Positions 1 through 62,699 of a stretch of DNA of 62,699 bases are shown one piece after another (position 1 is the stretch's first letter; every line of letters starts with the position of its first letter). Below the pieces are notes generated by a model. The model was not told where the DNA came from. It was given only the letters and a program-made list of their open reading frames with translations, and did no database searches. Source of the stretch: Bacteroidota bacterium. GTDB lineage: Bacteria; Bacteroidota; Bacteroidia; Bacteroidales; UBA4417. The stretch covers positions 1 through 62,699 of the forward strand of contig JBAXXB010000001.1 in NCBI GenBank assembly GCA_037128115.1, written 5' to 3'. Made by a program: the position numbers and the translations under genes.

Positions 1-595
1 CATCACTGAAATCAGCTTTCACGTCTGGTGTAGGCTCCTGGTCAGGATAAGCGGGGTTGATCCCCAGCTTGTAGGTAAATGATTTTTCGATATTAAAGGC
101 AAAGCGTGGGCCACCATACAGGTAAAAATCTGATTTGAACGGGGCAAAGCGAAGGCTGGGCTCAATGGTAATATAACTAAGGTCTGCGTTTAAATCAGCC
201 GGACAATTACAGGGAGTCTTTACTTCTTTGAAATCGCCGTTACGGCTGTCGTATCCTGCCTGCAGCATAAAACCCAGCCTGGAATCAGGACGATGGTACT
301 CTACCAGAGGAGCAACAAACAGTCCGGCACCAAAACCATCATGGAAGGTGGTAGGGACTGTAAGGTCCGAATTCAGTTGCTGGGTCGAGCCACGAAAGAA
401 GTTGAGATTTGCTCCGCCTGCCACACCAAAAAACCATGTAGGCCGGGTGAACTGTACTTCCTGCGCCTGGAGGGAAACCTGGAAGCCTGTCAACATAAAT
501 GCACCGATAATCATACTTTTAACGGTCAGGCTATAAGGGGACCACGCTTGGCGCGATCCCTTTGGTAAATTAATTTTTAATTTCATATTTTTCAT
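1..595 (-). CDS. outer-membrane beta-barrel protein (porin/OmpA-barrel-like), 3' end cut by window edge
   Basis: Hand translation of the minus strand from ATG 595. It is absent from the ORF track because there is no stop in the window. Sequence: MKNMKLKINLPKGSRQAWSPYSLTVKSMIIGAFMLTGFQVSLQAQEVQFTRPTWFFGVAGGANLNFFRGS...LYGGPRFAFNIEKSFTYKLG. The signal-peptide-like MIIGAFMLTGFQVSLQA suggests the real start may be ATG 514. Alternating aromatic/Gly strand pattern fits an outer-membrane barrel. Confidence 0.5.
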   Translation of the reverse strand, partial: MKNMKLKINLPKGSRQAWSPYSLTVKSMIIGAFMLTGFQVSLQAQEVQFTRPTWFFGVAGGANLNFFRGSTQQLNSDLTVPTTFHDGFGAGLFVAPLVEYHRPDSRLGFMLQAGYDSRNGDFKEVKTPCNCPADLNADLSYITIEPSLRFAPFKSDFYLYGGPRFAFNIEKSFTYKLGINPAYPDQEPTPDVKADFSD

Positions 596-681
596 TTTAG
601 TTTTGTTGTTACATTTTCTTTATACACATCCCACCCAGTGGCGGGAACAAGGCACCTGGCAATTAAACCAATATCCCAGGC

Positions 682-3600
682 CTAATTTGAAGGAACATTT
701 ACAGTAGTGTTTACCATAGTTACTGAAGCAACCAGTGAGAGGGCCCTGCCATTGAGTACCGTTTGAACGGCATTGCCGGCGGTAGAGAAAGTCACTCCTG
801 AGTAAGCAATGATGGTGCCCACCATGATTCCGCCTCCGGCACCGTTAATGGTGGCTGCGGTACCTACATACCAGAACACATTCTTAGGCAAGGCTCCGTT
901 AATCAACACAATGCTGCGAGCGCCTGTAGGACCTGCAATACCTACGGTTAGGCCGGCTGCTGTCTGGAAAACCCAGGTTGCATTAGGGTCACCCTGGGCG
1001 TCCAGGGTAAGAGGTCCGTTCGATATTTTAAAAGTACCACTGGCTGATTTATATATCCCCGGGGCTAAAGTTAATCCACCCAGTTCGCCGGCACCCGGAT
1101 CAATACCACCTGGCATTGAAGCAGGCGAGATGCTGTTATAAGCTATGTTGGCATCAAGTAAGCCCTGTGTAGCGATTGCAAACGAAGTGGCCGTCCCTGG
1201 AAAAGGAGGTGCTGTGAATATACCATTCGTTACAAGACCTACATTAAGCGGAGTTTCGGTATATACATCCCCGGTCATACCATCGTGGAACCCGGTAATT
1301 AAAGTAGAGGCGGCCGTAGAGGAGATGGCTCCATGAACAACTGTATTAATACCCTGGTTCGTAACCCCTGCATTTCCACCGAAAGCTCCGAATATCGCAG
1401 CCGTTCCCAGATCAATGACGACAGGTGGAATTATACCCGAAGCAGTAGTAAAACTCCAAACATATTCAGTCAGCATTGGAACGCCGGCTATAGTAAGGGC
1501 ACCGGTAGTTATGGTACAAGTATATAAAGTATTAGCTAAAAGACTGCTTGCAGGTACAAATGTTGCAGTTGAACCGCTGAATGAAATTGTACCCCCTATA
1601 AGCGTGGTACCATGATATATGGTAAAGGTAGAGGCATTTATTGTCGACGGGTTCATCGGCGTATTAAACGTCGCGGCAATTGTTTTTGACAGATCCACAT
1701 CGGTAGCATTATCCAATGGATCGGTAGAAATGATCATGGGTGCTGAAACAGATAAAGTAGTGAAACTCCAAACATAATTATTCACCATCGGAATACCCGT
1801 GGCATTCTGTACACCGGTATTTATTGTACATGTGTAGACAGTATTTGATAAAAGTGTACTTACCGGGGCAAAAGTAGCTGTAGATCCGTTGTATGAAATT
1901 GTTCCAGCTATAGGCGTTGTACCATGGTAAACAGTAAAGTTAGAGGCATTAATTGTAGCCGGATTCATCGGCATACTGAAGGTTGCTGTAACTTGTTTTA
2001 AAAGATCTACATCCAGTGCGTTGTCGATAGGATTTGTAGTTATTACAACGGGAGCCACCAGAGGTAAAGTTGCAAAAGTCCAAACATAATTGACTGCCAT
2101 TGGCGTGCCTGCTATACTCTGCACACCGGTAGTTATGGTACAGGTATATTCAGTATTTGGAAGTAGCGTGCTCAACGGGTCAAAAGTTGCTGTTGAACCG
2201 TTGTAGGAAATTACTCCTCCTATGGGTGTTGTTCCATGATAAATGGTGAAGTTTGCTGCTATCATGGTCAAAGGATTTATCGGCATACTAAAGGTTGCAG
2301 TTACGTTCTTCAGAAGGTCAACATTCAGGGCTTTGTCGGCCGGATCCGTTAAAATGACAACGGGAGCCGATGTGGAAGTCAGAGTAGTAAATGTCCACAC
2401 ATAGTCAGATGCCAGTGGAATACCTGCCACATTTTTAGCCCCGGTGGTAACGGTAGCCGTATAGATGGTACCTGGCAAAAGATCAGTAGTTGGTGCAAAG
2501 GTTGCAACAGACCCTATGAATGATACTGTTCCGGCTACAGGCGTTGTACCCTGCTTTATGGTGAAGGTTGTGCCTGTAAGGGTCAACGGGTCCATTGGTA
2601 CACTAAATGTTGCAGTAACTTTTTTGCTGAGAATCACTCCCGTGGCAGTGTTTGCCGGGTCGGTTGAAATAACTGTCGGAGGCACAAACGATCCGGTTGT
2701 AAAAGTCCAGACATAATTACTGGTCAAGGATATTCCTGCAACATTTTTAGCCCCGGTTGTTATCGTACAAACATAAGAAGTGTTTGGTGTCAATAAAGCA
2801 GTAGGGATAAAGGATGCCGTTGCACCCGTATATGAAACAGTTCCTGCCACAGTTGTTAAACCTTGTTTAACCGTGAAGGTTAAATCAGTGAAAGTTAAGG
2901 GGTCCATTGCCATACTGAAGGTGGCTGTAACTGTTTTTCCAAGTAATACACCGATGGCATTGTTTGTAGGGTCAGTCGAAATTACGGCTGGCCCTAAAGT
3001 AGAACCGGTAGTAAATGACCACACATAATTACTTTCAAGCGTAGTGCCCGCCAGGTTTTTAGCCACAGTGGCAATGGTGGCGGTATAAACAGTATTGGGT
3101 GCCAGGTTACTGCCAGGAGTTAAAGAGGCTGTTACACCGGAATATGAAATAACTCCTGCAATTGATAAATTGCCTTGTTTTAAGGTAAAGGCAGCTGCCG
3201 TAATAGTAGCAGGATCCATTGGTATACTAAAAGTTGCTGAAACAACTTTATTAATGAACACACCGGTTTCGGCATTTACCGGGTCGGTTGTAATAACCGT
3301 AGGCGATAGGATAGCACCCGTGCTGAATGTCCACACATAATTGGTTTGCAAGGCGTTGCCCTTTAAATCTTTAATGGTCGATTTAACTGTACCCGTATAA
3401 GTTGTGTTAGGTGAGAGATTCGCAGTTGGTGCAAAGCTTAAGGTTGCATGTGTATTGTCATAGGACACAATACCTGGAACAGGGACACCCGATTTTAATC
3501 CCCCTGTTAATGTAAACGAGGACTGGGTGATTGTGACGGGATTCATCTCTTCATTGAAAGTTGCTGTAACAATCTGGTTCATGGGTACATTTGTAGCGGC

Positions 3601-3744
3601 ATTAGCAGGGTTTGTCGATTCCACAACCGGGCATACTCCAACGATTTCAACGTACTCGTCTTTTTTGCATCCGCCTATCAATGCTGCCAGTAATAAGGAG
3701 GCTACGATTGAGGTCATCCATAATCGTTTTCTTGTTGTTTTCAT
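682..3744 (-). CDS. surface lipoprotein with 7 tandem Ig-like (SbsA-Ig/Big_5-type) domains and a C-terminal DUF3494 ice-binding-like domain
   Basis: ORF 682..3828. The start is trimmed to ATG 3744 (MKTTRKRLWMTSIVASLLLAALIGGC, lipobox). The longer start would lie upstream of the predicted promoter. Seven ~105-aa units of type P-V-I-x-T-D-P...V-T-A-T-F-S-x-P-M-x-P-x-T...Y-V-W-x-F-T-T. C-terminal 247 aa (AAIFGAFGGNAGVTNQG...LNGRALS) matches the DUF3494/ice-binding family pattern. Confidence 0.85.
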   Translation of the reverse strand: MKTTRKRLWMTSIVASLLLAALIGGCKKDEYVEIVGVCPVVESTNPANAATNVPMNQIVTATFNEEMNPVTITQSSFTLTGGLKSGVPVPGIVSYDNTHATLSFAPTANLSPNTTYTGTVKSTIKDLKGNALQTNYVWTFSTGAILSPTVITTDPVNAETGVFINKVVSATFSIPMDPATITAAAFTLKQGNLSIAGVISYSGVTASLTPGSNLAPNTVYTATIATVAKNLAGTTLESNYVWSFTTGSTLGPAVISTDPTNNAIGVLLGKTVTATFSMAMDPLTFTDLTFTVKQGLTTVAGTVSYTGATASFIPTALLTPNTSYVCTITTGAKNVAGISLTSNYVWTFTTGSFVPPTVISTDPANTATGVILSKKVTATFSVPMDPLTLTGTTFTIKQGTTPVAGTVSFIGSVATFAPTTDLLPGTIYTATVTTGAKNVAGIPLASDYVWTFTTLTSTSAPVVILTDPADKALNVDLLKNVTATFSMPINPLTMIAANFTIYHGTTPIGGVISYNGSTATFDPLSTLLPNTEYTCTITTGVQSIAGTPMAVNYVWTFATLPLVAPVVITTNPIDNALDVDLLKQVTATFSMPMNPATINASNFTVYHGTTPIAGTISYNGSTATFAPVSTLLSNTVYTCTINTGVQNATGIPMVNNYVWSFTTLSVSAPMIISTDPLDNATDVDLSKTIAATFNTPMNPSTINASTFTIYHGTTLIGGTISFSGSTATFVPASSLLANTLYTCTITTGALTIAGVPMLTEYVWSFTTASGIIPPVVIDLGTAAIFGAFGGNAGVTNQGINTVVHGAISSTAASTLITGFHDGMTGDVYTETPLNVGLVTNGIFTAPPFPGTATSFAIATQGLLDANIAYNSISPASMPGGIDPGAGELGGLTLAPGIYKSASGTFKISNGPLTLDAQGDPNATWVFQTAAGLTVGIAGPTGARSIVLINGALPKNVFWYVGTAATINGAGGGIMVGTIIAYSGVTFSTAGNAVQTVLNGRALSLVASVTMVNTTVNVPSN
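1426..3630 (-). repeat. 7 x ~315-bp in-frame tandem coding repeats (Ig-like domain array)
   Basis: Residues 67-801 of the ORF-track protein divide into 7 units of ~105 aa. Units 5-7 are most alike (DVDLLK..FT[IV]YHGTT.I.G.IS[YF].GSTATF..YTCTI.TG). Units 3-4 form a second subgroup (TGAKNVAGI.L.S.YVWTFTT). Confidence 0.9.
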
Positions 3745-3760
3745 GTTGTTCGTTTTAAAG

Positions 3761-3778
3761 TGTGAATAAATTTTCACA
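3761..3778. promoter_or_regulatory. perfect palindrome TGTGAA-TAAATT-TTCACA over the predicted TSS/5' UTR of the Ig/DUF3494 gene
   Basis: Read directly: tgtgaataaattttcaca. It lies between the TTTG box (3782-3785, minus strand) and ATG 3744. Confidence 0.3.
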
Positions 3779-3781
3779 GTG

Positions 3782-3847
3782 CAAAGGACTATCATTTTGT
3801 ATCCCAAACTGTTATACAATTCTCCCAAAGAGTTACATCATTCACAC
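3782..3847 (-). promoter_or_regulatory. promoter module copy 5: 38-bp conserved motif (3847-3810) plus TTTG box 28 nt downstream
   Basis: Minus-strand GTGTGAATGATGTAACTCTTTGGGAGAATTGTATAACA. The G of TTTG is at 3782, exactly 28 nt past the motif end. It sits 66 nt upstream of ATG 3744. Confidence 0.55.
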
Positions 3848-4220
3848 ATCCCGGGTTGAGGCTGTCACGGCTTCCTGTATATAAGGATCGCATGCACGCT
3901 CTTTTTAATAAGAATTAACTTTGAAATGATTTTCTTGCTGGTCGGACATTGTTCCTGGCAAATGAAAAGAATCCTGGTCCGCTAATGATCCAGCCTCCCA
4001 AGTTTCAAGAATCGGGGTCTGCCCCGCTTTCCTTCAGGTGGATTACGGCCTGGATTTTAGAATTTGAGATGAATCGGATACCGGAGTCTAACCCCCGTGC
4101 AGAAACGCCGCCAAACAGGTAGTCGAGGCAATGCAGGTTTCAGGGATGCCGGTTCCTTTCCAAATCCTTGCAGCGGTTTCCAGGGTCAAACTATCCTGGA
4201 GTAGAGTCCCCCACAGCAAT

Positions 4221-4286
4221 GTGTGAATCATATAACTATGTTGAAAAGTTATGTAACAGAAACCAGAGTAATGAAACGGAATTTTG
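4221..4286 (+). promoter_or_regulatory. promoter module copy 1: 38-bp conserved motif plus -7-like box GAATTTTG
   Basis: GTGTGAATCATATAACTATGTTGAAAAGTTATGTAACA at 4221-4258. The G of TTTG is at 4286 (28 nt past the motif). ATG at 4338. Confidence 0.6.
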
Positions 4287-4337
4287 CAGAAATTTTTAGC
4301 TTAGGGTGAAAAGCCCTGGTGGGAATAAACCAAGAAG

Positions 4338-6767
4338 ATGCAGGAAATAAAAAAAACAACGATCCCACTGTACCGGAGCATGATAGCTTCTGTCAGGCTC
4401 CATTGCCGGTTCATACTGCACCGGATCAGCAAGCATAAATTGCTAAAAGCACTGCTAATACTGGCAGGTGTAGTTATTGTTTTTGCAGGGCTGGTAATCT
4501 TGTTTATATCACCTATTACAAAATACCTGGTCGAAAAGTATGATTTGAAATATACCGGTCGGCAGATCACCATGGACTGGGCATATGTGAACCCGTTTAC
4601 CGGCAATTTTCATTTCGAAAATCTTAAAATACATGAATATCACAGTGACAGCATTTTCCTTTCAGTAAAAGGAGTGAATGCAAATATTACCATGCGTAAA
4701 CTGTTCGCCAGGGCCTATGAAATAAGTGAGCTAACACTCAATAAACCTCAAGGTATTATTATCCAGGTTGATAAGAATCTGAATTTCGATGATCTTATCA
4801 GAAAATTTACTTCCAAAGCAGATTCTAAAAAAATCACCACACCTGTCCATTTTAGTATTCTCAGTATCAAAATTACTGACGGGGAATTTTATTACCGCGA
4901 AAGGGTTACCCCTATAAATTACTTTATCACCGGCGTAAATATCGAGATCCGGGGAATTCATTGGGATTCAGATATAATCGCTGCAAAATATTCCTTTGTG
5001 TCGGGTATTGGAAGCGGAAACATGAAGGGTGATTTTACCATCAATATTAAAACCCTGGATTACCGGCTAGCCGTCGTCGCACAGAAATTCGACCTGGAAA
5101 TCCTGGAACAATACCTGAAAGAACTGACCAACTTTGGATATTTCAACGGAAACATCGATGCGGATCTGAATGTTAAAGGCAGTTTTAATACCGCGGAGAA
5201 TGTAACGTTCAGGGGGCTGCTGGCTATCAATGATTTCCGAACCGGTAAAAAGCCAGGTGATAATTATGCCTCTTTCCAAAAGCTGACCCTGGCCATATTC
5301 GAACTCAGTCCCAAGAATCATAAATATCTTTTCGATTCGGTTTCCCTCAATAACCCATATTTCAAGTATGAGCAATATGATTACCTGGATAACCTTTCAC
5401 GTATGTTTGTTTCGGAAGCGAGCAAGGCAGAGGTTGGCCAGACCCCAGGCGCAAAATTTAACCTGGTTCTCGAAATCGGCAATTATATAAAACGGCTGTC
5501 GAAGAACTTCTTCCGAAGCAATTATAAGATCAACCGGCTCGCCATTTATAGTGGTAACCTGGAATATAGTGACTTTTCGATGAGCGAAAAACTCTCCATA
5601 CATTTAAACCCACTATATATTCTGGCTGATTCCATTACTAAGAATCGAAAAATGGTAAGCGTTTCCTTTAAATCAGGCATCATGCCCTATGGAGATGTAA
5701 CTGTAGCATTAAGTATAAATCCGAACGACAGTTCAGACTTTGATCTTGACTTCCACCTTCGAAAGATACCTGCTGCCATGTTTAATCCCTATTTGATTCA
5801 TTACACTTCCTTTCCAGTCGATAGGGGTACTCTTTCATTAAGCGGGAAATGGACTGTGCGAAACGGAAATATAAAAAGCGATAATCACCTGATCCTGATC
5901 GATCCCCGTTTAACAAAACGGGTCAAAAACAAAGAAACAAAATGGCTGCCTATGCGCCTGATTATGGCTTTTACCCGCGAGCGCGGCAATGTTATTGATT
6001 ATGAGGTTCCTATAAGCGGTGACCTGAAAAATCCGAAATTTCACCTGCATGACGTCCTTATGGATGTGCTCGGGAATATTTTTATTAAACCGGCTACCAC
6101 TCCATACCGGATGGAAGTGAAAAATACAGAAACTGAAATCGAAAAATCGCTTACCATGAAATGGCCCATGCGAAAAAGTTCACTTACCAAGGAGCAGGAA
6201 AAGTTTATCAAAAAAATGGCTGAATTCCTGGCAGACAATCCTGATGCAACTATAACGATTATGCCACAGCAGTATACCGCGAAAGAAAAAGAATACATAC
6301 TGTTTTATGAAGCTAAAAAAAAGTATTTCCGGACGGTAGCACATAGAAACGAATCGTATTTCAGCAATATAGATTCCGACAAGGTCGAAAAAATGTCGGT
6401 TAAAGATGCTCAGTTTATACGATATCTAAATATACATACAGCTGATTCAATGCTGTTTACGGTCCAGGACAAATGCACAACCTTACTTGGTGTGAGTTTT
6501 GTAGAGGCTAAATATAAACAACTGAAACATGACAGGAAAACCGCCTTTATAGCTTATTTTAAGGAGAGAAATTTGGAGAACCGGATACGATTTTCAGCTG
6601 AAAAGGACATGATTCCTTATAATGGATTTTCGTACTACCAAATCATTTACAAGGGTGAATTCCCTGACGATATCATGAAAGCCTATATTAAAATGAATGA
6701 ATTAAATGACCAGGCGCCCCGAAACCTGTTTCAAAAATACCGGAGAAAATACAAGGTCAAACAATAG
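4338..6767 (+). CDS. DUF748/AsmA-like membrane-anchored protein
   Basis: 809-aa ORF with one N-terminal TM helix (LLILAGVVIVFAGLVILFI), followed by a long beta-rich region with repeated units resembling DUF748/AsmA-type proteins. The family call is from memory only and has not been HMM-checked. Confidence 0.5.
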   Translation: MQEIKKTTIPLYRSMIASVRLHCRFILHRISKHKLLKALLILAGVVIVFAGLVILFISPITKYLVEKYDLKYTGRQITMDWAYVNPFTGNFHFENLKIHEYHSDSIFLSVKGVNANITMRKLFARAYEISELTLNKPQGIIIQVDKNLNFDDLIRKFTSKADSKKITTPVHFSILSIKITDGEFYYRERVTPINYFITGVNIEIRGIHWDSDIIAAKYSFVSGIGSGNMKGDFTINIKTLDYRLAVVAQKFDLEILEQYLKELTNFGYFNGNIDADLNVKGSFNTAENVTFRGLLAINDFRTGKKPGDNYASFQKLTLAIFELSPKNHKYLFDSVSLNNPYFKYEQYDYLDNLSRMFVSEASKAEVGQTPGAKFNLVLEIGNYIKRLSKNFFRSNYKINRLAIYSGNLEYSDFSMSEKLSIHLNPLYILADSITKNRKMVSVSFKSGIMPYGDVTVALSINPNDSSDFDLDFHLRKIPAAMFNPYLIHYTSFPVDRGTLSLSGKWTVRNGNIKSDNHLILIDPRLTKRVKNKETKWLPMRLIMAFTRERGNVIDYEVPISGDLKNPKFHLHDVLMDVLGNIFIKPATTPYRMEVKNTETEIEKSLTMKWPMRKSSLTKEQEKFIKKMAEFLADNPDATITIMPQQYTAKEKEYILFYEAKKKYFRTVAHRNESYFSNIDSDKVEKMSVKDAQFIRYLNIHTADSMLFTVQDKCTTLLGVSFVEAKYKQLKHDRKTAFIAYFKERNLENRIRFSAEKDMIPYNGFSYYQIIYKGEFPDDIMKAYIKMNELNDQAPRNLFQKYRRKYKVKQ

Positions 6768-6929
6768 TAAGCTGTCAACTCAGGCTCACCGGGCCAAATC
6801 CTAAAGGCGAACCTTTTTATTAACATCATACTAATTGATATTCTGATCATTAGCCGCATATTACCTTTCATTGAGGCTGAGAAATCAGAAATGATGGCTA
6901 GTTAAGTTGCATCCACAACCTCAGCCGAA

Positions 6930-6995
6930 GTGTGAATCATGTAACTAATTCAAAAAGTTCTGTAATACTTTACCAATCATACCAATGCATCTTTG
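6930..6995 (+). promoter_or_regulatory. promoter module copy 2: 38-bp conserved motif plus -7-like box CATCTTTG
   Basis: GTGTGAATCATGTAACTAATTCAAAAAGTTCTGTAATA at 6930-6967. The G of TTTG is at 6995 (28 nt past the motif). ATG at 7128. Confidence 0.6.
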
Positions 6996-7127
6996 CTCCA
7001 GGAATTTCCGGGGGAAAAGATACTACGTTAAACAACCTTTTTCACAACCTGTACATAAGGTTTTAACCGGGTAAGGTCTTGAGTCTTTACTATTAATCCG
7101 GTCATTTTTACAATACAAGCATGCTAA

Positions 7128-7922
7128 ATGGCAATTTTAACCCACAGGAAGCACCTGTTTTCAAAAGGTACCGATTTGTTTTTTACAGGTGTCAGCAGCG
7201 CCTATAAATTTAGCGCGTTGTTTTTCAAAGAAGCCTTCAAAAAACCTTTTCACCTCCGCGAAGTCATAAACCAATGCTTCGAAGTAGGCTTAAAATCGCT
7301 GGCATTGATAACGCTTACGGGTTTTATTGTCGGAATCGTATTCACCAAGCAATCGCGTCCCTCGCTCGAAGATTTCGGCGCAACCTCCTGGCTTCCTTCC
7401 CTGATTGGCATAGCTATTGTCAGGGCATTGGGGCCCCTGGTAACTGCGCTTATCTGCGCGGGTAAAGTCGGTTCCAGTATAGGTGCGGAACTGGGTTCCA
7501 TGAAAGTAACCGAGCAGATTGATGCCATGGAAGTATCGGCTATTAATCCTTTTAAGTACCTGGTAGTCACCCGGGTGATCGCTACTACAATCACCATACC
7601 TGTTCTGGCATTGTATTGCAGTTTTGTCGGGCTTATGGGTTCGTTTGTAAATGTACACAGCGAGGAATCCATGAGCCTTATCACCTTCTATCAAAGTGCA
7701 TTTTCAAGCATCAGCTTCCTCGATATTTTTACTTCTGTTTCCAAATCGCTGGCTTATGGTTTTACAATTGGCATGGTAGGAGCGTACAAAGGATTTAATG
7801 CCACCCAGGGTACCCGTGGGGTGGGCAAAGCAGCGAATCAGGCGGTGGTACTTGCCATGTTCCTCATTTTCCTTGAGGAACTCATCATTGTACAGGTAGC
7901 CAACTGGATCAGATATTTTTAA
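7128..7922 (+). CDS. mlaE: MlaE-family ABC transporter permease (set 1)
   Basis: 264 aa. Hallmark GPLVTALICAGKVGSSIGAELGSMKVTEQIDAMEV, and multi-TM. Confidence 0.9.
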   Translation: MAILTHRKHLFSKGTDLFFTGVSSAYKFSALFFKEAFKKPFHLREVINQCFEVGLKSLALITLTGFIVGIVFTKQSRPSLEDFGATSWLPSLIGIAIVRALGPLVTALICAGKVGSSIGAELGSMKVTEQIDAMEVSAINPFKYLVVTRVIATTITIPVLALYCSFVGLMGSFVNVHSEESMSLITFYQSAFSSISFLDIFTSVSKSLAYGFTIGMVGAYKGFNATQGTRGVGKAANQAVVLAMFLIFLEELIIVQVANWIRYF

Positions 7923-7923
7923 G

Positions 7924-8703
7924 ATGATGAAAAAAAATAGTCAACATATTGCAAACAAGAAGGAGCTGGCGATTTCCATCAGCGGGCTATATAAGTCGTT
8001 CGCTGAATTACACGTTTTAAAAGGCATTGATTTTCATCTTTTTAAAGGAGAGAATGTGGCTGTGCTCGGAAAATCAGGTACCGGGAAATCGGTATTGATA
8101 AAAATTATAGTGGGTCTGCTCAAGCCCGACAAAGGTGAAGTGATAGTGCTGGGAGAACACGTTGACAAACTGGCCCGCAAAGAGCTGGATGCCTTGCGGT
8201 TGCGCATCGGGTTTTCGTTCCAGAGCAGTGCCTTGTACGACAGTATGAATGTGTTCCAGAATCTCGCCTTCCCTTTAACCATGAACAGGAAAAGCCTTAC
8301 TAAACAGGATATTAAAGAGGCTGTCGAAGAAGTGCTGGAAGCAGTTGGGCTAAGTTCTAAAATAAACGAACTGCCCTCTGATCTTTCGGGAGGGCAACGC
8401 AAGCGAATCGGCATCGCAAGGACTTTAATCCTGAAACCCGAAATCATGTTGTACGACGAACCCACCTCGGGCCTCGACCCGGTTACAAGTGCCGAAATCA
8501 TTCAGCTAATCAATGAAGTGCAACAGAAATACAATACCAGTTCAGTCATTATAACCCACGATCTCACCTGTGCTAAAAACACGGGCAATCGTATTGCCAT
8601 GCTGCACGACGGCAGGTTTCTAAAAGTCGGGACTTTTAAAGAAGTATTCGATACGGACAATGAGCAGATAAAAGGATTCTTCAATTACAATTTTATACAA
8701 TAA
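7924..8703 (+). CDS. mlaF: MlaF-like ABC transporter ATP-binding protein (set 1)
   Basis: Walker A GKSGTGKS, signature LSGGQRKR, Walker B MLYDEPTSGLD. Starts 1 nt after the mlaE stop. Confidence 0.9.
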   Translation: MMKKNSQHIANKKELAISISGLYKSFAELHVLKGIDFHLFKGENVAVLGKSGTGKSVLIKIIVGLLKPDKGEVIVLGEHVDKLARKELDALRLRIGFSFQSSALYDSMNVFQNLAFPLTMNRKSLTKQDIKEAVEEVLEAVGLSSKINELPSDLSGGQRKRIGIARTLILKPEIMLYDEPTSGLDPVTSAEIIQLINEVQQKYNTSSVIITHDLTCAKNTGNRIAMLHDGRFLKVGTFKEVFDTDNEQIKGFFNYNFIQ

Positions 8704-8706
8704 GCC

Positions 8707-9684
8707 ATGAATGATTCACCTAACAGGCACGCCATATTAGTGGGCTTTTTCGTCAGCATAGGAATACTATTCTTTGTTGGTGGAATCCTCATGGTTGGTA
8801 ACCTGCATGAGACTTTTAAACAAAAAATGGAAGTAATTTCCCTGTTTAATGATGTAAACGGCCTGCAAAAAGGGAATAATATCTGGTTTTCGGGTGTTAA
8901 AATAGGGACGGTGAGCAGTGTTCATTTTTATGGAAAATCGCAGGTGCAGGTCCTGATGAAGATTGAGACTAAGGCCCAGCAATATATTCGCAAAGACGCG
9001 AAGGTTAAAATAAGCAGCGACGGAATCATAGGGAATAAAATACTGATTATTTACGGCGGCTCACCCGGGTTTGCCGAAGTACAGGACGGGGACACCCTTA
9101 ACGTGGAAAAGACATTTTCGACAGAAGATATGATTAATACCCTTCAGGAAAACAATAAAAACTTCCTGGCCATCACCACCGATTTTAAAGTAATCAGCAA
9201 GAGCCTGGCAGCGGGTGAAGGCACTATCGGGAAATTACTTAAAGACGATGCAGTTTATACTAACATCAATGCTGCCACGGCTTCGCTCAGGCTTGCCTCA
9301 GTAAAGGCTGATCAGTTAATAGGTTCACTCGGCACCTTCAGTAAAGGGCTGAATAAAAAAGGAACTCTGGCGAATGAATTAACAACCGACACCTTGGTTT
9401 TCAATTCTGTAAAAGCTTCGGTTTTTCAATTGCAAAAAATGGCTGACACGGCTTCTTTGTTTATAACCAATCTGAAAAAGGCAGGCAGCAATCCCAATAC
9501 TACGGTAGGTATACTGCTTCACGATGAAGAATCGGGTGCCCGCCTGAAAGAAACCATTAAAAACCTGGAAAGCAGTTCTGTGAAGTTAAACCAGGACCTG
9601 GAAGCCGCACAGCAAAATATATTGCTCAGGGGATTTTTCAGGAAGAAAGCCAAAGCCGCCAGTACCGATTCCATCGGTCATTAA
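8707..9684 (+). CDS. mlaD: MlaD/MCE-domain protein (set 1)
   Basis: N-terminal TM helix, then an MCE-like beta core (FNDVNGLQKGNNIWFSGVKIGTV), a long helical C-terminus and a KAKAA tail. Tightly packed after mlaF. Confidence 0.85.
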   Translation: MNDSPNRHAILVGFFVSIGILFFVGGILMVGNLHETFKQKMEVISLFNDVNGLQKGNNIWFSGVKIGTVSSVHFYGKSQVQVLMKIETKAQQYIRKDAKVKISSDGIIGNKILIIYGGSPGFAEVQDGDTLNVEKTFSTEDMINTLQENNKNFLAITTDFKVISKSLAAGEGTIGKLLKDDAVYTNINAATASLRLASVKADQLIGSLGTFSKGLNKKGTLANELTTDTLVFNSVKASVFQLQKMADTASLFITNLKKAGSNPNTTVGILLHDEESGARLKETIKNLESSSVKLNQDLEAAQQNILLRGFFRKKAKAASTDSIGH

Positions 9685-9730
9685 TAAAATACCCTTAGGA
9701 TTATTATCCATTCAAAGGGTCTGCCCCCAC

Positions 9731-9796
9731 GTGTGAAGCATGTAACTTAATTCAAAAGTTATGTAATGCTGTGGCAGGCAAACCCCTATACTTTTG
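9731..9796 (+). promoter_or_regulatory. promoter module copy 3: 38-bp conserved motif plus perfect -7 box TACTTTTG
   Basis: GTGTGAAGCATGTAACTTAATTCAAAAGTTATGTAATG at 9731-9768. The G of TTTG is at 9796 (28 nt past the motif). Confidence 0.65.
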
Positions 9797-9885
9797 TATA
9801 TAAATTATACTGCACAGATAAGCAGTTTTTTACCTCAGAAAAACAAAAATCCTTATCCGGAGCAAAAAAACAAAACACAGACGAC

Positions 9886-10758
9886 ATGCCATCAATCAAG
9901 AAATTTAATCCTGTAATACCTGTAAAAAAGGCCATTCCCAAGATCCGGCATGCCACAGTACAGTCAATGAGCAGGCTAAGTGAAAAAACCCTGGCAAAGA
10001 CTGAAGAAGCAAATAGTTTTCTGACTGATTTTGCAGATGTTATCTTGTTTATCGCACAAATCTTCAGAGCAACATTTTCCCGCGACTTCGAATTTAAAGA
10101 ATTCCTGCGTCAATGTTACCAGATCGGGAATAAGGCCCTCCCACTGATCTCAGTCACCGGGATCATTATGGGACTGGTTCTTACTATTCAATCACGTCCT
10201 GCACTTGTTACTTTCGGAGCTGTGACCTTGCTTCCGGGCATGGTTACGGTATCGCTAATCCGGGAAATGGGGCCCGTAATTACGGCACTTATTTGCGCGG
10301 GGAAAATCGGGTCCGGGATGGGAGCTGAATTAGGCTCGATGAAAGTGACCGAACAGATTGACGCCATGGAAGTCTCGTCGACGAATCCCATGAGATTCCT
10401 GGTTGTCACCCGCGTGTTGGCCGCAACGCTGATGATACCTTTCCTGGTTTTATATGCCGACGCGCTGGGGATACTGGGAAGTTGGGCAGGAGCAAACCTG
10501 AAAGGTGAAGTATCCTTTACCTTGTTTTTCTCCCAGGCTTTCAGCCATATCCGGTTTATTGACTTCCTGCCGGCCTTCATTAAGACTTTCTTTTTTGGTG
10601 CAGTTATCGGGCTGGTTGGCTGTTATAAGGGTTACTATGCAGGCCGTGGAACCGAAAGCGTTGGCATAGCCGCTAATTCAGCGGTAGTATTGGCTTCCCT
10701 CCTTGTGCTGGTGGTTGATGTAATTGCAGTACAAATAACTGATATGCTGGTATTATGA
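9886..10758 (+). CDS. mlaE: MlaE-family ABC transporter permease (set 2)
   Basis: ORF 9766..10758 trimmed to ATG 9886, because the track start overlaps the promoter motif. Hallmark GPVITALICAGKIGSGMGAELGSMKVTEQIDAMEV. Confidence 0.85.
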   Translation: MPSIKKFNPVIPVKKAIPKIRHATVQSMSRLSEKTLAKTEEANSFLTDFADVILFIAQIFRATFSRDFEFKEFLRQCYQIGNKALPLISVTGIIMGLVLTIQSRPALVTFGAVTLLPGMVTVSLIREMGPVITALICAGKIGSGMGAELGSMKVTEQIDAMEVSSTNPMRFLVVTRVLAATLMIPFLVLYADALGILGSWAGANLKGEVSFTLFFSQAFSHIRFIDFLPAFIKTFFFGAVIGLVGCYKGYYAGRGTESVGIAANSAVVLASLLVLVVDVIAVQITDMLVL

Positions 10759-11540
10759 GCATTCCGAAGGCAGATACCCAGGTGACAGGCACCGGTAAAA
10801 AGGAGGTCGACGAAGCAGTTGTTGAAATCAACAACCTGAAGAAATCGTTTGGTACGCAGCAGGTTTTGATTGACGTGTCGTTGAAACTCTACCAGGGTGA
10901 AAACCTGGTGGTCCTTGGCAAGTCGGGCAGCGGAAAATCGGTACTGGTAAAATGCATAGTCGGCTTACTGAATTCGGATGGCGGTTCTATCGACGTTTTC
11001 AGGAAAAACGTCCTGGAAATGAACGACAAAGAATTGGGCGAATTACGTCAAAAAGTCGGCTTCCTGTTTCAAAGCGGCGCTTTGTACGATTCCATGACCG
11101 TGAAACAAAACCTGGAATTCCCCCTGAGGCGGATAAAAAGAGATCTCTCAGAAATCCAAATCAACGCCAAAGTAGCCGAAGTTCTCGAAAATGTCGGGCT
11201 GGCTGATGCTTTGAATAAAATGCCGGCACAACTTTCGGGAGGCATGCGAAAACGGATCAGCCTGGCCCGCACACTCATCGTGGATCCCCGGATTATGCTT
11301 TATGATGAACCTACAACAGGCCTCGATCCCGTTACATCGGATGAGATAAGTTCACTCATGAACGAAATCCGCGAAAAATACCATACCTCATCCATCATTA
11401 TCACGCATGATATAAAGTGTGCCAAAAATACGGCCAACCGCATGATCATGCTCCAGGAAGGTGCGGTTTACATGGAGGGAACAGCAGCCGAATTCGAAAA
11501 TTCATCCGACCCGCAGATCAGGGCTTTCTTCAAATGGTAA
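10755..11540 (+). CDS. mlaF: MlaF-like ABC transporter ATP-binding protein (set 2)
   Basis: Walker A GKSGSGKS, signature LSGGMRKR, Walker B MLYDEPTTGLD. ATGA overlap with the mlaE stop. Confidence 0.9.
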   Translation: MSIPKADTQVTGTGKKEVDEAVVEINNLKKSFGTQQVLIDVSLKLYQGENLVVLGKSGSGKSVLVKCIVGLLNSDGGSIDVFRKNVLEMNDKELGELRQKVGFLFQSGALYDSMTVKQNLEFPLRRIKRDLSEIQINAKVAEVLENVGLADALNKMPAQLSGGMRKRISLARTLIVDPRIMLYDEPTTGLDPVTSDEISSLMNEIREKYHTSSIIITHDIKCAKNTANRMIMLQEGAVYMEGTAAEFENSSDPQIRAFFKW

Positions 11541-12301
11541 CAGATAATTACAATTTAAAATCAAAATCAGCCATGGATTCACATACTCAAAAATTCAAAG
11601 TGCGCCTCGGCCTCTTCGTTGCCGGGGGACTGGCTCTATTTGTACTGGCCGTATTTATTATCGGGAAGCAGAAAAACCTGTTTAACCCGGTATTTAAGTT
11701 AACAGCCACTTTTTATAACGTGGGCGGCCTGCAGGTTGGAAATAATATCCGGTTTTCGGGTATCAACGTGGGAACTATAGATAATATATTCATTATCAAC
11801 GATTCAACGGTAAGGGTTGATATGCTCGTCAAACAGGAAGTGAAGAAATTCATAAAGTCGGACTGCGAAGTAGCCATTGGCTCGGAGGGGCTGATTGGGG
11901 ACAGGCTGTTAATCATTACCCAGGGTAGTTCAGCAGCCGCCGTAGTGAAAGAAGGTGAGCGTCTTGCATCAACAGAGCCCATAGAAACAGATGCCATTAT
12001 GGCCAGTTTGCAGGTTTCGGCTAGCAATGCGGAAATTATCACCCAGCAGCTGGCCTATATAATGATTAAAATAAACAGCGGAAAAGGAACACTCGGCAAA
12101 TTAATACAAGACTCAACCATAGCGGGGAACTTAAACCAAACTATTGTGAATCTTAAACAGAGTTCCAAAGGCCTGGACGAAAACATGAATGCAGCCAAAC
12201 ACAGTATTCTTTTCAAAGGCTATTTTAACCGTAAGGCTAAAGCTGCCGAAAAAAAGAAGGATGACTCCAACCAGAAAAAAACAGAAGACGGCAAGAAATA
12301 A
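11534..12301 (+). CDS. mlaD: MlaD/MCE-domain protein (set 2)
   Basis: ORF 11417..12301 trimmed to ATG 11534 (overlaps the mlaF stop; alternative ATG 11573). TM helix LGLFVAGGLALFVLAVFII, MCE core FYNVGGLQVGNNIRFSGINVGTI, and a KAKAA lysine-rich tail like set 1. Confidence 0.8.
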   Translation: MVTDNYNLKSKSAMDSHTQKFKVRLGLFVAGGLALFVLAVFIIGKQKNLFNPVFKLTATFYNVGGLQVGNNIRFSGINVGTIDNIFIINDSTVRVDMLVKQEVKKFIKSDCEVAIGSEGLIGDRLLIITQGSSAAAVVKEGERLASTEPIETDAIMASLQVSASNAEIITQQLAYIMIKINSGKGTLGKLIQDSTIAGNLNQTIVNLKQSSKGLDENMNAAKHSILFKGYFNRKAKAAEKKKDDSNQKKTEDGKK

Positions 12302-12363
12302 AAGTAAATATAAAATTTGCGATACCTGGAATCACATGGTAACACAAACATATTCATCCCTAT

Positions 12364-14211
12364 ATGCAAAAGTGGTTAAAACTTTCTACCATTCTTATGC
12401 TTGTTTCATTGCTGACGAGCAACTTAACTTTTGCCCAACTACCTACACTAAAAACTGATTCAACTCATATTTATAAAAACATCGAGGCATATTCCGGGCG
12501 AAGGAAGTATACCCGCCTGGTTTACCTTCTCATCTTCAACCCGGCCGCGAAAAGCCGGGATGGCAAAGAAATAAAAAATACACCTCACAAGAGACTGATA
12601 TACAGATCATACGCTACCTATGAAGGGAAACACATAAGGTATATTATTATCCAGACACTGGATCCTTTTGGTTATTCAATAGCCGATACCAACTATAGCC
12701 CACAGTACTATTTGCCACGAACAGGCAATAAGCTGCATGTAAAATCCCAGCCCATTGCCATCCGCAACTTGTTGCTGATCAGGCAGAATCAAATTTTCGA
12801 CTCTTTACTGGTCAAAGAATCGGAGCGCCTTATACGAAGTCAGAGGTATGTACGTGATGTTTCATTCCAGGTAAATGCCGTTCCTGGCAGTATCGACTCT
12901 GTTGATATTCTAATACGTGAAATGGATAACTGGAGTATAGTTCCTGCAGGAGCTGCGTCTGCTTCACATGTCAATGTTAACCTGCTGGACAGGAACTTTA
13001 TGGGATTAGGACATGAATTCCAGAACGATGTGGCATGGAACCGCACTTCAGGCAACTATGCATATAGCACAAGATATTTTGTTCCAAATATAGTTAACAC
13101 CTATATTAACAGCACTTTACATTATGGATCAGACGAATCCGGGAATTTTAGAAAAAGCATAGATATTAACCGGCCGTTTTTCTCACCTTTTGCCAGATGG
13201 GCAGCAGGAATCAACCTGACAAAGCAAAACCGCCGGGATTATGTCTACACGTATGATTCTCTTTATTTACTAAGCCGATTAAAATTTAATGCCCAGGATT
13301 TCTGGGTAGGAGATGCAGTTCAACTGTTTAAGGGCAACACCGAAAATAGTCGTTCAACTAATTTCATTACTGGAATACGATATTACCGTATCCGTTATCT
13401 TGAAAAACCAGCCGATGTGCCAGGTACACAGAATATATATTCAAATGAGAATTTATATTTGGCAAGCATTGGCATATCCACGCGAACATACCTGCAGGAC
13501 AGGTATATTTTCAAGTATGGGGTGCCCGAAGATATCCCTGTAGGGCGCGCTTTTAGCCTGACCGGAGGCTACCAGGGAAAAAATAATTCGGGCCGTTTTT
13601 ACCTGGGGGCACGTATTTCAGTCGGTTACTATTACCCGTGGGGCTACCTGGGCTCGAATTCAGAAATCGGGACTTTTTTGGCGAAATCGAAAGCCGAGCA
13701 AGGCACAGCCTCGGTGAGTGCAGTGTATTTTACTCCTCTTCTTGAAATCGGTGTATGGAAAATCAGGCAATTTATCAAGCCACAGCTTATCATCGGCATA
13801 AACCGATTCGCTGCCGATTCACTTACACTGAACGATGGATATGGAATCGACGGGTTTAACAGCATTGCCCTTACGGGCAGCAGCCGCCTGCTTTTTACCG
13901 TGCAAACCCAATCCTATTCACCCTGGAATGTACTGGGGTTCCATTTTGGCCCGTTTATCAATTATTCTTTTGGCGTCCTGGGCAATACCTCTTCCGGGTT
14001 CAAAAACAGTAACATATTCTCGCAAATAGGACTGGGCGTACTCATCAAGAACGAAAACCTGGTAATCAATTCCTTTCAAATATCTTTTGCTTTTTACCCT
14101 GCTATCCCCGGAACAGGAATTAATGTTTTGAAAATGAATACACTAAGAACTTCCGATTTCGGTCTCAGGGATTTCGAAATCGGAAAACCGGCTATAGTAG
14201 TATATCAGTAG
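12364..14211 (+). CDS. POTRA-containing Omp85/BamA-family-like outer-membrane protein
   Basis: Signal peptide MQKWLKLSTILMLVSLLTSNLTFAQ. POTRA-like segment (VKESERLIRSQRYVRDVSFQV...DSVDILIREMDNW), then LLDRNFMGLGHEF and a long Tyr/Gly-rich beta region. 62 nt after mlaD with no intervening motif. Confidence 0.6.
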   Translation: MQKWLKLSTILMLVSLLTSNLTFAQLPTLKTDSTHIYKNIEAYSGRRKYTRLVYLLIFNPAAKSRDGKEIKNTPHKRLIYRSYATYEGKHIRYIIIQTLDPFGYSIADTNYSPQYYLPRTGNKLHVKSQPIAIRNLLLIRQNQIFDSLLVKESERLIRSQRYVRDVSFQVNAVPGSIDSVDILIREMDNWSIVPAGAASASHVNVNLLDRNFMGLGHEFQNDVAWNRTSGNYAYSTRYFVPNIVNTYINSTLHYGSDESGNFRKSIDINRPFFSPFARWAAGINLTKQNRRDYVYTYDSLYLLSRLKFNAQDFWVGDAVQLFKGNTENSRSTNFITGIRYYRIRYLEKPADVPGTQNIYSNENLYLASIGISTRTYLQDRYIFKYGVPEDIPVGRAFSLTGGYQGKNNSGRFYLGARISVGYYYPWGYLGSNSEIGTFLAKSKAEQGTASVSAVYFTPLLEIGVWKIRQFIKPQLIIGINRFAADSLTLNDGYGIDGFNSIALTGSSRLLFTVQTQSYSPWNVLGFHFGPFINYSFGVLGNTSSGFKNSNIFSQIGLGVLIKNENLVINSFQISFAFYPAIPGTGINVLKMNTLRTSDFGLRDFEIGKPAIVVYQ

Positions 14212-14255
14212 GATAAAAATATTGTCAGCCTTCGCTTTTGCTGCAGTTAGCCCAT

Positions 14256-14321
14256 GTGTGAATGATATAACTTTTAGCAAAAGTTATATAACACTTGTTT
14301 GAGCCCAGCATGTTAGTTTTG
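14256..14321 (+). promoter_or_regulatory. promoter module copy 4: 38-bp conserved motif plus perfect -7 box TAGTTTTG
   Basis: GTGTGAATGATATAACTTTTAGCAAAAGTTATATAACA at 14256-14293. The G of TTTG is at 14321 (28 nt past the motif). ATG at 14398. Confidence 0.65.
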
Positions 14322-14397
14322 TCAGCAGAATGGAAAGAGCCGCTCTTTTAGAGGAATCCTGGCGTTTTCCTGAATTTATCCCTAAATATGGTAAAAA

Positions 14398-15945
14398 ATG
14401 AAAACTTCGCTACTGCTAGTCCTTTTCCTGGTACTTGCCCAGTTACTTTCCGCCCAAAATACGAAGGCACCCGACTCGATAATACCTGCTAAAGGGAATA
14501 CCGACAAACAATTGGAAAAAATTATAGAGACCAAAACTGCCAGGCATTCCGATTCACTGGGAAATGAGCCAAAAAAGAGCGCACTCATCGATACTACCAT
14601 CCAGAATAAATACGGGGATCTGCTTAACGATGACACTGCATACAATTTAAGGCACCCAATCTGGAAACCTTCATTACAGGTGCTGGGTGCCGTGGTTCTG
14701 ACCTGGTCGATTGACAGGCTTATTCTGAACGCTGACTATGCCCATATAGGGATTGCATCGTGGAAATATAATATGAAATATGGCTGGGAATGGGACAATG
14801 ATCGTTTCGGGGTGAACTTCGTGGGCCACCCCTATTCCGGGACGCTTTCCTATAATGCAGCTCGGTCGAACGGATATAATTTTTACCAGTCCATTCCTTT
14901 TGCCGTTGCCGGAAGCCTGATGTGGGAATATTTCGGGGAAAATACACGCCCTTCCTGCAACGATATAATCAATACACCCGTCAGCGGGGTGTTTCTGGGT
15001 GAAATCCTGTATCGCTTAAGCTCGAATATCTTAGATGATAGGACGAAAGGGACAAACCGGGTGCTGAGGGAAATCGCGGCTGGCATAATCGATCCTATGC
15101 GGGGTTTTAACCGCCTGATGCAGGGAAAATGTTCCAGGGTCACCAACGTGGAAGTTTATCAGAAGGAGCCTCTTAATATTTCCCTGTATTCAGGTCTGCA
15201 CAGGAAAAACACCGGCACAAGCATTTCGAGCGGTACCGGAACCAACAGCATGATGGTGAATGCACAGTTCGATTACGGGAATCCTTTCGAGATCCGTAAA
15301 CGTAAGCCCTTCGATTTTTTCAAACTCCGGGTCGATTTGGATTTTGGAGTAGGACGAAAATTCCTGGATGATATAACCGGTTATGGAATACTGTTTGGCA
15401 AAAACAGGCAAATCGGCAATCTGGCCATCCTGGTCGGGGGATTCCAGTATTATGATTATATGGATAATATGACCTTTGAGCTTGGAACCATCGGTTTGGG
15501 TGGCGGGTTGTTCACAAAACTTCCAATCAATTCAAGTATAGACCTTTACACGAACCTCCACCTGGCACTAGTACCTTTTGCTGGGAACAGCACCCGGTTT
15601 GGCCCTGACACTTCGCAACTAAGAGACTATAATTACGGTGCCGGGTTAGAAGGAAAGTTTGAAAGCATAATAAATCTGGGTAAATTTGCAACAGCTTCAC
15701 TGATCTATTACTATTATATGGTTCACACCTACGTGGGTGCACCTGGTAATAATATCATCAGTATTCTAAAACCAAGAGTAACTGTAAAACTGTTCAAACA
15801 ACTAAGCCTGGGCTTTGAGCATTTCATTTATTTCAACGACCGCTACCTCGACGATTTTTCCGCTATTCATTCGGTACGGACCGAACAGAAAATATTTCTT
15901 CAACTTTACCTGGAAGATAAACAACGCAAAGGACATTACAATTAA
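14398..15945 (+). CDS. DUF3943-like secreted/outer-membrane protein
   Basis: Signal peptide MKTSLLLVLFLVLAQLLSAQ. The segment FGVNFVGHPYSGTLSYNAARSNGY resembles the DUF3943 HP-motif region. The C-terminal half is beta-rich. Confidence 0.55.
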   Translation: MKTSLLLVLFLVLAQLLSAQNTKAPDSIIPAKGNTDKQLEKIIETKTARHSDSLGNEPKKSALIDTTIQNKYGDLLNDDTAYNLRHPIWKPSLQVLGAVVLTWSIDRLILNADYAHIGIASWKYNMKYGWEWDNDRFGVNFVGHPYSGTLSYNAARSNGYNFYQSIPFAVAGSLMWEYFGENTRPSCNDIINTPVSGVFLGEILYRLSSNILDDRTKGTNRVLREIAAGIIDPMRGFNRLMQGKCSRVTNVEVYQKEPLNISLYSGLHRKNTGTSISSGTGTNSMMVNAQFDYGNPFEIRKRKPFDFFKLRVDLDFGVGRKFLDDITGYGILFGKNRQIGNLAILVGGFQYYDYMDNMTFELGTIGLGGGLFTKLPINSSIDLYTNLHLALVPFAGNSTRFGPDTSQLRDYNYGAGLEGKFESIINLGKFATASLIYYYYMVHTYVGAPGNNIISILKPRVTVKLFKQLSLGFEHFIYFNDRYLDDFSAIHSVRTEQKIFLQLYLEDKQRKGHYN

Positions 15946-15979
15946 AATGATTACTGACTATATAAAAAAGCAATAAAGT

Positions 15980-16840
15980 ATGTGGCACAAATTCAGCCTG
16001 TTACTGTTGTTATTCTTCTCCATTCATCCAGGCTTATTCGCCCAGGACCTGAAGAAAGATTCCTTGCCGGAAACCAAAGCTGAAAAGATTCAGGAAAAAA
16101 AATTATATAGCTTTTCCCAGTTTGGCCGCGAAACAGTTCTTTTTGCGAAACAACCTACCTTCTGGAAAGGTGGCGATTGGCTTAAACTGGGTGCAGTAGC
16201 AGCCGCAACGCTTGCCCTTATGCCTTTGGATCAACCCATGATGAACGCTACCCAGGGGGAACAGCGTTATTATTATAGCATAGCCGTTGTGGGGGGAAGG
16301 ATTTACGGCGAATGGTATTCTATTGGTAGTGTTGCAGGTGCATTTGGTGTTTATGGGCTACTTGCTCACGATAATGCTTCCAAAAAAATATCTATCGAGT
16401 TACTACAGGCTGGTATTTACGCCGAAGCACTAACTGAAATGCTGAAAATCGGAATTGGCAGAGCCCGGCCCTTGACCGGGGAGAGTGCATTTACTTTCCG
16501 GCCTTTTACTTTTTTTGATGATAATTTTCACTCCCTGCCAAGTGGGCATGCAACCAGTGCCATGGCGCTTTCGACGGTGATGTCGCGCCATGCGCGTACC
16601 ACGGCTTTTAAAATTTTAGCCTATGTACCCGCCGGGTTCACCTTATTCTCGCGAATATACCAGAACAAGCACTGGCTTTCGGATGAATTCCTGGGAGCAA
16701 CCATAGGTTACTTTGTCGGCAACTGGGTGGTGGATCTGCACGAAGGTAAAAGGCACAGGATAAATGTAACTTCGTTGTATCCTACTACGGTCGTTGCCTA
16801 TAGCCTCAACCAGGTACCTGCCAAAAAGCAAGTCCGCTAA
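15980..16840 (+). CDS. PAP2-family (type 2 phosphatidic acid phosphatase superfamily) membrane phosphatase
   Basis: All three PAP2 motifs are present: KIGIGRARP, PSGHAT, SRIYQNKHWLSD. 34 nt after the DUF3943 gene. Confidence 0.9.
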   Translation: MWHKFSLLLLLFFSIHPGLFAQDLKKDSLPETKAEKIQEKKLYSFSQFGRETVLFAKQPTFWKGGDWLKLGAVAAATLALMPLDQPMMNATQGEQRYYYSIAVVGGRIYGEWYSIGSVAGAFGVYGLLAHDNASKKISIELLQAGIYAEALTEMLKIGIGRARPLTGESAFTFRPFTFFDDNFHSLPSGHATSAMALSTVMSRHARTTAFKILAYVPAGFTLFSRIYQNKHWLSDEFLGATIGYFVGNWVVDLHEGKRHRINVTSLYPTTVVAYSLNQVPAKKQVR

Positions 16841-17006
16841 GCGGTTATCATACAATGGATAAATTATGTATTTCTGATAGTACGCCTGGGAATACTGAAA
16901 TTTATTCTTTCTTCTTATTTCCTGAAGTCTCCGTTGAAAGTTTACAACTTAGCACGACAATATAATAAACAAGGCAATTAACAGGGGCCAAAAAGCGATG
17001 AGGATT

Positions 17007-17660
17007 CTAAACCCAGTTATGTACAACCCAATTGTGTTGCCGGGCTGCCTTTTCTAACCGTCTATCCGGGCTGACACAAACAGCATGACCCACAGTAAGC
17101 AGTGCAGGCAAATCGTCGATTGAATCGGCATAATAGGAGGAATTTTCTTGTAATAAATTGCTGGCACTAAGGTACTCGTTCATTCGCCTGAGCTTTTCAT
17201 TTTTAAAGCAGAACCCGGTCTTTGTCCTCCCTGTATAGCGTTGATTTACTACTTCCAACTCTGAACAAATAACATCGTCCACCCCTAAATGCTTTCCCAC
17301 AGGCAAACAAATTTCGGCCAGTGCCGACGAAAGAATCACCACCAGATTTCCTTTTTCTTTATGCATTCTGATTTCAGTGATTATTTCACGGCGTATAGCT
17401 GGAAGAAGATCCTTTTCAACTACTTCATCACACAAAGTTTCAAGTTCAATAATCGTCGATTCAGCTAACCAGCCACAGAGCTTTTCAATAATTTTCAATG
17501 AATCAATTAAATGTGCCTTGTACAATATTAACAGGTAATATGTATGTATCAGTTTCCCAGTTGACAATAACCCGTTTTTATACCCCCTTCTCAGAAGGGC
17601 TTCCCCACTGTTAATTTTTATAATGGTATTGTCGAGATCGAAAAAAGCAACATATTCCAT
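17007..17660 (-). CDS. HAD-IB family hydrolase/phosphatase
   Basis: Motif I FFDLDNTII, motif IV YADSIDDLP, cap region typical of subfamily IB. Confidence 0.8.
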   Translation of the reverse strand: MEYVAFFDLDNTIIKINSGEALLRRGYKNGLLSTGKLIHTYYLLILYKAHLIDSLKIIEKLCGWLAESTIIELETLCDEVVEKDLLPAIRREIITEIRMHKEKGNLVVILSSALAEICLPVGKHLGVDDVICSELEVVNQRYTGRTKTGFCFKNEKLRRMNEYLSASNLLQENSSYYADSIDDLPALLTVGHAVCVSPDRRLEKAARQHNWVVHNWV

Positions 17661-17670
17661 TTCTATCCAA

Positions 17671-18603
17671 TTAATTTATCTTCAAAAAGTGATTTCCTTC
17701 AGGGTTGAAAATAATGTTCATAGCATCAGGCAGAATACTTATTTCAAAATGCTTTGCAAAATGCAATTCCCCATCCAGGTGAAACGGGACCTGAAGACTG
17801 AATTCAATATCTATTTTGCTGGTCTGGTAATAATTCACCTTTTTATCCTGCAGGTGGGCTCCTTTGGGCACTTTGAGCAAAATTCTAAACCGTTCGGGAA
17901 GGGAAAGTTTTTTGATCATGCACACGTCCAATAGCCCATCGTTAGCAATTGCCTTGGGAGTAAGAAAAAAACTTCCTGCAAAGCGCCTGCCGTTGGATAC
18001 CGTGTTAATGAAACAATCCGTTTCTTGGTCGTTTCCTGCCGATAAAACCGTCATTCTTTTTTCATTATAAAACAGCAATGTTTTAATAATGTGATAGATA
18101 TATTTGTGTTTCCCGCCTTTCTTTTCTTTACCGGGCGAAGTATAGTTTTCAGTAGCAACCTGAGCATCGAAACCTAAACCCATTCCATTAAAGAAGGGAA
18201 ATCCATTGCACAAGCCAACATCTATTTTGGAAGTTCTTTTTTCGAATAAGATTTCCCAGTCTTTTTCTTCAAAGCGATTGGGAAAGCCTAAAATCTGAAT
18301 AAAATCATTGCCGGTACCAGCCGGGACCAAACCCAAGGTAACTCCTTTTTTATGCAAAAGCGCCGAGGCAATTTCATTAAACGTGCCGTCGCCCCCAACC
18401 CCTACAATATACTTTGAGCCGCTGCCTGCGTAATACCTTGCCAGATCGGCAGCATGTCCCGGTTTTTCTGAACATACCACTTCAGCATCCACTGCATATT
18501 TTTGTATCATTTCCACTATTTTAGGCTTGAGAGTTATTGCATACCCACTGCCGGCGGTCGGATTGATAATAAAAACCCATTCTTTGCTTTGCATGTTCTC
18601 CAT
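17671..18603 (-). CDS. diacylglycerol-kinase-family lipid kinase (YegS/BmrU-like)
   Basis: FIINPTAGSG and GVGGDGTFNE motifs. ORF 17671..18657 trimmed to ATG 18603 to avoid overlap with the upstream acyltransferase. Confidence 0.85.
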   Translation of the reverse strand: MENMQSKEWVFIINPTAGSGYAITLKPKIVEMIQKYAVDAEVVCSEKPGHAADLARYYAGSGSKYIVGVGGDGTFNEIASALLHKKGVTLGLVPAGTGNDFIQILGFPNRFEEKDWEILFEKRTSKIDVGLCNGFPFFNGMGLGFDAQVATENYTSPGKEKKGGKHKYIYHIIKTLLFYNEKRMTVLSAGNDQETDCFINTVSNGRRFAGSFFLTPKAIANDGLLDVCMIKKLSLPERFRILLKVPKGAHLQDKKVNYYQTSKIDIEFSLQVPFHLDGELHFAKHFEISILPDAMNIIFNPEGNHFLKIN

Positions 18604-18637
18604 TGGTTGAGGTTTTGTGTTTCTTTGAACCGTAGTG

Positions 18638-19348
18638 CTATAGGCAGCCGGATTCAAGTATTTTTTTCATTTCATTAATGATCTCCTTGTCGGTTTTTAC
18701 TTTAAGCACATTGAAATTTATAGGTTTATTGATAACCACACTGAGTTTAGCATTGAAATTAATATGAAACCGGTTTTTAGGTTTTAATGAATAGAAACCA
18801 TTGAGCGTAACGGGCAGTATGTCAGCCTCCGAACCTCTCAAAATATAAATAAAACCCCTGAAAAAATTATTCATACTGCCATTAAGTGTTCTAGTCCCTT
18901 CCGGGAACATGGCTATAGTGCATTGTTTTGATTTCTCGATTATTTCATCCATCATCAGCCTGGTATTCTTAATCGTAGGCTCCTTAACTGGGATATAGTC
19001 GACCATTTTCAGAATCTGGTTGAAAACAGGTACTTTCATCAGGCGTTCATGACCAAACCAAGCCACCCCGGGATAGAACGACATAATGGCCATGATATCG
19101 AACAGGCTGGCATGATTTGCTATGATAATGTATCGCTTGCTATTGGAATAATTTTCAATCCCATAAATTTTCAATCTTTTTCCTAAAACCCAAAATACCG
19201 AATTTGCCCAGAATTGTACTAAATATTTTACATTTTTTTTTAAGCGGAGATAGGCAAACGGAAGTATAATAATTACCAGAATTGCAGTTTGAACATACAG
19301 AACTGCAAATGCCAGTATTGAAATGAATTTATAAATTCGGGTTCTCAT
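18638..19348 (-). CDS. plsC: 1-acyl-sn-glycerol-3-phosphate (lysophospholipid) acyltransferase
   Basis: NHASLFD (HX4D) and FPEGTR motifs, with an N-terminal TM helix. Confidence 0.85.
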   Translation of the reverse strand: MRTRIYKFISILAFAVLYVQTAILVIIILPFAYLRLKKNVKYLVQFWANSVFWVLGKRLKIYGIENYSNSKRYIIIANHASLFDIMAIMSFYPGVAWFGHERLMKVPVFNQILKMVDYIPVKEPTIKNTRLMMDEIIEKSKQCTIAMFPEGTRTLNGSMNNFFRGFIYILRGSEADILPVTLNGFYSLKPKNRFHINFNAKLSVVINKPINFNVLKVKTDKEIINEMKKILESGCL

Positions 19349-19375
19349 GGTTCAGAATTAGTCGCAAGATACATT

Positions 19376-19410
19376 ATTTAAATTTAATAAGCTGCATATT
19401 AAATTTAAAT
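19376..19410. promoter_or_regulatory. 35-bp perfect AT-rich palindrome 28 nt upstream of plsC
   Basis: ATTTAAATTTAATA-AGCTGCA-TATTAAATTTAAAT, with 14-bp perfect arms, read directly. Confidence 0.3.
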
Positions 19411-19637
19411 GAATCATCTTTCAATATTCCGGACTAAATAAAAATAGCTTGTAGCAAATTATAAATTTACAGAAACTATCTATTTGATTTTCTGACCATT
19501 AATAAATATATTACCTCCTTGCCTTGTACATATTGAATTATCAATAGAGAAACAGTATGAGAAGAATTCAAGTGCAAGGTTATAAGTGAAGAAGGCACAA
19601 GTGAACTTTAATTACTTGTTATACAACTATTTGCATA

Positions 19638-20693
19638 TTACTTCCCCATTAACGCCCCAATTGCTTTAAAATCCATTTTCTGGTCATATTCCTTTACCAC
19701 ATTGGCAAGCACTTGTGAAGACGCATTGTACCCCTCAATATGCACAGCAATAAGCTGAGCGTTTGTAAGAAGTAATTTTTTATCATAGTAATTCCTGTTT
19801 TCACGCGAAATACAACCCAGGATCTTTTTCGGATCCTCTGTATCGTAAAATCCGGGGAAATGCAGATTTTCGTCTACCAGTCCGGAACCATGTCCCATAT
19901 CGATAATAGCCGGTTTTGCTTCATCGGCTGCCGGCAAGTTAATAAGCAGGCGTTCGAATTCGGCAATTACTGTTGTATTATGATACGTTTCGCGTGACAG
20001 ATATGTTTTCTGCCATTGGGGATCTTTAATTTCGGCAGCCGATTTTTCAACCTGTTGCTGTATCTTTTTGAAACTCTGTATGACAAGGCCCAGAAATTCC
20101 TTCCGGGTCATAGGTATATAGGGCTGCTTCCCCGGCAGGGTAAAAACATATACCTTGTCAAATTTACCACCACGGGTATTATAATAAAGCCCGTCGGGTT
20201 CCAGCTGATAATAAAATGCACCATCCCTCACTCCCACCGGCACTTTTCTTGCCACATAAACTGAATCATTCAGCGTTACACTCCCTGCGCCAAGCAGATT
20301 CTCACTGTTAACACTAATACTAATGGCGGTGCCGGTTTCATCATCAACAATTTCCTTGTTATTGTATCCACAACCGAACTTGAAAAACATTGCCGTACTC
20401 CAAAATACCCCGTTACAATATTCCGCATAAGTATCCTGGTCATGGTACGAATCGTTCCAGCGTGCTTCGCATCCAACAGGCTGAGGATAGGCATCCACAA
20501 TAATTTTTCTGAGCGCCAGCGCCACCGCTTTTTGCTTTGTCAAAAGCTTGTCTTTTGTCGGCGAAAGATGGGTTTCTTCAAATTTCCAGCTTGTTTTCCT
20601 TTGAGCAAGGACGGCAACATCGCAATCCTGCCCGAAGGAAAAGATTGACAAGACAAGTAAGAAAACAGTTGTGATGAAATTGAGTAATTTCAT
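19638..20693 (-). CDS. secreted hypothetical protein (paralog of 25644..26783)
   Basis: Signal peptide MKLLNFITTVFLLVLSIFSFGQ. No family recognised. Shares collinear blocks with the first gene of the cluster (DAYPQPVGCEARW / SAYELAGTEAKYW; GKQPYIPMTRKEFL / GQLPYTPVSRKQYL). Confidence 0.7.
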   Translation of the reverse strand: MKLLNFITTVFLLVLSIFSFGQDCDVAVLAQRKTSWKFEETHLSPTKDKLLTKQKAVALALRKIIVDAYPQPVGCEARWNDSYHDQDTYAEYCNGVFWSTAMFFKFGCGYNNKEIVDDETGTAISISVNSENLLGAGSVTLNDSVYVARKVPVGVRDGAFYYQLEPDGLYYNTRGGKFDKVYVFTLPGKQPYIPMTRKEFLGLVIQSFKKIQQQVEKSAAEIKDPQWQKTYLSRETYHNTTVIAEFERLLINLPAADEAKPAIIDMGHGSGLVDENLHFPGFYDTEDPKKILGCISRENRNYYDKKLLLTNAQLIAVHIEGYNASSQVLANVVKEYDQKMDFKAIGALMGK

Positions 20694-20732
20694 AGTAAGG
20701 GGTCTTAGGCACTATAAGGATAAAATGTATTT

Positions 20733-22859
20733 CTAGAAACTAATTTTATTCATACCACTCAGCGCACCAGCTCCTTCAATCGACCCATGACCGCTGATAA
20801 GACTGACTTTTGCGTCCATTCCCACTTTTGCGGTAACAGATATATCGCCCGTCTGAATTTCACCAGGTGGATTTGTTTCCGGAACAACACCACCACCAAC
20901 TGACGCTTCAACACCGACTTTGGCAGTTATATCCTTCAGACCGGTGCGGTCAAATTCGGCTTTCACCCCGCCGCTAACCGAAACTTCAGCCTTGAGTGGC
21001 CCAAGTTCCCTTGAACCTAGAGTTTTACTTGTCCCAATTTCAACGGAGCAGCCCATAAACTGGTCGGCAAATCCTTCCTTGTTCATATTTTGTTTTATTC
21101 CCAGTTTTATGACATCCAGGTCAAGTTCGGCTGAAAGCCTGCTACAATCCATATTGATTTTCCCCACCAGGGTTGACAACTCAGAATGGTATTGGCAATG
21201 GATATCATCAAAATCGGGCAACGGTTTACCATTTCCTTTATTAACCTCTTTTTCAGGCCCGCATAAGGGGCCATCAACAAAAATATGAAATGAACTCGAT
21301 ATAGTGCTCAGCCAGAGGATCTGGGTAGTGAGCTTTTCTACTTCCCAATCTTCAGGCCATAAAACGTACTGCCTGTAATAGGTTTCCTGGTTAAATTTCA
21401 GGCGTGTAGCGGCTAAGAATTCGTTCTGTACCTGCTCTAGTCCTGTGTTATACGCCTTTATATAGTTATTCTTCAGTGCAAAGTACCGCGGGCAAAAGTC
21501 GGCATTCGCCCTGCCTTCACCATCTTGCTTTTCTTCTTCCTTATCAAGCTTTTTGACAGCCTCATTATAATTCTTTGTTAGAGTAGCTTTACTTGCTTCG
21601 TAACCGGTTAATTTCTCAGTGGCATTTTTAATCCGCCTGGTATAGGATCCATCCGAATCGGTTGATAAGGCTGCAAGTTTGAGTGTAACCGCCTGTGCAA
21701 AAACTGGCTGCGTCTGCATTTTAGCTCCGGTTTTACCTGCATTCATAATTTCCGCATCTCTCTTTTTCCTGGCGGCAGTGGCAACTTGTTCGGCCTGGCC
21801 ACGAAGGGCTGATAACTGATCAATTTTAGCTTCGCACGCTTCTTTAAATTGACTCCATTCTTCTTTGAGAAAGATTGATTCTTCTACCGATTCCGGTATG
21901 GCCGGTGCTACAAATTTCTCGAGTCCCAATGGATCAGATCCGGATTTAAAAGGCAGCCTGATATCATTTTCCGTAAATTCATACCCCAGTTTTGAAAGTT
22001 GATCCTGTTTTTCCATTGTATATGCCTGCTGGATCGATTTTTTCATACAAGCAACGGCGGCATCCGTATTTCCTTTGCTTTGTTCGATCGCACTCTTGGT
22101 GGCATTAGCCTGCGAATGAGCCGGGAACAACCGTATTGTGCTATCCATGTAAGCGTCAGCTTTTGGCATGTCGCCCAGTCCAAACCAGGCCTGGCCAAGG
22201 TTATTCAGTACAGTGCTGTTTTTAGGGAACTGCTTGTTGAGTTTATTGAGCAAGGGAAGAGCAAGTTGTTCGGCTCCGCACATCGACAGCATAGAAGCAT
22301 AATTATTCAGGTTATCGGTATTGGCAGGATCATCCATACAAGCCTTACCCATCACGTAAAGAGCAAATTCAATCTTGCCCATCATCCAAAGATCGACAGC
22401 AAAATTCCCGGTTGCCTGAGCTGAATGATATTTAGTCTTAGCAAACTGGTAAAGGGCCTCACCTTTCGCTTCGGCCAGGGGTACCAATTGTGTTAAAACT
22501 TTATTGTGCGTTGCAATGAGGTATGCTGGGAGAGTACCGCTGGTTAAAGGAGTCTTCGAAATAGCAGCGATCCTTGTTTCGTCAAGCGGAGGGACGACTC
22601 GGTTGGCAAGGTCCATCGTTTGCTGCATCTGTAGTGCGTTCACTTTCGACATATCCTGCATTGTAGGCAATTTCACACCCATCTGCTCCATCATCTTTTT
22701 TTCTTCGGGGCTCATGCCCTCCGATATTTTTTGCATGGCTTTGGCCGCATCATCTATCTCTTTCTGAGTCGGGGGAGCCGGTTGTTTTGTGTTGGTTTGC
22801 GCCTGAATAACAAAAACAAAATATGTCAGGCTTAAGAGTATCAGGATGATCTTTTTCAT
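20733..22859 (-). CDS. secreted TPR-containing protein with coiled-coil middle and Gly/Val-rich beta C-terminus
   Basis: Signal peptide MKKIILILLSLTYFVFVIQAQ. TPR-like region (NLNNYASMLSMCG...NNLGQAWFGLGDMPKADAYMDSTIRLFPAHSQA). The C-terminus ends ...AGALSGMNKISF. Confidence 0.7.
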   Translation of the reverse strand: MKKIILILLSLTYFVFVIQAQTNTKQPAPPTQKEIDDAAKAMQKISEGMSPEEKKMMEQMGVKLPTMQDMSKVNALQMQQTMDLANRVVPPLDETRIAAISKTPLTSGTLPAYLIATHNKVLTQLVPLAEAKGEALYQFAKTKYHSAQATGNFAVDLWMMGKIEFALYVMGKACMDDPANTDNLNNYASMLSMCGAEQLALPLLNKLNKQFPKNSTVLNNLGQAWFGLGDMPKADAYMDSTIRLFPAHSQANATKSAIEQSKGNTDAAVACMKKSIQQAYTMEKQDQLSKLGYEFTENDIRLPFKSGSDPLGLEKFVAPAIPESVEESIFLKEEWSQFKEACEAKIDQLSALRGQAEQVATAARKKRDAEIMNAGKTGAKMQTQPVFAQAVTLKLAALSTDSDGSYTRRIKNATEKLTGYEASKATLTKNYNEAVKKLDKEEEKQDGEGRANADFCPRYFALKNNYIKAYNTGLEQVQNEFLAATRLKFNQETYYRQYVLWPEDWEVEKLTTQILWLSTISSSFHIFVDGPLCGPEKEVNKGNGKPLPDFDDIHCQYHSELSTLVGKINMDCSRLSAELDLDVIKLGIKQNMNKEGFADQFMGCSVEIGTSKTLGSRELGPLKAEVSVSGGVKAEFDRTGLKDITAKVGVEASVGGGVVPETNPPGEIQTGDISVTAKVGMDAKVSLISGHGSIEGAGALSGMNKISF

Positions 22860-22961
22860 ATAAACAAATTGATTGGTTTGTGGGAATTAGTTTGTATCCG
22901 TAGTTAATTGATTGAATTGCAGCTAATTTCATACTTAATAAAGTACTGCCAGTTTCGCATT

Positions 22962-24209
22962 TCAGGGTTTCAGTTTCATATCGCGGCTGCCGATATAAAA
23001 TATTTTACTTGTTGCCGGCGATTCATTCAGGAATGCAGTAAATGACCTTTGCAAAACCCTTCCATCGTCATAATTCAATATTATGGTGAAGTTCTTAATT
23101 TCGTACTTCCCGCTGCCAGGCCTAAGTTTCGGATCGTTTGCATATTCGCCAATATAATTATCATCGATAAATTGACCATTTGTTGTAAAACTGATAGTAG
23201 GATTAGGTTTATTAAGCGAGATGTAATAGGCTATGGATGTAGGATCGGCCGAATTGTAGGTTCCGTTCAGTGTTAAACCATCCACGGGCTGGCATTTTAC
23301 ATATTCATATTTATCGAGGTATTTCAATTTTGCCGGGGGATAAAACACATACAGTCGGTTAGCCGATGAATAATGATCCATTTTAGCTGTAACCATATTT
23401 CTATCCATGGAATAGGAACCGGCATAATCGTTTTTGGGATCGTTCCGGTTAAAGTTGATCAGCCCATCGTGCGGCATTCCGTCGTAATATTTCCCGTCGC
23501 TCCAGAATACTCTCCATTTTATAGCCTGTGCAGTGGCTTTATAGGTTGATCCGTAATTATTCCGGTTGTTCACATAATCGTAGGAGGTAACACCGAAAAC
23601 ATATTTCCCGTTCTCGAAGCCCACCCAAACGCCTGCAATACCCGGTTCAGGAGTGATTGGCTTGTTTACTGAGCTAATCGTTAGTGCAGTTGCTTCCCCT
23701 TGGGAACCATGGATATTTACACTTGACAAACCGTTTGTTTTAATCAATGCTATAGAGCTCAGGAAAGCCTCCTCTTCTTTATTAAACAGGGCGCTGTTAC
23801 TGTTTATTGAGGCTGAAATGATCTTCCCATCAGCCGCATACGAAACTAGCTTTATGGTATACGTACCGCTTTGCTTCGTTGTCACATTTGTAGATCCTGA
23901 GAAAACATTCCATCCATTTTGCATAGAATGGCTGATCAGAGGCTTATCACTAATGCCAAACGGAATATTTACCAGCTCGTTCCATTCGGTGAGGAATTCC
24001 TTTTCGGAAACCGAATTTATGAGCCGGCTTTTGTATAATCCTGCAACACAAAAAGCATTGCCTTTAGAGGCTGTAAACGAAACTGATCCTGCCTGTGTAT
24101 CGCGCTTCCACGATTGAGGAGGGCTAAATGTAACAATATCAAAGGTTTCGGTTTGGGCGAAACCGTTTATCGTAAGAATTATTGCTATGATACTAAATAG
24201 TATTTTCAT
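22962..24209 (-). CDS. secreted hypothetical protein
   Basis: 415-aa ORF with signal peptide MKILFSIIAIILTINGFAQ. No recognisable family. Confidence 0.65.
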   Translation of the reverse strand: MKILFSIIAIILTINGFAQTETFDIVTFSPPQSWKRDTQAGSVSFTASKGNAFCVAGLYKSRLINSVSEKEFLTEWNELVNIPFGISDKPLISHSMQNGWNVFSGSTNVTTKQSGTYTIKLVSYAADGKIISASINSNSALFNKEEEAFLSSIALIKTNGLSSVNIHGSQGEATALTISSVNKPITPEPGIAGVWVGFENGKYVFGVTSYDYVNNRNNYGSTYKATAQAIKWRVFWSDGKYYDGMPHDGLINFNRNDPKNDYAGSYSMDRNMVTAKMDHYSSANRLYVFYPPAKLKYLDKYEYVKCQPVDGLTLNGTYNSADPTSIAYYISLNKPNPTISFTTNGQFIDDNYIGEYANDPKLRPGSGKYEIKNFTIILNYDDGRVLQRSFTAFLNESPATSKIFYIGSRDMKLKP

Positions 24210-24323
24210 TATTCAAATGGTTAAACCAAATCTTTCGATTTCAGAAGTTTAAAGAATTACCTGGATGTAAAAAGAACTGGATCCGATTTTCATTTTAAAC
24301 TTATGACATTAATATCCAATGGA

Positions 24324-25556
24324 TTAAAACTTCACAAATTCGACCCGTCGGTTCTGCGCCTTGCCTTCGCGGGTATCGTTTGCAGTAATAGGTTTGCTTT
24401 CGCCAAATCCCTTGCTTTTCAGCCGCTTCGCATCAATTCCCAGGGCAACCATCTGATCCAGTATGGCTTTGGCACGCATTTCCGAAAGTTTCTGGTTCGA
24501 AATTTCATTTCCGTCACTATCGGTATGTCCTTCGACTGAAAACCTGAGCTCAGGATGGTCGGTCATCATTTTTACAACATAATTGATAGTTCCCATCGAT
24601 TCAGGCCTGATGGTTGCTTTGTTTACATCAAACCGGATACCGGTGGTAACAAATTTGCCGTCAGTTATAAACTTATCGTAAAGAGGGACTGCACCTTTGG
24701 CTATCCGTATGTTCTTTACATAAGCCCCTCCCTGCTTCGTCATATCACTGTTAATAGTAATTCCTGTTGGATTCCCGTCAACATTGGGCAGGTTGATTAC
24801 TCGGGCATCATCGAGGTAAACTTTAAGGGCCCGTTTGTTAAATGATATGGCAACGTGCCGCCAACGTGCCTGTTTATCAGTATAGCCATCTGCTCCCGGG
24901 TATTTTTCCTCAGCAATTGTGCCATATTTTACGGCCCCGGTATAAATAGTGAGCGGGGTCATTATGCTTGACTGCTTCCGCTTTGCATAAAACGATAACA
25001 TATAGCGCTGGCTGGTGAACGAAGGGATGAAATAGCAATCGAACTCAACTGTAAATTGCTCGGGAAGATAATCGGCCGAAGGATCTTTCATTAAAGGGAA
25101 AATACCTCCGTCGAGGGCGTGATCGCGTATGTAAATGACATTGGAGGAGTCGAAAACCGCATTTTCATAAACACCCCCTGCCAAATCCCACTTTGATGGG
25201 AATTCACCATTTTGTTCGTCCTGCTGGTTGTCTTCGAAAATGATCTCAGTTCCGGGAACAAAATCGTATTTTGACCACTCAAGGACAGGGGCAGGTTTTT
25301 CCTGTTCCTGTGAAGCACCGTTTTTATCCGGGTTTGAGTTTCCCAGTTTGGTATTTCCTGAATTGTCGGAGTCAGCTTTTAAAGTTTTGTCGGTGCCGGT
25401 TTCACCAGCCTGTGTAGTGTGTTTCCCTCCGCCTTTTACAATCTTGCTTTCAGCTTTATCGAGGCTGTGGTTTACAATTTTATTTACACTGAACTGTGCC
25501 ATAGCAACTCCAACCGACAGGCTGATTAATGCTATAAAGGAGATAGTTTTTTTCAT
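24324..25556 (-). CDS. OmpA-family protein (N-terminal jelly-roll/lectin-like region plus C-terminal OmpA peptidoglycan-binding domain)
   Basis: C-terminus GHTDSDGNEISNQKLSEMRAKAI...NRRVEFVKF is a canonical OmpA_C domain. Start trimmed to ATG 25556 (MKKTISFIALISLSVGVAMAQ). Confidence 0.85.
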   Translation of the reverse strand: MKKTISFIALISLSVGVAMAQFSVNKIVNHSLDKAESKIVKGGGKHTTQAGETGTDKTLKADSDNSGNTKLGNSNPDKNGASQEQEKPAPVLEWSKYDFVPGTEIIFEDNQQDEQNGEFPSKWDLAGGVYENAVFDSSNVIYIRDHALDGGIFPLMKDPSADYLPEQFTVEFDCYFIPSFTSQRYMLSFYAKRKQSSIMTPLTIYTGAVKYGTIAEEKYPGADGYTDKQARWRHVAISFNKRALKVYLDDARVINLPNVDGNPTGITINSDMTKQGGAYVKNIRIAKGAVPLYDKFITDGKFVTTGIRFDVNKATIRPESMGTINYVVKMMTDHPELRFSVEGHTDSDGNEISNQKLSEMRAKAILDQMVALGIDAKRLKSKGFGESKPITANDTREGKAQNRRVEFVKF

Positions 25557-25643
25557 ATCTGTAATTTGCATAAAGTGAAGTCAAAATCTGCAAGCAAAAA
25601 CGATGAACAGCAATAAACTGAGTGCGGTTTTTGAATTTGAAAT

Positions 25644-26783
25644 CTATTTATCCAGCATTTGCTGCAATGACCTGAAGTCAAAGTTCTTTTCAACCTGCAA
25701 TCCAAAGTTGGTTCCCGGTGAGTTGCCTCCCCACATCCAGTAAACAGCAAAAAACTGAGGATTATAGCCAGGTTGTTTAGTAAAATAATTTTCATTAACC
25801 GCAACCAGCATGCGGCCTTTAGGCTCGTTTTCGAAAATTTTAAAGTCGTTTTTATGATTTCCGGGTTTCAGCAGGGCGGGTTTGGACAACTCCTCTGCGG
25901 GTTGGCTATCCAGGAAATCTTCAGCCGGTTTGATATCTTTCCGGTAAGTTGCCTCCATCTGAGTAAGCGCATTCTGATGTTCTTCCTTGTCGGAAACGTA
26001 AAATCGCAGGTAGTTGCTTTTAGCCCTGTCCTTGTCGCGCTGATCGGGTCCTGAAAACTGGTCGGCTTTGTCGTATCCCTGTTTTTTTGCTTCTTCTTCT
26101 TCTGCATCACTCCTAACCGGGCGTTTAGTCTCATAAGCAACATCAACCTTATACGATTCTTCCCTGTATTTTAAAAACGCAAGTAAATATTGTTTGCGGC
26201 TAACAGGGGTATAAGGTAACTGGCCGGTCCTGGAGACTAGAATAGTCCGCGAAAACTGTTTGCTGCCCTGTAATTCATTTCCATCAGCTCCCGCAAAAAG
26301 CGGAAACCCATCCAACTCGCCCAGTTGGGGAGTGAGTTGGTAGACTTGCCTGTTTTCAATCATGAAATCCTGGTCCAACATGGCAAACCGACCAAATGTA
26401 TTTGCCCAAATAAAAAACCAGTCTCCGGTTTCGTTTCCAAGCTTTAAATTGTTTGTTTTCTGAAAGCTGTTGCAATAGTATTCCATAAAATCAGCATTCA
26501 ACGAATAGGGGAAAGCCGTGTTTTTTATCCAAGACGCATCTTTCTTTTCATCATACCAGTATTTAGCTTCGGTTCCTGCCAGTTCATAAGCTGATTGTAA
26601 AAGTTGCACCATTTTGTCCATGTGTCTTACAGCTTCCGGAGACTTGGCCTTACCCGCATCATAGGCGGTGTTTTTTATCCATTTCCCCTTCAAAGCCATA
26701 ATAGACTCATCCGTGCAGTTGCCTTGGGCATAAGAGCCTTCAGCAAGCATGAAGAATAGAAGAATCAGGCTAATCACTTTCAT
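25644..26783 (-). CDS. secreted hypothetical protein (paralog of 19638..20693)
   Basis: Start trimmed to ATG 26783 (MKVISLILLFFMLAEGSYAQ). No family recognised. First gene after the two-component pair. Confidence 0.7.
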   Translation of the reverse strand: MKVISLILLFFMLAEGSYAQGNCTDESIMALKGKWIKNTAYDAGKAKSPEAVRHMDKMVQLLQSAYELAGTEAKYWYDEKKDASWIKNTAFPYSLNADFMEYYCNSFQKTNNLKLGNETGDWFFIWANTFGRFAMLDQDFMIENRQVYQLTPQLGELDGFPLFAGADGNELQGSKQFSRTILVSRTGQLPYTPVSRKQYLLAFLKYREESYKVDVAYETKRPVRSDAEEEEAKKQGYDKADQFSGPDQRDKDRAKSNYLRFYVSDKEEHQNALTQMEATYRKDIKPAEDFLDSQPAEELSKPALLKPGNHKNDFKIFENEPKGRMLVAVNENYFTKQPGYNPQFFAVYWMWGGNSPGTNFGLQVEKNFDFRSLQQMLDK

Positions 26784-27023
26784 GGTCGATTGAAAATCAG
26801 TCATCTGGAATGCAGTCTAATTAATTCATTATGTGAATCCATCCGGAACATTTAATCCGTAAATAAAAAATTGCGATTAAAGCAGAGACGCAAATTCCCG
26901 GACTTACACGCGGATGCAGGAAAGCTTTTCCCGGAATGTAAAGTTGCGCAGAGTTGCACATTCTGACAATCCCCAAATAGTGTTAGGGGATGTATAGCAT
27001 CACGAATCTCGATATCAATAGAT

Positions 27024-27659
27024 TTATTTGCCCCTGATTTTATTTAGGGCATCGGTGCGGCTTTGCACCTGCAGTTTTTCATAAATATTACGGGCGTGCG
27101 AACGCACGGTTTCAATACCAATACCAAATTCAAATGCTATTTCCTTATACCTAAGGCCTTTGGCTAACGATTTTAGAATATCCTTTTCGCGGTGAGTAAG
27201 CAATTCCGAATCATCTATTGTATCTTTTTGCTGAAAGGATGAAATAACTTTTCGGGCAATCTGGCCACTCATAGGGGACCCGCCATGAAAAACTTCCATT
27301 ATTGAATCCAGGATTTTAGCCGGTGCTGTTTTCTTAAGTAAATAGCCACTGGCACCAGCTTTAAGCGATTCGAAAATAGATTCGTCATCCTCATAAACCG
27401 TGCTCATAATAAATTGGGTTTGACTGCATTGCACTTTCAGCTGGCGCACGACTTCGATACCATTTATGCCTGGCAGGTTAATATCCATTAATACAACATC
27501 AGGACTAATAGCTGGAATCTTATCCAATGCTTCTTCCCCGTCGGCGAATGTTTGGGCACACACAAAACCATCACTGCCATTAATCAGCATCTGCAAACCT
27601 TCACGTATCTCCCTGATGTCTTCAACAATTACTACTCTGATCATTTTACCGGAATTCAC
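27024..27659 (-). CDS. LuxR/NarL-family response regulator
   Basis: Receiver domain (VVIVEDIREIREGL...DVVLMDINLPGINGIE) plus LuxR HTH (LTHREKDILKSLAKGLRYKEIAFEFGIGIETVRSHARNIYEKLQV). Confidence 0.9.
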   Translation of the reverse strand: MNSGKMIRVVIVEDIREIREGLQMLINGSDGFVCAQTFADGEEALDKIPAISPDVVLMDINLPGINGIEVVRQLKVQCSQTQFIMSTVYEDDESIFESLKAGASGYLLKKTAPAKILDSIMEVFHGGSPMSGQIARKVISSFQQKDTIDDSELLTHREKDILKSLAKGLRYKEIAFEFGIGIETVRSHARNIYEKLQVQSRTDALNKIRGK

Positions 27660-27713
27660 TTTTTAGTACCCAAAGATAATCCATCTTCAACTTTTTGGTA
27701 TAACAAAAAAGGG

Positions 27714-30700
27714 TTAGACCGAAAGTCTAATCTTCGTGATCGTGCCTTTGTCCTGCAGTGAAGTGATGGAATACCACCCGCCTACCAGCTCAATCCTTTT
27801 CTGCATATTATTTAATCCGTTGGCAAACAGACGTACGCGTTTAACATCAAATCCCCGTCCATCGTCCTCAATACTCAGGAGTATTTCATCAGGCACCTCC
27901 CTGATGGTAACAATTATTTTTTTACACTCTGCATATTTAGCAATATTGTTAAAACTCTCTTTTACAGTCAGAAAAACATTGCGGCGCTGTTCTTCTCCTA
28001 AACGGATTAGGGAAAATTGTTCAGGATAATGAAACTCAAGTTGTATGGATAGCGGTTCAAAATATTTTAACCCATATTCCCGAATATATGATGATAAACT
28101 TTCGAGGGTATCATTCTGAGAATTAAGTAACCATATTATATCCTGCAGGTTATCAACCAGGTCTCTCGACGTTACCGCAATTTTATCCAGTATTTCCCTT
28201 GCTTTTTCAGGTTCTGACAATTGTTTCTTTACCACCTCACTCAGAATGGCGATAATGGTGAGACCGCTTCCTATATCATCATGCATATCATGGCTGATGC
28301 GGTTGCGCTCTTTTTCGACAGCTTGTATTTTTTCGAGTTCGTTTCTTTGTTTTTCAAGCCTCCTGGTGATATGGCTCCTTACAACAAATAACACAAGGCC
28401 GAGAAAAAACAGAACCAGCAATAACCGGAACCACCATCTTTGCCACCAGGGCACTTTAACAGTAATAGGTAAAGAATAAGGCTTAAGTGCCTCAATTCCA
28501 TCCGAATTAAATGCCTTGACTTTGAGTGTATAATGCCCCGGCGGCAGGTTAGCATACCTGATTAAAGTCTTACTGCTAACCGTTACCCAGGATTTATCGA
28601 ATCCCTCAAGTATATATGTAAGTGTGTTGGCTGCAGCATTGGCATAATGAATTACGGTAAACTGAAAGCCTAAAGTGTTTTGTTCGTACTCAACACTTAA
28701 TTGATCGATCTCTGATCGGTTAATTACCGGCTCGTAAGCGGTATCATTTATTTGCAATCCGGTAAGTATTAACTGAGGTGCATAGGAAGTGTTTTTGAAA
28801 TCTGCAGGATAAAACGAATTCAATCCATTGGTACCTCCAAAAAGTATCTCTCCCTTATCTGTTTTACAGAAGGAATATGTATTGTATTCATTGCTCTGCA
28901 AGCCATCCCCGTCCGAAAATGTTTTTACGGTTCTGGTCGCTGTAGTAAACCTGTTGATGCCTTTATTAGTGCTTAACCACAAATTATCCCCTTCAGGAAT
29001 AATACCATAAATGTATTGATTACTAAGTCCATCCCTGTCAGTATAAATTTGCTGAATCTGAAGCGTGTATTTATTGAAATTCACAAGTCCCAATGTACTG
29101 CCAATCCATAAACTGCTGTCAGTTGATTCGCTGAAACACTTAATGGTTGCCTCAAGCGGAACATCTTTTAACAGGATCAATGAATCACCGGCTAATCTGT
29201 ATACCGCGAATCCTTTATATGCACGTGAAATGTACACACGGCCCTGTTTATCAGTATAAGTAGTCAGGAACACATCCCTGGAACTGTTAATGCCTTTAGC
29301 ACGTTTGATCTGGTAGACAGCTTTCACTTTATTGATACTATACAAGCCGACATTGGTCGACGCAAGCAAAGAGCCATTTTGAAGACTGCTTATATAATTA
29401 TACTGATCGGCTGCTGCTCCCGATCCAGAGCTATTTACCGGTAGTTTTATTATTTTTTTTGTGTTGGGATCGATCAGGAACAGGCCTTCGAATGTCGAAG
29501 CCCAAACCTGTTCATTTTTGTCCACAAACAAATGTTCGATTGACCGTGGCAATCCGCTACGCAGGGACTGTTTAATGTTTTTATCAGCATCGAGGATTAA
29601 TATTCCGTCAGCCTGCGTGGCGCACCAGATTTCGTTATGTACCTGAACAACGGAACGCAGAAAATTGTCACTGCCTGCCTGTAATACGGCTTCTTTGGTT
29701 ACATGATGGTTGAAGCGGAAGCGGCTCAGGCTGGTATAATCCACTCCTTTACCCCAGACAGAAACCCATAAATCTCCTTTTTCGTCCGTAATGATGTATT
29801 GAATCTGGTTTCCTGAAAGAGCATAACTGTTGTAAACTGAATACTCATAATGATTTTTGATCATGCCTGACATAGTATCTATACGGAATAAACCCTGCTG
29901 AGATGTACCGGCCCAAAGAGTACCTTGCTGATCAAGGTGGAGTGTTGAGATATTCCCAATCTCCAAACCTGCAAAACGGTTTACATATTTTGTTGCATGC
30001 CCGCTCTTATAGAGGTATACTCCTTTGTTTGTACCCAGCCATAGATCATCTTTCCCGGCTGGCACAATTGCAGTGATGTTGCTGCACGGTAACACAAAAC
30101 AATTTGATTTCCATTCAATTGCGCTTATTGAGACCTTACCTTCCCATAATACCGGGCGATTGTTACTGATGGCAATGATTTCATTCAACGGCTGGTACAA
30201 CTTGCCGGTCATCGGTTTCACCAGTAGGCTCCCTGATGGGAAAAAATGATTAAAAAGTGTAAAGGTTTTATTTGCGGGGTTAAAAAGAATGATATCAGAA
30301 CTGGACTGAAGCCATATATTGTTCCTGTCATCGATATAAAAAGGAGAGTAAAACTGATCTTCACTGCTTCTGCCTTCGATCCTGAAATTCTGGAACTGGT
30401 CCAACCGGCGGTTGTAAAAATTCAGGCCCGAATTACTGCCTATCCAAAGATTTGAACTTATATCTTCGAGTATATTCAGGAAAAGGGTTCCTTTCAAACC
30501 CTCCGTTTCGTTAACGGCCGACCGAAAACTTACACAACTCATTCCATCGAACCGGTTGAGTCCGTCGAATGAACTGACCCAGACAAAACCCTTTGAATCC
30601 CTGTAAATACAATTGTTTACGCCCTGCGATAAACCATTATTTACAGTAAGATGATTGAAATAAAGTTGTTGTGCCACGGTAGTTTTGAAACAGCCGAAGA

Positions 30701-30734
30701 GAACAAACAAAACAAAAAACAAACGTTTCTTCAT
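27714..30734 (-). CDS. sensor histidine kinase with periplasmic two-component-regulator propeller/Y_Y_Y domains and a HisKA_3-type kinase core
   Basis: 1006 aa. Signal/TM, repeated propeller motifs (LWIGSNSGLNFY, LWLGTNKGVYLY, LWAGTSQQGLFRI), Y_Y_Y region (PPGHYTLKVKAFNSDG), a TM helix, H-box ERNRISHDMHDDIGS and an ATPase domain. Confidence 0.9.
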   Translation of the reverse strand: MKKRLFFVLFVLFGCFKTTVAQQLYFNHLTVNNGLSQGVNNCIYRDSKGFVWVSSFDGLNRFDGMSCVSFRSAVNETEGLKGTLFLNILEDISSNLWIGSNSGLNFYNRRLDQFQNFRIEGRSSEDQFYSPFYIDDRNNIWLQSSSDIILFNPANKTFTLFNHFFPSGSLLVKPMTGKLYQPLNEIIAISNNRPVLWEGKVSISAIEWKSNCFVLPCSNITAIVPAGKDDLWLGTNKGVYLYKSGHATKYVNRFAGLEIGNISTLHLDQQGTLWAGTSQQGLFRIDTMSGMIKNHYEYSVYNSYALSGNQIQYIITDEKGDLWVSVWGKGVDYTSLSRFRFNHHVTKEAVLQAGSDNFLRSVVQVHNEIWCATQADGILILDADKNIKQSLRSGLPRSIEHLFVDKNEQVWASTFEGLFLIDPNTKKIIKLPVNSSGSGAAADQYNYISSLQNGSLLASTNVGLYSINKVKAVYQIKRAKGINSSRDVFLTTYTDKQGRVYISRAYKGFAVYRLAGDSLILLKDVPLEATIKCFSESTDSSLWIGSTLGLVNFNKYTLQIQQIYTDRDGLSNQYIYGIIPEGDNLWLSTNKGINRFTTATRTVKTFSDGDGLQSNEYNTYSFCKTDKGEILFGGTNGLNSFYPADFKNTSYAPQLILTGLQINDTAYEPVINRSEIDQLSVEYEQNTLGFQFTVIHYANAAANTLTYILEGFDKSWVTVSSKTLIRYANLPPGHYTLKVKAFNSDGIEALKPYSLPITVKVPWWQRWWFRLLLVLFFLGLVLFVVRSHITRRLEKQRNELEKIQAVEKERNRISHDMHDDIGSGLTIIAILSEVVKKQLSEPEKAREILDKIAVTSRDLVDNLQDIIWLLNSQNDTLESLSSYIREYGLKYFEPLSIQLEFHYPEQFSLIRLGEEQRRNVFLTVKESFNNIAKYAECKKIIVTIREVPDEILLSIEDDGRGFDVKRVRLFANGLNNMQKRIELVGGWYSITSLQDKGTITKIRLSV

Positions 30735-31306
30735 TACTGTAAATATAGGTAACCTTTTTTATCGGATGGCAATTTTCCTTGTTTCATACACAATTTGCAA
30801 TGTTACAGGGCGAAGCTACTCTAGGAAATCCCGGTTCCTCCCAGGGTTGAAGAAACGCAAAACCAATTCGGGCTGTAAGATTTCCTTTTATAGAAGATCG
30901 AACCGAGACTGAGAATTGCATGAGAATGACCGGAGTGCTTTTACCACTGCCAGCTTACTCCATAAAAGCTCTTTGAAAACATCAGATGCACAAATTTACC
31001 TGCCAAATTCCATATTGCTTAACGCTGTCTTTCAGTATTTGCTCGTCGGAAGCAGGTTTTCCGCCAAAACCCTTAAATCACGGTTTGCTCAAAGAACAGC
31101 TTTTCACTGTCGATACTGTCTAAGTGTTCGTGCCTATTCTGATTGTCTGGGAGGATCTCAGGATTTCTTAACTTGAATGTGATAAAAACTTCCTGAATAT
31201 CTACGACAGCTATAGGTTTGATATTCTGCATTATATGAAACCGGCAAACACCATAAATAAAGCGAGCTGCAAGGAAAAACCTGCAGCCCGCATCACTAAT
31301 ATTATG

Positions 31307-31379
31307 AGCCACTAATGGGACTCGAACCCACGACCTGCTCATTACGAATGAGCTGCTCTACCAACTGAGCTAAAGTGGC
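31307..31379 (-). tRNA. tRNA-Thr (anticodon CGT)
   Basis: Hand-folded: GCCACTT-TA-GCTC-AGTTGGTA-GAGC-A-GCTCA-TTCGTAA-TGAGC-AGGTC-GTGGG-TTCGAGT-CCCAT-TAGTGGC-T. One T-T mismatch at the base of the acceptor stem. No encoded CCA. Confidence 0.85.
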
Positions 31380-31412
31380 AAAAAAGCCTGCCTGTTAACT
31401 GCAAGCAGGCTT
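31380..31412 (-). terminator. intrinsic-terminator-like hairpin plus U tract between the two tRNAs
   Basis: Minus strand AAGCCTGC-(13 nt)-GCAGGCTT followed by TTTT. The tRNA-Thr 5' end starts at the next base. Confidence 0.55.
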
Positions 31413-31420
31413 ATTCGATG

Positions 31421-31494
<74 letters not shown>

Positions 31495-31933
31495 AAAAAC
31501 TCAAAACTGGCAATAGATACCCAAAATCGAAACTTATTCAGAGTATCTAAACACCCGGCTTAAGCGGCACAAAAGTAAGGAAATATTGGTTATGCTGCGA
31601 TTGAAACCGAATTATTTTTATCCCGTTGTAAAGGCCTTCAAACTTCATAATAGAATCCATCCATCTCACGGGTATAGATCGCCAGATAATGATATCCTGC
31701 CGAATCGCATTATTCAATTTTCAGTGGAATTGAGTTCTAAAGGACCGTGCAAACATGCATATCCCCTGGTTACATCCATTGCAGTTTTACAGGGAGCCTG
31801 GTCTAAAGTCAGAAGCGAGGCTGAAAGCGTGTAAAACGCTGGCATCGCTGCACACAAATAAGAATGCAACAAAAAAAAATAAATAGGGCATATATTCTTA
31901 ACCTTATAATCGTATCTTTACCTATATATTTCA

Positions 31934-34900
31934 ATGCGGATGTTAAAGTTGACTATTTGCAATAAACAAGCGATTCAGAAAAAGATCCTTATAGCTTTAT
32001 TAATATTATTTGTCTTTTTTTATAGCGGTTCTGTTCTCTTTGGGCAATCCTGGCAATTTATCCGGTATGCCGAAGATGAGGGCCTGTCAAATACACTGGT
32101 CAAGGCGGTGACCACTGACAGGAACGGCTTTATTTGGGTAGCGACTGACGATGGCCTTTTTCGTTTCGATGGTCATAGTTTTTTACAGGTTCATGATGAA
32201 CTGCCAAGCCAATATGTTAAATCAGTTTTCTGCCGCAACAATGGCGACCTTATTGCTTCAACTGACCTTGGGCTTATACGAATAAATAGCAACCCGCAAT
32301 CGTGGGATGTTTCTGTCTTAAAAAAAGGGTCGGTAAAAGAAGTGGATTCCCTCCTGGCTTTCCCAAAAACAATATATGAAGATAGAAAAGGGATACTGTG
32401 GGTCAGCGATAATCATAAAATCTACACCCTTAAAAACAATTCCTTTAAAGCATATGCTCCCGGGGCAAAAGCTTCTACCAATAACTTCCAGCGGTCCTTC
32501 TCCTTTGCAGAAGACGGGTTTGGCAATTTGTACAGTTTTTCGGAACCCGGCTTCGTATACCGATATGATGCCCCGCTTGATCGGTTTGTAGAATTAATAC
32601 TTCCGCAGCATTTGTCTAATATTCAATGTGTTATCAGTATTGATTTTGAAACCATGTTGGTAGCCACTCATAATGGGTTGTTCGAAATTAAGACTAACAA
32701 ACAGGGGTTGTTCAAAAAAATGCGGCCCTTGAACTTAAAGGCGGAAGTGTCATTCATAATCAGTACCGAACCTGATCAGTTTCTGGCCGGTACCTGGGCT
32801 AACGGGCTGATCCGGATAAGCAGGACAGGGTCTGAGTACAACTTTACCGAAGTTGCAGGCTTCCCTGAGAAAAACGTCAACCATCTATGCTTAGCCGGGA
32901 ATGGGAAGGTATGGATTGGCTCTGATAATGGCCTTTTCCTAATGAAGCCCTTCCTCTTCGGGGCTCCGTTCCAGAAGTTTTCATCGACCTATATTCAAAG
33001 CATCAATCCGTTTCCGGATGGCCGGATCTGCTTTAGCGACGGCGAAAAAATCCTATCGGCTGATCCCTCTTCCACAGGTAGCGCTTCAATACTAAAAACG
33101 GTTAAAACAACGGTTTTACAGGCACTTCCGGTAGCAACCGGCATATGGTTTTCGGATGTAGATGCCCGAATCTGGTTTGAGGATTCTCATGGGGCTAATC
33201 TGCACACATACGATATGAAATCTTCGGGAGGTGCTGTATTTCACCTTATGGCCGATAAAGCCGGATGCATCTGGGCCTGCCAGGATGCGAATGCCTCTCT
33301 GATTCGCATAGGTCCTGACTTTGTATTAAAACAATACGGGAAACTCGAAGGTGTCACCTCACGCCCCCTTTCGACCACCTTAGATATCAAAGGCAAAGTT
33401 TATGCAGGCGGTATGGCAGATACTGCTTTTCTTTTCGGTTTCGATGCTGTGAACAACAGATTTAACAATCTAAGCAGGCCCCTGAAATTTGAGCGGAATA
33501 TCGATATTAATGTTAATGATATGGCTTTCAACAAGAAATCCGAACTTTGGCTTGGCACTTCATTTGGACTTCTGAAATACAAAAGCGGCATATTTGAGCG
33601 TATCAATAACGGGGATATGACCTCCGACGCGGTAAAAGCATTAGCCGTCGACAAAAACGATAATATTTGGTTCGGGAACAGCAGGGGTTTACACGAGTTA
33701 GTGATGGGTGAACTTCTGTCATTTGACGAAAGAGCTGGGATGTCTTCCAAATCAATTGATTATCGCTGTCTTTATTTTGATAACCAAAACAGGATATGGG
33801 CAGGTACTGTTAGTGGATTGATCGTATCAACGCCGGTTTTGCTTCCTGTTACAACCAGTACCCCGGTAATCCTAAGCCTTCTGCTTGATAACACCCGCGA
33901 GATAACGTATAAACCTTCCGGCACTCTGGTCAATACCAAATCCTTTGTAACGGTGAAGGTAGGTGTACCCGATTACCCGCTTAAGTACCTGAAAATAGAA
34001 ATGTTGCTGAAAGGCAGGGACTCCGTATGGATTCCCTTGAATAAAACGAATGAAATAATTCTTGCCAACCTTGTACCGGGGGAATACACATTGTTAATCC
34101 GGGCTAAACAATATGGCAATTTCCTGTATAGTAAACCCTTATCCTGGGAATTCAAAGTTGTTCGCAGTTGGTATTTCCAGTGGTGGATAATCCTGATCCT
34201 GGCTGTTTGCTTACTATTATTATTATGGACCGGGCTGAAATGGTACACCGGCAAATTGAAGAGGAATAACGAAAGCCTGGAACGGGCAATCAACGACAGA
34301 ACCCGCGAAATCAGGGCGCAGAAAGGGCAGATCGAAGCCCAGAATCTGAGCATTGTGATCAAGAATGATGAACTTGAAAAAGCCAACATTGAGCTTCAGT
34401 CAGCAAAAGGCAGGGCTGAGGAAGCCTCTGAAGCCAAAAGCAAATTCCTTTCGGTTATGACCCATGAACTGCGTACTCCCATGAATGCCGTGATTGGATA
34501 CTCCCATCTGCTTATTCAGAATAATCCCAGGCCCGACCAGTTGGATGACCTGAAAACACTTAGATTCTCAGCCGAAAACCTGCTGGCATTGATTAACAAT
34601 ATCCTTGATTTCAACAAGATAGAAGCCGACAAAATCAGTCTCGAACAAATCGATTTCAACCTTAAGAATATAATTGAAGAGATCATGTCGACCATGATGA
34701 TACGTGCGCGTCAAAAGGGCATTGATTTTCACTATCATTATGACGACCACCTTCCCTTGAACGTGATAGGCGACCCGCTCCGGCTGTCACAGATCATGAA
34801 CAACCTGCTCAGCAACGCTCTCAAATTCACTGAAAAAGGTTCTGTCAGCATCGAACTTAAATTGAATACGCGTAAAGGGAAAGATGTGCTGATCGACTTT

Positions 34901-35560
34901 TCGGTCGAGGATACCGGTATTGGGATGGATCACGACACCCTGGACTCCATTTTTGAAGCCTTTACACAAGCCAGTTCTGAAACTTCACGCAAATACGGGG
35001 GAACCGGGCTTGGGCTTGCAATAACCCGGAGACTCCTTGAATTATATGGCAGCACCATCCGGGTCGAAAGTGAACCCGGCAAGGGAACTTGCTTTTATTT
35101 TTCCATCAACTTTGCGGAAGGCGCTAATGCCCCTGATGACGCGTTGGCCAAAGAAGCGGCCTATGAATTTATCCATTTCGACAAACAGCGTATTTTGCTC
35201 GTCGAAGATAATAAAGTTAATAAAGTGATTGCGCGCAAGTTCCTGCTGGGGTGGAACCTGGAAGTCGAAACTGCCGATAACGGGCTTATAGCTATCGAAA
35301 AGATTAAACATCAAGTATTTGACCTCATCCTGATGGACCTGCAGATGCCCGAAATGGATGGCTACCAGGCAGCCACAGCTATCCGGCAGCTAGGAGTCGA
35401 TCCATATATCACCCTTCCGATTATTGCCCTGACGGCCTCATCCAAAGCCGATGTGTATGAGAACATCTTTCTGTCGGGAATGAATGATTTTATCTCAAAG
35501 CCTTTCAACCCTGTTGAACTTCACCTGAAAATCAGGAAGCACCTGAACAAATTATTATAA
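31934..35560 (+). CDS. hybrid sensor histidine kinase/response regulator with propeller/Y_Y_Y sensor region
   Basis: 1208 aa. Propeller repeats, Y_Y_Y (VPGEYTLLIRAKQYGN), a TM helix, coiled coil, H-box SVMTHELRTPMN, HATPase (GTGLGLAI) and a C-terminal receiver (DLILMDLQMPEMDG). Confidence 0.9.
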   Translation: MRMLKLTICNKQAIQKKILIALLILFVFFYSGSVLFGQSWQFIRYAEDEGLSNTLVKAVTTDRNGFIWVATDDGLFRFDGHSFLQVHDELPSQYVKSVFCRNNGDLIASTDLGLIRINSNPQSWDVSVLKKGSVKEVDSLLAFPKTIYEDRKGILWVSDNHKIYTLKNNSFKAYAPGAKASTNNFQRSFSFAEDGFGNLYSFSEPGFVYRYDAPLDRFVELILPQHLSNIQCVISIDFETMLVATHNGLFEIKTNKQGLFKKMRPLNLKAEVSFIISTEPDQFLAGTWANGLIRISRTGSEYNFTEVAGFPEKNVNHLCLAGNGKVWIGSDNGLFLMKPFLFGAPFQKFSSTYIQSINPFPDGRICFSDGEKILSADPSSTGSASILKTVKTTVLQALPVATGIWFSDVDARIWFEDSHGANLHTYDMKSSGGAVFHLMADKAGCIWACQDANASLIRIGPDFVLKQYGKLEGVTSRPLSTTLDIKGKVYAGGMADTAFLFGFDAVNNRFNNLSRPLKFERNIDINVNDMAFNKKSELWLGTSFGLLKYKSGIFERINNGDMTSDAVKALAVDKNDNIWFGNSRGLHELVMGELLSFDERAGMSSKSIDYRCLYFDNQNRIWAGTVSGLIVSTPVLLPVTTSTPVILSLLLDNTREITYKPSGTLVNTKSFVTVKVGVPDYPLKYLKIEMLLKGRDSVWIPLNKTNEIILANLVPGEYTLLIRAKQYGNFLYSKPLSWEFKVVRSWYFQWWIILILAVCLLLLLWTGLKWYTGKLKRNNESLERAINDRTREIRAQKGQIEAQNLSIVIKNDELEKANIELQSAKGRAEEASEAKSKFLSVMTHELRTPMNAVIGYSHLLIQNNPRPDQLDDLKTLRFSAENLLALINNILDFNKIEADKISLEQIDFNLKNIIEEIMSTMMIRARQKGIDFHYHYDDHLPLNVIGDPLRLSQIMNNLLSNALKFTEKGSVSIELKLNTRKGKDVLIDFSVEDTGIGMDHDTLDSIFEAFTQASSETSRKYGGTGLGLAITRRLLELYGSTIRVESEPGKGTCFYFSINFAEGANAPDDALAKEAAYEFIHFDKQRILLVEDNKVNKVIARKFLLGWNLEVETADNGLIAIEKIKHQVFDLILMDLQMPEMDGYQAATAIRQLGVDPYITLPIIALTASSKADVYENIFLSGMNDFISKPFNPVELHLKIRKHLNKLL

Positions 35561-35628
35561 TTTCTTTCCAGAGCCGGTCCGGCCGTCACCAACCGGGCTG
35601 AACCCGTTTTATCCTGTATGGGATATAT

Positions 35629-35656
35629 TCAAATTGATAATTATGTATCAATTTGA
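35629..35656. promoter_or_regulatory. perfect 11-bp inverted repeat TCAAATTGATA-N6-TATCAATTTGA upstream of the LruC-domain gene
   Basis: Read directly. The right arm ends 131 nt upstream of ATG 35787, in the 226-nt intergenic region. Confidence 0.35.
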
Positions 35657-35786
35657 GACATTGTCGTGATTTCTAATTAACCACAATTCTCTCATTATCA
35701 ATACCTTTATTTTTTGGCACGGCAATTGAAATTGGATATTATCCTAAGAACTTATTCTTTTTTACAACATTAACAGAACAAGCTAA

Positions 35787-37820
35787 ATGAAAAACATAAA
35801 ACAATTACCTTTCTTATTATTGACAGGGATACTAGCGATAGCAGGAATTTCTTGTCAGAAAATAGCAGATAATTCAACCGCAACTTCTACTAATATCAGT
35901 GAAATGAAAGTCAGCCCTGATTTTAAGTTCAGGACTGCAAAAGAAATTGGGATAAAAGTATATACCCTCGACAACACCGGGGCGCCTGTTCCCAATATGA
36001 GAATTGATGTCTACTCGGATATTCCCGAAAACAATGGCTCCGTCCTGCTGAGCGGAATTACAGATTCCCAGGGGCTTTTCAGTTCACCATACAAGTTTGC
36101 TGAAGGAACAGATTCGCTGGCTGTTGGTACTACTGCTATCGGTTTCTGTACCATGCAGAAAGTAAAAGTTGTGAATGGAGAATTGAACCTTACGCTTGGG
36201 GGCAAAGATAATACCCAGGGGTTTAAAAGCGGAAGCGGGTCATTTTTCAAATCGACAATCTCCAATTTTTATCCCATGGGCACATACAACGCTAACGGAG
36301 TTCCCAATTACCTGACCTTACCCAATGATGTCATTGATGCTTCCATGCTCCAGGATATTAATGCCACACTTCCCGACTATGTAAATGCAGTCAACAGGCG
36401 TCCCCAGTATTTTTCAACGTCCAATGAGCACAACCTTCTACTGAATGAAGCCTGCAACGTATGGGTGACCTTTGTTTCCGAAGGCGCAGGATACCGTAAT
36501 ATATTAGGCTATTACACTTACAATAAGAATAATCCGCCGTCATCTCCCAGTGCCATTGATTCTATTCATGTAATTTTCCCGAATGTCTCCTTCAATGGAA
36601 GTGGCGGAGGCTTATCATCAGGGAACAAGGTTCACCTCGGGACTTACCCTCCGGGAACAGAAATTGGCTGGGTTTTGGTTGCTGATGGTTTCCGTGGCAA
36701 CACAATTACCGGCGGTAATTGGACACTCTATTCGGATATTAACCTGAACCCGGAACCAGATGCTGCTAAAAAGCAACATACTGTGCTATTGAATGATATA
36801 GGGCGTGGTAAATTTCTGCTCAGTTTTGAAGACATTCGACGCGATGCGGGTTCGGATAACGATTTTAATGATGCCGTATTTTATGTAACCGCCGATCCCA
36901 TCCAGGCAATTGCAACACAAAATATGCCGCTGCCTGATTATTCGCAAAGCGACAGTGACCATGATGGAATATCTGATGCGTTTGATAGTTATCCTAATGA
37001 CCCTTCCAAGTCTTTTAATAATTATTATCCTTCGAAGGAAAATTTCGGAAGCCTGGCTTTCGAAGATTTGTGGCCATCGCAGGGCGATTATGATTTTAAC
37101 GACATGGTAGTCGACTATAACTTTAACCAGATTACCAACGGTCAGAACAAAGTGGTTCAAATTGTGCTCAGGGCCAAACTTTCGGCTATGGGAGGCTATT
37201 TCCAGAATGGGTTAGGCATTCAATTGCCCGTTGCACCAAATTTAATTGCCAGCGTCACCGGGACCAATATCAAAGAATCGTATATAGTTCAGAACAGCAA
37301 TGGCACCGAAGCCGGGCAGTCAAAAGCCACAATCATTGTTTTTGATAATGGGTTCAACCTGCTACCCTTCCCGGGCGGGACAGCAGTTGGCGTAAATACA
37401 ACTCCCGGGGCAGTTTATGTCGCACCAAAAGAGCTTACCGTTACCATTAACCTGTCAACACCAGTCGCTATAAGTACAATGGGACTTCCGCCCTATAATC
37501 CATTTATGATAAAGGACGGGAAGAGAGGCTATGAGGTGCATCTTATTGATAATCCACCGACGGATCTGGCTGATGCATCCATACTTGGAAGTTCAGATGA
37601 TGATAGCAATCCAGCCGCAGGGCGCTATTATGTAACAAAAAACAACCTGCCTTTTGCCCTGGATGTTTCAAGCCATTTCGATTACCCGGTCGAAAAAACA
37701 AAGATCACTGAGGCATATCTTAAATTTGTACCCTGGGGTGAATCAAGCGGTGTTCAATATTTTGACTGGTTTAAAACCGGAACGGGGTATAGATCGGCTC
37801 AGAACATATTTACCAAATAA
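35787..37820 (+). CDS. LruC-domain lipoprotein (DUF4114 plus LruC/DUF4842-type regions)
   Basis: Lipobox LAIAGISC. DNDFNDAVFYV (DUF4114-like). DSDHDGISDAFDSYPNDP...LAFEDLWPSQGDYDFNDMVVDYNF (LruC-domain signature). Confidence 0.8.
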   Translation: MKNIKQLPFLLLTGILAIAGISCQKIADNSTATSTNISEMKVSPDFKFRTAKEIGIKVYTLDNTGAPVPNMRIDVYSDIPENNGSVLLSGITDSQGLFSSPYKFAEGTDSLAVGTTAIGFCTMQKVKVVNGELNLTLGGKDNTQGFKSGSGSFFKSTISNFYPMGTYNANGVPNYLTLPNDVIDASMLQDINATLPDYVNAVNRRPQYFSTSNEHNLLLNEACNVWVTFVSEGAGYRNILGYYTYNKNNPPSSPSAIDSIHVIFPNVSFNGSGGGLSSGNKVHLGTYPPGTEIGWVLVADGFRGNTITGGNWTLYSDINLNPEPDAAKKQHTVLLNDIGRGKFLLSFEDIRRDAGSDNDFNDAVFYVTADPIQAIATQNMPLPDYSQSDSDHDGISDAFDSYPNDPSKSFNNYYPSKENFGSLAFEDLWPSQGDYDFNDMVVDYNFNQITNGQNKVVQIVLRAKLSAMGGYFQNGLGIQLPVAPNLIASVTGTNIKESYIVQNSNGTEAGQSKATIIVFDNGFNLLPFPGGTAVGVNTTPGAVYVAPKELTVTINLSTPVAISTMGLPPYNPFMIKDGKRGYEVHLIDNPPTDLADASILGSSDDDSNPAAGRYYVTKNNLPFALDVSSHFDYPVEKTKITEAYLKFVPWGESSGVQYFDWFKTGTGYRSAQNIFTK

Positions 37821-37840
37821 CAAGATGGTCTGCAAAAGTA

Positions 37841-37882
37841 GCAGATGCTGGTATGCTGATTAAGTTGCACACCAGCATCTGC
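37841..37882. terminator. 12-bp perfect-stem hairpin 20 nt after the LruC gene stop
   Basis: GCAGATGCTGGT-(18 nt)-ACCAGCATCTGC. No clean U tract on the plus side; TACTTTTG follows on the minus side. Confidence 0.45.
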
Positions 37883-38086
37883 ACAGCAGAATTTCAGAAC
37901 TAATAAGGTCAATTTGTCCCCACTTAGGTCCCCAAAAAAAGAAAGAGAAAACCAGGAGTTAATAAATATCATGGTTTCACTGGCACAACAAAATACAGGA
38001 CACTTCATTGTTTCCGGAACTGCTGAAGCAAAACCAGGCATACCTATCGTACAATTTGAAGCACTTAAAATCCCAGCCTTGCCTCT

Positions 38087-38373
38087 ATTAATTTTTATAA
38101 ATCTTCCTGTTTCAGTAAAAGTGGAGGCAAGCAGTGTATAAAGAAAAATACCCGGTTCACATCCTTTCACATCAATCTTGAAAACGTGGTTCCCTGTATC
38201 CCTTAAATTCTGTATTAAATGTTTGAACTTAACTCCTTTCAGATTATAGATGCCCTGAATAACGCCAGAAACCGAAGCAAACTGGTACCTTATGGTCAGT
38301 AACGATTTTACAGGGTTTGGGAAAGAGGAAGCGCCAAGCAGGTTACCTGGCTTATACTCCTCCTGATTCGCCA
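38087..38373 (-). pseudogene. orphan T9SS C-terminal sorting domain (remnant of a truncated secreted-protein gene)
   Basis: Only a Por_Secre_tail-like segment remains (FPNPVKSLLTIRYQF...GIFLYTLLASTFTETGRFIKIN). It closely parallels the C-terminal domain of 46093..47772 (YPNPVRSTLSIIF...GIYLYILSSGGKKDSGKFIKIN). No upstream catalytic part. It abuts the IS end, and the ORF-track frame reads through into non-protein-like sequence. Confidence 0.6.
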
Positions 38374-39995
38374 TTGGGTAACCCAACTCTAAAACCTGAA
38401 AATCCGCACCAGAGTTTCCTGCTCAGAAGTAAGAGTCAACACTTTGTTTATGTACTCTTTAGTTTAGGGGATCGTAATTTGCACGCTAAAGATGGTTTGG
38501 CAATGTTTATCGCTTCTTCCGGGCTGAATATCGACCCGATTTCTTTTAGCTGGCGTTCAAGTTCCTAATAAACCTTGTATGCTGTAAAAGTGATACAGAT
38601 GTGAGCTTCGATTCGGCGTTGTAACCGATGGTAAACAGGCCGGATTTTGAGTTCGCTTGTGGATATCCGAAAAACACGCTCAATTTTCCAAAGGTGCTGA
38701 TAATTTTCGCTTACTTGTTCTTCGGCAAGTTTGATGTTTGTTACATATCCTTTCAGTCCATCCCATTTAGCCTTTTCTGTATTTTTTTTGTAATCGATAT
38801 TCACAGAAGCAGTGCCAGATATGCTTAGGAACTTGTTATAGCCGCGGTTGTTAATACTGGCCTTTGTCAACTTTCCGGTTTTGACATGCTTCCCCAAACG
38901 TCTGATTCCTTTTTCGCGGTTTATCCTATCCCTCACAGCCCTTTTGTCGGTATAATTAACAACAATCTTCAACCCATCTTCTTTAGTGATCACGGTGCAG
39001 CCTCCATTGGATAACTTCAGATCAAGGATTTTTTCCTTTATATCTGAATGCTCATGCAGTATCCTTCCTCCAATAATGAACTCATATTTAGCTTTTGTAA
39101 GCTCCTCAATGTTCTTTCCTGATAAAAGACCTGCATCTGCTATTACAACAAGCTTATGAATCTTGTATCGCTTTTAAATCCATTTAATACGGGCAACATG
39201 GTGTGCCCTTCGTACTTGTCGCCTTCAAATATTTCATAGACCAGGGGATAACCATCCACACCAACAAGCAAACCAAGTACAATTTGAGGGTTTTCGGGTT
39301 TCCCGTCTTTTGAAAATCCAGCTTTTCTCAATTCATCATCTTCTTCAGTCTCAAAGTACAGTGTTGTAACATCATAGAAAACAACACTAATCCGACCACC
39401 CAGTATTTTAAGCGTGTGCGTGTAGCTAATATCCTGAACCAGATCTTTTTGAGTATTGTGAAGCTTATCCAAGTATCTGTAGACCTCATGTACATCCAGA
39501 TAAAGGTGATGATAGCGGGCAAGATACGCCGTGGTTTTAAGTTTACTTAAGGGGTAGCATAGTTTGGCTAGCATCAATTTGCGGAATAAATCATCCGGGA
39601 TTTGATTGAAGCCGATTTCGTCAAAGACCTTTCCTAACAGAAGTTCTACACCTGATGCAGTAAGTTGATCAATCATGTCAAGAACCTGGGACATCTGGTC
39701 CTTCTTCCCATTAAAATCAAATGATATTGCCCCAGAATGCTCTTCAATCCATTGATAACCTTCCGCAACCGGTCGTGCGATCTCATCAGGATCACTGCTG
39801 CATCCTATGGTCTTAGTAATCGGTTTGTTCGATTAACTTTTTGAAAAATCCGAACACTTACTTTACCGCTCTTATTTTTCTTCTTACCGATAAACATACC
39901 CAAACCTACAAAAAATATTTTTTGCACCTTAAGAGCCGATGAATTCAACAGAGGAAAATGAGCAATTTTAGCAAAATCCACTCTGGGTAACCCAA
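38374..39995 (-). mobile_element. decayed IS1634-family insertion sequence
   Basis: Transposase reading frames are bounded by an identical 12-mer TGGGTAACCCAA at 38374-38385 and 39984-39995 (near-palindromic; either a terminal repeat or a target duplication). Confidence 0.6.
38388..39897 (-). pseudogene. IS1634-family DDE transposase, inactivated by frameshifts and an in-frame stop
   Basis: Pieces lie in different frames. MFIGKKKNKSGKVSVRIFQK (ATG 39897) shifts to KTIGCSSDPDEIARPVAEGYQWIEEHSGAISFDF...YDVTTLYFETEEDDELRKAGFSKDGKPENPQIVLGLLV. A frameshift near 39175 leads to HKLVVIADAGLLSGKN...FTAYKVY. A TAG stop follows, then ELERQLKEIG and a further frame change to ...TSEQETLVRIFRF stop (38388). 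Confidence 0.7.
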
Positions 39996-40281
39996 AATCG
40001 CATTTTTTTATAGGCTATATGTCAGATATACAAATAGATGAAAGTTTGACCTGAGAGATGTGTTCAAGTCAGGAGTAGAGAAAATCTGGGGCTATCAGCT
40101 TGAATTGCTGTCTATTATATCCTAAATCTTCGACGTAAACGCAGAAGAATTATTGGATAAAATTGCCACTGATAATCACGCAATTATAAAAATGAAAGCC
40201 GCATAGGATGTGGATTTAATCCGATGCGAAACTTAAATTAAGTAAATCAAACAAATAGAAACTCAGGTTTAGGTAGTTGAA

Positions 40282-41334
40282 CTACCTGTCCTTGTACATT
40301 TTTTCGTAATATTTCAGATAATTGCCTGAAGTAACCTCATCGAGCCATTGGGTATTTTCGAGGTACCAGGCTACCGTTTTTTCAAAACCATCATCGAACT
40401 GCACCTCGGGCTGCCAGCCAAGTGTTTCGAAAACCTTGGTGGCATCGATAGCATACCTGAGATCGTGTCCTGCACGGTCTTTCACATAGGTTATCAGCTT
40501 TTCGCTTTCACCTTCGGGGCGGGCAAGCATGCGATCCATAATGCGGCAGAGGGTTTTAACAATATCAATATTCTGGCGCTCGTTGTTTCCGCCTATGTTG
40601 TATGTTTCTCCATCGGCCCCTTCCCTGTAAATAAGATCAATCGCTTTTGCGTGATCCTCCACATAAAGCCAGTCGCGCACATTGGTTCCCTGTCCGTAAA
40701 CCGGTAGAGGGTTCTTATGCCTTATATTGTTTATAATGAGCGGTATAAGCTTTTCGGGAAACTGGTTAGGCCCGTAATTATTTGAACAGTTTGAAATTAC
40801 TACCGGCAAACCATACGTATGGTGATATGCCCTTACCAGGTGATCGCTACTGGCTTTGGAGGCGGAATATGGGCTACGGGGATCATAAGGAGTGGTTTCG
40901 AGGAATTTACCTTCATCACCGAGGGAACCATATACCTCGTCGGTTGAAACATGGTAGAAACGCTTTCCAGCGAAATCATCTTTCCAATAAAGCCGTGCTG
41001 CATTCAACAGGTTGACGGTGCCTACTATATTGGTCATAATAAACTCTTTCGGGCTGACAATGGAGCGATCCACATGCGACTCAGCCGCAAGATGTATGAC
41101 ACCGTCGAAGCGGTAAGCATCGAAAGTAGCCATCACGAAATCCTCATCAACAATATCGCCCTTAACAAACTCATAATTAGGCATATTTTCGATATCAGTG
41201 AGATTTATCAGGTTACCCGCATAGGTAAGCTTGTCGAAATTGACAATAAGTGTATCCGGATATTTATTCACCAATAACCGTACAAGGTGAGATCCTATAA
41301 ATCCCGCCCCGCCGGTAACCAGAATTTTTTTCAT
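40282..41334 (-). CDS. rfbB: dTDP-glucose 4,6-dehydratase
   Basis: 350 aa. MKKILVTGGAGFIGSH, YSASKASSDH catalytic motif, typical RmlB length and C-terminus. Confidence 0.9.
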   Translation of the reverse strand: MKKILVTGGAGFIGSHLVRLLVNKYPDTLIVNFDKLTYAGNLINLTDIENMPNYEFVKGDIVDEDFVMATFDAYRFDGVIHLAAESHVDRSIVSPKEFIMTNIVGTVNLLNAARLYWKDDFAGKRFYHVSTDEVYGSLGDEGKFLETTPYDPRSPYSASKASSDHLVRAYHHTYGLPVVISNCSNNYGPNQFPEKLIPLIINNIRHKNPLPVYGQGTNVRDWLYVEDHAKAIDLIYREGADGETYNIGGNNERQNIDIVKTLCRIMDRMLARPEGESEKLITYVKDRAGHDLRYAIDATKVFETLGWQPEVQFDDGFEKTVAWYLENTQWLDEVTSGNYLKYYEKMYKDR

Positions 41335-41382
41335 TTTGTATACTGTTTTAATTAATGATAAGGTTTCATTTTCTTACATCCA

Positions 41383-42402
41383 CTATGCCAGCGACTTTTC
41401 CCATTTCCAGGCCGATGACATCATTTCGTCCAGGTTTTTTTCGGCGCTCCATCCAAGCTCCTCGTTGGCAAAGCGGGTGTCGGCCCACACCATTTCAATA
41501 TCTCCAGGGCGGCGGGGGACAATCTTGTAGTTTAGCTTTTCACCGCTTACCCGTTCGAATGACTGAATAACTTCCAAAACCGAAAGTCCGTTTCCTGTAC
41601 CCAAATTAAAGATTTCAAGCTTCGGTTTGCCTTTTTCGCTGATCATGCGCTCAATGGCTACCACATGCGCCTTTGCTATATCAACAACATGAATGTAATC
41701 GCGCACAGCCGTTCCGTCAGGCGTATTGTAATCATCACCAAAAACGCTGAGACATTCGAGTTTGCCGATTGCGGTCTGGGTTATGAAAGGCACCAGGTTG
41801 TTAGGAACACCTAGCGGTAACTCTCCGATTAATGCCGTATGGTGAGCCCCGATAGGATTAAAATACCGGAGAGCGATAGCCTGCACCGGATGTGCCAAGG
41901 TAGTGAACCTTAGAATATCCTCGCACATCTGCTTGGTATTGCCGTAAGGCGACCAGGCCGGCTTGATCGGTGCCTTCTCTGTAACCGGCAATTCATCAGG
42001 CTGGCCGTATACGGTGCAGGAGGAGGAGAACACCATGTTTGTTATTCCATTGGCTTTCATACCTTCGAGCAGGTTAACAAGTGATAAAACATTGTTCCTG
42101 TAGTACTCCAACGGTTTTTCCATAGACTCACCTACAGCCTTAAATGCCGCAAAATGTATAATCCCATCCAGGCTGGCATGGAGACGTAAAAACTCGGCTG
42201 TCAGGTTCCCGTCAGCGAGATCGAATTGCTCGAAACCAGGCATTATGCCACTTATTTTGGCTATTTTGCCGAGCACTTCGATGGAAGAATTAGAAAGGTT
42301 ATCAACTATTATTACCTCGTACCCACTTTGTTGCAATTCAACAACAGTATGTGACCCTATAAACCCTGTTCCACCTGTTACTAATATTTTTTTCATTCCC
42401 AT
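41383..42402 (-). CDS. galE: UDP-glucose 4-epimerase (copy 1)
   Basis: 339 aa. KKILVTGGTGFIGSH, SSSCTVYG, YGNTKQMCE (YxxxK). Alternative start ATG 42396. Confidence 0.9.
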   Translation of the reverse strand: MGMKKILVTGGTGFIGSHTVVELQQSGYEVIIVDNLSNSSIEVLGKIAKISGIMPGFEQFDLADGNLTAEFLRLHASLDGIIHFAAFKAVGESMEKPLEYYRNNVLSLVNLLEGMKANGITNMVFSSSCTVYGQPDELPVTEKAPIKPAWSPYGNTKQMCEDILRFTTLAHPVQAIALRYFNPIGAHHTALIGELPLGVPNNLVPFITQTAIGKLECLSVFGDDYNTPDGTAVRDYIHVVDIAKAHVVAIERMISEKGKPKLEIFNLGTGNGLSVLEVIQSFERVSGEKLNYKIVPRRPGDIEMVWADTRFANEELGWSAEKNLDEMMSSAWKWEKSLA

Positions 42403-42531
42403 AATAAATTTCAGTTTGTGGCTGACGATATATTCCGTTTACTTTGAACGAATTTGCCGTAACATTGGCGTATTGGTTTCCATAGTTTAATGCAAAACAC
42501 CCGGGCTATTTCGTTGAATGTTAAAAGGTTG

Positions 42532-45500
42532 CTAGTCCTGGGCTTCCCGTTTTTCGCCCCAATATTCAAATGCATTCCTGATATCCTCAACTTTAAGCGG
42601 TTTCGCGATATACCCATCCATCCCGATTTCAATGCACTTTAAGCGGTCGCTTTCCATAACGTTGGCCGTCATTGCAATGATAATAGGCTTTTGGCTTTTC
42701 AAATGCTCTATGATGATACGGGTTGCTTCATATCCATCCATCTCCGGCATCTGTATATCCATAAAGATCAACTCGTAGCTTTTGCGTTGTATGGCTTCGA
42801 TAACTTCCAGGCCATTGGCAACAATATCGGCAGTGTAGCCGAATAATTGCAGTACATTGCGAATCATTTTCTGGTTAATCATATTGTCTTCGGCAACCAG
42901 GATTTCGAAAGGATATTTTTTCGACACTTCTTTGAGGTCAGAGTTGTCGTTTAAAAACGTTGAAGGTTTGGCTGCAGAATGAGAAAGTGCTTTGAGCAAT
43001 ATCTCTGCCAATTGTGAATGCTTGATGGGTTTATTTACATAAAATGCAAAGAGATTTTGCATCTCCTCCGTTTGAAAATTGTATCCGATTGAGGTAAGCA
43101 TGACTAATGGCAATACATTTTTATTCAGCGTCTTCCTGATTTCCTTTGCCAGCATTATACCATCCATTCCAGGCATCTGCATGTCCAGAACCCCTATATC
43201 GAATATCCGACCTCCCGAAATTAGTTCAAGAGCGTCAAAACCCGAGTCGACAACCGTGACATCCATCCCCCAGAATTCACATTGCAGTTTCAGTATTCTA
43301 CGATTTGTCGGATTATCATCAACAATGAGAATCTGCTTACCGGCAAGATTATTTTTTAGCTTGTGAACAGGGTTTTCTTCACCGGCAGCTGCAATAAATT
43401 GTGTTTCTATTGTAAAACGAAAATCCGAACCTTCCCCTTCCTTGCTGATGACCCATATATTCCCTTTCATTAATTTAACAAGCTTCGCGGAAATTGTAAG
43501 CCCCAGACCTGTACCACCATATTTACGTGTGGTGGTTGCATCGGCCTGGGTGAAGGGTGTGAAAATTCCCGATAATTTGTCCTTTGGAATTCCTATGCCT
43601 GTGTCCTTAACTGAAAATTCGAGGGTCACTTCAGAATCACGTTGATGTTTGACCACAACATAAATGAACACTTCGCCCTGTTCGGTAAACTTGATGGCGT
43701 TGCCTACCAGGTTAACCAATATCTGGCGGAGGCGGAACCCGTCACCAAAAATAAACTGATTCACCTCAGGTTCAATATAATACATAATCTCAAGACGCCT
43801 TTCAAGTGCTTTGGGGGCAACCAGGTCGAGTACATCTTCAACACATCTTCTCAGGTCGAATGAGCTGTTCTCCAGTTGCATACGCCCGGATTCTATTTTC
43901 GAAAAGTCGAGGATCTCATTAATGATATTCATGAGGTTATCTCCTGATGTCTCAATAATTTCGACGTATTCACGCTGGGTGGGAGTGAGATCGGTATGCA
44001 ATAGTATGCTGGTCATACCAAAAACACCGTTCATTGGAGTGCGTATTTCATGACTCATGGAGGCCAGGAATTCGGATTTCGCCCTGTCAGCGGCCTGGGC
44101 CTGGTACATGGCAGTACGAAGGCTTTCCTGTGTCTCGTAACGCCTGGATGCATTCCTGATGTTATCAGCAAGCATTTTTAAGGTGGTTTCCTCTCCGGTT
44201 GTCCACAGGTGCCCAGTTTTGCAATCAGCAAATCCTGCAATTCCCCAGAAAGCATCATCTTCTTTATCGAGTATGGGTGCCAGCATCATCGATTTCACTT
44301 TTTGTCCTTCAAAAAGCAGCCTCATGTTTTCGGGCAAATCTGTTGTAAAAATCTTTACCAGGTTTCGCTCAAATAACGGGAAATACCAGGCGCTATCGTC
44401 GTGATAGTATTTTATCTCTTCTATGAACGGGTCATTCAAAGTTCCGGCTATATCCTGTGCAATGTATTCGTATGCCCGCTTCACTTTCCGTATGCCGCTG
44501 ATGGGATCGGCTGCATTTTTATAGATGAAAATCCTGTCAATCAGGCTTATTTCACCTATTTTTTCCAGGGCACTCCTGATTGCTACATCGGGATTTTCGC
44601 CTATCAACAATTGATTCGAGGCTTCGGCCAGTCCCTGAAGTATATTGCTCTGCTTCAGTAGTTTTTCTTCTGTCAGGCGTCGCTCCGAATTTTCGACCTG
44701 CAATTCCGTTTTCTGCTGATTGAATACCTCAATCAAGCGCGCAATCTGACTAAATTCATCTTTGTTTTTATTGAGAGAACCCAGTTGCTGAGTGTCCCCG
44801 CTTCGAAGACTCTCAGAGATAATAGAGAGTGGTTTCCGGACCCAACGGTACAGGATTACGAAGAAGCACAATACGAGGACGGAGAGGAAAAAGCACAGGA
44901 TAACAAAAACGAAAGTGTCAATTTTACTATAATTCGAGAGTGCCTTATTGGATTTTTTGAACTGCAAAATGACCGACGTCCCGGAGTACTCGTTAGGAAG
45001 TGTTTTATAAACTATTAATGAATCATCTTCAATTTTGTGCTTTTCGGAAGTAACCATATCACTGATGCTTATCCGGCTGGTCGTATTTTCGGAGAGTTCC
45101 TTCATAAAAGCACCGTCCCAGCGTTTGCTGAGGACAAAAATACCTTTGGCTGGAGTTATATGATTGATGTCGTGAGTAGTATGAATGGTTGAAGCGGATA
45201 TCTCAATTATGCCTTTAGGTGAGTTGTAAAAATAATGAGTCGCACCTTTAAGCATAATTGCATCCAGCACACTCAACTTCTGAACTGAATCGCTGAAAAT
45301 ATCAGCAGGTTCATTTCCAAAATTATATATCAGCCGTTTATCCAAATCATATACACTTAATGAATACAGATCAAAAGAACCAAGGCTGGTACCAATATTA
45401 TCCGTTGCCCATCTCTGATCTGGATGACTGATATAGTGGATAAGGTCGTCCCAGACTGTAAAATCCTGTAATACATCACTTAATTGATTAGTTTTTACAT

Positions 45501-45657
45501 TAATAGCTGTATTTACCAGTTCAATTTGCTGTGCCACAGAGGCGTGTAATATCAAATTGGTTTGCCTTTGCTGCGATTTGAAAAAAGCCAAAAGAACTCC
45601 AAAAAGGAGAATAATGATGGCTACACTCATAAGCAGAATTCTATTGCGGATGGTCAT
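42532..45657 (-). CDS. hybrid sensor histidine kinase with CHASE4-like and GAF-like sensor regions and two receiver domains
   Basis: 1041 aa. N-terminal TM helix, [11 protein letters not shown] (CHASE4-like), a second TM helix, coiled coil, GAF-like region, H-box [12 protein letters not shown], HATPase GTGLGLTIS, and two REC domains ([14 protein letters not shown]; [14 protein letters not shown]). Confidence 0.85.
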
Positions 45658-45971
45658 TTAAACTGCCTTTTAAATCAGATTAATAGTTAACATTTTGTTT
45701 CACCACCTGGATTTCGCTAATCAAATTGATATCGCAGAACTTTAAGCACGAATCTACAAATAACTTTCAATATTACTTGAAAAAACGCACCGGCAATGCC
45801 AATTATTTTAAAATATCCGACCTTCCGTTCATACATTTACTCACTTCATTTCACTAGTGTCCACTTAAAAGATAAAAACGCTCTTTGAAATCATTGTATA
45901 TCTATACTTTACGAGCATTTTGACTGCGTGAAAATTTGAAAAGCGTAAGTTCGGTAATTAATTACCTCACA

Positions 45972-46054
45972 ATGAACAACGGCTAGTACGTATTCGCACA
46001 GCTTATAGAGTTTTTACCTCAACGAGTATTTGATGGTTTTGTAACAAAGTATCC
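45972..46054 (+). pseudogene. relic of the N-terminus of an IS4-family (DUF4372-type) transposase
   Basis: ATG AAC AAC GGC TAG TAC GTA TTC GCA CAG... translates to MNNG*YVFAQLIEFLPQRVFDGFVTKYP. This resembles the DUF4372 N-terminal consensus (..GKYVFAQL..FLP...F...V.KY.G) with an in-frame TAG, and similarity is lost after ~27 codons. Confidence 0.45.
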
Positions 46055-46092
46055 TGATATTTATAACCTACTGATACCGTACAATAATGGGA

Positions 46093-47772
46093 TTAATTGA
46101 TCTTGATAAACTTTCCGGAGTCTTTCTTCCCTCCTGAACTTAGAATGTATAAATAGATCCCAGCAGCAAGGTCATCCACCTGAAGTTGCATTTCCTGTTC
46201 CTTCCCGGCGATACAAGGTTGATGTTTACTCCTCACCAGATTCCCCTGAAGATTATATACATCAAGCTTCGCACCTGAGAAGTCGGTTGAATGAAAAATA
46301 ATGGAAAGTGTCGACCGGACCGGGTTTGGATAAAGTTTTAATGCGTTAAGTACATCTGAGTGACTCGAATTTATTCCCAGGGAAGCCGGGTTATATTCCA
46401 CAGCCCCGATATCGGACGAATTGCCATAAGGCCTGGTATGATTGTATAAATCAAAATTGACTCCCCTGTTTTCCGGGAAGGCAGCATTAACAAGGGGAGA
46501 ATTGGGTAAAGGCATGAAACCTGAGTTGGAAAGTTGAGCATCGCTGAGGATACGGGTCAAAAAATTCTGCTTTACGACCGTATTCGCCGAACCGCTCGGA
46601 AACATGATATAGGAATCCACCCCGTGAAAAGAAGTATGGCCATTTTCATAAAAGTCATAATTCCCCGGGTTGACTATCAGGTTTGAAGCGATAAGGTTAT
46701 TTTTTGTGACGGTACTCACAAACCGGATGCCATCCGATTTAGGATTAATAATTGTATTGAATAGAATAGAATAGGATGAGTCCGTTTCAGCAGAAATATC
46801 AGTCACAAAAATTCCATAAACCATCCTGGTGGAATCGTTAGGAAAGAAATTTCTACCGGCATCAACTATAATATTATTGTACAATTTTTCGCCGGCAAGT
46901 CCGAAAACCTGGATACCTTGCCCATTTCCCTGGCTGATAAAATTATTGTAACAATCGCACTTGGACCCCCCTCCGATGATAATCCCTGACATTTGGCCAT
47001 AATACTCTTTCTGGCTGTCGAATAATACAACATTATCAGAAATCTGGCAGTCCTTTGAAGCGGAACTCACCTGAATGCCATCCCAACCGGAATACTCAAT
47101 AATGTTCTTATATATTTTCACCCCTTCAAGCAAGGATGGCAGCAGCAGTGTATCAACCCCGTTACAATTTATCTTTTGTCCAAAATATTGTGTACTTCCG
47201 ATATATAAACCTTCAGTGCCTGTGTGGCCAATATAATTATCATGAATCAGGGTATTGTATTGGGTAAACTTATCACGTGTTGTAAGCAAGCTGCAATCCG
47301 GGTCTGTTTTGGCAAAAATTCCTACCGACAAGCAATTTTCAATACTAACATGATCAATTTCATAATCGGAGCTCATACCACCAATTCCTATTCCTGCACC
47401 ATCAGTAACCTGGGCGATCTTAATCCCATAGAAATTATTGACGTCACCGGTTCCGGTTAGTCTGAAATATCGGCAGTTAAGAATCGACATACCATAATAG
47501 TGGTCGGTATCAAATATAACCTGACCGTTGTGATTCATAAAAATTACAGGTTTATCCTTTTCACCCGAAAAATTTTGGATCCGTAGTAATTTACGCAGGC
47601 CTGAACTGAGTATTACAGTATCCCCTGGCTGAACCTGGTTATAAGGCGAAACTTGGGCATCAATTAGTGTTACTGTAGTATCAACAACAAAAACATGCTG
47701 CTGACTCCAGGCAGGATTGCCTTTGAAGCAGAAACATGTAAACAACAACAAAGCAGTGAATATCCGCAACAT
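46093..47772 (-). CDS. right-handed parallel beta-helix protein with T9SS C-terminal sorting domain (candidate secreted polysaccharide-active enzyme)
   Basis: Signal peptide MLRIFTALLLFTCFCF. Repeated NxxI/GIxV beta-helix rungs. C-terminus LKLYPNPVRSTLSIIF...GIYLYILSSGGKKDSGKFIKIN is a type A T9SS C-terminal domain. Confidence 0.75.
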   Translation of the reverse strand: MLRIFTALLLFTCFCFKGNPAWSQQHVFVVDTTVTLIDAQVSPYNQVQPGDTVILSSGLRKLLRIQNFSGEKDKPVIFMNHNGQVIFDTDHYYGMSILNCRYFRLTGTGDVNNFYGIKIAQVTDGAGIGIGGMSSDYEIDHVSIENCLSVGIFAKTDPDCSLLTTRDKFTQYNTLIHDNYIGHTGTEGLYIGSTQYFGQKINCNGVDTLLLPSLLEGVKIYKNIIEYSGWDGIQVSSASKDCQISDNVVLFDSQKEYYGQMSGIIIGGGSKCDCYNNFISQGNGQGIQVFGLAGEKLYNNIIVDAGRNFFPNDSTRMVYGIFVTDISAETDSSYSILFNTIINPKSDGIRFVSTVTKNNLIASNLIVNPGNYDFYENGHTSFHGVDSYIMFPSGSANTVVKQNFLTRILSDAQLSNSGFMPLPNSPLVNAAFPENRGVNFDLYNHTRPYGNSSDIGAVEYNPASLGINSSHSDVLNALKLYPNPVRSTLSIIFHSTDFSGAKLDVYNLQGNLVRSKHQPCIAGKEQEMQLQVDDLAAGIYLYILSSGGKKDSGKFIKIN

Positions 47773-47791
47773 ACGTATAATAAATTAAGAT

Positions 47792-48982
47792 TTAAACTCC
47801 TCTTTTAGCTCTTTCCCAATTAACGGATTGTGATCCTTTCAGGTATCTTTTTAATCCAAGAAAAACAGAAAGATTCATGATGAAAAAATAATATGGAACG
47901 AATAATAATTTTATACGGATCAACCGGTTTTCAAGATACCAGCCCAAAAGAGCAGAAAAATAGAAAAGCATTTGAAGCCAGAAAAGCAAACTGAACATCC
48001 CGAATTCAAGTATTCCTTCCATTAATGCCAGTATGAGCCCTGCTGGTATGAGAAATAATAGCGCCAAAGGTGCCAGCGTCCATCGCAGAACACGATGCGA
48101 GATGTATTGGAACGACAAAGTTCCATATTTGAAGAAATTCAAAAGAGACCTCAACCTGACAACCGACTGAATACCTCCGGCTGATATCCTGATTTTACGT
48201 TTTAATTCCTCTTTCACGTTAGCTGATGCTGTTTCAATTGCATAGGCTTCCGGATCGTACTGAATAGTGTACCCGTCCTGCGCTATCCGAAGTGAAATAA
48301 TAAAATCATCTAACAAGGTGTCGCGTTCCACTTCACGATACAGTTCGGTGCGGATGGCAAAAAGTTCACCGGCAGCTCCTACAACCGAATATAATTCCGC
48401 ATCCCACTTTTTAAGTGTGGATTCATATTTCCAATACAAGCCTTCACCGGCACCGGCAGCAGCGTCTTTGTCGTTACTGAAAATCCGTTTTTCACCCGAA
48501 ACACATCCTACTTTCGGATTGCTGAACAAACTAACAATCCGCCTGATAGATTCCCTTCCCAGCAATGTGTTAGCATCGCAAAACACAACAACAGGTGTTT
48601 TTACGAAACTCATTCCACGGTTCATCGCACCAATTTTACCTGAGCGTTCAGGCAGATGATATACTTCAACATCCGTATATTTCTTTAATTCCTCAGGCGT
48701 TCCATCATCCGAACCATCGGTAATCCAAATCATATGAAGTTTACCTGCAGGGTAATCCAGCTCATGCGAATTTTTAATTTTCCCGGCAATAAAATCCTTT
48801 TCGTTGTACGCAGCAATAAACAAAGTTACATCGGGTTCGTAATCGGGATCAGGTGGGATTTTTAACGAAAAACCAGCTAACCGCTTGATTTTTATGATTA
48901 TGTAGAGCAGAATTCCGTATCCGATATAGGCATAAAATACCACGAAAAACAAAGCCCAGAATATGATTTTTAATGCTGTCAT
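47792..48982 (-). CDS. membrane-integrated family 2 glycosyltransferase
   Basis: N-terminal TM helix, VTLFIAAYNE, TDGSDDGT, CDANT, and HRVLRW (QxxRW-like) followed by C-terminal TM helices. Confidence 0.85.
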   Translation of the reverse strand: MTALKIIFWALFFVVFYAYIGYGILLYIIIKIKRLAGFSLKIPPDPDYEPDVTLFIAAYNEKDFIAGKIKNSHELDYPAGKLHMIWITDGSDDGTPEELKKYTDVEVYHLPERSGKIGAMNRGMSFVKTPVVVFCDANTLLGRESIRRIVSLFSNPKVGCVSGEKRIFSNDKDAAAGAGEGLYWKYESTLKKWDAELYSVVGAAGELFAIRTELYREVERDTLLDDFIISLRIAQDGYTIQYDPEAYAIETASANVKEELKRKIRISAGGIQSVVRLRSLLNFFKYGTLSFQYISHRVLRWTLAPLALLFLIPAGLILALMEGILEFGMFSLLFWLQMLFYFSALLGWYLENRLIRIKLLFVPYYFFIMNLSVFLGLKRYLKGSQSVNWERAKRGV

Positions 48983-48993
48983 CTCAATTTCGA

Positions 48994-49773
48994 TTATTTT
49001 AAATTCCTGATCTTGCGGGCATAGATATTATATTGATCTACAATTCCTATTTCAAAGTCAGCTAAAGTATTTAGTAGCGTTATTACGTTGTCTATTCCTG
49101 AGTGTTTGTACTCAATGATAAATGTTATGTTTGCATACTGTCTTATAAAATCAGCCGCACCTTGCAATGCTTCTGTTTCCATTCCCTCTAAATCAAGTTT
49201 AAACAATATCTTTTCATTCCTTTCCAATTTCAGTTCCTCAACCAACGAGTCAAAGGTGCGAATTTGGCATTGAAAACTAAAGGAACCACCTTCCTTATCA
49301 AAGAATGAAGCGCCGGTATTGACTGCATTAAATTTGAAGCTAGCTTGTTTCTTCTCATTTCCGAGACCAAACTGATAGGCGTCTACTTTATCCGAAAGTT
49401 TATTCAATTCAAGGTTTCTCAACAAAGCCGAAAAGTTTTCTGCTATCGGTTCAAAAGCAATACACCTGATATTGAATTTGGATAAAAGAATACTATAACT
49501 TCCTATGCACGAACCACCATCAATAAAAACCTTGTATTCCCTGATATGGTCCAGGATGAACTTCTTGACGTTCCATTCGTAATAATAGTTGGCAAATTGA
49601 AAATCGTTAGTATTTTTCCGGCAAAAAAATATTCCGACGGATGTCTTGATAATCCTGTCACTACTATGTGATGCTCTGTTTTTCACATACTTAATTGCCG
49701 AAATAACAGATATAAAATCGCCATACCTGAGGTATTCAAACAGATAACGCCAATACGTAATAATTTTCTTCAT
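48994..49773 (-). CDS. FkbM-family methyltransferase
   Basis: FIDGGSCIGSYSILL (SAM-binding Gly-rich loop) and FEPIAENF, in a pattern typical of the FkbM family. Confidence 0.7.
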   Translation of the reverse strand: MKKIITYWRYLFEYLRYGDFISVISAIKYVKNRASHSSDRIIKTSVGIFFCRKNTNDFQFANYYYEWNVKKFILDHIREYKVFIDGGSCIGSYSILLSKFNIRCIAFEPIAENFSALLRNLELNKLSDKVDAYQFGLGNEKKQASFKFNAVNTGASFFDKEGGSFSFQCQIRTFDSLVEELKLERNEKILFKLDLEGMETEALQGAADFIRQYANITFIIEYKHSGIDNVITLLNTLADFEIGIVDQYNIYARKIRNLK

Positions 49774-49802
49774 TCAACGGAGGATTAAAGGTTATAACAG
49801 AA

Positions 49803-50696
49803 TTACCGGCGAAAAAATTCAGGTATCTTTTTAATCACATTGCTTAGCTTCTTGATGTACCGTTTTGATTCGCCAATTGGCCTGAGGTTTTTCCATTTGG
49901 TACGGTTAAGATGTTCAAAGAAAATTTTCAGGAATTCCTCCCGGTTGTCGTAGGTTTTATACATTGGCTTACGGCCAATAAAATGAATATTGAAAGGATC
50001 GGCACATTCATCAGAAGCAAATGCATTCCATCGTGGATCCAGTTCCAGCCAGCGGTTGGCCATCACAATGTTTAACCCGTACTGGTCAGGATAATTGGCA
50101 AATTTTTCATTATCCGAAATGCATTTTACAACGGTAACAGCGCTATCTTCTTCTCTCCACTTTTTGACATTAATCACTAGAATCCCGGTATTAAAATACT
50201 TGGTTTCAGGATCAAAGCCCAACTCTTTGTAATTTAATATCCCACCCCACGAATTGCTGAATACCTTTAAACGAGGGTCCATAACTGCAGCAAGCATATG
50301 ATCACCTAAGTCAATATTCCAAAGATCTGAAATATCCCGCATCATGATCATATCTACATCAAGGTAGATAATCTTTTCAAAGCGTTCGGGTATAAAATGA
50401 GGAATAAATATCCGGGTATGTATGTTTTTAGGGTAAGAAGTCCGGTCGAAAGGAATCCTCATCGTATCAGGGATGGCATCATCCATAGGTATCCAGTTCA
50501 GATGCATTTTGTCCGAAACAAGAGATGCTGCCATTTTTTTCCCGTTGCTTTTCGAGATACCATCATCAACAATAAAGACCTCAATGTTTTCGCCAGATTT
50601 ATGATGATAATCGACTGATTTTAAGAGCGCGGCCAAAAGTATCACATAATGATTATCACAAGCAACTATTACTGCAATCGGAGATGTTGTATTCAT
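49803..50696 (-). CDS. family 8 glycosyltransferase
   Basis: IAVIVACDNHY, YLDVDMIMMRDISDLW (DxD) and FNTGILVINVKKWRE. Confidence 0.85.
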   Translation of the reverse strand: MNTTSPIAVIVACDNHYVILLAALLKSVDYHHKSGENIEVFIVDDGISKSNGKKMAASLVSDKMHLNWIPMDDAIPDTMRIPFDRTSYPKNIHTRIFIPHFIPERFEKIIYLDVDMIMMRDISDLWNIDLGDHMLAAVMDPRLKVFSNSWGGILNYKELGFDPETKYFNTGILVINVKKWREEDSAVTVVKCISDNEKFANYPDQYGLNIVMANRWLELDPRWNAFASDECADPFNIHFIGRKPMYKTYDNREEFLKIFFEHLNRTKWKNLRPIGESKRYIKKLSNVIKKIPEFFRR

Positions 50697-50750
50697 ACTA
50701 ATGAGATTTATTTCTGGATTAAAAAGTTTTTTGAATTTATTGATGAATGT

Positions 50751-51581
50751 CTATCCGTGTTTGGAGAAATAGATACTAATCCTTTTAAATTCCTTGATTA
50801 TGCGTAATTTTATTGCATTAAAAAAAGTACCGCTATTTTCAACCGATCGGGTAATGGTCCAGGCAGCAGCTTTTAACTGTGTTACCCTTTTTATTTTTCC
50901 GGTTTTAAGAATGGCCAGTGCCATGGAACCATCCTCCGAGCGAGAGTTGCTTTTTATAAAACCTATTTTTAGAGCTTCTTCACGCGGGAAGCAAAAATTT
51001 ACTCCGCCTACGGCAAGGTAAGGTCGGTTAATAGTTCGCAAAGCATGAATAATGTCACGAAAGAATTCGTAGAAAGCATATCGTAAGCGCGATTGTCCTT
51101 TACCAGGAAGAAAGGAATAGGTGCCGGAACTTGCAACGCTTTTCCCCGAAAGTATTGGCTTCAGCATGGTATCAACCCATGTCGGAGGATAAATGGTGTC
51201 AGAATCGCCGGTTAAGATATAAGCACCATGAGAATTCTCAATGGCTGCCTGCCTGGCAAAACCATAGCCCTGCTTTATTTCGAAAACAGGCGTTATTCCA
51301 CACCTGCGAATGATTTCGGAAGTTTTATCTTTCGAATTATTATCAACATAAATGTATTCAACAGCGTAAGTGCTTCTCATTGTGCTAAGTGATGAAAGAT
51401 TGCGCAGTATATTCAATTCTTCGTTCCATGCAATAATATTTACCGATACTAGTGGTGCATCTGACTTCTGGGAAGCAAATCCGGCTCTGATACTTTCAAA
51501 TATTCCTTCAGGAATATCTTCCAGTTTATCATGGTCATATTGGTGCATCCGAATGTTGGCAGGTACTGTTGGACGGAACAT
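50751..51581 (-). CDS. family 2 glycosyltransferase
   Basis: VSVNIIAWNEE, VDNNSKDKT and GDSDTIYPP motifs. Confidence 0.8.
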   Translation of the reverse strand: MFRPTVPANIRMHQYDHDKLEDIPEGIFESIRAGFASQKSDAPLVSVNIIAWNEELNILRNLSSLSTMRSTYAVEYIYVDNNSKDKTSEIIRRCGITPVFEIKQGYGFARQAAIENSHGAYILTGDSDTIYPPTWVDTMLKPILSGKSVASSGTYSFLPGKGQSRLRYAFYEFFRDIIHALRTINRPYLAVGGVNFCFPREEALKIGFIKSNSRSEDGSMALAILKTGKIKRVTQLKAAAWTITRSVENSGTFFNAIKLRIIKEFKRISIYFSKHG

Positions 51582-51632
51582 GCTAGTGCTTTTTTGGAAT
51601 TAAATTTGTCTTTATTTTTTTAAAGTTACGGA

Positions 51633-52793
51633 CTAAGTCAATTTGTTTGCAGCTCCGATTTCACGGTATATTTCCAGCACCTGACGAGCCATTGCTTTCC
51701 ATGTAAATTTCGTAGCCTGAACAAATCCTTTGCTAATCAAACTAGCTTTCAAATCTTTATCCGCGATTATCCGGACCATGGCAGCTGTAATTTCCTCAGG
51801 ATTAAAGGGATCAATCAATATGGCCGCATCACCGGCTACTTCAGGCATTGACGAAGTATTGGAAGTAATCACCGGGGCACCGCAAGCCATTGCTTCGAGC
51901 ATTGGAATTCCAAAACTTTCACGCAAGGAAGGATAAAGGAAGGCTTCGCACTGGCAATAAATTGCCGGTAGATCTGTATTTATGACATATCCTGTAAGTA
52001 TAATCCGGTTTATCAGCTCAGAGTCACCAATTTCATCAAGAATTTTTTTCAGTTCATATTGGTCATAATCAAGCATCACCAGGTGTAGGTCGCTTCCGGT
52101 TTGCTTCAGGAAGTCAGAAAAAGCTTTGAGAGTTCCCTTAGTATTTTTCTTTGGATCGGTATTACCAAGGAAAAAGAAAAAATGGCCGGGCAAATGGTAT
52201 TCTTCTTTGACCCTGTGAAGTTCAGCATGATCAGTAACAGGCTTAAAATGTTCGCTTACACCATTATACACAGTTTCAAGCCTCTGATCCCCTGCCATTC
52301 CAAAAAATTGCCCGATCCTGGCTTTTTCGAAATGCGAAACTGTAATTATCTTCCGGCTTTTTTTGATAACCCGGGGAACGAACATCCTACGGTAAGCATT
52401 GCCGAACTTCTGATAGTTTGTTCCGCTTCCCTCCAGTATTTTCAGGTAACTGCTTTCCATATATATAATGTCGTGCAGTGTAACAACAAGTGGAATAGAG
52501 GTTTTGACAGGAGCTGTATTGCTTGTACAGTGAAGAATCTGGCAGCCGGCTTTCTGGGCAGCTTTTGGCAAAGCAATCTGCTCCCAGAAAGGGTAAAACC
52601 CAGCTTTAAGTTCAACAATTTTAAAATTGGCGGTTTCTTTTATTGCCAGGTAATCGTCGTCAGGCTTTATGAATAATACATATTCATTTTCTGTATCAAT
52701 TTGCTGAAGGTTACGGATTAGTTCGAGTGCAACCACATCCATTCCGTGTTTTTTCTTTCTAAATATGCGCTGAGCTTCTATTCCTATTTTCAT
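51633..52793 (-). CDS. family 4 (GT-B, group 1) glycosyltransferase
   Basis: ESFGIPMLEAMACGAPVITSNTSSMPEVAGDAA (EX7E region). Start trimmed to ATG 52793 (MKIGIEAQRIF). Confidence 0.85.
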   Translation of the reverse strand: MKIGIEAQRIFRKKKHGMDVVALELIRNLQQIDTENEYVLFIKPDDDYLAIKETANFKIVELKAGFYPFWEQIALPKAAQKAGCQILHCTSNTAPVKTSIPLVVTLHDIIYMESSYLKILEGSGTNYQKFGNAYRRMFVPRVIKKSRKIITVSHFEKARIGQFFGMAGDQRLETVYNGVSEHFKPVTDHAELHRVKEEYHLPGHFFFFLGNTDPKKNTKGTLKAFSDFLKQTGSDLHLVMLDYDQYELKKILDEIGDSELINRIILTGYVINTDLPAIYCQCEAFLYPSLRESFGIPMLEAMACGAPVITSNTSSMPEVAGDAAILIDPFNPEEITAAMVRIIADKDLKASLISKGFVQATKFTWKAMARQVLEIYREIGAANKLT

Positions 52794-52845
52794 TATCTTA
52801 TTTCTTAAATTTTTTGTCAATCCAGATGAAGGATATAATCCACGG

Positions 52846-53928
52846 TTAACTAATCAGTAATTTTTTGATGCGGTTATAAACAACTACTTCAAGTAAGTAT
52901 GAAAAAAGGATCAGCACGATGATGTATAGACCATACTCAATTACTTTATTGCCAATGAAACTCAGGTAAGTTGCCTCCACTACCAGGTAAGCATGTGCAA
53001 TATAAATCACATAGGAACAAGGTGCCAGGTATTTGAAAACTCCAAAAATGAGATTAAAGCCCTGCCAATGCAGGTTTTGCCATATCACCGCTCCAAACAT
53101 TACCAAGATTGCAAAAACGAAATGGCGCAATTCAATAAAAGGATAGGCAACCAATGGGTAGCTGTATATTTTGGTAGAAGCAAAGTGGATGGCTAGGTTC
53201 AAACCAAGAATTCCGGCGATTGCAAAAAGTACATAAGCATAAGGCATGATGCCACGAATGCTAAATTTCCCTCCTGTAAGGTATGTTTCGGCAAACCTTA
53301 CCCCTATCCACCAGATAGCAAAATACATTACCAGTCGGTTGACGATAAATGGATAAATGACATAAGAAGCTGCTGCTGTAACGGTAATAATGCTGACCCA
53401 TCTATTAAGTCGCTCTTTATCTATTTTATTCGCGAGAAAGAAGAAGAGCATATAAAACCACCATTCATAGGATAGTGACCAAAGAACTCCATTCCCCATA
53501 TAAGCTGCCGAAATAACATGCGGTTTCTGGGAAATGACATCCTGTAGCATAAATAGGTTTCCTAAAAGGGTTAGCCACTCTGGAGAAGCTAACGTACCTT
53601 CTTTGTAACACTTCAACAGGTAACCCAGCAGGAAGATGAAAAGCAGAGGAACATACAAGCGAATAAAACGGCGGACAAAGTAATACTTAAAGGATTTATC
53701 CTTTGATTTCTCATAAGTGTATTTGATGACAAATCCTGAAAGCACAAAAAACACGATAACCGCTTCAGGTCCAAAACGAAAAGGTATTGCCACATTTACT
53801 CCGAACAAATACATTTTTTGTGGCAGAATATGGAAAAACACTACATACAGTGCTGCAAAGCCACGAAGGGCTTCAAGTCTTTCCAATCTTGGTTTTCTTA
53901 TCTCTTTTTGTATCATGACAGCAAACAA
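52846..53928 (-). CDS. acyltransferase family 3 membrane protein (polysaccharide O-acyltransferase)
   Basis: LEALRGFAALYVVFFH motif and ~10 predicted TM helices. Confidence 0.85.
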   Translation of the reverse strand: MFAVMIQKEIRKPRLERLEALRGFAALYVVFFHILPQKMYLFGVNVAIPFRFGPEAVIVFFVLSGFVIKYTYEKSKDKSFKYYFVRRFIRLYVPLLFIFLLGYLLKCYKEGTLASPEWLTLLGNLFMLQDVISQKPHVISAAYMGNGVLWSLSYEWWFYMLFFFLANKIDKERLNRWVSIITVTAAASYVIYPFIVNRLVMYFAIWWIGVRFAETYLTGGKFSIRGIMPYAYVLFAIAGILGLNLAIHFASTKIYSYPLVAYPFIELRHFVFAILVMFGAVIWQNLHWQGFNLIFGVFKYLAPCSYVIYIAHAYLVVEATYLSFIGNKVIEYGLYIIVLILFSYLLEVVVYNRIKKLLIS

Positions 53929-53930
53929 GT

Positions 53931-55133
53931 TTATTGGCGTTTCAATTTCTTTTCTAAAAGGCGGTCAATAACGTCATCAAATAGTTGAGCCCGGTTTTCC
54001 CAGGAGTTCTTCTCCGCAAATTGAATTCTCTTCTTTATGCTTTCCAGGCTGTCGTTTTCAATCTCACGAACTATTGCTTTGCAAAAATCTTCCTTTCCAC
54101 TGGTAAAACTGACTATTTCATTGAATTCGGGAAGATCAGCAAACGAAGTAAGTACTACAGGAACTCCTACCGATAGGTATTCGTTAATTTTTAAAGGATA
54201 AATATTTTTTGAGTATTCATTACAGATATAAGGAATAAGTCCCACATCACATTTTTGCAATAATCCCGGTACTTCATTGGGTTTTACAGGGGGCAGGAAT
54301 TTCACATTCTGATACCCGGAGAGGCGTTGCTCCACGTTTCTATTCATCAGTTCACCTATAAACTCAAAATCATAATCAGGGAGTTGTTGTACCGAATATT
54401 CGATTGTGTCAATGTCGAAACGTTGATCCAGGCTGCCTATATACCCGACTTTCTTTCTTTTTCCGGTATTATTCAATGCTGTTTTTGCATCCTGGTTGAA
54501 TATCCTGAAATCAACCCCGTTTTTAACCACAAACATTTCCTGGTTAAATTCCTTCATGGAACTGGCAAGAAACTCCGAAGTGACAATTACCCCATCGACC
54601 TGCGTTGCAAAACTCTGATCGGCATCGGTTGCCCTTTGGCCGTATCTGCCTGTATTGGGACCATCATAACAGTAAAACAAGTGAAGTTTTTCGTTTATTT
54701 TCCCTACCATATTTCTGCCATAAATGGCATTATAGGCATTTATACAGACCGGATCATTCATTTCGAGTTTCCGCAGGGCGCGCTTTACGGATCCTGCGTA
54801 AATGAGTGTATTAAGTTTTAAAAGCATTTTATAGAGTGGCTCAATCTTAATGAATTCAACAGGAAGCAGAGGCGGAATCACAAGGTGATAAACTGTTGTG
54901 TCAAAATTGGTTTGTTCAGCTACCATCCTCTTTGCCAGCCCCAACATCCTGGAAACAGGAGCCCTGCCCTTCCCCAATAATGTTGAAAGAAAATCTTTTA
55001 ATGTAAAAGGATACTCAACGAATAATACTTTATTCCTCTTGGCAAGCAACGACATGATCTGTACCGTCGATTTGGTATAAAACCCTTCCCAGGTTGTATT
55101 CGAAACACAGACAATGTTTTTATAGCCGATCAT
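53931..55133 (-). CDS. GT-B-fold glycosyltransferase (group 1-like)
   Basis: 400 aa. The C-terminal half has a GYIGSLDQRFD...GLIPY...KINEYLSVGVPVV pattern typical of TuaH/GT4-like enzymes. The family call is weaker than for its neighbours. Confidence 0.65.
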   Translation of the reverse strand: MIGYKNIVCVSNTTWEGFYTKSTVQIMSLLAKRNKVLFVEYPFTLKDFLSTLLGKGRAPVSRMLGLAKRMVAEQTNFDTTVYHLVIPPLLPVEFIKIEPLYKMLLKLNTLIYAGSVKRALRKLEMNDPVCINAYNAIYGRNMVGKINEKLHLFYCYDGPNTGRYGQRATDADQSFATQVDGVIVTSEFLASSMKEFNQEMFVVKNGVDFRIFNQDAKTALNNTGKRKKVGYIGSLDQRFDIDTIEYSVQQLPDYDFEFIGELMNRNVEQRLSGYQNVKFLPPVKPNEVPGLLQKCDVGLIPYICNEYSKNIYPLKINEYLSVGVPVVLTSFADLPEFNEIVSFTSGKEDFCKAIVREIENDSLESIKKRIQFAEKNSWENRAQLFDDVIDRLLEKKLKRQ

Positions 55134-55184
55134 CTTTTCTCTTTTGTAGGTTATATCAGTTGGACGCGTTTGGTGTTTATAATT

Positions 55185-56390
55185 TTAATCAGGTGTTGTA
55201 GAGTTGTGTTTTGTATGAATAAAGTTTTTATTTGCCCCTTTTATTTTGAGCAGGGATCCCATCATCAGAACCATACCTCCGGGAAGGCTGGCTAAAGCTT
55301 TCATGGTTTCTTTATTATAAAAAGCACCCGGGATTGAGAATAAAAAGGAAAGCAGGCAAAAAATTATTATGATTCCCCATAACAAGGAGTAGCAAAGGCA
55401 AATGCCAAAAATGAAGTTAAAGGGCAGGAATACTGCTCCAAAAAGAATAACGCCTCCCAATAACAAGATTCGGGGCGGCTGAATAAACTGTATGGCCTTG
55501 TCGAAATAATCAATATTCCCCTTTAAAATCAACGCTTTAAAAGCCGTAAAGAAATCCATCCTGAAGTAATGCAATTGAGCTGAGAGCCATCGGCGCCGCT
55601 GGTTACTGAAGACTTCCGCTTTTTGAACTTTTTCATCAAAAACAAAAGCATCGTCGAGGTATTCAATTTTATACCCTTCTTTCAGCAACTTCAGTTCAAT
55701 TTCTTTATCAAAGCCCCCTACTGCAGTTACTTCCGACATCAGTTCCTTGAAAAAGTCATACCTGAAAGCCATCCCTGATCCAATAATGGCTGAAGAAAGC
55801 CCCAGTACACGATGCCCTTTTCTAAAAATATGGTTATTAATTTCTTCACTTACGGCATCTAAAATAGCGAGTGAAGTGTTGGTGTTTTTTGCTGTACGAT
55901 GACCTTGTACGGCCAAAATATTTTGTTCAAAGGAAGCATTTATCTTTGTCAGGAAATCTGTGGCCATCACGTTATCGGCATCCAGAACAACAGCTATATC
56001 ATAGCCGCCAGGCAATATCTCCATAGCTTTGTTCAAAGCCTTGGATTTAGTGCTTTTGTCGAACTTAACTTCTACCACCTTTATCGGCATCTCCCTGAGT
56101 TTAGCCAGAGTTTCCGGCTCGAAGGAATCGGCAATAATAACTATATCATACCTGTTTTTTGGATAATCCTGCAGAAGTGCTTCCCGGGCTACTTCTAAAA
56201 TCACCTCATCCTCCTTGTACCCGGGAATGAGAACCGCAATCTTACGATATGCTGTGGCCGGCAAGTAACCCGGTTGTTTGTAAAAAAGTCCGGCACAGGC
56301 AAAAATGAATATATACAGGGTCGAAATTGCCAGGGCGGCAAATACAACCAACTGTATAACTGAATAGAACGTATTAAATGCCAGGTTCAT
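55185..56390 (-). CDS. membrane-integrated family 2 glycosyltransferase with QRRRW motif (processive-synthase-like)
   Basis: N-terminal TM helix, VLIPGYKEDEV, LDADNVM and NQRRRW, followed by 3-4 C-terminal TM helices. Confidence 0.85.
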   Translation of the reverse strand: MNLAFNTFYSVIQLVVFAALAISTLYIFIFACAGLFYKQPGYLPATAYRKIAVLIPGYKEDEVILEVAREALLQDYPKNRYDIVIIADSFEPETLAKLREMPIKVVEVKFDKSTKSKALNKAMEILPGGYDIAVVLDADNVMATDFLTKINASFEQNILAVQGHRTAKNTNTSLAILDAVSEEINNHIFRKGHRVLGLSSAIIGSGMAFRYDFFKELMSEVTAVGGFDKEIELKLLKEGYKIEYLDDAFVFDEKVQKAEVFSNQRRRWLSAQLHYFRMDFFTAFKALILKGNIDYFDKAIQFIQPPRILLLGGVILFGAVFLPFNFIFGICLCYSLLWGIIIIFCLLSFLFSIPGAFYNKETMKALASLPGGMVLMMGSLLKIKGANKNFIHTKHNSTTPD

Positions 56391-56480
56391 GTGATTTTAA
56401 ATAAAGCGTTTAATTCATGTTTTGTCGAAGCACTAATTTCCGGAATAATCAACTTGTCTTGCCGCTAATTGGAAAACGTA

Positions 56481-57512
56481 TCAAATTGCTTTTGACTGAA
56501 GGGCTTTTTCCCATTTCCATGCTGAACTCATCATTTCGTCAAGTGTCTTATCAGCTTTCCAACCTAGTTCATCATTTGCAAATCGGGTATCGGCCCACAC
56601 CATCTCCACATCTCCCGGACGGCGGGGAACTATTTTATAGTTCAGCTTTTCACCCGTTACTTTTTCGAAAGCATTGATGACATCAAAAACAGAATACCCT
56701 GTGCCGGTTCCCAGGTTAAAAATCTCCATGTCAGGCATGGTTTTGCCTCCGAGCATACGTTCGACGGCTATAACATGCGCTTTGGCAAGATCAACCACAT
56801 GAATGTAATCGCGTACAGCAGTCCCGTCGGGTGTACTGTAATCATCTCCAAACACGCTGAGACATTCACGTTTACCTATAGCGGTCTGCGTAATAAACGG
56901 CACCAGGTTATTGGGCGTACCGAGAGGCAATTCCCCGATGAGTGCTGAATCATGTGCCCCGATAGGATTAAAATAGCGTAAGGCAATAGCATGTATTGGA
57001 TGGGATTGGGTGACAAATCGCAGGATTTCTTCACACATCTGCTTGGAATTGCCATAAGGTGACCAGGCTGGCTTTATTGGCGCTTTTTCGGTAACAGGTA
57101 GCTCATCCGGTTGCCCGTAAACTGTACACGACGAAGAGAAAACCATGTTCGATATCCCGTAAGTTTTCATTTCTTCCAGAAGGTTGATCAACGACTGCAG
57201 GTTATTCCGGTAATAATCCAATGGCTTTGCCATAGATTCACCAACCGCTTTGAAAGCTGCAAAATGGATAATTCCATCGATTTGCGTATTGCGCCTGAAA
57301 AAGTCGGCTGTCAACGCGGCATCAGCCAGGTCGAACTGTTCGAATGCAGGCATAATTCCTGAAATCTTCGCAATGTTATCAAGCACATCAATGGAAGAAT
57401 TGGAGAGGTTATCGACGATGATCACATCATAGCCACTCTTCTGCAACTCAACCACCGTGTGAGAGCCAATAAATCCGGTGCCTCCTGTTACAAGTATTTT
57501 TTTATTATTCAT
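56481..57512 (-). CDS. galE: UDP-glucose 4-epimerase (copy 2)
   Basis: 343 aa. Roughly four-fifths of residues are identical to 41383..42402 by eye. Same GxxGxxG, SSSCTVYG and YGNSKQMCE motifs. Confidence 0.9.
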   Translation of the reverse strand: MNNKKILVTGGTGFIGSHTVVELQKSGYDVIIVDNLSNSSIDVLDNIAKISGIMPAFEQFDLADAALTADFFRRNTQIDGIIHFAAFKAVGESMAKPLDYYRNNLQSLINLLEEMKTYGISNMVFSSSCTVYGQPDELPVTEKAPIKPAWSPYGNSKQMCEEILRFVTQSHPIHAIALRYFNPIGAHDSALIGELPLGTPNNLVPFITQTAIGKRECLSVFGDDYSTPDGTAVRDYIHVVDLAKAHVIAVERMLGGKTMPDMEIFNLGTGTGYSVFDVINAFEKVTGEKLNYKIVPRRPGDVEMVWADTRFANDELGWKADKTLDEMMSSAWKWEKALQSKAI

Positions 57513-57611
57513 TGTCTATTTTTAATTTTAAGGAAATTGATACAGTTTACGGTCAGAAACTTTCAGAAGAAAAAGCCAATCAAAGTATCATTAAAAAAGG
57601 GTTAAGCCAAT

Positions 57612-58550
57612 TTATTTTAATTTGCGAAGTTTGTTCCGGACCTTGAGCGCATATTTTCGAAGGAAAGGGAAATACTTGCCACTTTTCAGGTTATACATCA
57701 TAGATTCAGCCTCAAAAATCATTTCAAAATTTTCGGTGCAAAGCACAGGTTTTTTGCTGATCCTGTTTATTTCCATGGCTTGTTCTTTGGAACTTTCAAT
57801 AAAGAGCACATATGGTTTCGACATGTACGTCTTGGCTTTGTGTTCAGCATGGCTGTTTGCCTTCTGGCGGGCTTCCATATCCGGCAAGTCAAGCATAACC
57901 AGATGGTTGTATTTTACATTATTGGCTGCAAGCCAGGTTTCGGTTTGCTTCCTGTATTTCTCCAATCTTGATGTTACAATAGTTCCTATTTTACTTCCGG
58001 GAATAAACAATGGAGGAGCATTCAGTACGAAGTCAGTGTATTTCTCACCATCATCATTTTGTTCGGGCGCAGGATCAATACACAATACCCCGTCGATATC
58101 GAAGCATGCTTTTTCGAGTGTGGAATGGTTGAAAATATTCCATTGAAAATAACGAGGCAAAGGTACAACTTCAAAATAGTAGTCCACCATTTTTTCTTTG
58201 CCGGGAATCACATACACAGCACAGTAGCTTATTGAAAACTGGGAATCCAGGTGCTTTAAACTTTCCTTACACTCAAGCATGGCTGACCCTGAGGCAATGC
58301 TGTCGTCAACCACGAGTATCTTCTTGAATTCTTTCAGGTCGAAGAATTGACTGCGTGCACCCGATTTGTAAATGTGACCATTCAGAAACGAATGAATATC
58401 GGTATATGGCTTATTGAGGTACAGAGCAAGTAAGTTTGCAGGTAACATACCACTACGTGGAATTCCAACAATTAGATCAAAATCCCGGGGTATTATACTC
58501 AACCGCCTGAGTATTATCTGATTTAGGTCTGAGATATTCCTGTAATACAT
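57612..58550 (-). CDS. fusion protein: N-terminal phosphoribosyltransferase-like domain plus C-terminal HAD-like domain
   Basis: ILVVDDSIASGSAM (PRTase PRPP-loop-like) in the N-terminal half. CFDIDGVLC (HAD motif I DxDGV) at the start of the C-terminal half. Confidence 0.6.
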   Translation of the reverse strand: MYYRNISDLNQIILRRLSIIPRDFDLIVGIPRSGMLPANLLALYLNKPYTDIHSFLNGHIYKSGARSQFFDLKEFKKILVVDDSIASGSAMLECKESLKHLDSQFSISYCAVYVIPGKEKMVDYYFEVVPLPRYFQWNIFNHSTLEKACFDIDGVLCIDPAPEQNDDGEKYTDFVLNAPPLFIPGSKIGTIVTSRLEKYRKQTETWLAANNVKYNHLVMLDLPDMEARQKANSHAEHKAKTYMSKPYVLFIESSKEQAMEINRISKKPVLCTENFEMIFEAESMMYNLKSGKYFPFLRKYALKVRNKLRKLK

Positions 58551-58732
58551 AAGTTTTTTAAATTGGAGAAGTAGTTAAAATGAATTTGAACTTCAGAAAA
58601 ATTATTTCTAGTCTAAATTTGTTTATTTTCGATGCTATTTAAAGATTGACAGAAAGTAAAACAAAGCCAGCTTAGTGTAATTTAAGCAAATTTTTTGACA
58701 TTTTTTTGTTACAGTAAGATCAGATATCAGGG

Positions 58733-59872
58733 TCATTTTAATGCTTCAGTAAGAAATGTCAGAGCTTCTTTTTGTTTGGTCTTTAGTATTTCATTCACAA
58801 GCTGAAAATCAATCGGGAAATACAACTTTTCTGTTAATTGGCTATCTGCCGAAAGAATAATCCGGTCTTCCAACCCGAATATTTTAAGTAAGGAAGTGAA
58901 CCTTGTCATCCCACGTTTTGTATTTCCCAGCGCTAAAAATGGCTTGTTAAATATGATGGCAAAAGCTGCTCCATGAAAGGAATCTGTTATAACATACTCT
59001 GCATCCATGAAACCTCTCAGCCAGGTAGTTACAGGAGGGTAAATGCAATCATTTATTTTTTTCCTGCCCGCATCCCTGAATAAACTTTTTGGCATTATTG
59101 AAACTTCATCCAACCCTGTTTCTCTTGCTATTTTTTTAATAAATTCCTGTTTATCATGCGATTTATCTAAAACGTAGGTTAACAAAGTTCCATTGCATTT
59201 CGGGATATTATCTTTTTCAACCAACCGGATATACTCCTCTCTGGCTACCAATAAAGTTGGATCAAGAACCTGCAAAGCTTCGATTCCGAAATTATCCTTG
59301 CAAAGTTTCACAGCCGAATCTTCACGAACGGCAACAGCGTTAAATTTTGTTACCAGTTTTCTGCATTCTTCTGTCTGTTCAGGCGTATATTCCCAATTAT
59401 CTACTCCGAAAGATGCAGCATAGGAAATACGCTTTATTTTAGATGTACCTTCAACGAAACCCAGGAAATGATTTGCAAGGCAGGGCGAATACTTTGGCCT
59501 CCAAACCTGGTCGCTTCCAACTATGTAAGCATCAAATTCATATCGGGTTAGTTTTGTAAATTCCTTTTCGGATTTCAAAAAATCAGTAGTGAGGATATTT
59601 TCGCTTATGAAACGATTCGTATGCTGATCGACGATCAGTTCCTCTTTGGCTGTTGCCCATGAACGGATCACACCGGCTTTCCTGCTCAAAATACTCCTAA
59701 TCAGCCGGCTCGAAGAAGTAAGGATCTTAAACTTGAATGGCATTATCCGGTTACGACGGTTCACTGACCACACCTCATGCCCCATCTGCCTTAGAACGGA
59801 TTGCAAGGCGTAGGTCTGTAATAAACCTCCGTAATTTGAATTGAAGGGCAAAGTGATTATTCCAATTTTCAT
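58733..59872 (-). CDS. polysaccharide pyruvyl transferase family protein
   Basis: Start trimmed to ATG 59872 (MKIGIITLPFNSNYGGLLQTYAL), which removes the overlap with the upstream gene. GSDQVWRP and ITDSFHG motifs are typical of the PS_pyruv_trans family. Confidence 0.75.
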   Translation of the reverse strand: MKIGIITLPFNSNYGGLLQTYALQSVLRQMGHEVWSVNRRNRIMPFKFKILTSSSRLIRSILSRKAGVIRSWATAKEELIVDQHTNRFISENILTTDFLKSEKEFTKLTRYEFDAYIVGSDQVWRPKYSPCLANHFLGFVEGTSKIKRISYAASFGVDNWEYTPEQTEECRKLVTKFNAVAVREDSAVKLCKDNFGIEALQVLDPTLLVAREEYIRLVEKDNIPKCNGTLLTYVLDKSHDKQEFIKKIARETGLDEVSIMPKSLFRDAGRKKINDCIYPPVTTWLRGFMDAEYVITDSFHGAAFAIIFNKPFLALGNTKRGMTRFTSLLKIFGLEDRIILSADSQLTEKLYFPIDFQLVNEILKTKQKEALTFLTEALK

Positions 59873-59909
59873 TTTATCTTTATTTAAGTGTTGGAATACA
59901 GATTGATGA

Positions 59910-60911
59910 TTACAAATGTTCAGTTGTGATTTCTCTGGCACTTTTTCGTGGTGATGATGCAATCGAAAACTCATCGGGAACGTACCCACACGAAACAATC
60001 ATCAGAAGCACTTCATTTTCAGGAACATTTAATATCTCCCTAAGCTTCATATCCTTATCATTTGATACACTCCAGTTGAGTGAACAGGCTCCGATCCTGT
60101 TAAAATGCAAGGCATTTAACAACGTCATGATGAATAAGCCGCCATTCAGATGATTTTCATTGCGTTCATGAATATCTTTTGTGGTAGAAATAACGGAACT
60201 TATTACCAGCAAGGTTTCAGCCAGGTGACCAAACCCACGGTTACCATTTTGTATCTCAAGTATCTGTGTTTTCTTTTCAGGTGATTTGACTACATGAACA
60301 CGGGTTGGCTGGCGGTTACAAAAGGAAGGCGATTTTTGCGCCAACTCAATACAATCGTAAAGTACTGCTAAAGGAATTTCCTGGCTGGTATAATTACGTA
60401 CAGAATATCTTGACCTGCAAAACAAATCAAAAGGTTTATTAATATCTCGAAAATACTCATCCCGACTTACTTTTATCTGCTTTAAACCTTCAATTGTATT
60501 AAACAGATTTCCAAGGAGTTCCAGTCTTTCAACAACTTCGTTGTCCAACCGGAAGTTAATCTGATCATGAAAATCCTTGTATTCTTTTAATACAGAAACG
60601 GATTGCCTGAACTCCATATCGCCCAAAGGCAGGTTTAATTTTTGAAATTTCAGCACCGTATGTATCAGGCTTAACACCACTGGTTTTCCAAAACCAGGAC
60701 GGGGAACTGGCATAGTCAATCCCTTCTCGACTATGTGATAAGCAAGTGTCAGATCACGTTTAACCTTTTCAGCTTCCGAATCATTATACACTTTATCGTG
60801 AATGCGTCTTTGCAGATCGTAATCACAAGCTTTCCGGGCGGTATGCAGGTAATAAAGGTAAAGTATTTTTTGAGGTATTAATTTCCTCAATTTGTTTTTT
60901 GCTGATTCCAT
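59910..60911 (-). CDS. nitroreductase-family protein with ~150-aa N-terminal extension
   Basis: The C-terminal ~180 aa (RYSVRNYTSQEIP...SPSFCNRQP...) resembles the nitroreductase fold. No family recognised for the N-terminal part. Confidence 0.6.
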   Translation of the reverse strand: MESAKNKLRKLIPQKILYLYYLHTARKACDYDLQRRIHDKVYNDSEAEKVKRDLTLAYHIVEKGLTMPVPRPGFGKPVVLSLIHTVLKFQKLNLPLGDMEFRQSVSVLKEYKDFHDQINFRLDNEVVERLELLGNLFNTIEGLKQIKVSRDEYFRDINKPFDLFCRSRYSVRNYTSQEIPLAVLYDCIELAQKSPSFCNRQPTRVHVVKSPEKKTQILEIQNGNRGFGHLAETLLVISSVISTTKDIHERNENHLNGGLFIMTLLNALHFNRIGACSLNWSVSNDKDMKLREILNVPENEVLLMIVSCGYVPDEFSIASSPRKSAREITTEHL

Positions 60912-61008
60912 GTTAAATGGATTAAAATGTATTGAAATGTCTTTTTATTTCTTACTTATTTGTGACACTCACGGTATGTTAATGGCTTTTCATTTCCGCC
61001 ATGGATAC

Positions 61009-62538
61009 TTATCGCCTTATTTTTACTATTTTCAAAACACGGTTTAATGGTTTGTTCATCAATTCACGCTCTGATTCATTCATTCCTATATACCAGAATA
61101 CAGGTAAATAAATAAGTGAAAACAAGATTATGCTGAGGGCCAGGGTCAGTATCGTATGCACATTTAAAAGACTCATCAGGAAATATGCTCCACAGCCGAG
61201 GATCAAGGGCGTAAACGACATTTTACCGATTTCCTTCCAGAATTTAGGGATATCGATAGATTGCTTTTTGTAATAATAGATGTTCATGACGATGATATGC
61301 CCAATTACTATGGCAATGCAGATCGCAGCAGCACAGCCGATGCCACCATACTTTTTAACAACTAACAGCTGTAATCCTAAACTGAGTATGGCTATTACAA
61401 TATAAAGCAATGCCCTGAATCGCACATTGTTTCGTGCCTGTAAAATGGTAATTCCAAGGTTTTGAATCAATGGAACTGTAAGCGGTATGAAAAATAATAA
61501 AGAGATTGTGTATACATCGGAATAATTTGGCCCTGCCCATAGAATGACGAATTGCTTGCCAAAAACTATAAAGCCTGTAAGTATAAAGGCCATGATAATA
61601 TACTGGATCCTTCCTGTGCGGATAAAAAGATCAGAAATCGCCTTATTTGATTGTTCATAAGTGGTCATTGCCGTTACCCTTGGCAGAAAAACGCCCGATA
61701 TGGCGGTTGAAAAATTCATATACATATTCTCAAGCTGAATGCCCACAGCAAACACAGCCACAGCGGCAGTACTTACGAAAGCACCAAGAACAACCTGGCC
61801 GGTACTCCAATATATCTTGTCGATGATTGCATTCAGGAAAATATAGAATGAATACATTGCTACTTCCCTGAGAAAACCCCATTTAAATTTATGAAAGTAA
61901 AACTTGACTTTAATACGGTATTTACAATACCAAAAGTTAATCAATTGAGAAGCGACATTAAATATTGTAATCAGCACAACCATTCCTATAGCCCTATACC
62001 CAAATTTGAGGAGCAAAACCATTAACAATGTATTGAGAACAATCCGAACTATCTGAACTACTTTCTGGAAGATGAAATCTTCGTAAGCCGATATTATTGA
62101 GCCGAAAATGCTGAACGGAAAGGTGAACACCAGGTTAAAAACCATTAATAACATGAGGATGCGGGCCTTGCCTAACTCATCAGTTGACATGGCGCTGCCG
62201 AAAATTGCCTCCACATTAAAATACAAAGCTAAACCTGCCGCCAGCGCTAACAACGCGATAAATGAATAGAGGACAATAAACATTCCGAACATGGAGTATT
62301 GCTCATCGGTTTTCCCTTCGGCTCTGAATTTCGCAGTGTACCTTATAATGGCATTTCCAAAACCCAAATCAAGAATAGTGAGATATGCAACTACGGAACC
62401 GACTAGAGAATACAGGCCGAATTCACTTTGTCCCATCATACGCAGCATGTAGGGCGTATAAAGCAACCCAACCACATTGCTCAATCCTAATATAACATAG
62501 GATAATACTGCTCCTGCTTTTAACTGGTTGACTTTCAT
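61009..62538 (-). CDS. wzx: Wzx-type oligosaccharide flippase (MOP superfamily)
   Basis: 509 aa, ~12-14 TM helices. N-terminus LKAGAVLSYVILGLSNVVGLLYTPYMLRMMGQSEFGLY is typical of polysaccharide biosynthesis flippases. Confidence 0.8.
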   Translation of the reverse strand: MKVNQLKAGAVLSYVILGLSNVVGLLYTPYMLRMMGQSEFGLYSLVGSVVAYLTILDLGFGNAIIRYTAKFRAEGKTDEQYSMFGMFIVLYSFIALLALAAGLALYFNVEAIFGSAMSTDELGKARILMLLMVFNLVFTFPFSIFGSIISAYEDFIFQKVVQIVRIVLNTLLMVLLLKFGYRAIGMVVLITIFNVASQLINFWYCKYRIKVKFYFHKFKWGFLREVAMYSFYIFLNAIIDKIYWSTGQVVLGAFVSTAAVAVFAVGIQLENMYMNFSTAISGVFLPRVTAMTTYEQSNKAISDLFIRTGRIQYIIMAFILTGFIVFGKQFVILWAGPNYSDVYTISLLFFIPLTVPLIQNLGITILQARNNVRFRALLYIVIAILSLGLQLLVVKKYGGIGCAAAICIAIVIGHIIVMNIYYYKKQSIDIPKFWKEIGKMSFTPLILGCGAYFLMSLLNVHTILTLALSIILFSLIYLPVFWYIGMNESERELMNKPLNRVLKIVKIRR

Positions 62539-62611
62539 GCTGTTGGAAATATAATCGTATCCATTTGATTAATTTGTTTACCCTACTACAGTTGTAATAA
62601 GTATTTAACGC

Positions 62612-62699
62612 TTAGGCTAAAACTTTCAGATCCTGATGTTCTTTAGCTGCATCAGCATCAAAAACTTCGGAATTCAACATTATTGCCATCGACATATAG
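62612..62699 (-). CDS. 3' end of an unidentified gene (5' part outside the window)
   Basis: Hand translation of the minus strand: ...YMSMAIMLNSEVFDADAAKEHQDLKVLA then stop (TAA at 62612-62614). Too short to assign. Confidence 0.35.
   Translation of the reverse strand, partial: YMSMAIMLNSEVFDADAAKEHQDLKVLA

Follow-up and report, generated by a model that had tools for sequence, protein, structure and literature searches.

A Predicted Promoter Element of About 40 bp Shared Across the Bacteroidota, with a Phased -7 Box and a Candidate AraC-Type Regulator

AraC (at I1-I2), XylS, and RhaS bind tandem direct repeats with a period of 21 bp, the proximal repeat abutting the -35 element, and together with MelR they exemplify the AraC/XylS activators of class II promoters. 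MarA, SoxS, and Rob are small AraC-type proteins that act at many scattered promoters and are autoregulated; they use an asymmetric site of ~20 bp at a strict distance and orientation to the core promoter, their targets are centered on envelope and stress genes, and MarA reportedly activates mlaFEDCB. LytTR regulators such as AgrA, ComE, and BlpR, whose regulator-kinase operons are autoregulated, also classically act through direct repeats that are spaced by 21 bp and lie upstream of the -35 element. In Bacteroides, the HTCS join a sensor kinase, a receiver, and an AraC-type domain in one fused membrane protein that serves one polysaccharide utilization locus. To our knowledge, transcriptional control in the Bacteroidota is poorly mapped beyond such loci and a few ECF sigma factors, and we know of no general stress or envelope regulon defined for the phylum.

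The window, that is, the whole 62.7-kb stretch of DNA analyzed here, contains five copies of a 38-bp pattern, GTGTGAAnnATnTAACT-N9-ARTTnTRTAAY. As a sequence-only reading had claimed, exact matches to GTGTGAANNATNTAACT are found by pattern search at 4221+, 6930+, 9731+, 14256+, and 3847-; positions 1–7, 10–11, and 13–17 are invariant among them, and a TRTAAY direct repeat occupies positions 11–16 and 32–37 in all five. With up to two mismatches in GTGTGAANNATNTAACT allowed, the window yields seven matches against 0.47 expected, a number that none of 100 shuffles reached. The two additional matches, at 15712- and 20925-, were set aside as chance because they fall within coding DNA and show no second motif half. 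A position weight matrix (PWM) of 70 columns, built from 140 motif instances of other genomes, scores the five copies at 50–60 bits and reveals no sixth copy within the 62.7-kb window, where all else falls below 8 bits. The inverted repeat TAACT...AGTTA described in the same reading is indeed present in four of the five copies, but it is not maintained elsewhere: in the logos from other genomes and from metagenomes, C16 is nearly invariant, whereas G28 occurs in only about one-third of the copies.

All five copies point toward their gene, and in each the G of a -7-like box lies exactly 28 nt past the motif (at 4286, 6995, 9796, 14321, and 3782); both observations, and the five 8-mers ending in TTTG, stand as first proposed. 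On the minus strand, copy 5 (GTGTGAATGATGTAACTCTTTGGGAGAATTGTATAACA, 3810..3847, 59.3 bits) and its box (GTCCTTTG, 3782..3789) head the gene for a lipoprotein with Big_5 (x7) and Ice_binding (DUF3494) domains by Pfam (682..3744). A palindrome, GTGAAAATTTATTCAC (3762..3777, minus strand), begins 4 nt past this box, at or beside the predicted transcript start. The likely start codon is the ATG at 3744, or that at 3717, the equivalent of which begins the public gene call on a near-identical contig, L201. The remaining copies are on the plus strand. Copy 1 (4221..4258, 55.4 bits; box GAATTTTG, 4279..4286) heads the gene for an 809-aa DUF748/AsmA-like protein (4338..6767), the ATG of which is 52 nt beyond the box. 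Copy 2 (6930..6967, 59.8 bits; box CATCTTTG, 6988..6995) heads the first mlaE-mlaF-mlaD set (7128..9684), which encodes MlaE (7128-7922), an ABC ATPase (7924-8703), and MlaD (8707-9684). Copy 3 (9731..9768, 50.3 bits; box TACTTTTG, 9789..9796) has G rather than T at position 8, where contig L201 has T and scores 55.6 bits. It heads the second mla set (9886..14211), with MlaE2 likely starting at ATG 9886, an ABC ATPase (10755-11540), MlaD2 (to 12301), and a 615-aa protein (12364-14211) that has no Pfam match, so that the label "Omp85-like" given to it earlier lacks Pfam support. Copy 4 (14256..14293, 54.8 bits; box TAGTTTTG, 14314..14321) heads a unit (14398..16840) for a DUF3943 protein (14398-15945) and a PAP2 phosphatase (15980-16840); apart from the 615-aa protein, these assignments are from Pfam.

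The open reading frame starts at 3828 and 9766 had been suspected of being too long, and our results are consistent with this. We judge both to be over-long because each falls inside a motif copy: 3828 is a TTG within copy 5, and the ATG at 9766 is the final 3 nt of copy 3. In-frame ATGs are available at 3744 and 9886, the latter being the next in-frame start after 9766. In the source genome, the locus would form a 17-kb island with six such predicted promoters, five of them within the window. The units that they may co-regulate are the Big_5/Ice-binding lipoprotein, the DUF748/AsmA-like protein, the two MlaEFD sets with the 615-aa protein, DUF3943 with PAP2, and, just beyond the window, two small secreted or outer-membrane proteins.

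On comparative evidence, the five repeats are genuine copies of a predicted promoter element of ~40 bp that is found Bacteroidota-wide. An exact-pattern scan with one genome per species gives at least 120 motif stretches in six or more orders; among the matches listed, all are from Bacteroidota, one being labeled only "FCB group". This genome sample is biased, since the pattern that selected it was an exact one taken from the window copies themselves, and the metagenome sample comprises the 80 top-ranking matches to a single alignment. The independent logo from regulator-sampled metagenome loci is the same as the genome logo. The full element spans ~41 bp, AAt-GTGTGAAT-n-ATGTAACT-(t/c)TT-N6-A(A/G)TT-n-TGTAACA, and contains three related hexamers, TGTGAA at positions 2–7 and TGTAAC at 11–16 and 32–37. 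Self-similarity of the frequency matrix accordingly peaks at offsets of 21 (11.1) and 9 (10.8), other offsets giving 2.6–8.8. Footprinting of orthologous promoters, which had been suggested as a check, shows that the mlaE orthologue promoters in six other genomes retain the motif and box and that a Paludibacter MAG shows both of them ahead of its DUF748 orthologue, while the flanks cannot be aligned. We found no published description.

The consensus of the Bacteroidota primary sigma factor is TAnnTTTG at -7 and TTTG at -33 (PMC7366714). The 28-nt phasing inferred from the window extends well beyond it. Of 124 copies in other genomes, picked by a pattern that excludes the downstream box, 75 have the G of TTTG at +28 and 7 have it at +27, with at most 4 at every other offset. 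The unconstrained downstream positions of 140 instances show A60 in 123, C62 in 99, T63 in 138, T64 in 137, T65 in 117, and G66 in 88, which corresponds to A-c-C-T-T-T-G at the 28-nt phase and to nA(c)CTTTG as the box. Like the primary-sigma element, this box keeps an A and TTTG at a fixed place, and the agreement is with AnnTTTG only: C is preferred at both "n" positions, and the leading T is not conserved in this promoter class (T in 45/140, C in 54/140). The copy-5 box had been described as matching only in its TTTG; measured against the motif-specific nAcCTTTG, GTCCTTTG is actually close to consensus. Two further differences from primary-sigma promoters are the long upstream element, which is obligatory in the motif class, and the sequence at -33, where TGTAACA replaces TTTG. 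No TTTG is present near -33 in the consensus, which reads TAACA(c) 19–21 nt upstream of the box, and the proximal TGTAAC is held at a fixed spacing of ~21–22 nt upstream of the -7-like box, the start site itself being only predicted. The missing TTTG alone is no proof of activator dependence, since the -33 element is reported to be undetectable in Flavobacterium johnsoniae (PMC7366714).

The gene-directed orientation seen in the window also holds elsewhere, with a same-strand reading frame starting within 150 nt downstream of 80 of the 124 copies versus a divergent one at 15 of 124. Same-strand starts fall ~25–70 nt beyond the box, most commonly at a box-to-ATG distance of ~36 nt. Most of the target genes encode proteins that are exported (Big_5/Ice-binding, OmpA lipoproteins, MlaE, DUF748, and PAP2); the Big_5/Ice_binding family is the second commonest target elsewhere (31/289), and PAP2 genes are targets in other genomes too. 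The proposed envelope regulon is wider in scope than envelope and lipid genes, as it includes Dps, YtxH, HPF, cupins, and the regulator-kinase operon described below. As for the suggestion of an activator site, or a replacement for the -33 element, locked to the -7 box, its structural parts are supported by the fixed motif-box spacing across the phylum.

The protein that binds the motif is probably an unstudied, highly conserved AraC/HTH_18 protein of ~185 aa. Its assignment as the cognate regulator is an inference from genomic linkage, in the absence of binding data. Among the matches listed, no other DNA-binding family recurs immediately after the motif, and its homologues, of mostly 60–76% identity, occur in 24 of 120 motif loci of 8 kb. 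In the 80 best metagenome loci, the motif lies on the coding strand 60–400 nt upstream of the gene itself for 47 of 76 regulator copies, at a motif-to-ATG distance of ~92 nt (commonest -90 to -96). The other 29 lack it in this interval; for some of them it lies at a greater upstream distance, suggestive of longer operons. PWM matches number 133 in 499 kb of regulator-sampled loci versus none in 3 Mb of shuffled sequence. Mean column identity of the regulator across orders is 71–73%, a high conservation that fits an invariant site. The C-terminal half is AraC-type by both Pfam (PF12833, 1e-16, and PF00165) and fold, the best PDB matches being AraT, YesN, AdpA, MarA, SoxS, and Rob, with an identity to the DNA-binding domains of MarA/SoxS/Rob of only ~18–22%. 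The N-terminal part, only ~75 aa long, has neither a Pfam match nor a cupin-type ligand domain, and the AlphaFold model is of moderate confidence only (pLDDT 71). The regulator gene was not found in the window (tblastn E > 4) and would be located elsewhere in the source genome. Directly downstream of the regulator gene, PAS/HisKA kinases are encoded by 37 of 37 long reading frames tested, with HATPase in 35 and REC in 33. Besides REC, the kinase has an HPt-like region at its C-terminus, whereas the AraC-type protein lacks a receiver.

With its 21-bp direct repeats and a proximal hexamer at the predicted place of the -33 element, the element resembles the sites of AraC/XylS class II activation. 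As there, the candidate has an AraC-type domain with two HTH motifs, the predicted site extends from about -70 to -33, and the regulator gene bears its own site, which implies autoregulation. Unlike those activators, it has the short N-terminus described above in place of a cupin-type ligand domain, its gene would share an operon with that of a PAS hybrid histidine kinase, the core promoter is of the Bacteroidota -7 type, and the motif includes an extra distal TGTGAA, 9 bp from the first TGTAAC. The size of the protein, its many scattered predicted promoters, its implied autoregulation, the strict geometry of its asymmetric site, and its envelope and stress targets recall MarA, SoxS, and Rob; however, MarA and SoxS bind as monomers to a degenerate 20-bp box, whereas the motif here is bipartite, highly conserved, and 38–41 bp long, and the phylum and sigma-factor context differ. 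The combination of sensor kinase, receiver, and AraC-type domain in Bacteroidota gene activation is shared with the HTCS, but here the AraC-type protein is separate and without a receiver, the kinase is PAS-rich, and the regulon is large and phylum-wide.

We consider the best explanation, at a probability of about 0.68, to be an activator-dependent Bacteroidota promoter bound by the AraC-type protein. Each copy would then be the upstream half of a promoter used across the phylum, with transcription predicted to start a few nucleotides past the G of the box, the element at about -70 to -33, and the proximal TGTAAC in the place of the -33 TTTG. The protein would probably bind as two DNA-binding domains, on tandem half-sites with a 21-bp spacing, and its proximal protomer would touch RNA polymerase, as in class II activation by AraC, RhaS, and XylS. 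It may activate its own operon, including the PAS-HisKA-HATPase-REC hybrid kinase, and with this operon a regulon of surface, outer-membrane, lipid-transport, and stress-protein genes. Binding, start sites, and the direction of regulation are all inferred, and every functional claim rests on comparative genomics without binding, activation, or start-site data.

A regulator without a receiver that is nonetheless paired with a hybrid kinase bearing REC and an HPt-like region leaves room for another binder: an unlinked response regulator, for example, of the LytTR or NarL type, phosphorylated by the kinase, with the AraC-type gene and the kinase mere members of the regulon. The window has a NarL-type regulator of its own, encoded with a kinase (27024-30734), and the 21-bp period upstream of a core promoter, together with the implied autoregulation of the regulator-kinase operon, fits LytTR regulators as well. 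We regard this possibility as unlikely. The repeat sequence is unrelated to LytTR sites and the associated regulator is AraC-type; ORF clustering of 200 loci found no LytTR gene linked to the motif and no response regulator with a DNA-binding output recurring near the motif or the regulator gene. A large "receiver" cluster proved heterogeneous and mostly kinases, leaving the AraC-type protein as the only recurrent DNA-binding family in the loci. NarL-type sites, moreover, are usually inverted repeats, and two hexamers of major-groove size 9 bp apart, repeated at 21 bp, suit the two-HTH AraC domain.

Dual regulation is common among AraC-family proteins, and the AraC-type protein could bind yet repress, or regulate in both directions, at promoters that run on the -7 box alone with the element only modulating them. 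Of 352 motif promoters, 35 have the GTGAAAATTTATTCAC palindrome at the offset seen for copy 5, versus 6 of 4020 random 50-nt windows, with enrichment upstream of Big_5/Ice_binding genes (11/31); as a second palindrome over the predicted start site in ~10% of promoters, it would indicate that repression occurs somewhere in the system. The -33 element is also dispensable or undetectable in some Bacteroidota (PMC7366714). Nevertheless, rigid phasing, here of 28 nt, and a placement at -70 to -33 typify sites whose proteins contact RNA polymerase, whereas repressor sites usually overlap -10/+1 at variable positions, and the -7 boxes are off consensus at the T, as expected of promoters that need help. 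Repression or modulation as the main role therefore strikes us as improbable.

It is very doubtful that the sequence is simply the promoter of an alternative sigma factor, with TGTAACA as -35, CTTTG as -10, and no separate activator. TGTAAC does resemble the -35 sequences read by certain ECF sigma factors, such as Bacillus sigma-X. Such factors are numerous in Bacteroidota (PMC7366714, PMC13472631). However, the gap from TGTAAC (ending at 37) to A60 is 22 nt versus 16–17 nt in ECF promoters, positions 54–58 are unconserved, and the downstream box resembles the primary-sigma -7 element. Conservation runs 30 bp further upstream, through GTGTGAAT and the second TGTAAC, which sigma alone could not read, and no sigma-factor gene recurs in the loci.

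A dispersed repeat (MITE), a structured RNA, and a target of dCas12f-sigmaE RNA-guided transcription, suggested by several near-identical copies in 10 kb, the short inverted repeat in four of five copies, and the fixed distance of RNA-guided starts from a target beginning with G (PMC13472631), were rejected on orientation, flank, Rfam, and locus evidence: conservation is limited to the 38–41 bp element and box between unrelated flanks; the copies are intergenic and gene-directed, with no others in the window and only 4 matches among 2.9 million viral contigs; no Rfam family matches the motif, only two tRNAs reaching the gathering threshold in the window; the putative stem lacks covariation; and no rpoE-dcas12f-type genes recur in the loci. 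RNA-guided transcription has no promoter motif, starts 46 bp from a 5'-G TAM, and mostly targets susCD from linked rpoE-dcas12f loci with a guide RNA (PMC13472631), none of which holds for the motif; here a conserved box lies at +21 to +28 and the implied start is ~69 nt from position 1.

What emerges is a precise cis-element of ~41 bp that can easily be scanned for together with its phased -7 box, a candidate regulator family that can now be named, the kinase partner of that family, and a first target list that includes the Mla, AsmA-like, and PAP2 envelope-lipid genes. We put forward only tentatively, as a possibility that may well not hold, that the motif, the small AraC-type protein, and the PAS hybrid kinase make up a long-missing general stress and envelope-remodeling regulon of the Bacteroidota. 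If so, the regulon would take the part of RpoS, sigma-B, or EcfG but be based on a transcription factor. Its conservation would reach from Bacteroidales to Chitinophagales and Flavobacteriales; it would co-regulate Mla lipid transport, AsmA-like proteins, OmpA-type lipoproteins, and surface Ig/ice-binding-like proteins along with Dps, YtxH, and a ribosome hibernation factor; and the kinase would control a receiver-less regulator by a mechanism not yet described. For annotation, the element marks promoters and corrects over-long gene starts, as at 3828 and 9766, and it may offer a portable inducible promoter for engineering in Bacteroidota. Cultured carriers include Sunxiuqinia indica, Maribellus maritimus, and Flavobacterium species.

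Scanning the window with the pattern GTGTGAANNATNTAACT returns exact matches at 4221 (+), 6930 (+), 9731 (+), 14256 (+) and 3847 (−), which are copies 1–5 of the 38-bp motif. When up to two mismatches are allowed, seven matches are found where 0.47 would be expected, a number that no shuffle out of 100 reached. The two imperfect matches, at 15712 (−) and 20925 (−), are treated as chance, since both sit in coding sequence and have no second motif half. The sequence-only reading had given the five copy sequences with their invariant positions, a TRTAAY direct repeat at positions 11–16 and 32–37, and five 8-mers ending in a TTTG whose G lies exactly 28 nt past each copy, all of which we recovered on rechecking the sequence. 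With a position weight matrix (PWM) built from the copies in other genomes, the five score 50–60 bits, and nothing in the rest of the 62.7-kb window scores as high as 8 bits. The five regions show no alignment beyond the 38 bp and the TTTG.

A near-identical public MAG contig (L201, GCA_964430525.1) reaches 2.9 kb further left than the window. It carries a sixth copy at L201 1285–1322 (−), ∼1.55 kb left of the window start, which has the top score, 72 bits, and heads the genes for two proteins, one secreted (189 aa) and one outer-membrane-like (178 aa). With this copy, the island amounts to six such promoters in ∼17 kb. At motif position 8 (window 9738; L201 12611), copy 3 carries G where L201 has the consensus T, as do 128 of 140 listed copies elsewhere; the copy scores 50.3 bits in the window versus 55.6 in L201. 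The substitution represents natural promoter variation between close relatives.

The pattern TGTGAANNATNTAAC-N10-ANTTNTRTAAY was scanned in one genome per species (185,579 species). At least 120 stretches matched, and all those listed are from Bacteroidota, one being labelled merely "FCB group". Among the matches listed are members of the Bacteroidales, Chitinophagales, Flavobacteriales, Cytophagales, Saprospirales and Sphingobacteriales, with Sunxiuqinia indica, Maribellus maritimus and Flavobacterium sandaracinum as cultured carriers. This genome sample was picked with a pattern derived from the five window copies, and the counts from both collection scans, that of genomes and that of regulator loci, are lower bounds; each fetched locus spans 8–12 kb. 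Across 140 listed instances, conservation is observed at positions the pattern leaves free, namely an AAT just before position 1 and G1, T8, G12, T17, T19–T20 and A38. It continues downstream of the motif with A60 (123/140), C62 (99), T63 (138), T64 (137), T65 (117) and G66 (88). The G of the TTTG stands at +28 in 75 of 124 listed copies and at +27 in 7, with every other offset accounting for 4 or fewer; as the +28 phase recurs in the copies of other genomes, the fixed phasing is a property of the element everywhere. Orientation is likewise observed: 80 of these 124 copies have an ORF on the same strand that begins no more than 150 nt downstream, and 15 have a divergent ORF on their other side. 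The distance from box to ATG is most commonly ∼36 nt. Phylogenetic footprinting, a check proposed in the sequence-only reading, gives a consistent result, in that mlaE orthologue promoters from six other genomes and one DUF748 orthologue promoter keep motif and box within flanks that cannot be aligned.

Compared with itself, the frequency matrix shows similarity peaks at offsets of 21 and 9, and the element is therefore divided into three hexamers, TGTGAA (2–7), TGTAAC (11–16) and TGTAAC (32–37). In this phylum the primary sigma factor recognises TAnnTTTG around −7 and TTTG around −33 (PMC7366714). If the conserved nA(c)CTTTG is this −7 element, transcription should start a few nucleotides past position 66. 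With the start site so inferred, the element would span approximately −70 to −33, with the centres of its halves close to −62 and −41 and with TGTAACA in place of the −33 TTTG. AraC at I1–I2, XylS and RhaS bind as pairs of protomers to direct repeats spaced 21 bp apart, and the protomer nearer the promoter contacts polymerase. By inference, two protomers would occupy the 21-bp direct repeats here as well, with the proximal protomer contacting polymerase. We put the probability that the copies are activator-site-plus-core promoters at about 0.85. The original interpretation is supported and extended, with binding, activation and start-site position remaining inferences.

First ORFs downstream of the motif in the listed loci were clustered into families. 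Those that recur are OmpA-domain lipoproteins, Big_5/Ice-binding proteins, small coiled-coil lipoproteins, MlaE, CheB-CheR-PAS kinases, YtxH and a ∼185-aa HTH_18/AraC protein. The last is the sole recurrent DNA-binding family in the listed motif loci, and its homologues, mostly 60–76% identical, occur in 24 of 120 listed 8-kb loci by tblastn. We also sampled in reverse, with an alignment of this candidate regulator (A2, 73% mean column identity) that finds a relative encoded in 572 of 600 candidate stretches, among the matches listed, and the best 80 metagenome loci were fetched. At a threshold of 22 bits, 133 PWM matches are present in 499 kb of these regulator neighbourhoods, and the shuffled control gave 0 in 3 Mb. 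The motif lies 60–400 nt upstream, on the gene's own strand, in 47 of the 76 regulator genes with enough upstream sequence, most commonly at −90 to −96 from the ATG, and the logo from these loci is the same as that from the pattern-sampled ones. A large ORF normally follows 5–60 nt after the regulator gene. All 37 of the long downstream ORFs tested are PAS/HisKA kinases, ∼70% identical in the core, with HATPase in 35, REC in 33 and a C-terminal HPt-like segment. The conserved unit observed is therefore motif, AraC-type regulator and hybrid kinase.

The regulator has a Pfam HTH_18 match, and its AlphaFold model (pLDDT 71) shows seven C-terminal helices, with AraT, YesN, AdpA, MarA, SoxS and Rob as best PDB fold matches. 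Searches of the PDB by sequence and by fold returned a generic AraC domain alone, NCBIfam and Pfam hold no specific model naming the regulator, and no family was found there for its ∼75-aa N-terminal part. No regulator gene is present in the window or in the extra 2.9 kb of L201. The full model, with the AraC-type protein as regulator and its binding and activation inferred, appears probable to us, though it is held less firmly than the promoter assignment itself.

The kinases encoded after the regulator (alignment A4; loci L121–L192) contain a variable count of ∼23-aa tandem repeats between PAS domains (EKEKRAAEL-IANKEL-FQN), which are coiled-coil-like; instead of these, a few kinases carry CHASE3 or CheB-CheR modules at the N-terminus. 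Ten of the 80 regulator-sampled loci contain two or three regulator paralogues. Where a tandem paralogue or another gene comes next, the following motif copy and the preceding regulator's stop codon overlap (...GAA AAT GTG TGA, E N V stop), as seen at L082 2118–3274, L031 509–1079, L065, L113, L023 and L068.

The real binder could instead be a response regulator that receives its signal from the hybrid kinase, and the absence of a receiver domain from the AraC-type protein speaks for this; however, no such response regulator is recurrent in 200 listed loci. Repression instead of activation cannot be excluded, but is made less likely by the position of the element and its rigid phase. An ECF-type sigma promoter was rejected, as the spacing (22 nt) is wrong and conservation out to −70 would be unexplained. 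Control by a LytTR protein, suggested by the 21-bp direct repeat, was rejected because neither a LytTR nor another response-regulator gene recurs near the motif in the listed loci. The neighbouring NarL/LuxR-type response regulator with its Reg_prop/Y_Y_Y HisKA_3 kinase (27024–30734, −) has no motif close by and does not recur in the other loci listed. An RNA structure formed by TAACT/AGTTA was rejected, as this short inverted repeat shows no covariation, and the sole Rfam and ARAGORN matches in the window are tRNAs Thr-CGT and Pro-CGG (31306–31494, −). A MITE or viral element was rejected on the lack of extra window copies, the unalignable flanks and just 4 pattern matches in 2.9 million viral contigs. 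RNA-guided transcription by dCas12f-sigmaE dispenses with a promoter motif, begins 46 bp from the TAM and goes together with rpoE-dcas12f loci (PMC13472631), and none of these defining features fits the element. RgzAB of F. johnsoniae is an unrelated single-domain response regulator.

Among 289 listed motif-headed genes, 53 encode the regulator (a count inflated by sampling on regulator genes), 31 Big_5/Ice-binding proteins, 25 OmpA lipoproteins, 8 MlaE and 7 outer-membrane beta-barrels, and several families of small lipoproteins account for 13, 10, 7 and 6 genes. Smaller groups comprise DUF6600, YtxH, PAP2, Dps-type ferritin, BrkB/YihY, GH130, DUF3108 and cupin-like proteins, and genes for a ribosome hibernation factor and an AI-2E transporter recur in motif loci. 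A crude test finds a signal-peptide-like N-terminus in 152 of 236 non-regulator targets versus 327 of 900 control ORFs; thus "envelope regulon" is a fair label for the window. The wider target set resembles an envelope programme combined with one for general stress. In kind, the system would be a class of activator-dependent promoters of the AraC/XylS type with an autoregulated regulator, and it somewhat resembles the envelope and stress regulons of MarA/SoxS/Rob. The element, the regulator subfamily, the obligatory pairing with a PAS hybrid kinase and the phylum-wide conservation appear to be undescribed. We found no description of the motif string or of an AraC-type stress regulon in Bacteroidota in open-access full text, which is not proof of novelty.

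Most gene calls of the sequence-only reading stand by Pfam: seven Big_5 domains plus Ice_binding (682–3828, −), DUF748/AsmA-like (4338–6767), two MlaE/ABC ATPase/MlaD sets, and DUF3943 and PAP2. Its "Omp85-like" label is unsupported, since Pfam gives no match up to E = 10 for the 615-aa product of 12364–14211. Two of the long ORF starts, TTG 3828 and ATG 9766, are internal to motif copies, the latter being the last 3 nt of copy 3; the in-frame ATGs 3744 and 9886 agree with the predicted start sites. The public MlaE2 gene call uses the long 330-aa start (L201 12639–13631), and an annotated 33-aa ORF spans the promoter of copy 5 (L201 6665–6766). T9SS sorting domains and the nearest relatives assign the window to Bacteroidota, probably to the Prolixibacteraceae; the closest DNA match among the listed loci is L116, at 73.5% over mlaEFD. 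HAD hydrolase, DAGK/YegS-type lipid kinase and acyltransferase genes (17007–19348, −) converge on the PAP2 gene, so that a lipid-modifying cluster, without its own motif, adjoins the island. To the right of the island lie lipid-related genes, OmpA-type and TPR proteins, the NarL pair, two more hybrid kinases (31934–35560, + and 42532–45657, −; one with CHASE4), T9SS cargo and a polysaccharide synthesis cluster, with no motif at any; neither the NarL pair nor the hybrid kinases recur in the listed motif loci.

Finally, the copy 5 leader contains a palindrome, GTGAAAATnnATTCAC, at window 3762–3777 (−). This second element, GTGAAAAT-nn-ATTCAC(AA), is found in 35 of 352 motif promoters versus 6 of 4020 random 50-nt windows, the other 34 loci including L022, L041, L060 and L104, and in 27 of the 35 it begins exactly 4 nt past the G of the TTTG. 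It is enriched before Big_5/Ice-binding genes (11/31), its "loop" bases are conserved, and on the opposite strand its right half reads TGTGAAT, similar to the main motif's distal hexamer. Either a start-site operator or a 5′-terminal mRNA hairpin is possible. At L045, L059, L069, L073, L093 and L106, in leaders of ∼147–150-aa lipoprotein genes, another conserved hairpin-like block, ACTGTnCCGCCAGnnGCGGnAA, comes after the palindrome.

Follow-up and report, generated by a model that had tools for sequence, protein, structure and literature searches.

The window analysed here, a 62.7-kb stretch of DNA from a member of the Bacteroidota, contains about 15 kb of genes with predicted roles in envelope lipid transport and remodeling, which raises the question of whether these genes form one system and what could serve as the outer-membrane end of its lipid transporters. 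We conclude that the locus is a co-regulated envelope-lipid neighborhood, the core of which is an operon for an MCE transporter and an Omp85-like protein. The interpretation in the first-pass annotation, which treated the 15 kb as a single island, is thus partly supported: the segment from 3.8 to 16.8 kb is united by a shared promoter element and the core operon, whereas the convergent PlsC/DAGK/HAD operon falls outside this unit.

The open reading frames were found where they had first been placed, and Pfam searches confirmed the assigned gene content, including the DUF748 identity of the 809-aa protein (Table 1). The score of this protein against the AsmA model was 18.7 bits, below the cut-off of 29.8. 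The 2 tandem MlaE-MlaF-MlaD cassettes matched their Pfam models and are indeed paralogous, with sequence identities of 46% for MlaE, 53% for MlaF, and 31% for MlaD. The C-terminal tails of both MlaD proteins read exactly as previously quoted and are retained in the orthologs of MlaD1 and of MlaD2 alike; since the tail motif is also present in MlaD1, next to whose gene there is no barrel gene, the tail is not a barrel-specific docking signal. A start of mlaE2 at position 9766 was rejected because this position falls within the promoter element, and the true start is located at 9886 or 9967. The GTG codon at 11417 was also rejected as the start of mlaD2, which begins at about 11573 and is 242 aa long in the public gene call. 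No MlaA, MlaB, or MlaC domain was found among the window ORFs that were scanned (part of all ORFs), in agreement with the initial reading, but this absence is a known rule outside the Proteobacteria and no peculiarity of the present locus (PMC10665443). It was also noted that the gene for the Big_5/Ice-binding lipoprotein, the signal peptide of which ends with LIGGC followed by KKDEY, is peripheral to the lipid system, yet frequently located near the cluster in relatives.

Table 1. Features of the locus, with the 5 transcription units (1 to 5), each of which has its own copy of the promoter element.
Feature	Position	Strand	Unit	Remarks
Big_5/Ice-binding lipoprotein gene	682..3744	-	1	7 Big_5 domains and an Ice_binding-like domain
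Promoter element copy 5	3782..3847	-	1	3 mismatches; TTTG at fixed spacing; upstream of lipoprotein gene
Promoter element copy 1	4221..4286	+	2	0 mismatches; before DUF748 gene
DUF748 gene	4338-6767	+	2	Pfam E 1.8e-74; AsmA-like, 809 aa; N-terminal transmembrane helix at residues ~35-58
Promoter element copy 2	6930..6995	+	3	before mlaE1
mlaE1	7128-7922	+	3	Pfam MlaE, E 1e-67
mlaF1	7924-8703	+	3	Pfam ABC_tran
mlaD1	8707-9684	+	3	Pfam MlaD; 325 aa; duplicated helical segment; tail LLRGFFRKKAKAA
Promoter element copy 3	9731..9796	+	4	Bacteroidota-type -7 box TACTTTTG; before mlaE2
mlaE2	9886 or 9967 to 10758	+	4	ORF from 9766; Pfam MlaE, E 1e-70
mlaF2	10755-11540	+	4	Pfam ABC_tran
mlaD2	11573-12301	+	4	ORF from 11417; Pfam MlaD; tail LFKGYFNRKAKAA, then K/E-rich end
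615-aa barrel gene	12364..14211	+	4	divergent Omp85-superfamily outer-membrane protein
Promoter element copy 4	14256..14321	+	5	-7 box TAGTTTTG; before DUF3943 gene
DUF3943 gene	14398-15945	+	5	Pfam E 1e-39
PAP2 phosphatase gene	15980-16840	+	5	Pfam PAP2; downstream of DUF3943 gene
HAD gene	17007-17660	-		Pfam HAD; convergent operon
DAGK/YegS-like gene	17671-18657	-		Pfam DAGK_cat and YegS_C; convergent operon
Acyltransferase (PlsC) gene	18638-19348	-		Pfam Acyltransferase; convergent operon

The segment from 3.8 to 16.8 kb consists of 5 transcription units that have one conserved promoter element in common. The element spans 66 bp with the consensus GTGTGAAnnATrTAACT-N6-AAAAGTTnTrTAA-N26-TTTG, is located before every unit, and is absent from the interior of each of them. 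Five copies were observed in the window, compared with 0 expected, all before transcription units of the island, and no further copies were found in the 62.7 kb even when 7 mismatches were allowed. A total of 267 sites was identified in 1.34 Mb of related loci, as against 0 in the reversed sequence, and when the sites were anchored by the left half only, independent conservation was seen in the right half and at the TTTG box. The element was present upstream of the DUF748 orthologs in 10 loci and absent from the loci of distant members of the barrel family. The shared motif proposed at the outset is therefore confirmed, and it ties together the DUF748 gene, both Mla cassettes with the barrel gene, and the DUF3943-PAP2 pair. 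In the related neighborhoods, the element occurs about once per 5 kb and also precedes other envelope genes, such as those for OmpA-like proteins, L,D-transpeptidase-like proteins, and sigma factors. Being common and located before many envelope genes, it marks a broad envelope regulon rather than a dedicated machine.

The 615-aa protein contains a signal peptide, helices at residues 33-57, one POTRA domain at 90-188, a β-barrel at 192-591, and a conserved C-terminal tail. The expectation that it would match Omp85 or POTRA models was not borne out, as no Pfam or NCBIfam model matched even at E ≤ 10, and there was no sequence-profile match to BamA. The Omp85 reading is nevertheless rescued by the structure and by sub-threshold matches in relatives. 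The AF2 model (pLDDT 88.9, pTM 0.83) displays a β-α-α-β-β POTRA domain followed by a large barrel, and the best 50 matches in a Foldseek search against the PDB all belonged to the Omp85 superfamily (BamA, TamA, FhaC or Toc75; E 8e-13 to 8e-10), an outcome also obtained with an earlier, poorer model. The TM-scores to solved Omp85 proteins were low (0.27 to 0.48), and DSSP identified 20 β segments rather than 16. Of 65 diverse relatives, 25 gave sub-threshold matches to POTRA (best score 20.9 bits, cut-off 21.3) and 2 to ShlB, at positions that agree with the model. By its predicted fold, the protein is thus Omp85-like, with one POTRA domain and a barrel. It belongs to a large family without annotation in the Bacteroidota, with about 3000 clusters at 50% identity.

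The genomic linkage of the barrel gene was examined in 81 related loci, 77 of which were testable for adjacency to the mla genes. The genes mlaE2, mlaF2, mlaD2, and the barrel gene were adjacent on the same strand in 69 of these, with a median gap of 72 nucleotides, while the flanking genes varied around the four-gene block. In the window, the gap between mlaD2 and the barrel gene is 63 nucleotides and contains no promoter element, and the barrel gene is probably co-transcribed with cassette 2, as had been suspected. The predicted conservation of the mlaD-barrel adjacency thus holds, limited to a clade with at least 54% identity; in the examined family members with 28% to 48% identity, which come from Cytophagaceae and other Bacteroidota, the gene stands alone among unrelated neighbors. 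The adjacency was missing in 8 loci inside the close clade. Where the barrel gene was detached from mla, the promoter element was located directly upstream of it in 3 loci (L033, L038, L063) and upstream of a pair of genes for an ECF sigma factor and the barrel protein in 3 others (L015, L018, L024). A gene for a YihY/BrkB inner-membrane protein came next after the barrel gene in 36 loci; counting only the 66 loci with a sufficiently long downstream flank, the number was 32. No promoter element lay between the two genes. Judged from gene order, unit 4 is the evolutionarily stable core of the neighborhood.

Our preferred explanation, which we hold tentatively, is that the 5 co-regulated units are centered on MlaFED2 and the divergent Omp85-superfamily barrel, with the latter as the outer-membrane end of the MlaFED2 route. 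MlaFED2 is an inner-membrane lipid transporter of the MlaFED (ABC/MCE) type, and the C-terminal helical extension and tail of the MlaD hexamer may lead to the POTRA and N-terminal region of the barrel, through which lipids would then gain access to the outer membrane. Physical coupling between MlaFED2 and the barrel is plausible. The DUF748 protein may provide a parallel, bridge-type lipid conduit, and the DUF3943-PAP2 pair may remodel head groups at the outer membrane, being turned on along with the transporters. The pairing thereby offers the barrel as a testable candidate for the Mla partner that is missing at the outer membrane of bacteria without MlaA and MlaC.

Alternatively, the barrel could act alone, without a direct role in lipid transport, as an insertase or secretion pore of the general Omp85 type, the substrates of which might be surface lipoproteins or other proteins; its location behind mlaEFD2 would then reflect only a common envelope regulon and neighborhood in one Bacteroidales clade. 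To our knowledge, all characterized Omp85 and TpsB proteins (BamA, TamA, FhaC, Toc75) handle polypeptides, and both the stand-alone genes of the distant family members and the retention of the element by barrel genes separated from mla are consistent with such a role. So is the presence of the same element before the large lipoprotein gene, which has an LES-like CKKDEY signal and is represented by related genes close to the cluster in at least 11 loci; however, the position and strand of this Big_5 gene vary, and the barrel gene is not consistently adjoined by a TpsA-like gene or by any other gene for an obvious substrate. Since the four-gene block has also been retained amid varying flanks, above background synteny, with short gaps and no internal promoter element, we consider an independent pore unlikely, although it is the strongest of the alternatives. 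A still less probable alternative is that the barrel serves the DUF748 protein as its partner in the outer membrane, following the logic of TamA-TamB or TamL-TamB, and that the Mla genes adjoin through co-regulation of anterograde and retrograde lipid transport. DUF748 is a relative of TamB/AsmA, and proteins of the TamB type have Omp85 proteins as partners (PMC4494059, PMC12045153). The DUF748 and barrel genes share the promoter element and were located within 10 kb of each other in 14 of the 81 loci, in 3 arrangements: upstream of cassette 1, upstream of mlaE2 (directly in L065 and L070, further away in L066), or directly downstream of the barrel gene (L048, L075). Yet this corresponds to only about 17% of the loci, compared with about 90% for mlaEFD2, and the 2 genes were never found as a tight pair behind one promoter. 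Furthermore, the C-terminus of the DUF748 protein reads as charged, unlike a β-signal, and the barrel protein differs from TamL in not being a lipoprotein and from TamA in falling outside the Pfam Omp85 family.

That the island is a chance run of envelope genes without functional unity is very improbable, and for the segment from 3.8 to 16.8 kb this reading is already refuted by the 5 element copies placed solely before island units and by the conserved core adjacency. It holds only for 17.0 to 19.3 kb: the genes of the PlsC/DAGK/HAD operon are present as described, but the operon has no promoter element in the window, was never found near the barrel gene in the 81 loci, and is conserved as a separate operon elsewhere in one relative, and it is therefore a chance, independent neighbor and no part of the co-regulated set. 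The DUF3943-PAP2 pair followed the barrel gene in only 2 of the 81 loci (L006 and L066), which also fits a chance association, and the pair is therefore regarded as an add-on to the Mla-barrel core and not as a defining partner.

Compared with known systems, the 615-aa protein is most similar in structure to BamA and FhaC, with which it shares the order of POTRA and barrel, a GxxGF motif on a long loop ahead of the last 5 strands, and an NxxGxG turn motif after the second barrel strand, which by reading of the sequences resembles DNWLGTG in BamA. It differs from them by the low TM-scores, the number of β segments, the lack of a profile-level match, and a conserved 24-residue tail past the last strand, ending in VVYQ. 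The DUF3943 protein contains the "YfiM-Griddle" Lipocone domain at residues 129-234 and a C-terminal half with a β-strand-like sequence pattern; this family has already been described as occurring in fusion or linkage with OMP barrels and together with POTRA proteins and PAP2 phosphatases in outer-membrane lipid contexts (bioRxiv 10.1101/2025.01.14.632903), although DUF3943-PAP2 rarely adjoins the present barrel gene. As in the TAM systems of Proteobacteria and Bacteroidota, a barrel with an Omp85 fold and POTRA is encoded near an inner-membrane AsmA-like protein implicated in lipid transport, but the barrel has one POTRA domain instead of 3, lacks a Pfam Omp85 match, is not TamL since it has no lipobox, and has an MCE ABC transporter rather than the AsmA-like gene as its tight genetic partner.

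The E. coli Mla system (MlaFEDB, MlaC, MlaA-OmpC/F) has the same gene order for the MlaE permease, the ABC ATPase, and the membrane-anchored MCE protein MlaD. Here, no MlaB (STAS), MlaC, or MlaA domain was seen in the scanned ORFs, MlaD, MlaE, and MlaF scored below the NCBIfam equivalog cut-offs, the MlaD proteins are longer (242 to 325 aa), being extended by a helical region and a conserved tail of hydrophobic-basic character, the cassette is duplicated, and an Omp85-like barrel gene follows mlaD. MlaEFD is considered the ancestral core and MlaABC mostly proteobacterial, and since the FCB group is reported to have no barrel-bearing MlaD, no outer-membrane partner is known there (PMC10665443). 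A parallel in organization is the single mlaEFD-tolC-tamB operon of Veillonella parvula and other Negativicutes (Grasekamp et al. 2023, PMC10665443), which like the present locus combines a minimal MlaEFD without MlaA and MlaC with genes for an outer-membrane barrel and an AsmA-like protein in one cluster, and for which a trans-envelope bridge has likewise been proposed in place of a shuttle; the barrel described here is neither a 10-stranded MlaD fusion nor a TolC homolog, but a protein in its own right, Omp85-like and with a POTRA domain.

The ORF map of the window matched the gene coordinates reported in the first-pass annotation and, together with the Pfam matches, confirmed the gene content described for the envelope-lipid island. 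The 809-aa protein described there as DUF748/AsmA-like was recognized by the Pfam model for DUF748, a family with kinship to TamB and AsmA (PMC4494059), and combined this AsmA-clan domain with a membrane-anchoring hydrophobic helix near the N-terminus, at approximately residues 35 to 58. The AsmA model itself gave 18.7 bits for this protein, which is below the cut-off. The DUF3943 domain (PF13084, 134.7 bits) covered residues 129 to 234 of a protein that belongs to the YfiM-Griddle Lipocone family, for which an action on outer-membrane lipid head groups has been predicted (bioRxiv 10.1101/2025.01.14.632903), and the sequence pattern suggests that this protein also carries a fused C-terminal barrel. 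Since fusions or links of DUF3943 to OMP barrels, POTRA proteins, and PAP2 phosphatases have already been reported (bioRxiv 10.1101/2025.01.14.632903), the DUF3943-PAP2 part of the island represents known biology. The PAP2 protein was assigned to its superfamily only and cannot be named LpxE or LpxF, the score against the NCBIfam LpxE model being 17.1 bits versus a cut-off of 177.

Features of the window, with positions on the forward strand
Feature	Position	Strand	Evidence or remark
Lipoprotein, 1020 aa	682-3744	-	7 Big_5 domains and Ice_binding-like domain; true start 3744
Promoter element, copy 5	3782-3847	-	three mismatches; ahead of divergent Big_5/Ice-binding lipoprotein gene
Promoter element, perfect copy	4221-4286	+	ahead of DUF748 gene
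DUF748 protein	4338-6767	+	Pfam, E 1.8e-74, 251.9 bits
Promoter element, perfect copy	6930-6995	+	ahead of mlaE1
MlaE / ABC-ATPase / MlaD, cassette 1	7128-9684	+	PF02405, PF00005, PF02470
MlaD1	8707-9684	+	within cassette 1
Promoter element, perfect copy	9731-9796	+	ahead of mlaE2
MlaE / ABC-ATPase / MlaD, cassette 2	9766-12301	+	PF02405, PF00005, PF02470; ORF start 9766 corrected to 9886 or 9967 (probable)
MlaD2	11573-12301	+	within cassette 2
Barrel protein, 615 aa	12364-14211	+	directly after cassette 2
Promoter element, perfect copy	14256-14321	+	ahead of DUF3943 gene
DUF3943	14398-15945	+	Pfam
PAP2	15980-16840	+	Pfam
HAD, DAGK_cat+YegS_C, Acyltransferase (PlsC operon)	17007-19348	-	Pfam
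Three consecutive signal-peptide protein genes	19638-24209	-	351 aa (no Pfam match), 708 aa (TPR repeats), 415 aa (no Pfam match)
415-aa protein	22962-24209	-	last listed of the three above
OmpA-domain protein	24324-25571		415 aa; after the signal-peptide gene trio
Two adjoining tRNA genes	31307-31494	-	only RNAs found by Rfam
Polysaccharide biosynthesis locus	40282-62538	-	
Beta-helix protein	46093-47772		type IX secretion C-terminal domain; inside polysaccharide locus

The remainder of the window encoded OmpA-like and two-component proteins, tRNAs, and a polysaccharide locus with genes for sugar-nucleotide dehydratases/epimerases, GT2, GT4, and GT8 glycosyltransferases, an FkbM methyltransferase, a pyruvyl transferase, and a Wzx-like flippase. 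The 415-aa protein and its OmpA-domain neighbor were compared as possible paralogs and showed no relation. The signal peptide of the Big_5 lipoprotein ended in LIGGC, followed by KKDEY, which resembles the surface-lipoprotein export signal of Bacteroidota. The same locus as in the window was present in 2 other assemblies.

Both Mla cassettes encoded a permease, an ABC ATPase, and an MCE-domain protein together, and thereby the MlaFED core, with none of the Mla proteins reaching the NCBIfam equivalog cut-offs. The 2 cassettes were paralogous as proposed, with sequence identities of 46% for MlaE, 53% for MlaF, and 31% for MlaD, and the C-terminal tails of the 2 MlaD proteins read exactly as previously quoted. 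No homolog of MlaA, MlaB, or MlaC was seen, in that the window ORFs scanned contained no such lipoprotein, shuttle, or STAS domain. It was also noted that the helical region of both MlaD paralogs, and of all orthologs in 69 related loci, ended with H-N/S-F/I-L-L-K/R-G-Y/F-F-K-K-K-A-K. MlaD2 carried an additional K/E-rich tail of 20 to 35 residues, and a helical GT(I/V)GxLLxD... segment was duplicated internally in MlaD1.

The 615-aa protein encoded directly after cassette 2 had no match in Pfam or NCBIfam, even at E<=10, and thus none above the gathering scores for Omp85 (PF01103) and ShlB (PF03865), an outcome that, taken literally, refutes the proposal by the criterion set in the first-pass annotation. 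When its relatives were scanned singly, sub-threshold matches were obtained to POTRA in 25 of 65 (best score 20.9 bits versus a cut-off of 21.3) and to ShlB in 2 of 65 (15.9 versus 22.7 bits). The positions of these matches agreed with an AF2 model of the 615-aa protein built with 65 diverse relatives (pLDDT 88.9, pTM 0.83), which superseded an initial, poor model from close homologs only (pLDDT 62). The model consists of a signal peptide, 2 short helices (residues 33 to 57), a POTRA-like domain (90 to 188), a run of β-strands (192 to 591), and a conserved 24-residue tail. The POTRA-like domain precedes the barrel and has the order β-α-α-β-β (E90-99, H116-134, H147-158, E163-172, E179-188) at a pLDDT of about 90. 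In a Foldseek search against the PDB, the best 50 matches were all Omp85-superfamily proteins (BamA from 5 organisms, TamA, FhaC, and Toc75), with E-values of 8e-13 to 8e-10 and a probability of 1.0, but with TM-scores of just 0.27 to 0.48; the picture was the same for the poorer model.

Canonical Omp85 barrels have 16 strands, and DSSP identified 20 β segments in residues 192 to 591 of the model, the putative barrel. A long loop (480 to 506) ahead of the last 5 strands contains a conserved G-x-x-G-F (G494...G497-F498), a candidate counterpart of the loop-6 motif (V/I)RG(F/Y), and beyond the last strand lies a conserved tail (D598...P609) that forms no strand. The absence of a lipobox implies that the protein is not TamL. 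Profile searches with 2 barrel-family alignments against PDB chain sequences returned noise only, and hhalign of the second of these alignments against the E. coli BamA barrel gave a probability of 0.4, which is uninformative with a single-sequence template. Weighing the fold and sub-threshold matches against the low TM-scores, the 20 segments, and the lack of a profile match, we refer to the modeled protein as a divergent Omp85-superfamily-like protein outside Pfam Omp85. The earlier description as an Omp85-like barrel was thereby upheld at the level of the predicted fold and not at the level of HMMs. The protein had more than 2700 homologs, every one labeled hypothetical, and an exhaustive profile search placed 2958 clusters at 50% identity in the family, 995 of them below 1e-30.

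To compare gene neighborhoods, we selected one genome per GTDB species and obtained 80 loci in which the barrel protein was 54% to 62% identical to the 615-aa protein, plus one locus from a separate search, and searched them by tblastn with all window proteins. The 80 loci of the GTDB set represented Lentimicrobiaceae, Prolixibacteraceae, Mariniphaga, Draconibacterium, Odoribacter, and unclassified Bacteroidales MAGs; a single-protein metagenome scan recovered only 4 loci. The predicted mlaD-barrel adjacency was conserved: mlaE2, mlaF2, mlaD2, and the barrel gene were located on one strand in 69 loci, with a median gap of 72 nt between mlaD2 and the barrel gene, whereas this arrangement was absent from 8 loci with enough upstream sequence and 4 loci were too short. 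Within one clade of Bacteroidales, conservation of this core operon is strong. Its flanks vary, with cassette 1 located upstream in approximately 20 to 26 loci and DUF3943-PAP2 located nearby in only 2, L006 and, inverted, L066. In at least 11 relatives, genes similar to that for the Big_5 lipoprotein were located in the vicinity of the mla-barrel cluster.

According to ORF clustering, the barrel gene was followed in 36 loci (32 of the 66 with enough downstream flank) by a co-oriented gene for an inner-membrane protein of the YihY/BrkB family, with no intervening promoter element; in locus L001 this gene (11970-12911) matched PF03631. The window contained no homolog, the best tblastn match having an E-value of 0.05. 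The gene order in L006 was barrel, DUF3943, PAP2, BrkB, and DUF3943-PAP2 in the lineage of the window therefore looks like an insertion into a barrel-BrkB operon. The E. coli YihY-family member YhjD is reportedly tied genetically to lipid IVA export; if this is correct, the BrkB-like gene in the relatives fits the lipid-transport theme.

The claim of a shared promoter motif was borne out by intergenic comparison, which identified 5 copies of a 66-bp element in the window, with 0 expected. The element has the form GTGTGAAnnATrTAACT-N6-AAAAGTTnTrTAA, followed after 26 nt by TTTG, which in the window is the end of TACTTTTG, TAGTTTTG, GAATTTTG, CATCTTTG, or GTCCTTTG and resembles the Bacteroidota -7 box TAnnTTTG. 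No further sites were found in the 62.7 kb when up to 7 mismatches were allowed, with 0 expected by chance, and no Rfam family matched the element. Plain TAnnTTTG was not enriched in the whole window (52 versus 68 expected) and carries information only when paired with the 36-nt element; a scan of the window for sigma-70 promoters and terminators was likewise uninformative (38 promoter-like sites versus 35.8 expected). The 330-aa ORF for mlaE2, whose start is also used by public gene calls, begins within the element and -7 box and therefore cannot have the true start, which is probably 9886 (290 aa) or 9967 (263 aa). The element was absent between mlaD2 and the barrel gene. The 5 units between 3.8 and 16.8 kb of the window are co-regulated.

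In the 81 loci, 267 sites with up to 6 mismatches were found, versus none in reversed sequence, and anchoring on the left half alone recovered the right half and the TTTG box. In 43 loci, sites were located upstream of mlaE genes and in 10 loci upstream of DUF748; others lay upstream of Big_5-like genes or ahead of genes for OmpA-like lipoproteins, L,D-transpeptidase-like proteins, small envelope proteins, an ECF sigma factor, and a 289-aa sigma-70-family protein. In 3 loci where the barrel gene was detached from mla (L033, L038, and L063), the element was found directly upstream of it, and in 3 loci without mla (L015, L018, and L024, approximately 9330-9930) it preceded an ECF-sigma gene located directly upstream of the barrel gene. 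The 289-aa sigma-70-family gene was found close to element copies in L046 (8088-8954) and, as 3 tandem paralogs, in L053 (12359-16400). These sigma factors could be autoregulated members of the regulon. The element itself may be read as an ECF-sigma promoter, TGTAAC-N16-GTAA, but this reading was not adopted because a conserved TTTG box, located 22 nt beyond it in the downstream direction, is a better fit to the Bacteroidota -7 box. The consensus holds 3 TGTrAm repeats with spacings of about 10 and 21 bp, and we infer an array of transcription-factor sites at approximately -30 to -65 of a housekeeping-type promoter. The element was absent from the loci of distant barrel-family members and almost absent from Salinivirgaceae loci.

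The candidate role that we infer for the barrel is that of the outer-membrane end of the cassette-2 Mla route. In its full form, the proposal is that a new Omp85-superfamily branch in Bacteroidales, with one POTRA and possibly a 20-stranded barrel, would be the terminus of an MlaFED-type MCE transporter, the 2 forming a new kind of trans-envelope route in which the Omp85 fold handles the traffic of lipids instead of proteins, and which one conserved promoter element would activate along with an AsmA-like bridge and a lipid-remodeling pair of the outer membrane; we consider this possible and advance it tentatively. Against a role at the end of the Mla route stand the breadth of the regulon and the linkage, which is missing family-wide: members with 28% to 48% identity were stand-alone genes with unrelated neighbors in Cytophagaceae and other Bacteroidota, including the P0123 subfamily, and linkage to Mla therefore characterizes one large clade and not the family as a whole. 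To our knowledge, all characterized Omp85 proteins handle polypeptides, which also weighs against it.

The barrel may instead be an Omp85-type insertase or exporter that acts by itself and is linked to the Mla genes by shared regulation alone, a reading that we find conceivable and somewhat doubtful. That it is partnered with the DUF748 protein in the manner of TamA and TamB seems distinctly unlikely. DUF748 shares the promoter element and was located within 10 kb of the barrel gene in only 14 loci, in 3 different arrangements, being directly downstream of it in 2. Chance juxtaposition holds only for the PlsC operon, which the first-pass annotation had included in the island. The acyltransferase/DAGK/HAD trio was found near the barrel gene in none of the related loci, formed a conserved operon by itself, with other surroundings, in a relative from the Salinivirgaceae, and had no promoter element ahead of it in the window; it is unrelated to the genes next door. 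Overall, what the first-pass annotation observed holds up, and its interpretation is borne out in part.

What is new is an unannotated Omp85-like family and a well-defined regulon element, beside an MCE operon with an Omp85-like outer-membrane component; the literature searches made revealed no link between MCE and Omp85 or POTRA proteins, nor Mla in Bacteroides. The barrel family escaped all HMM-based Omp85 censuses and, even if the barrel acts independently, would widen the known diversity of the Omp85 fold in Bacteroidota. The promoter element could help to identify the regulator and the remaining envelope regulon. How MCE/Mla systems connect with the outer membrane in the many diderm phyla that lack MlaA and MlaC has yet to be explained, and no outer-membrane partner of Mla is known in the FCB group (PMC10665443). 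The locus provides a concrete and genetically tractable candidate for this missing partner, as roughly 90% of a large clade of Bacteroidales have the barrel gene within their mla operon. A role of the barrel as the outer-membrane end of the Mla route would fit the literature, according to which MlaEFD is the ancestral core and MlaABC belongs essentially to the Proteobacteria, the FCB group lacks barrel-bearing MlaD, and the genes after mlaEFD in the Negativicutes encode TolC, an outer-membrane barrel, and TamB (PMC10665443).
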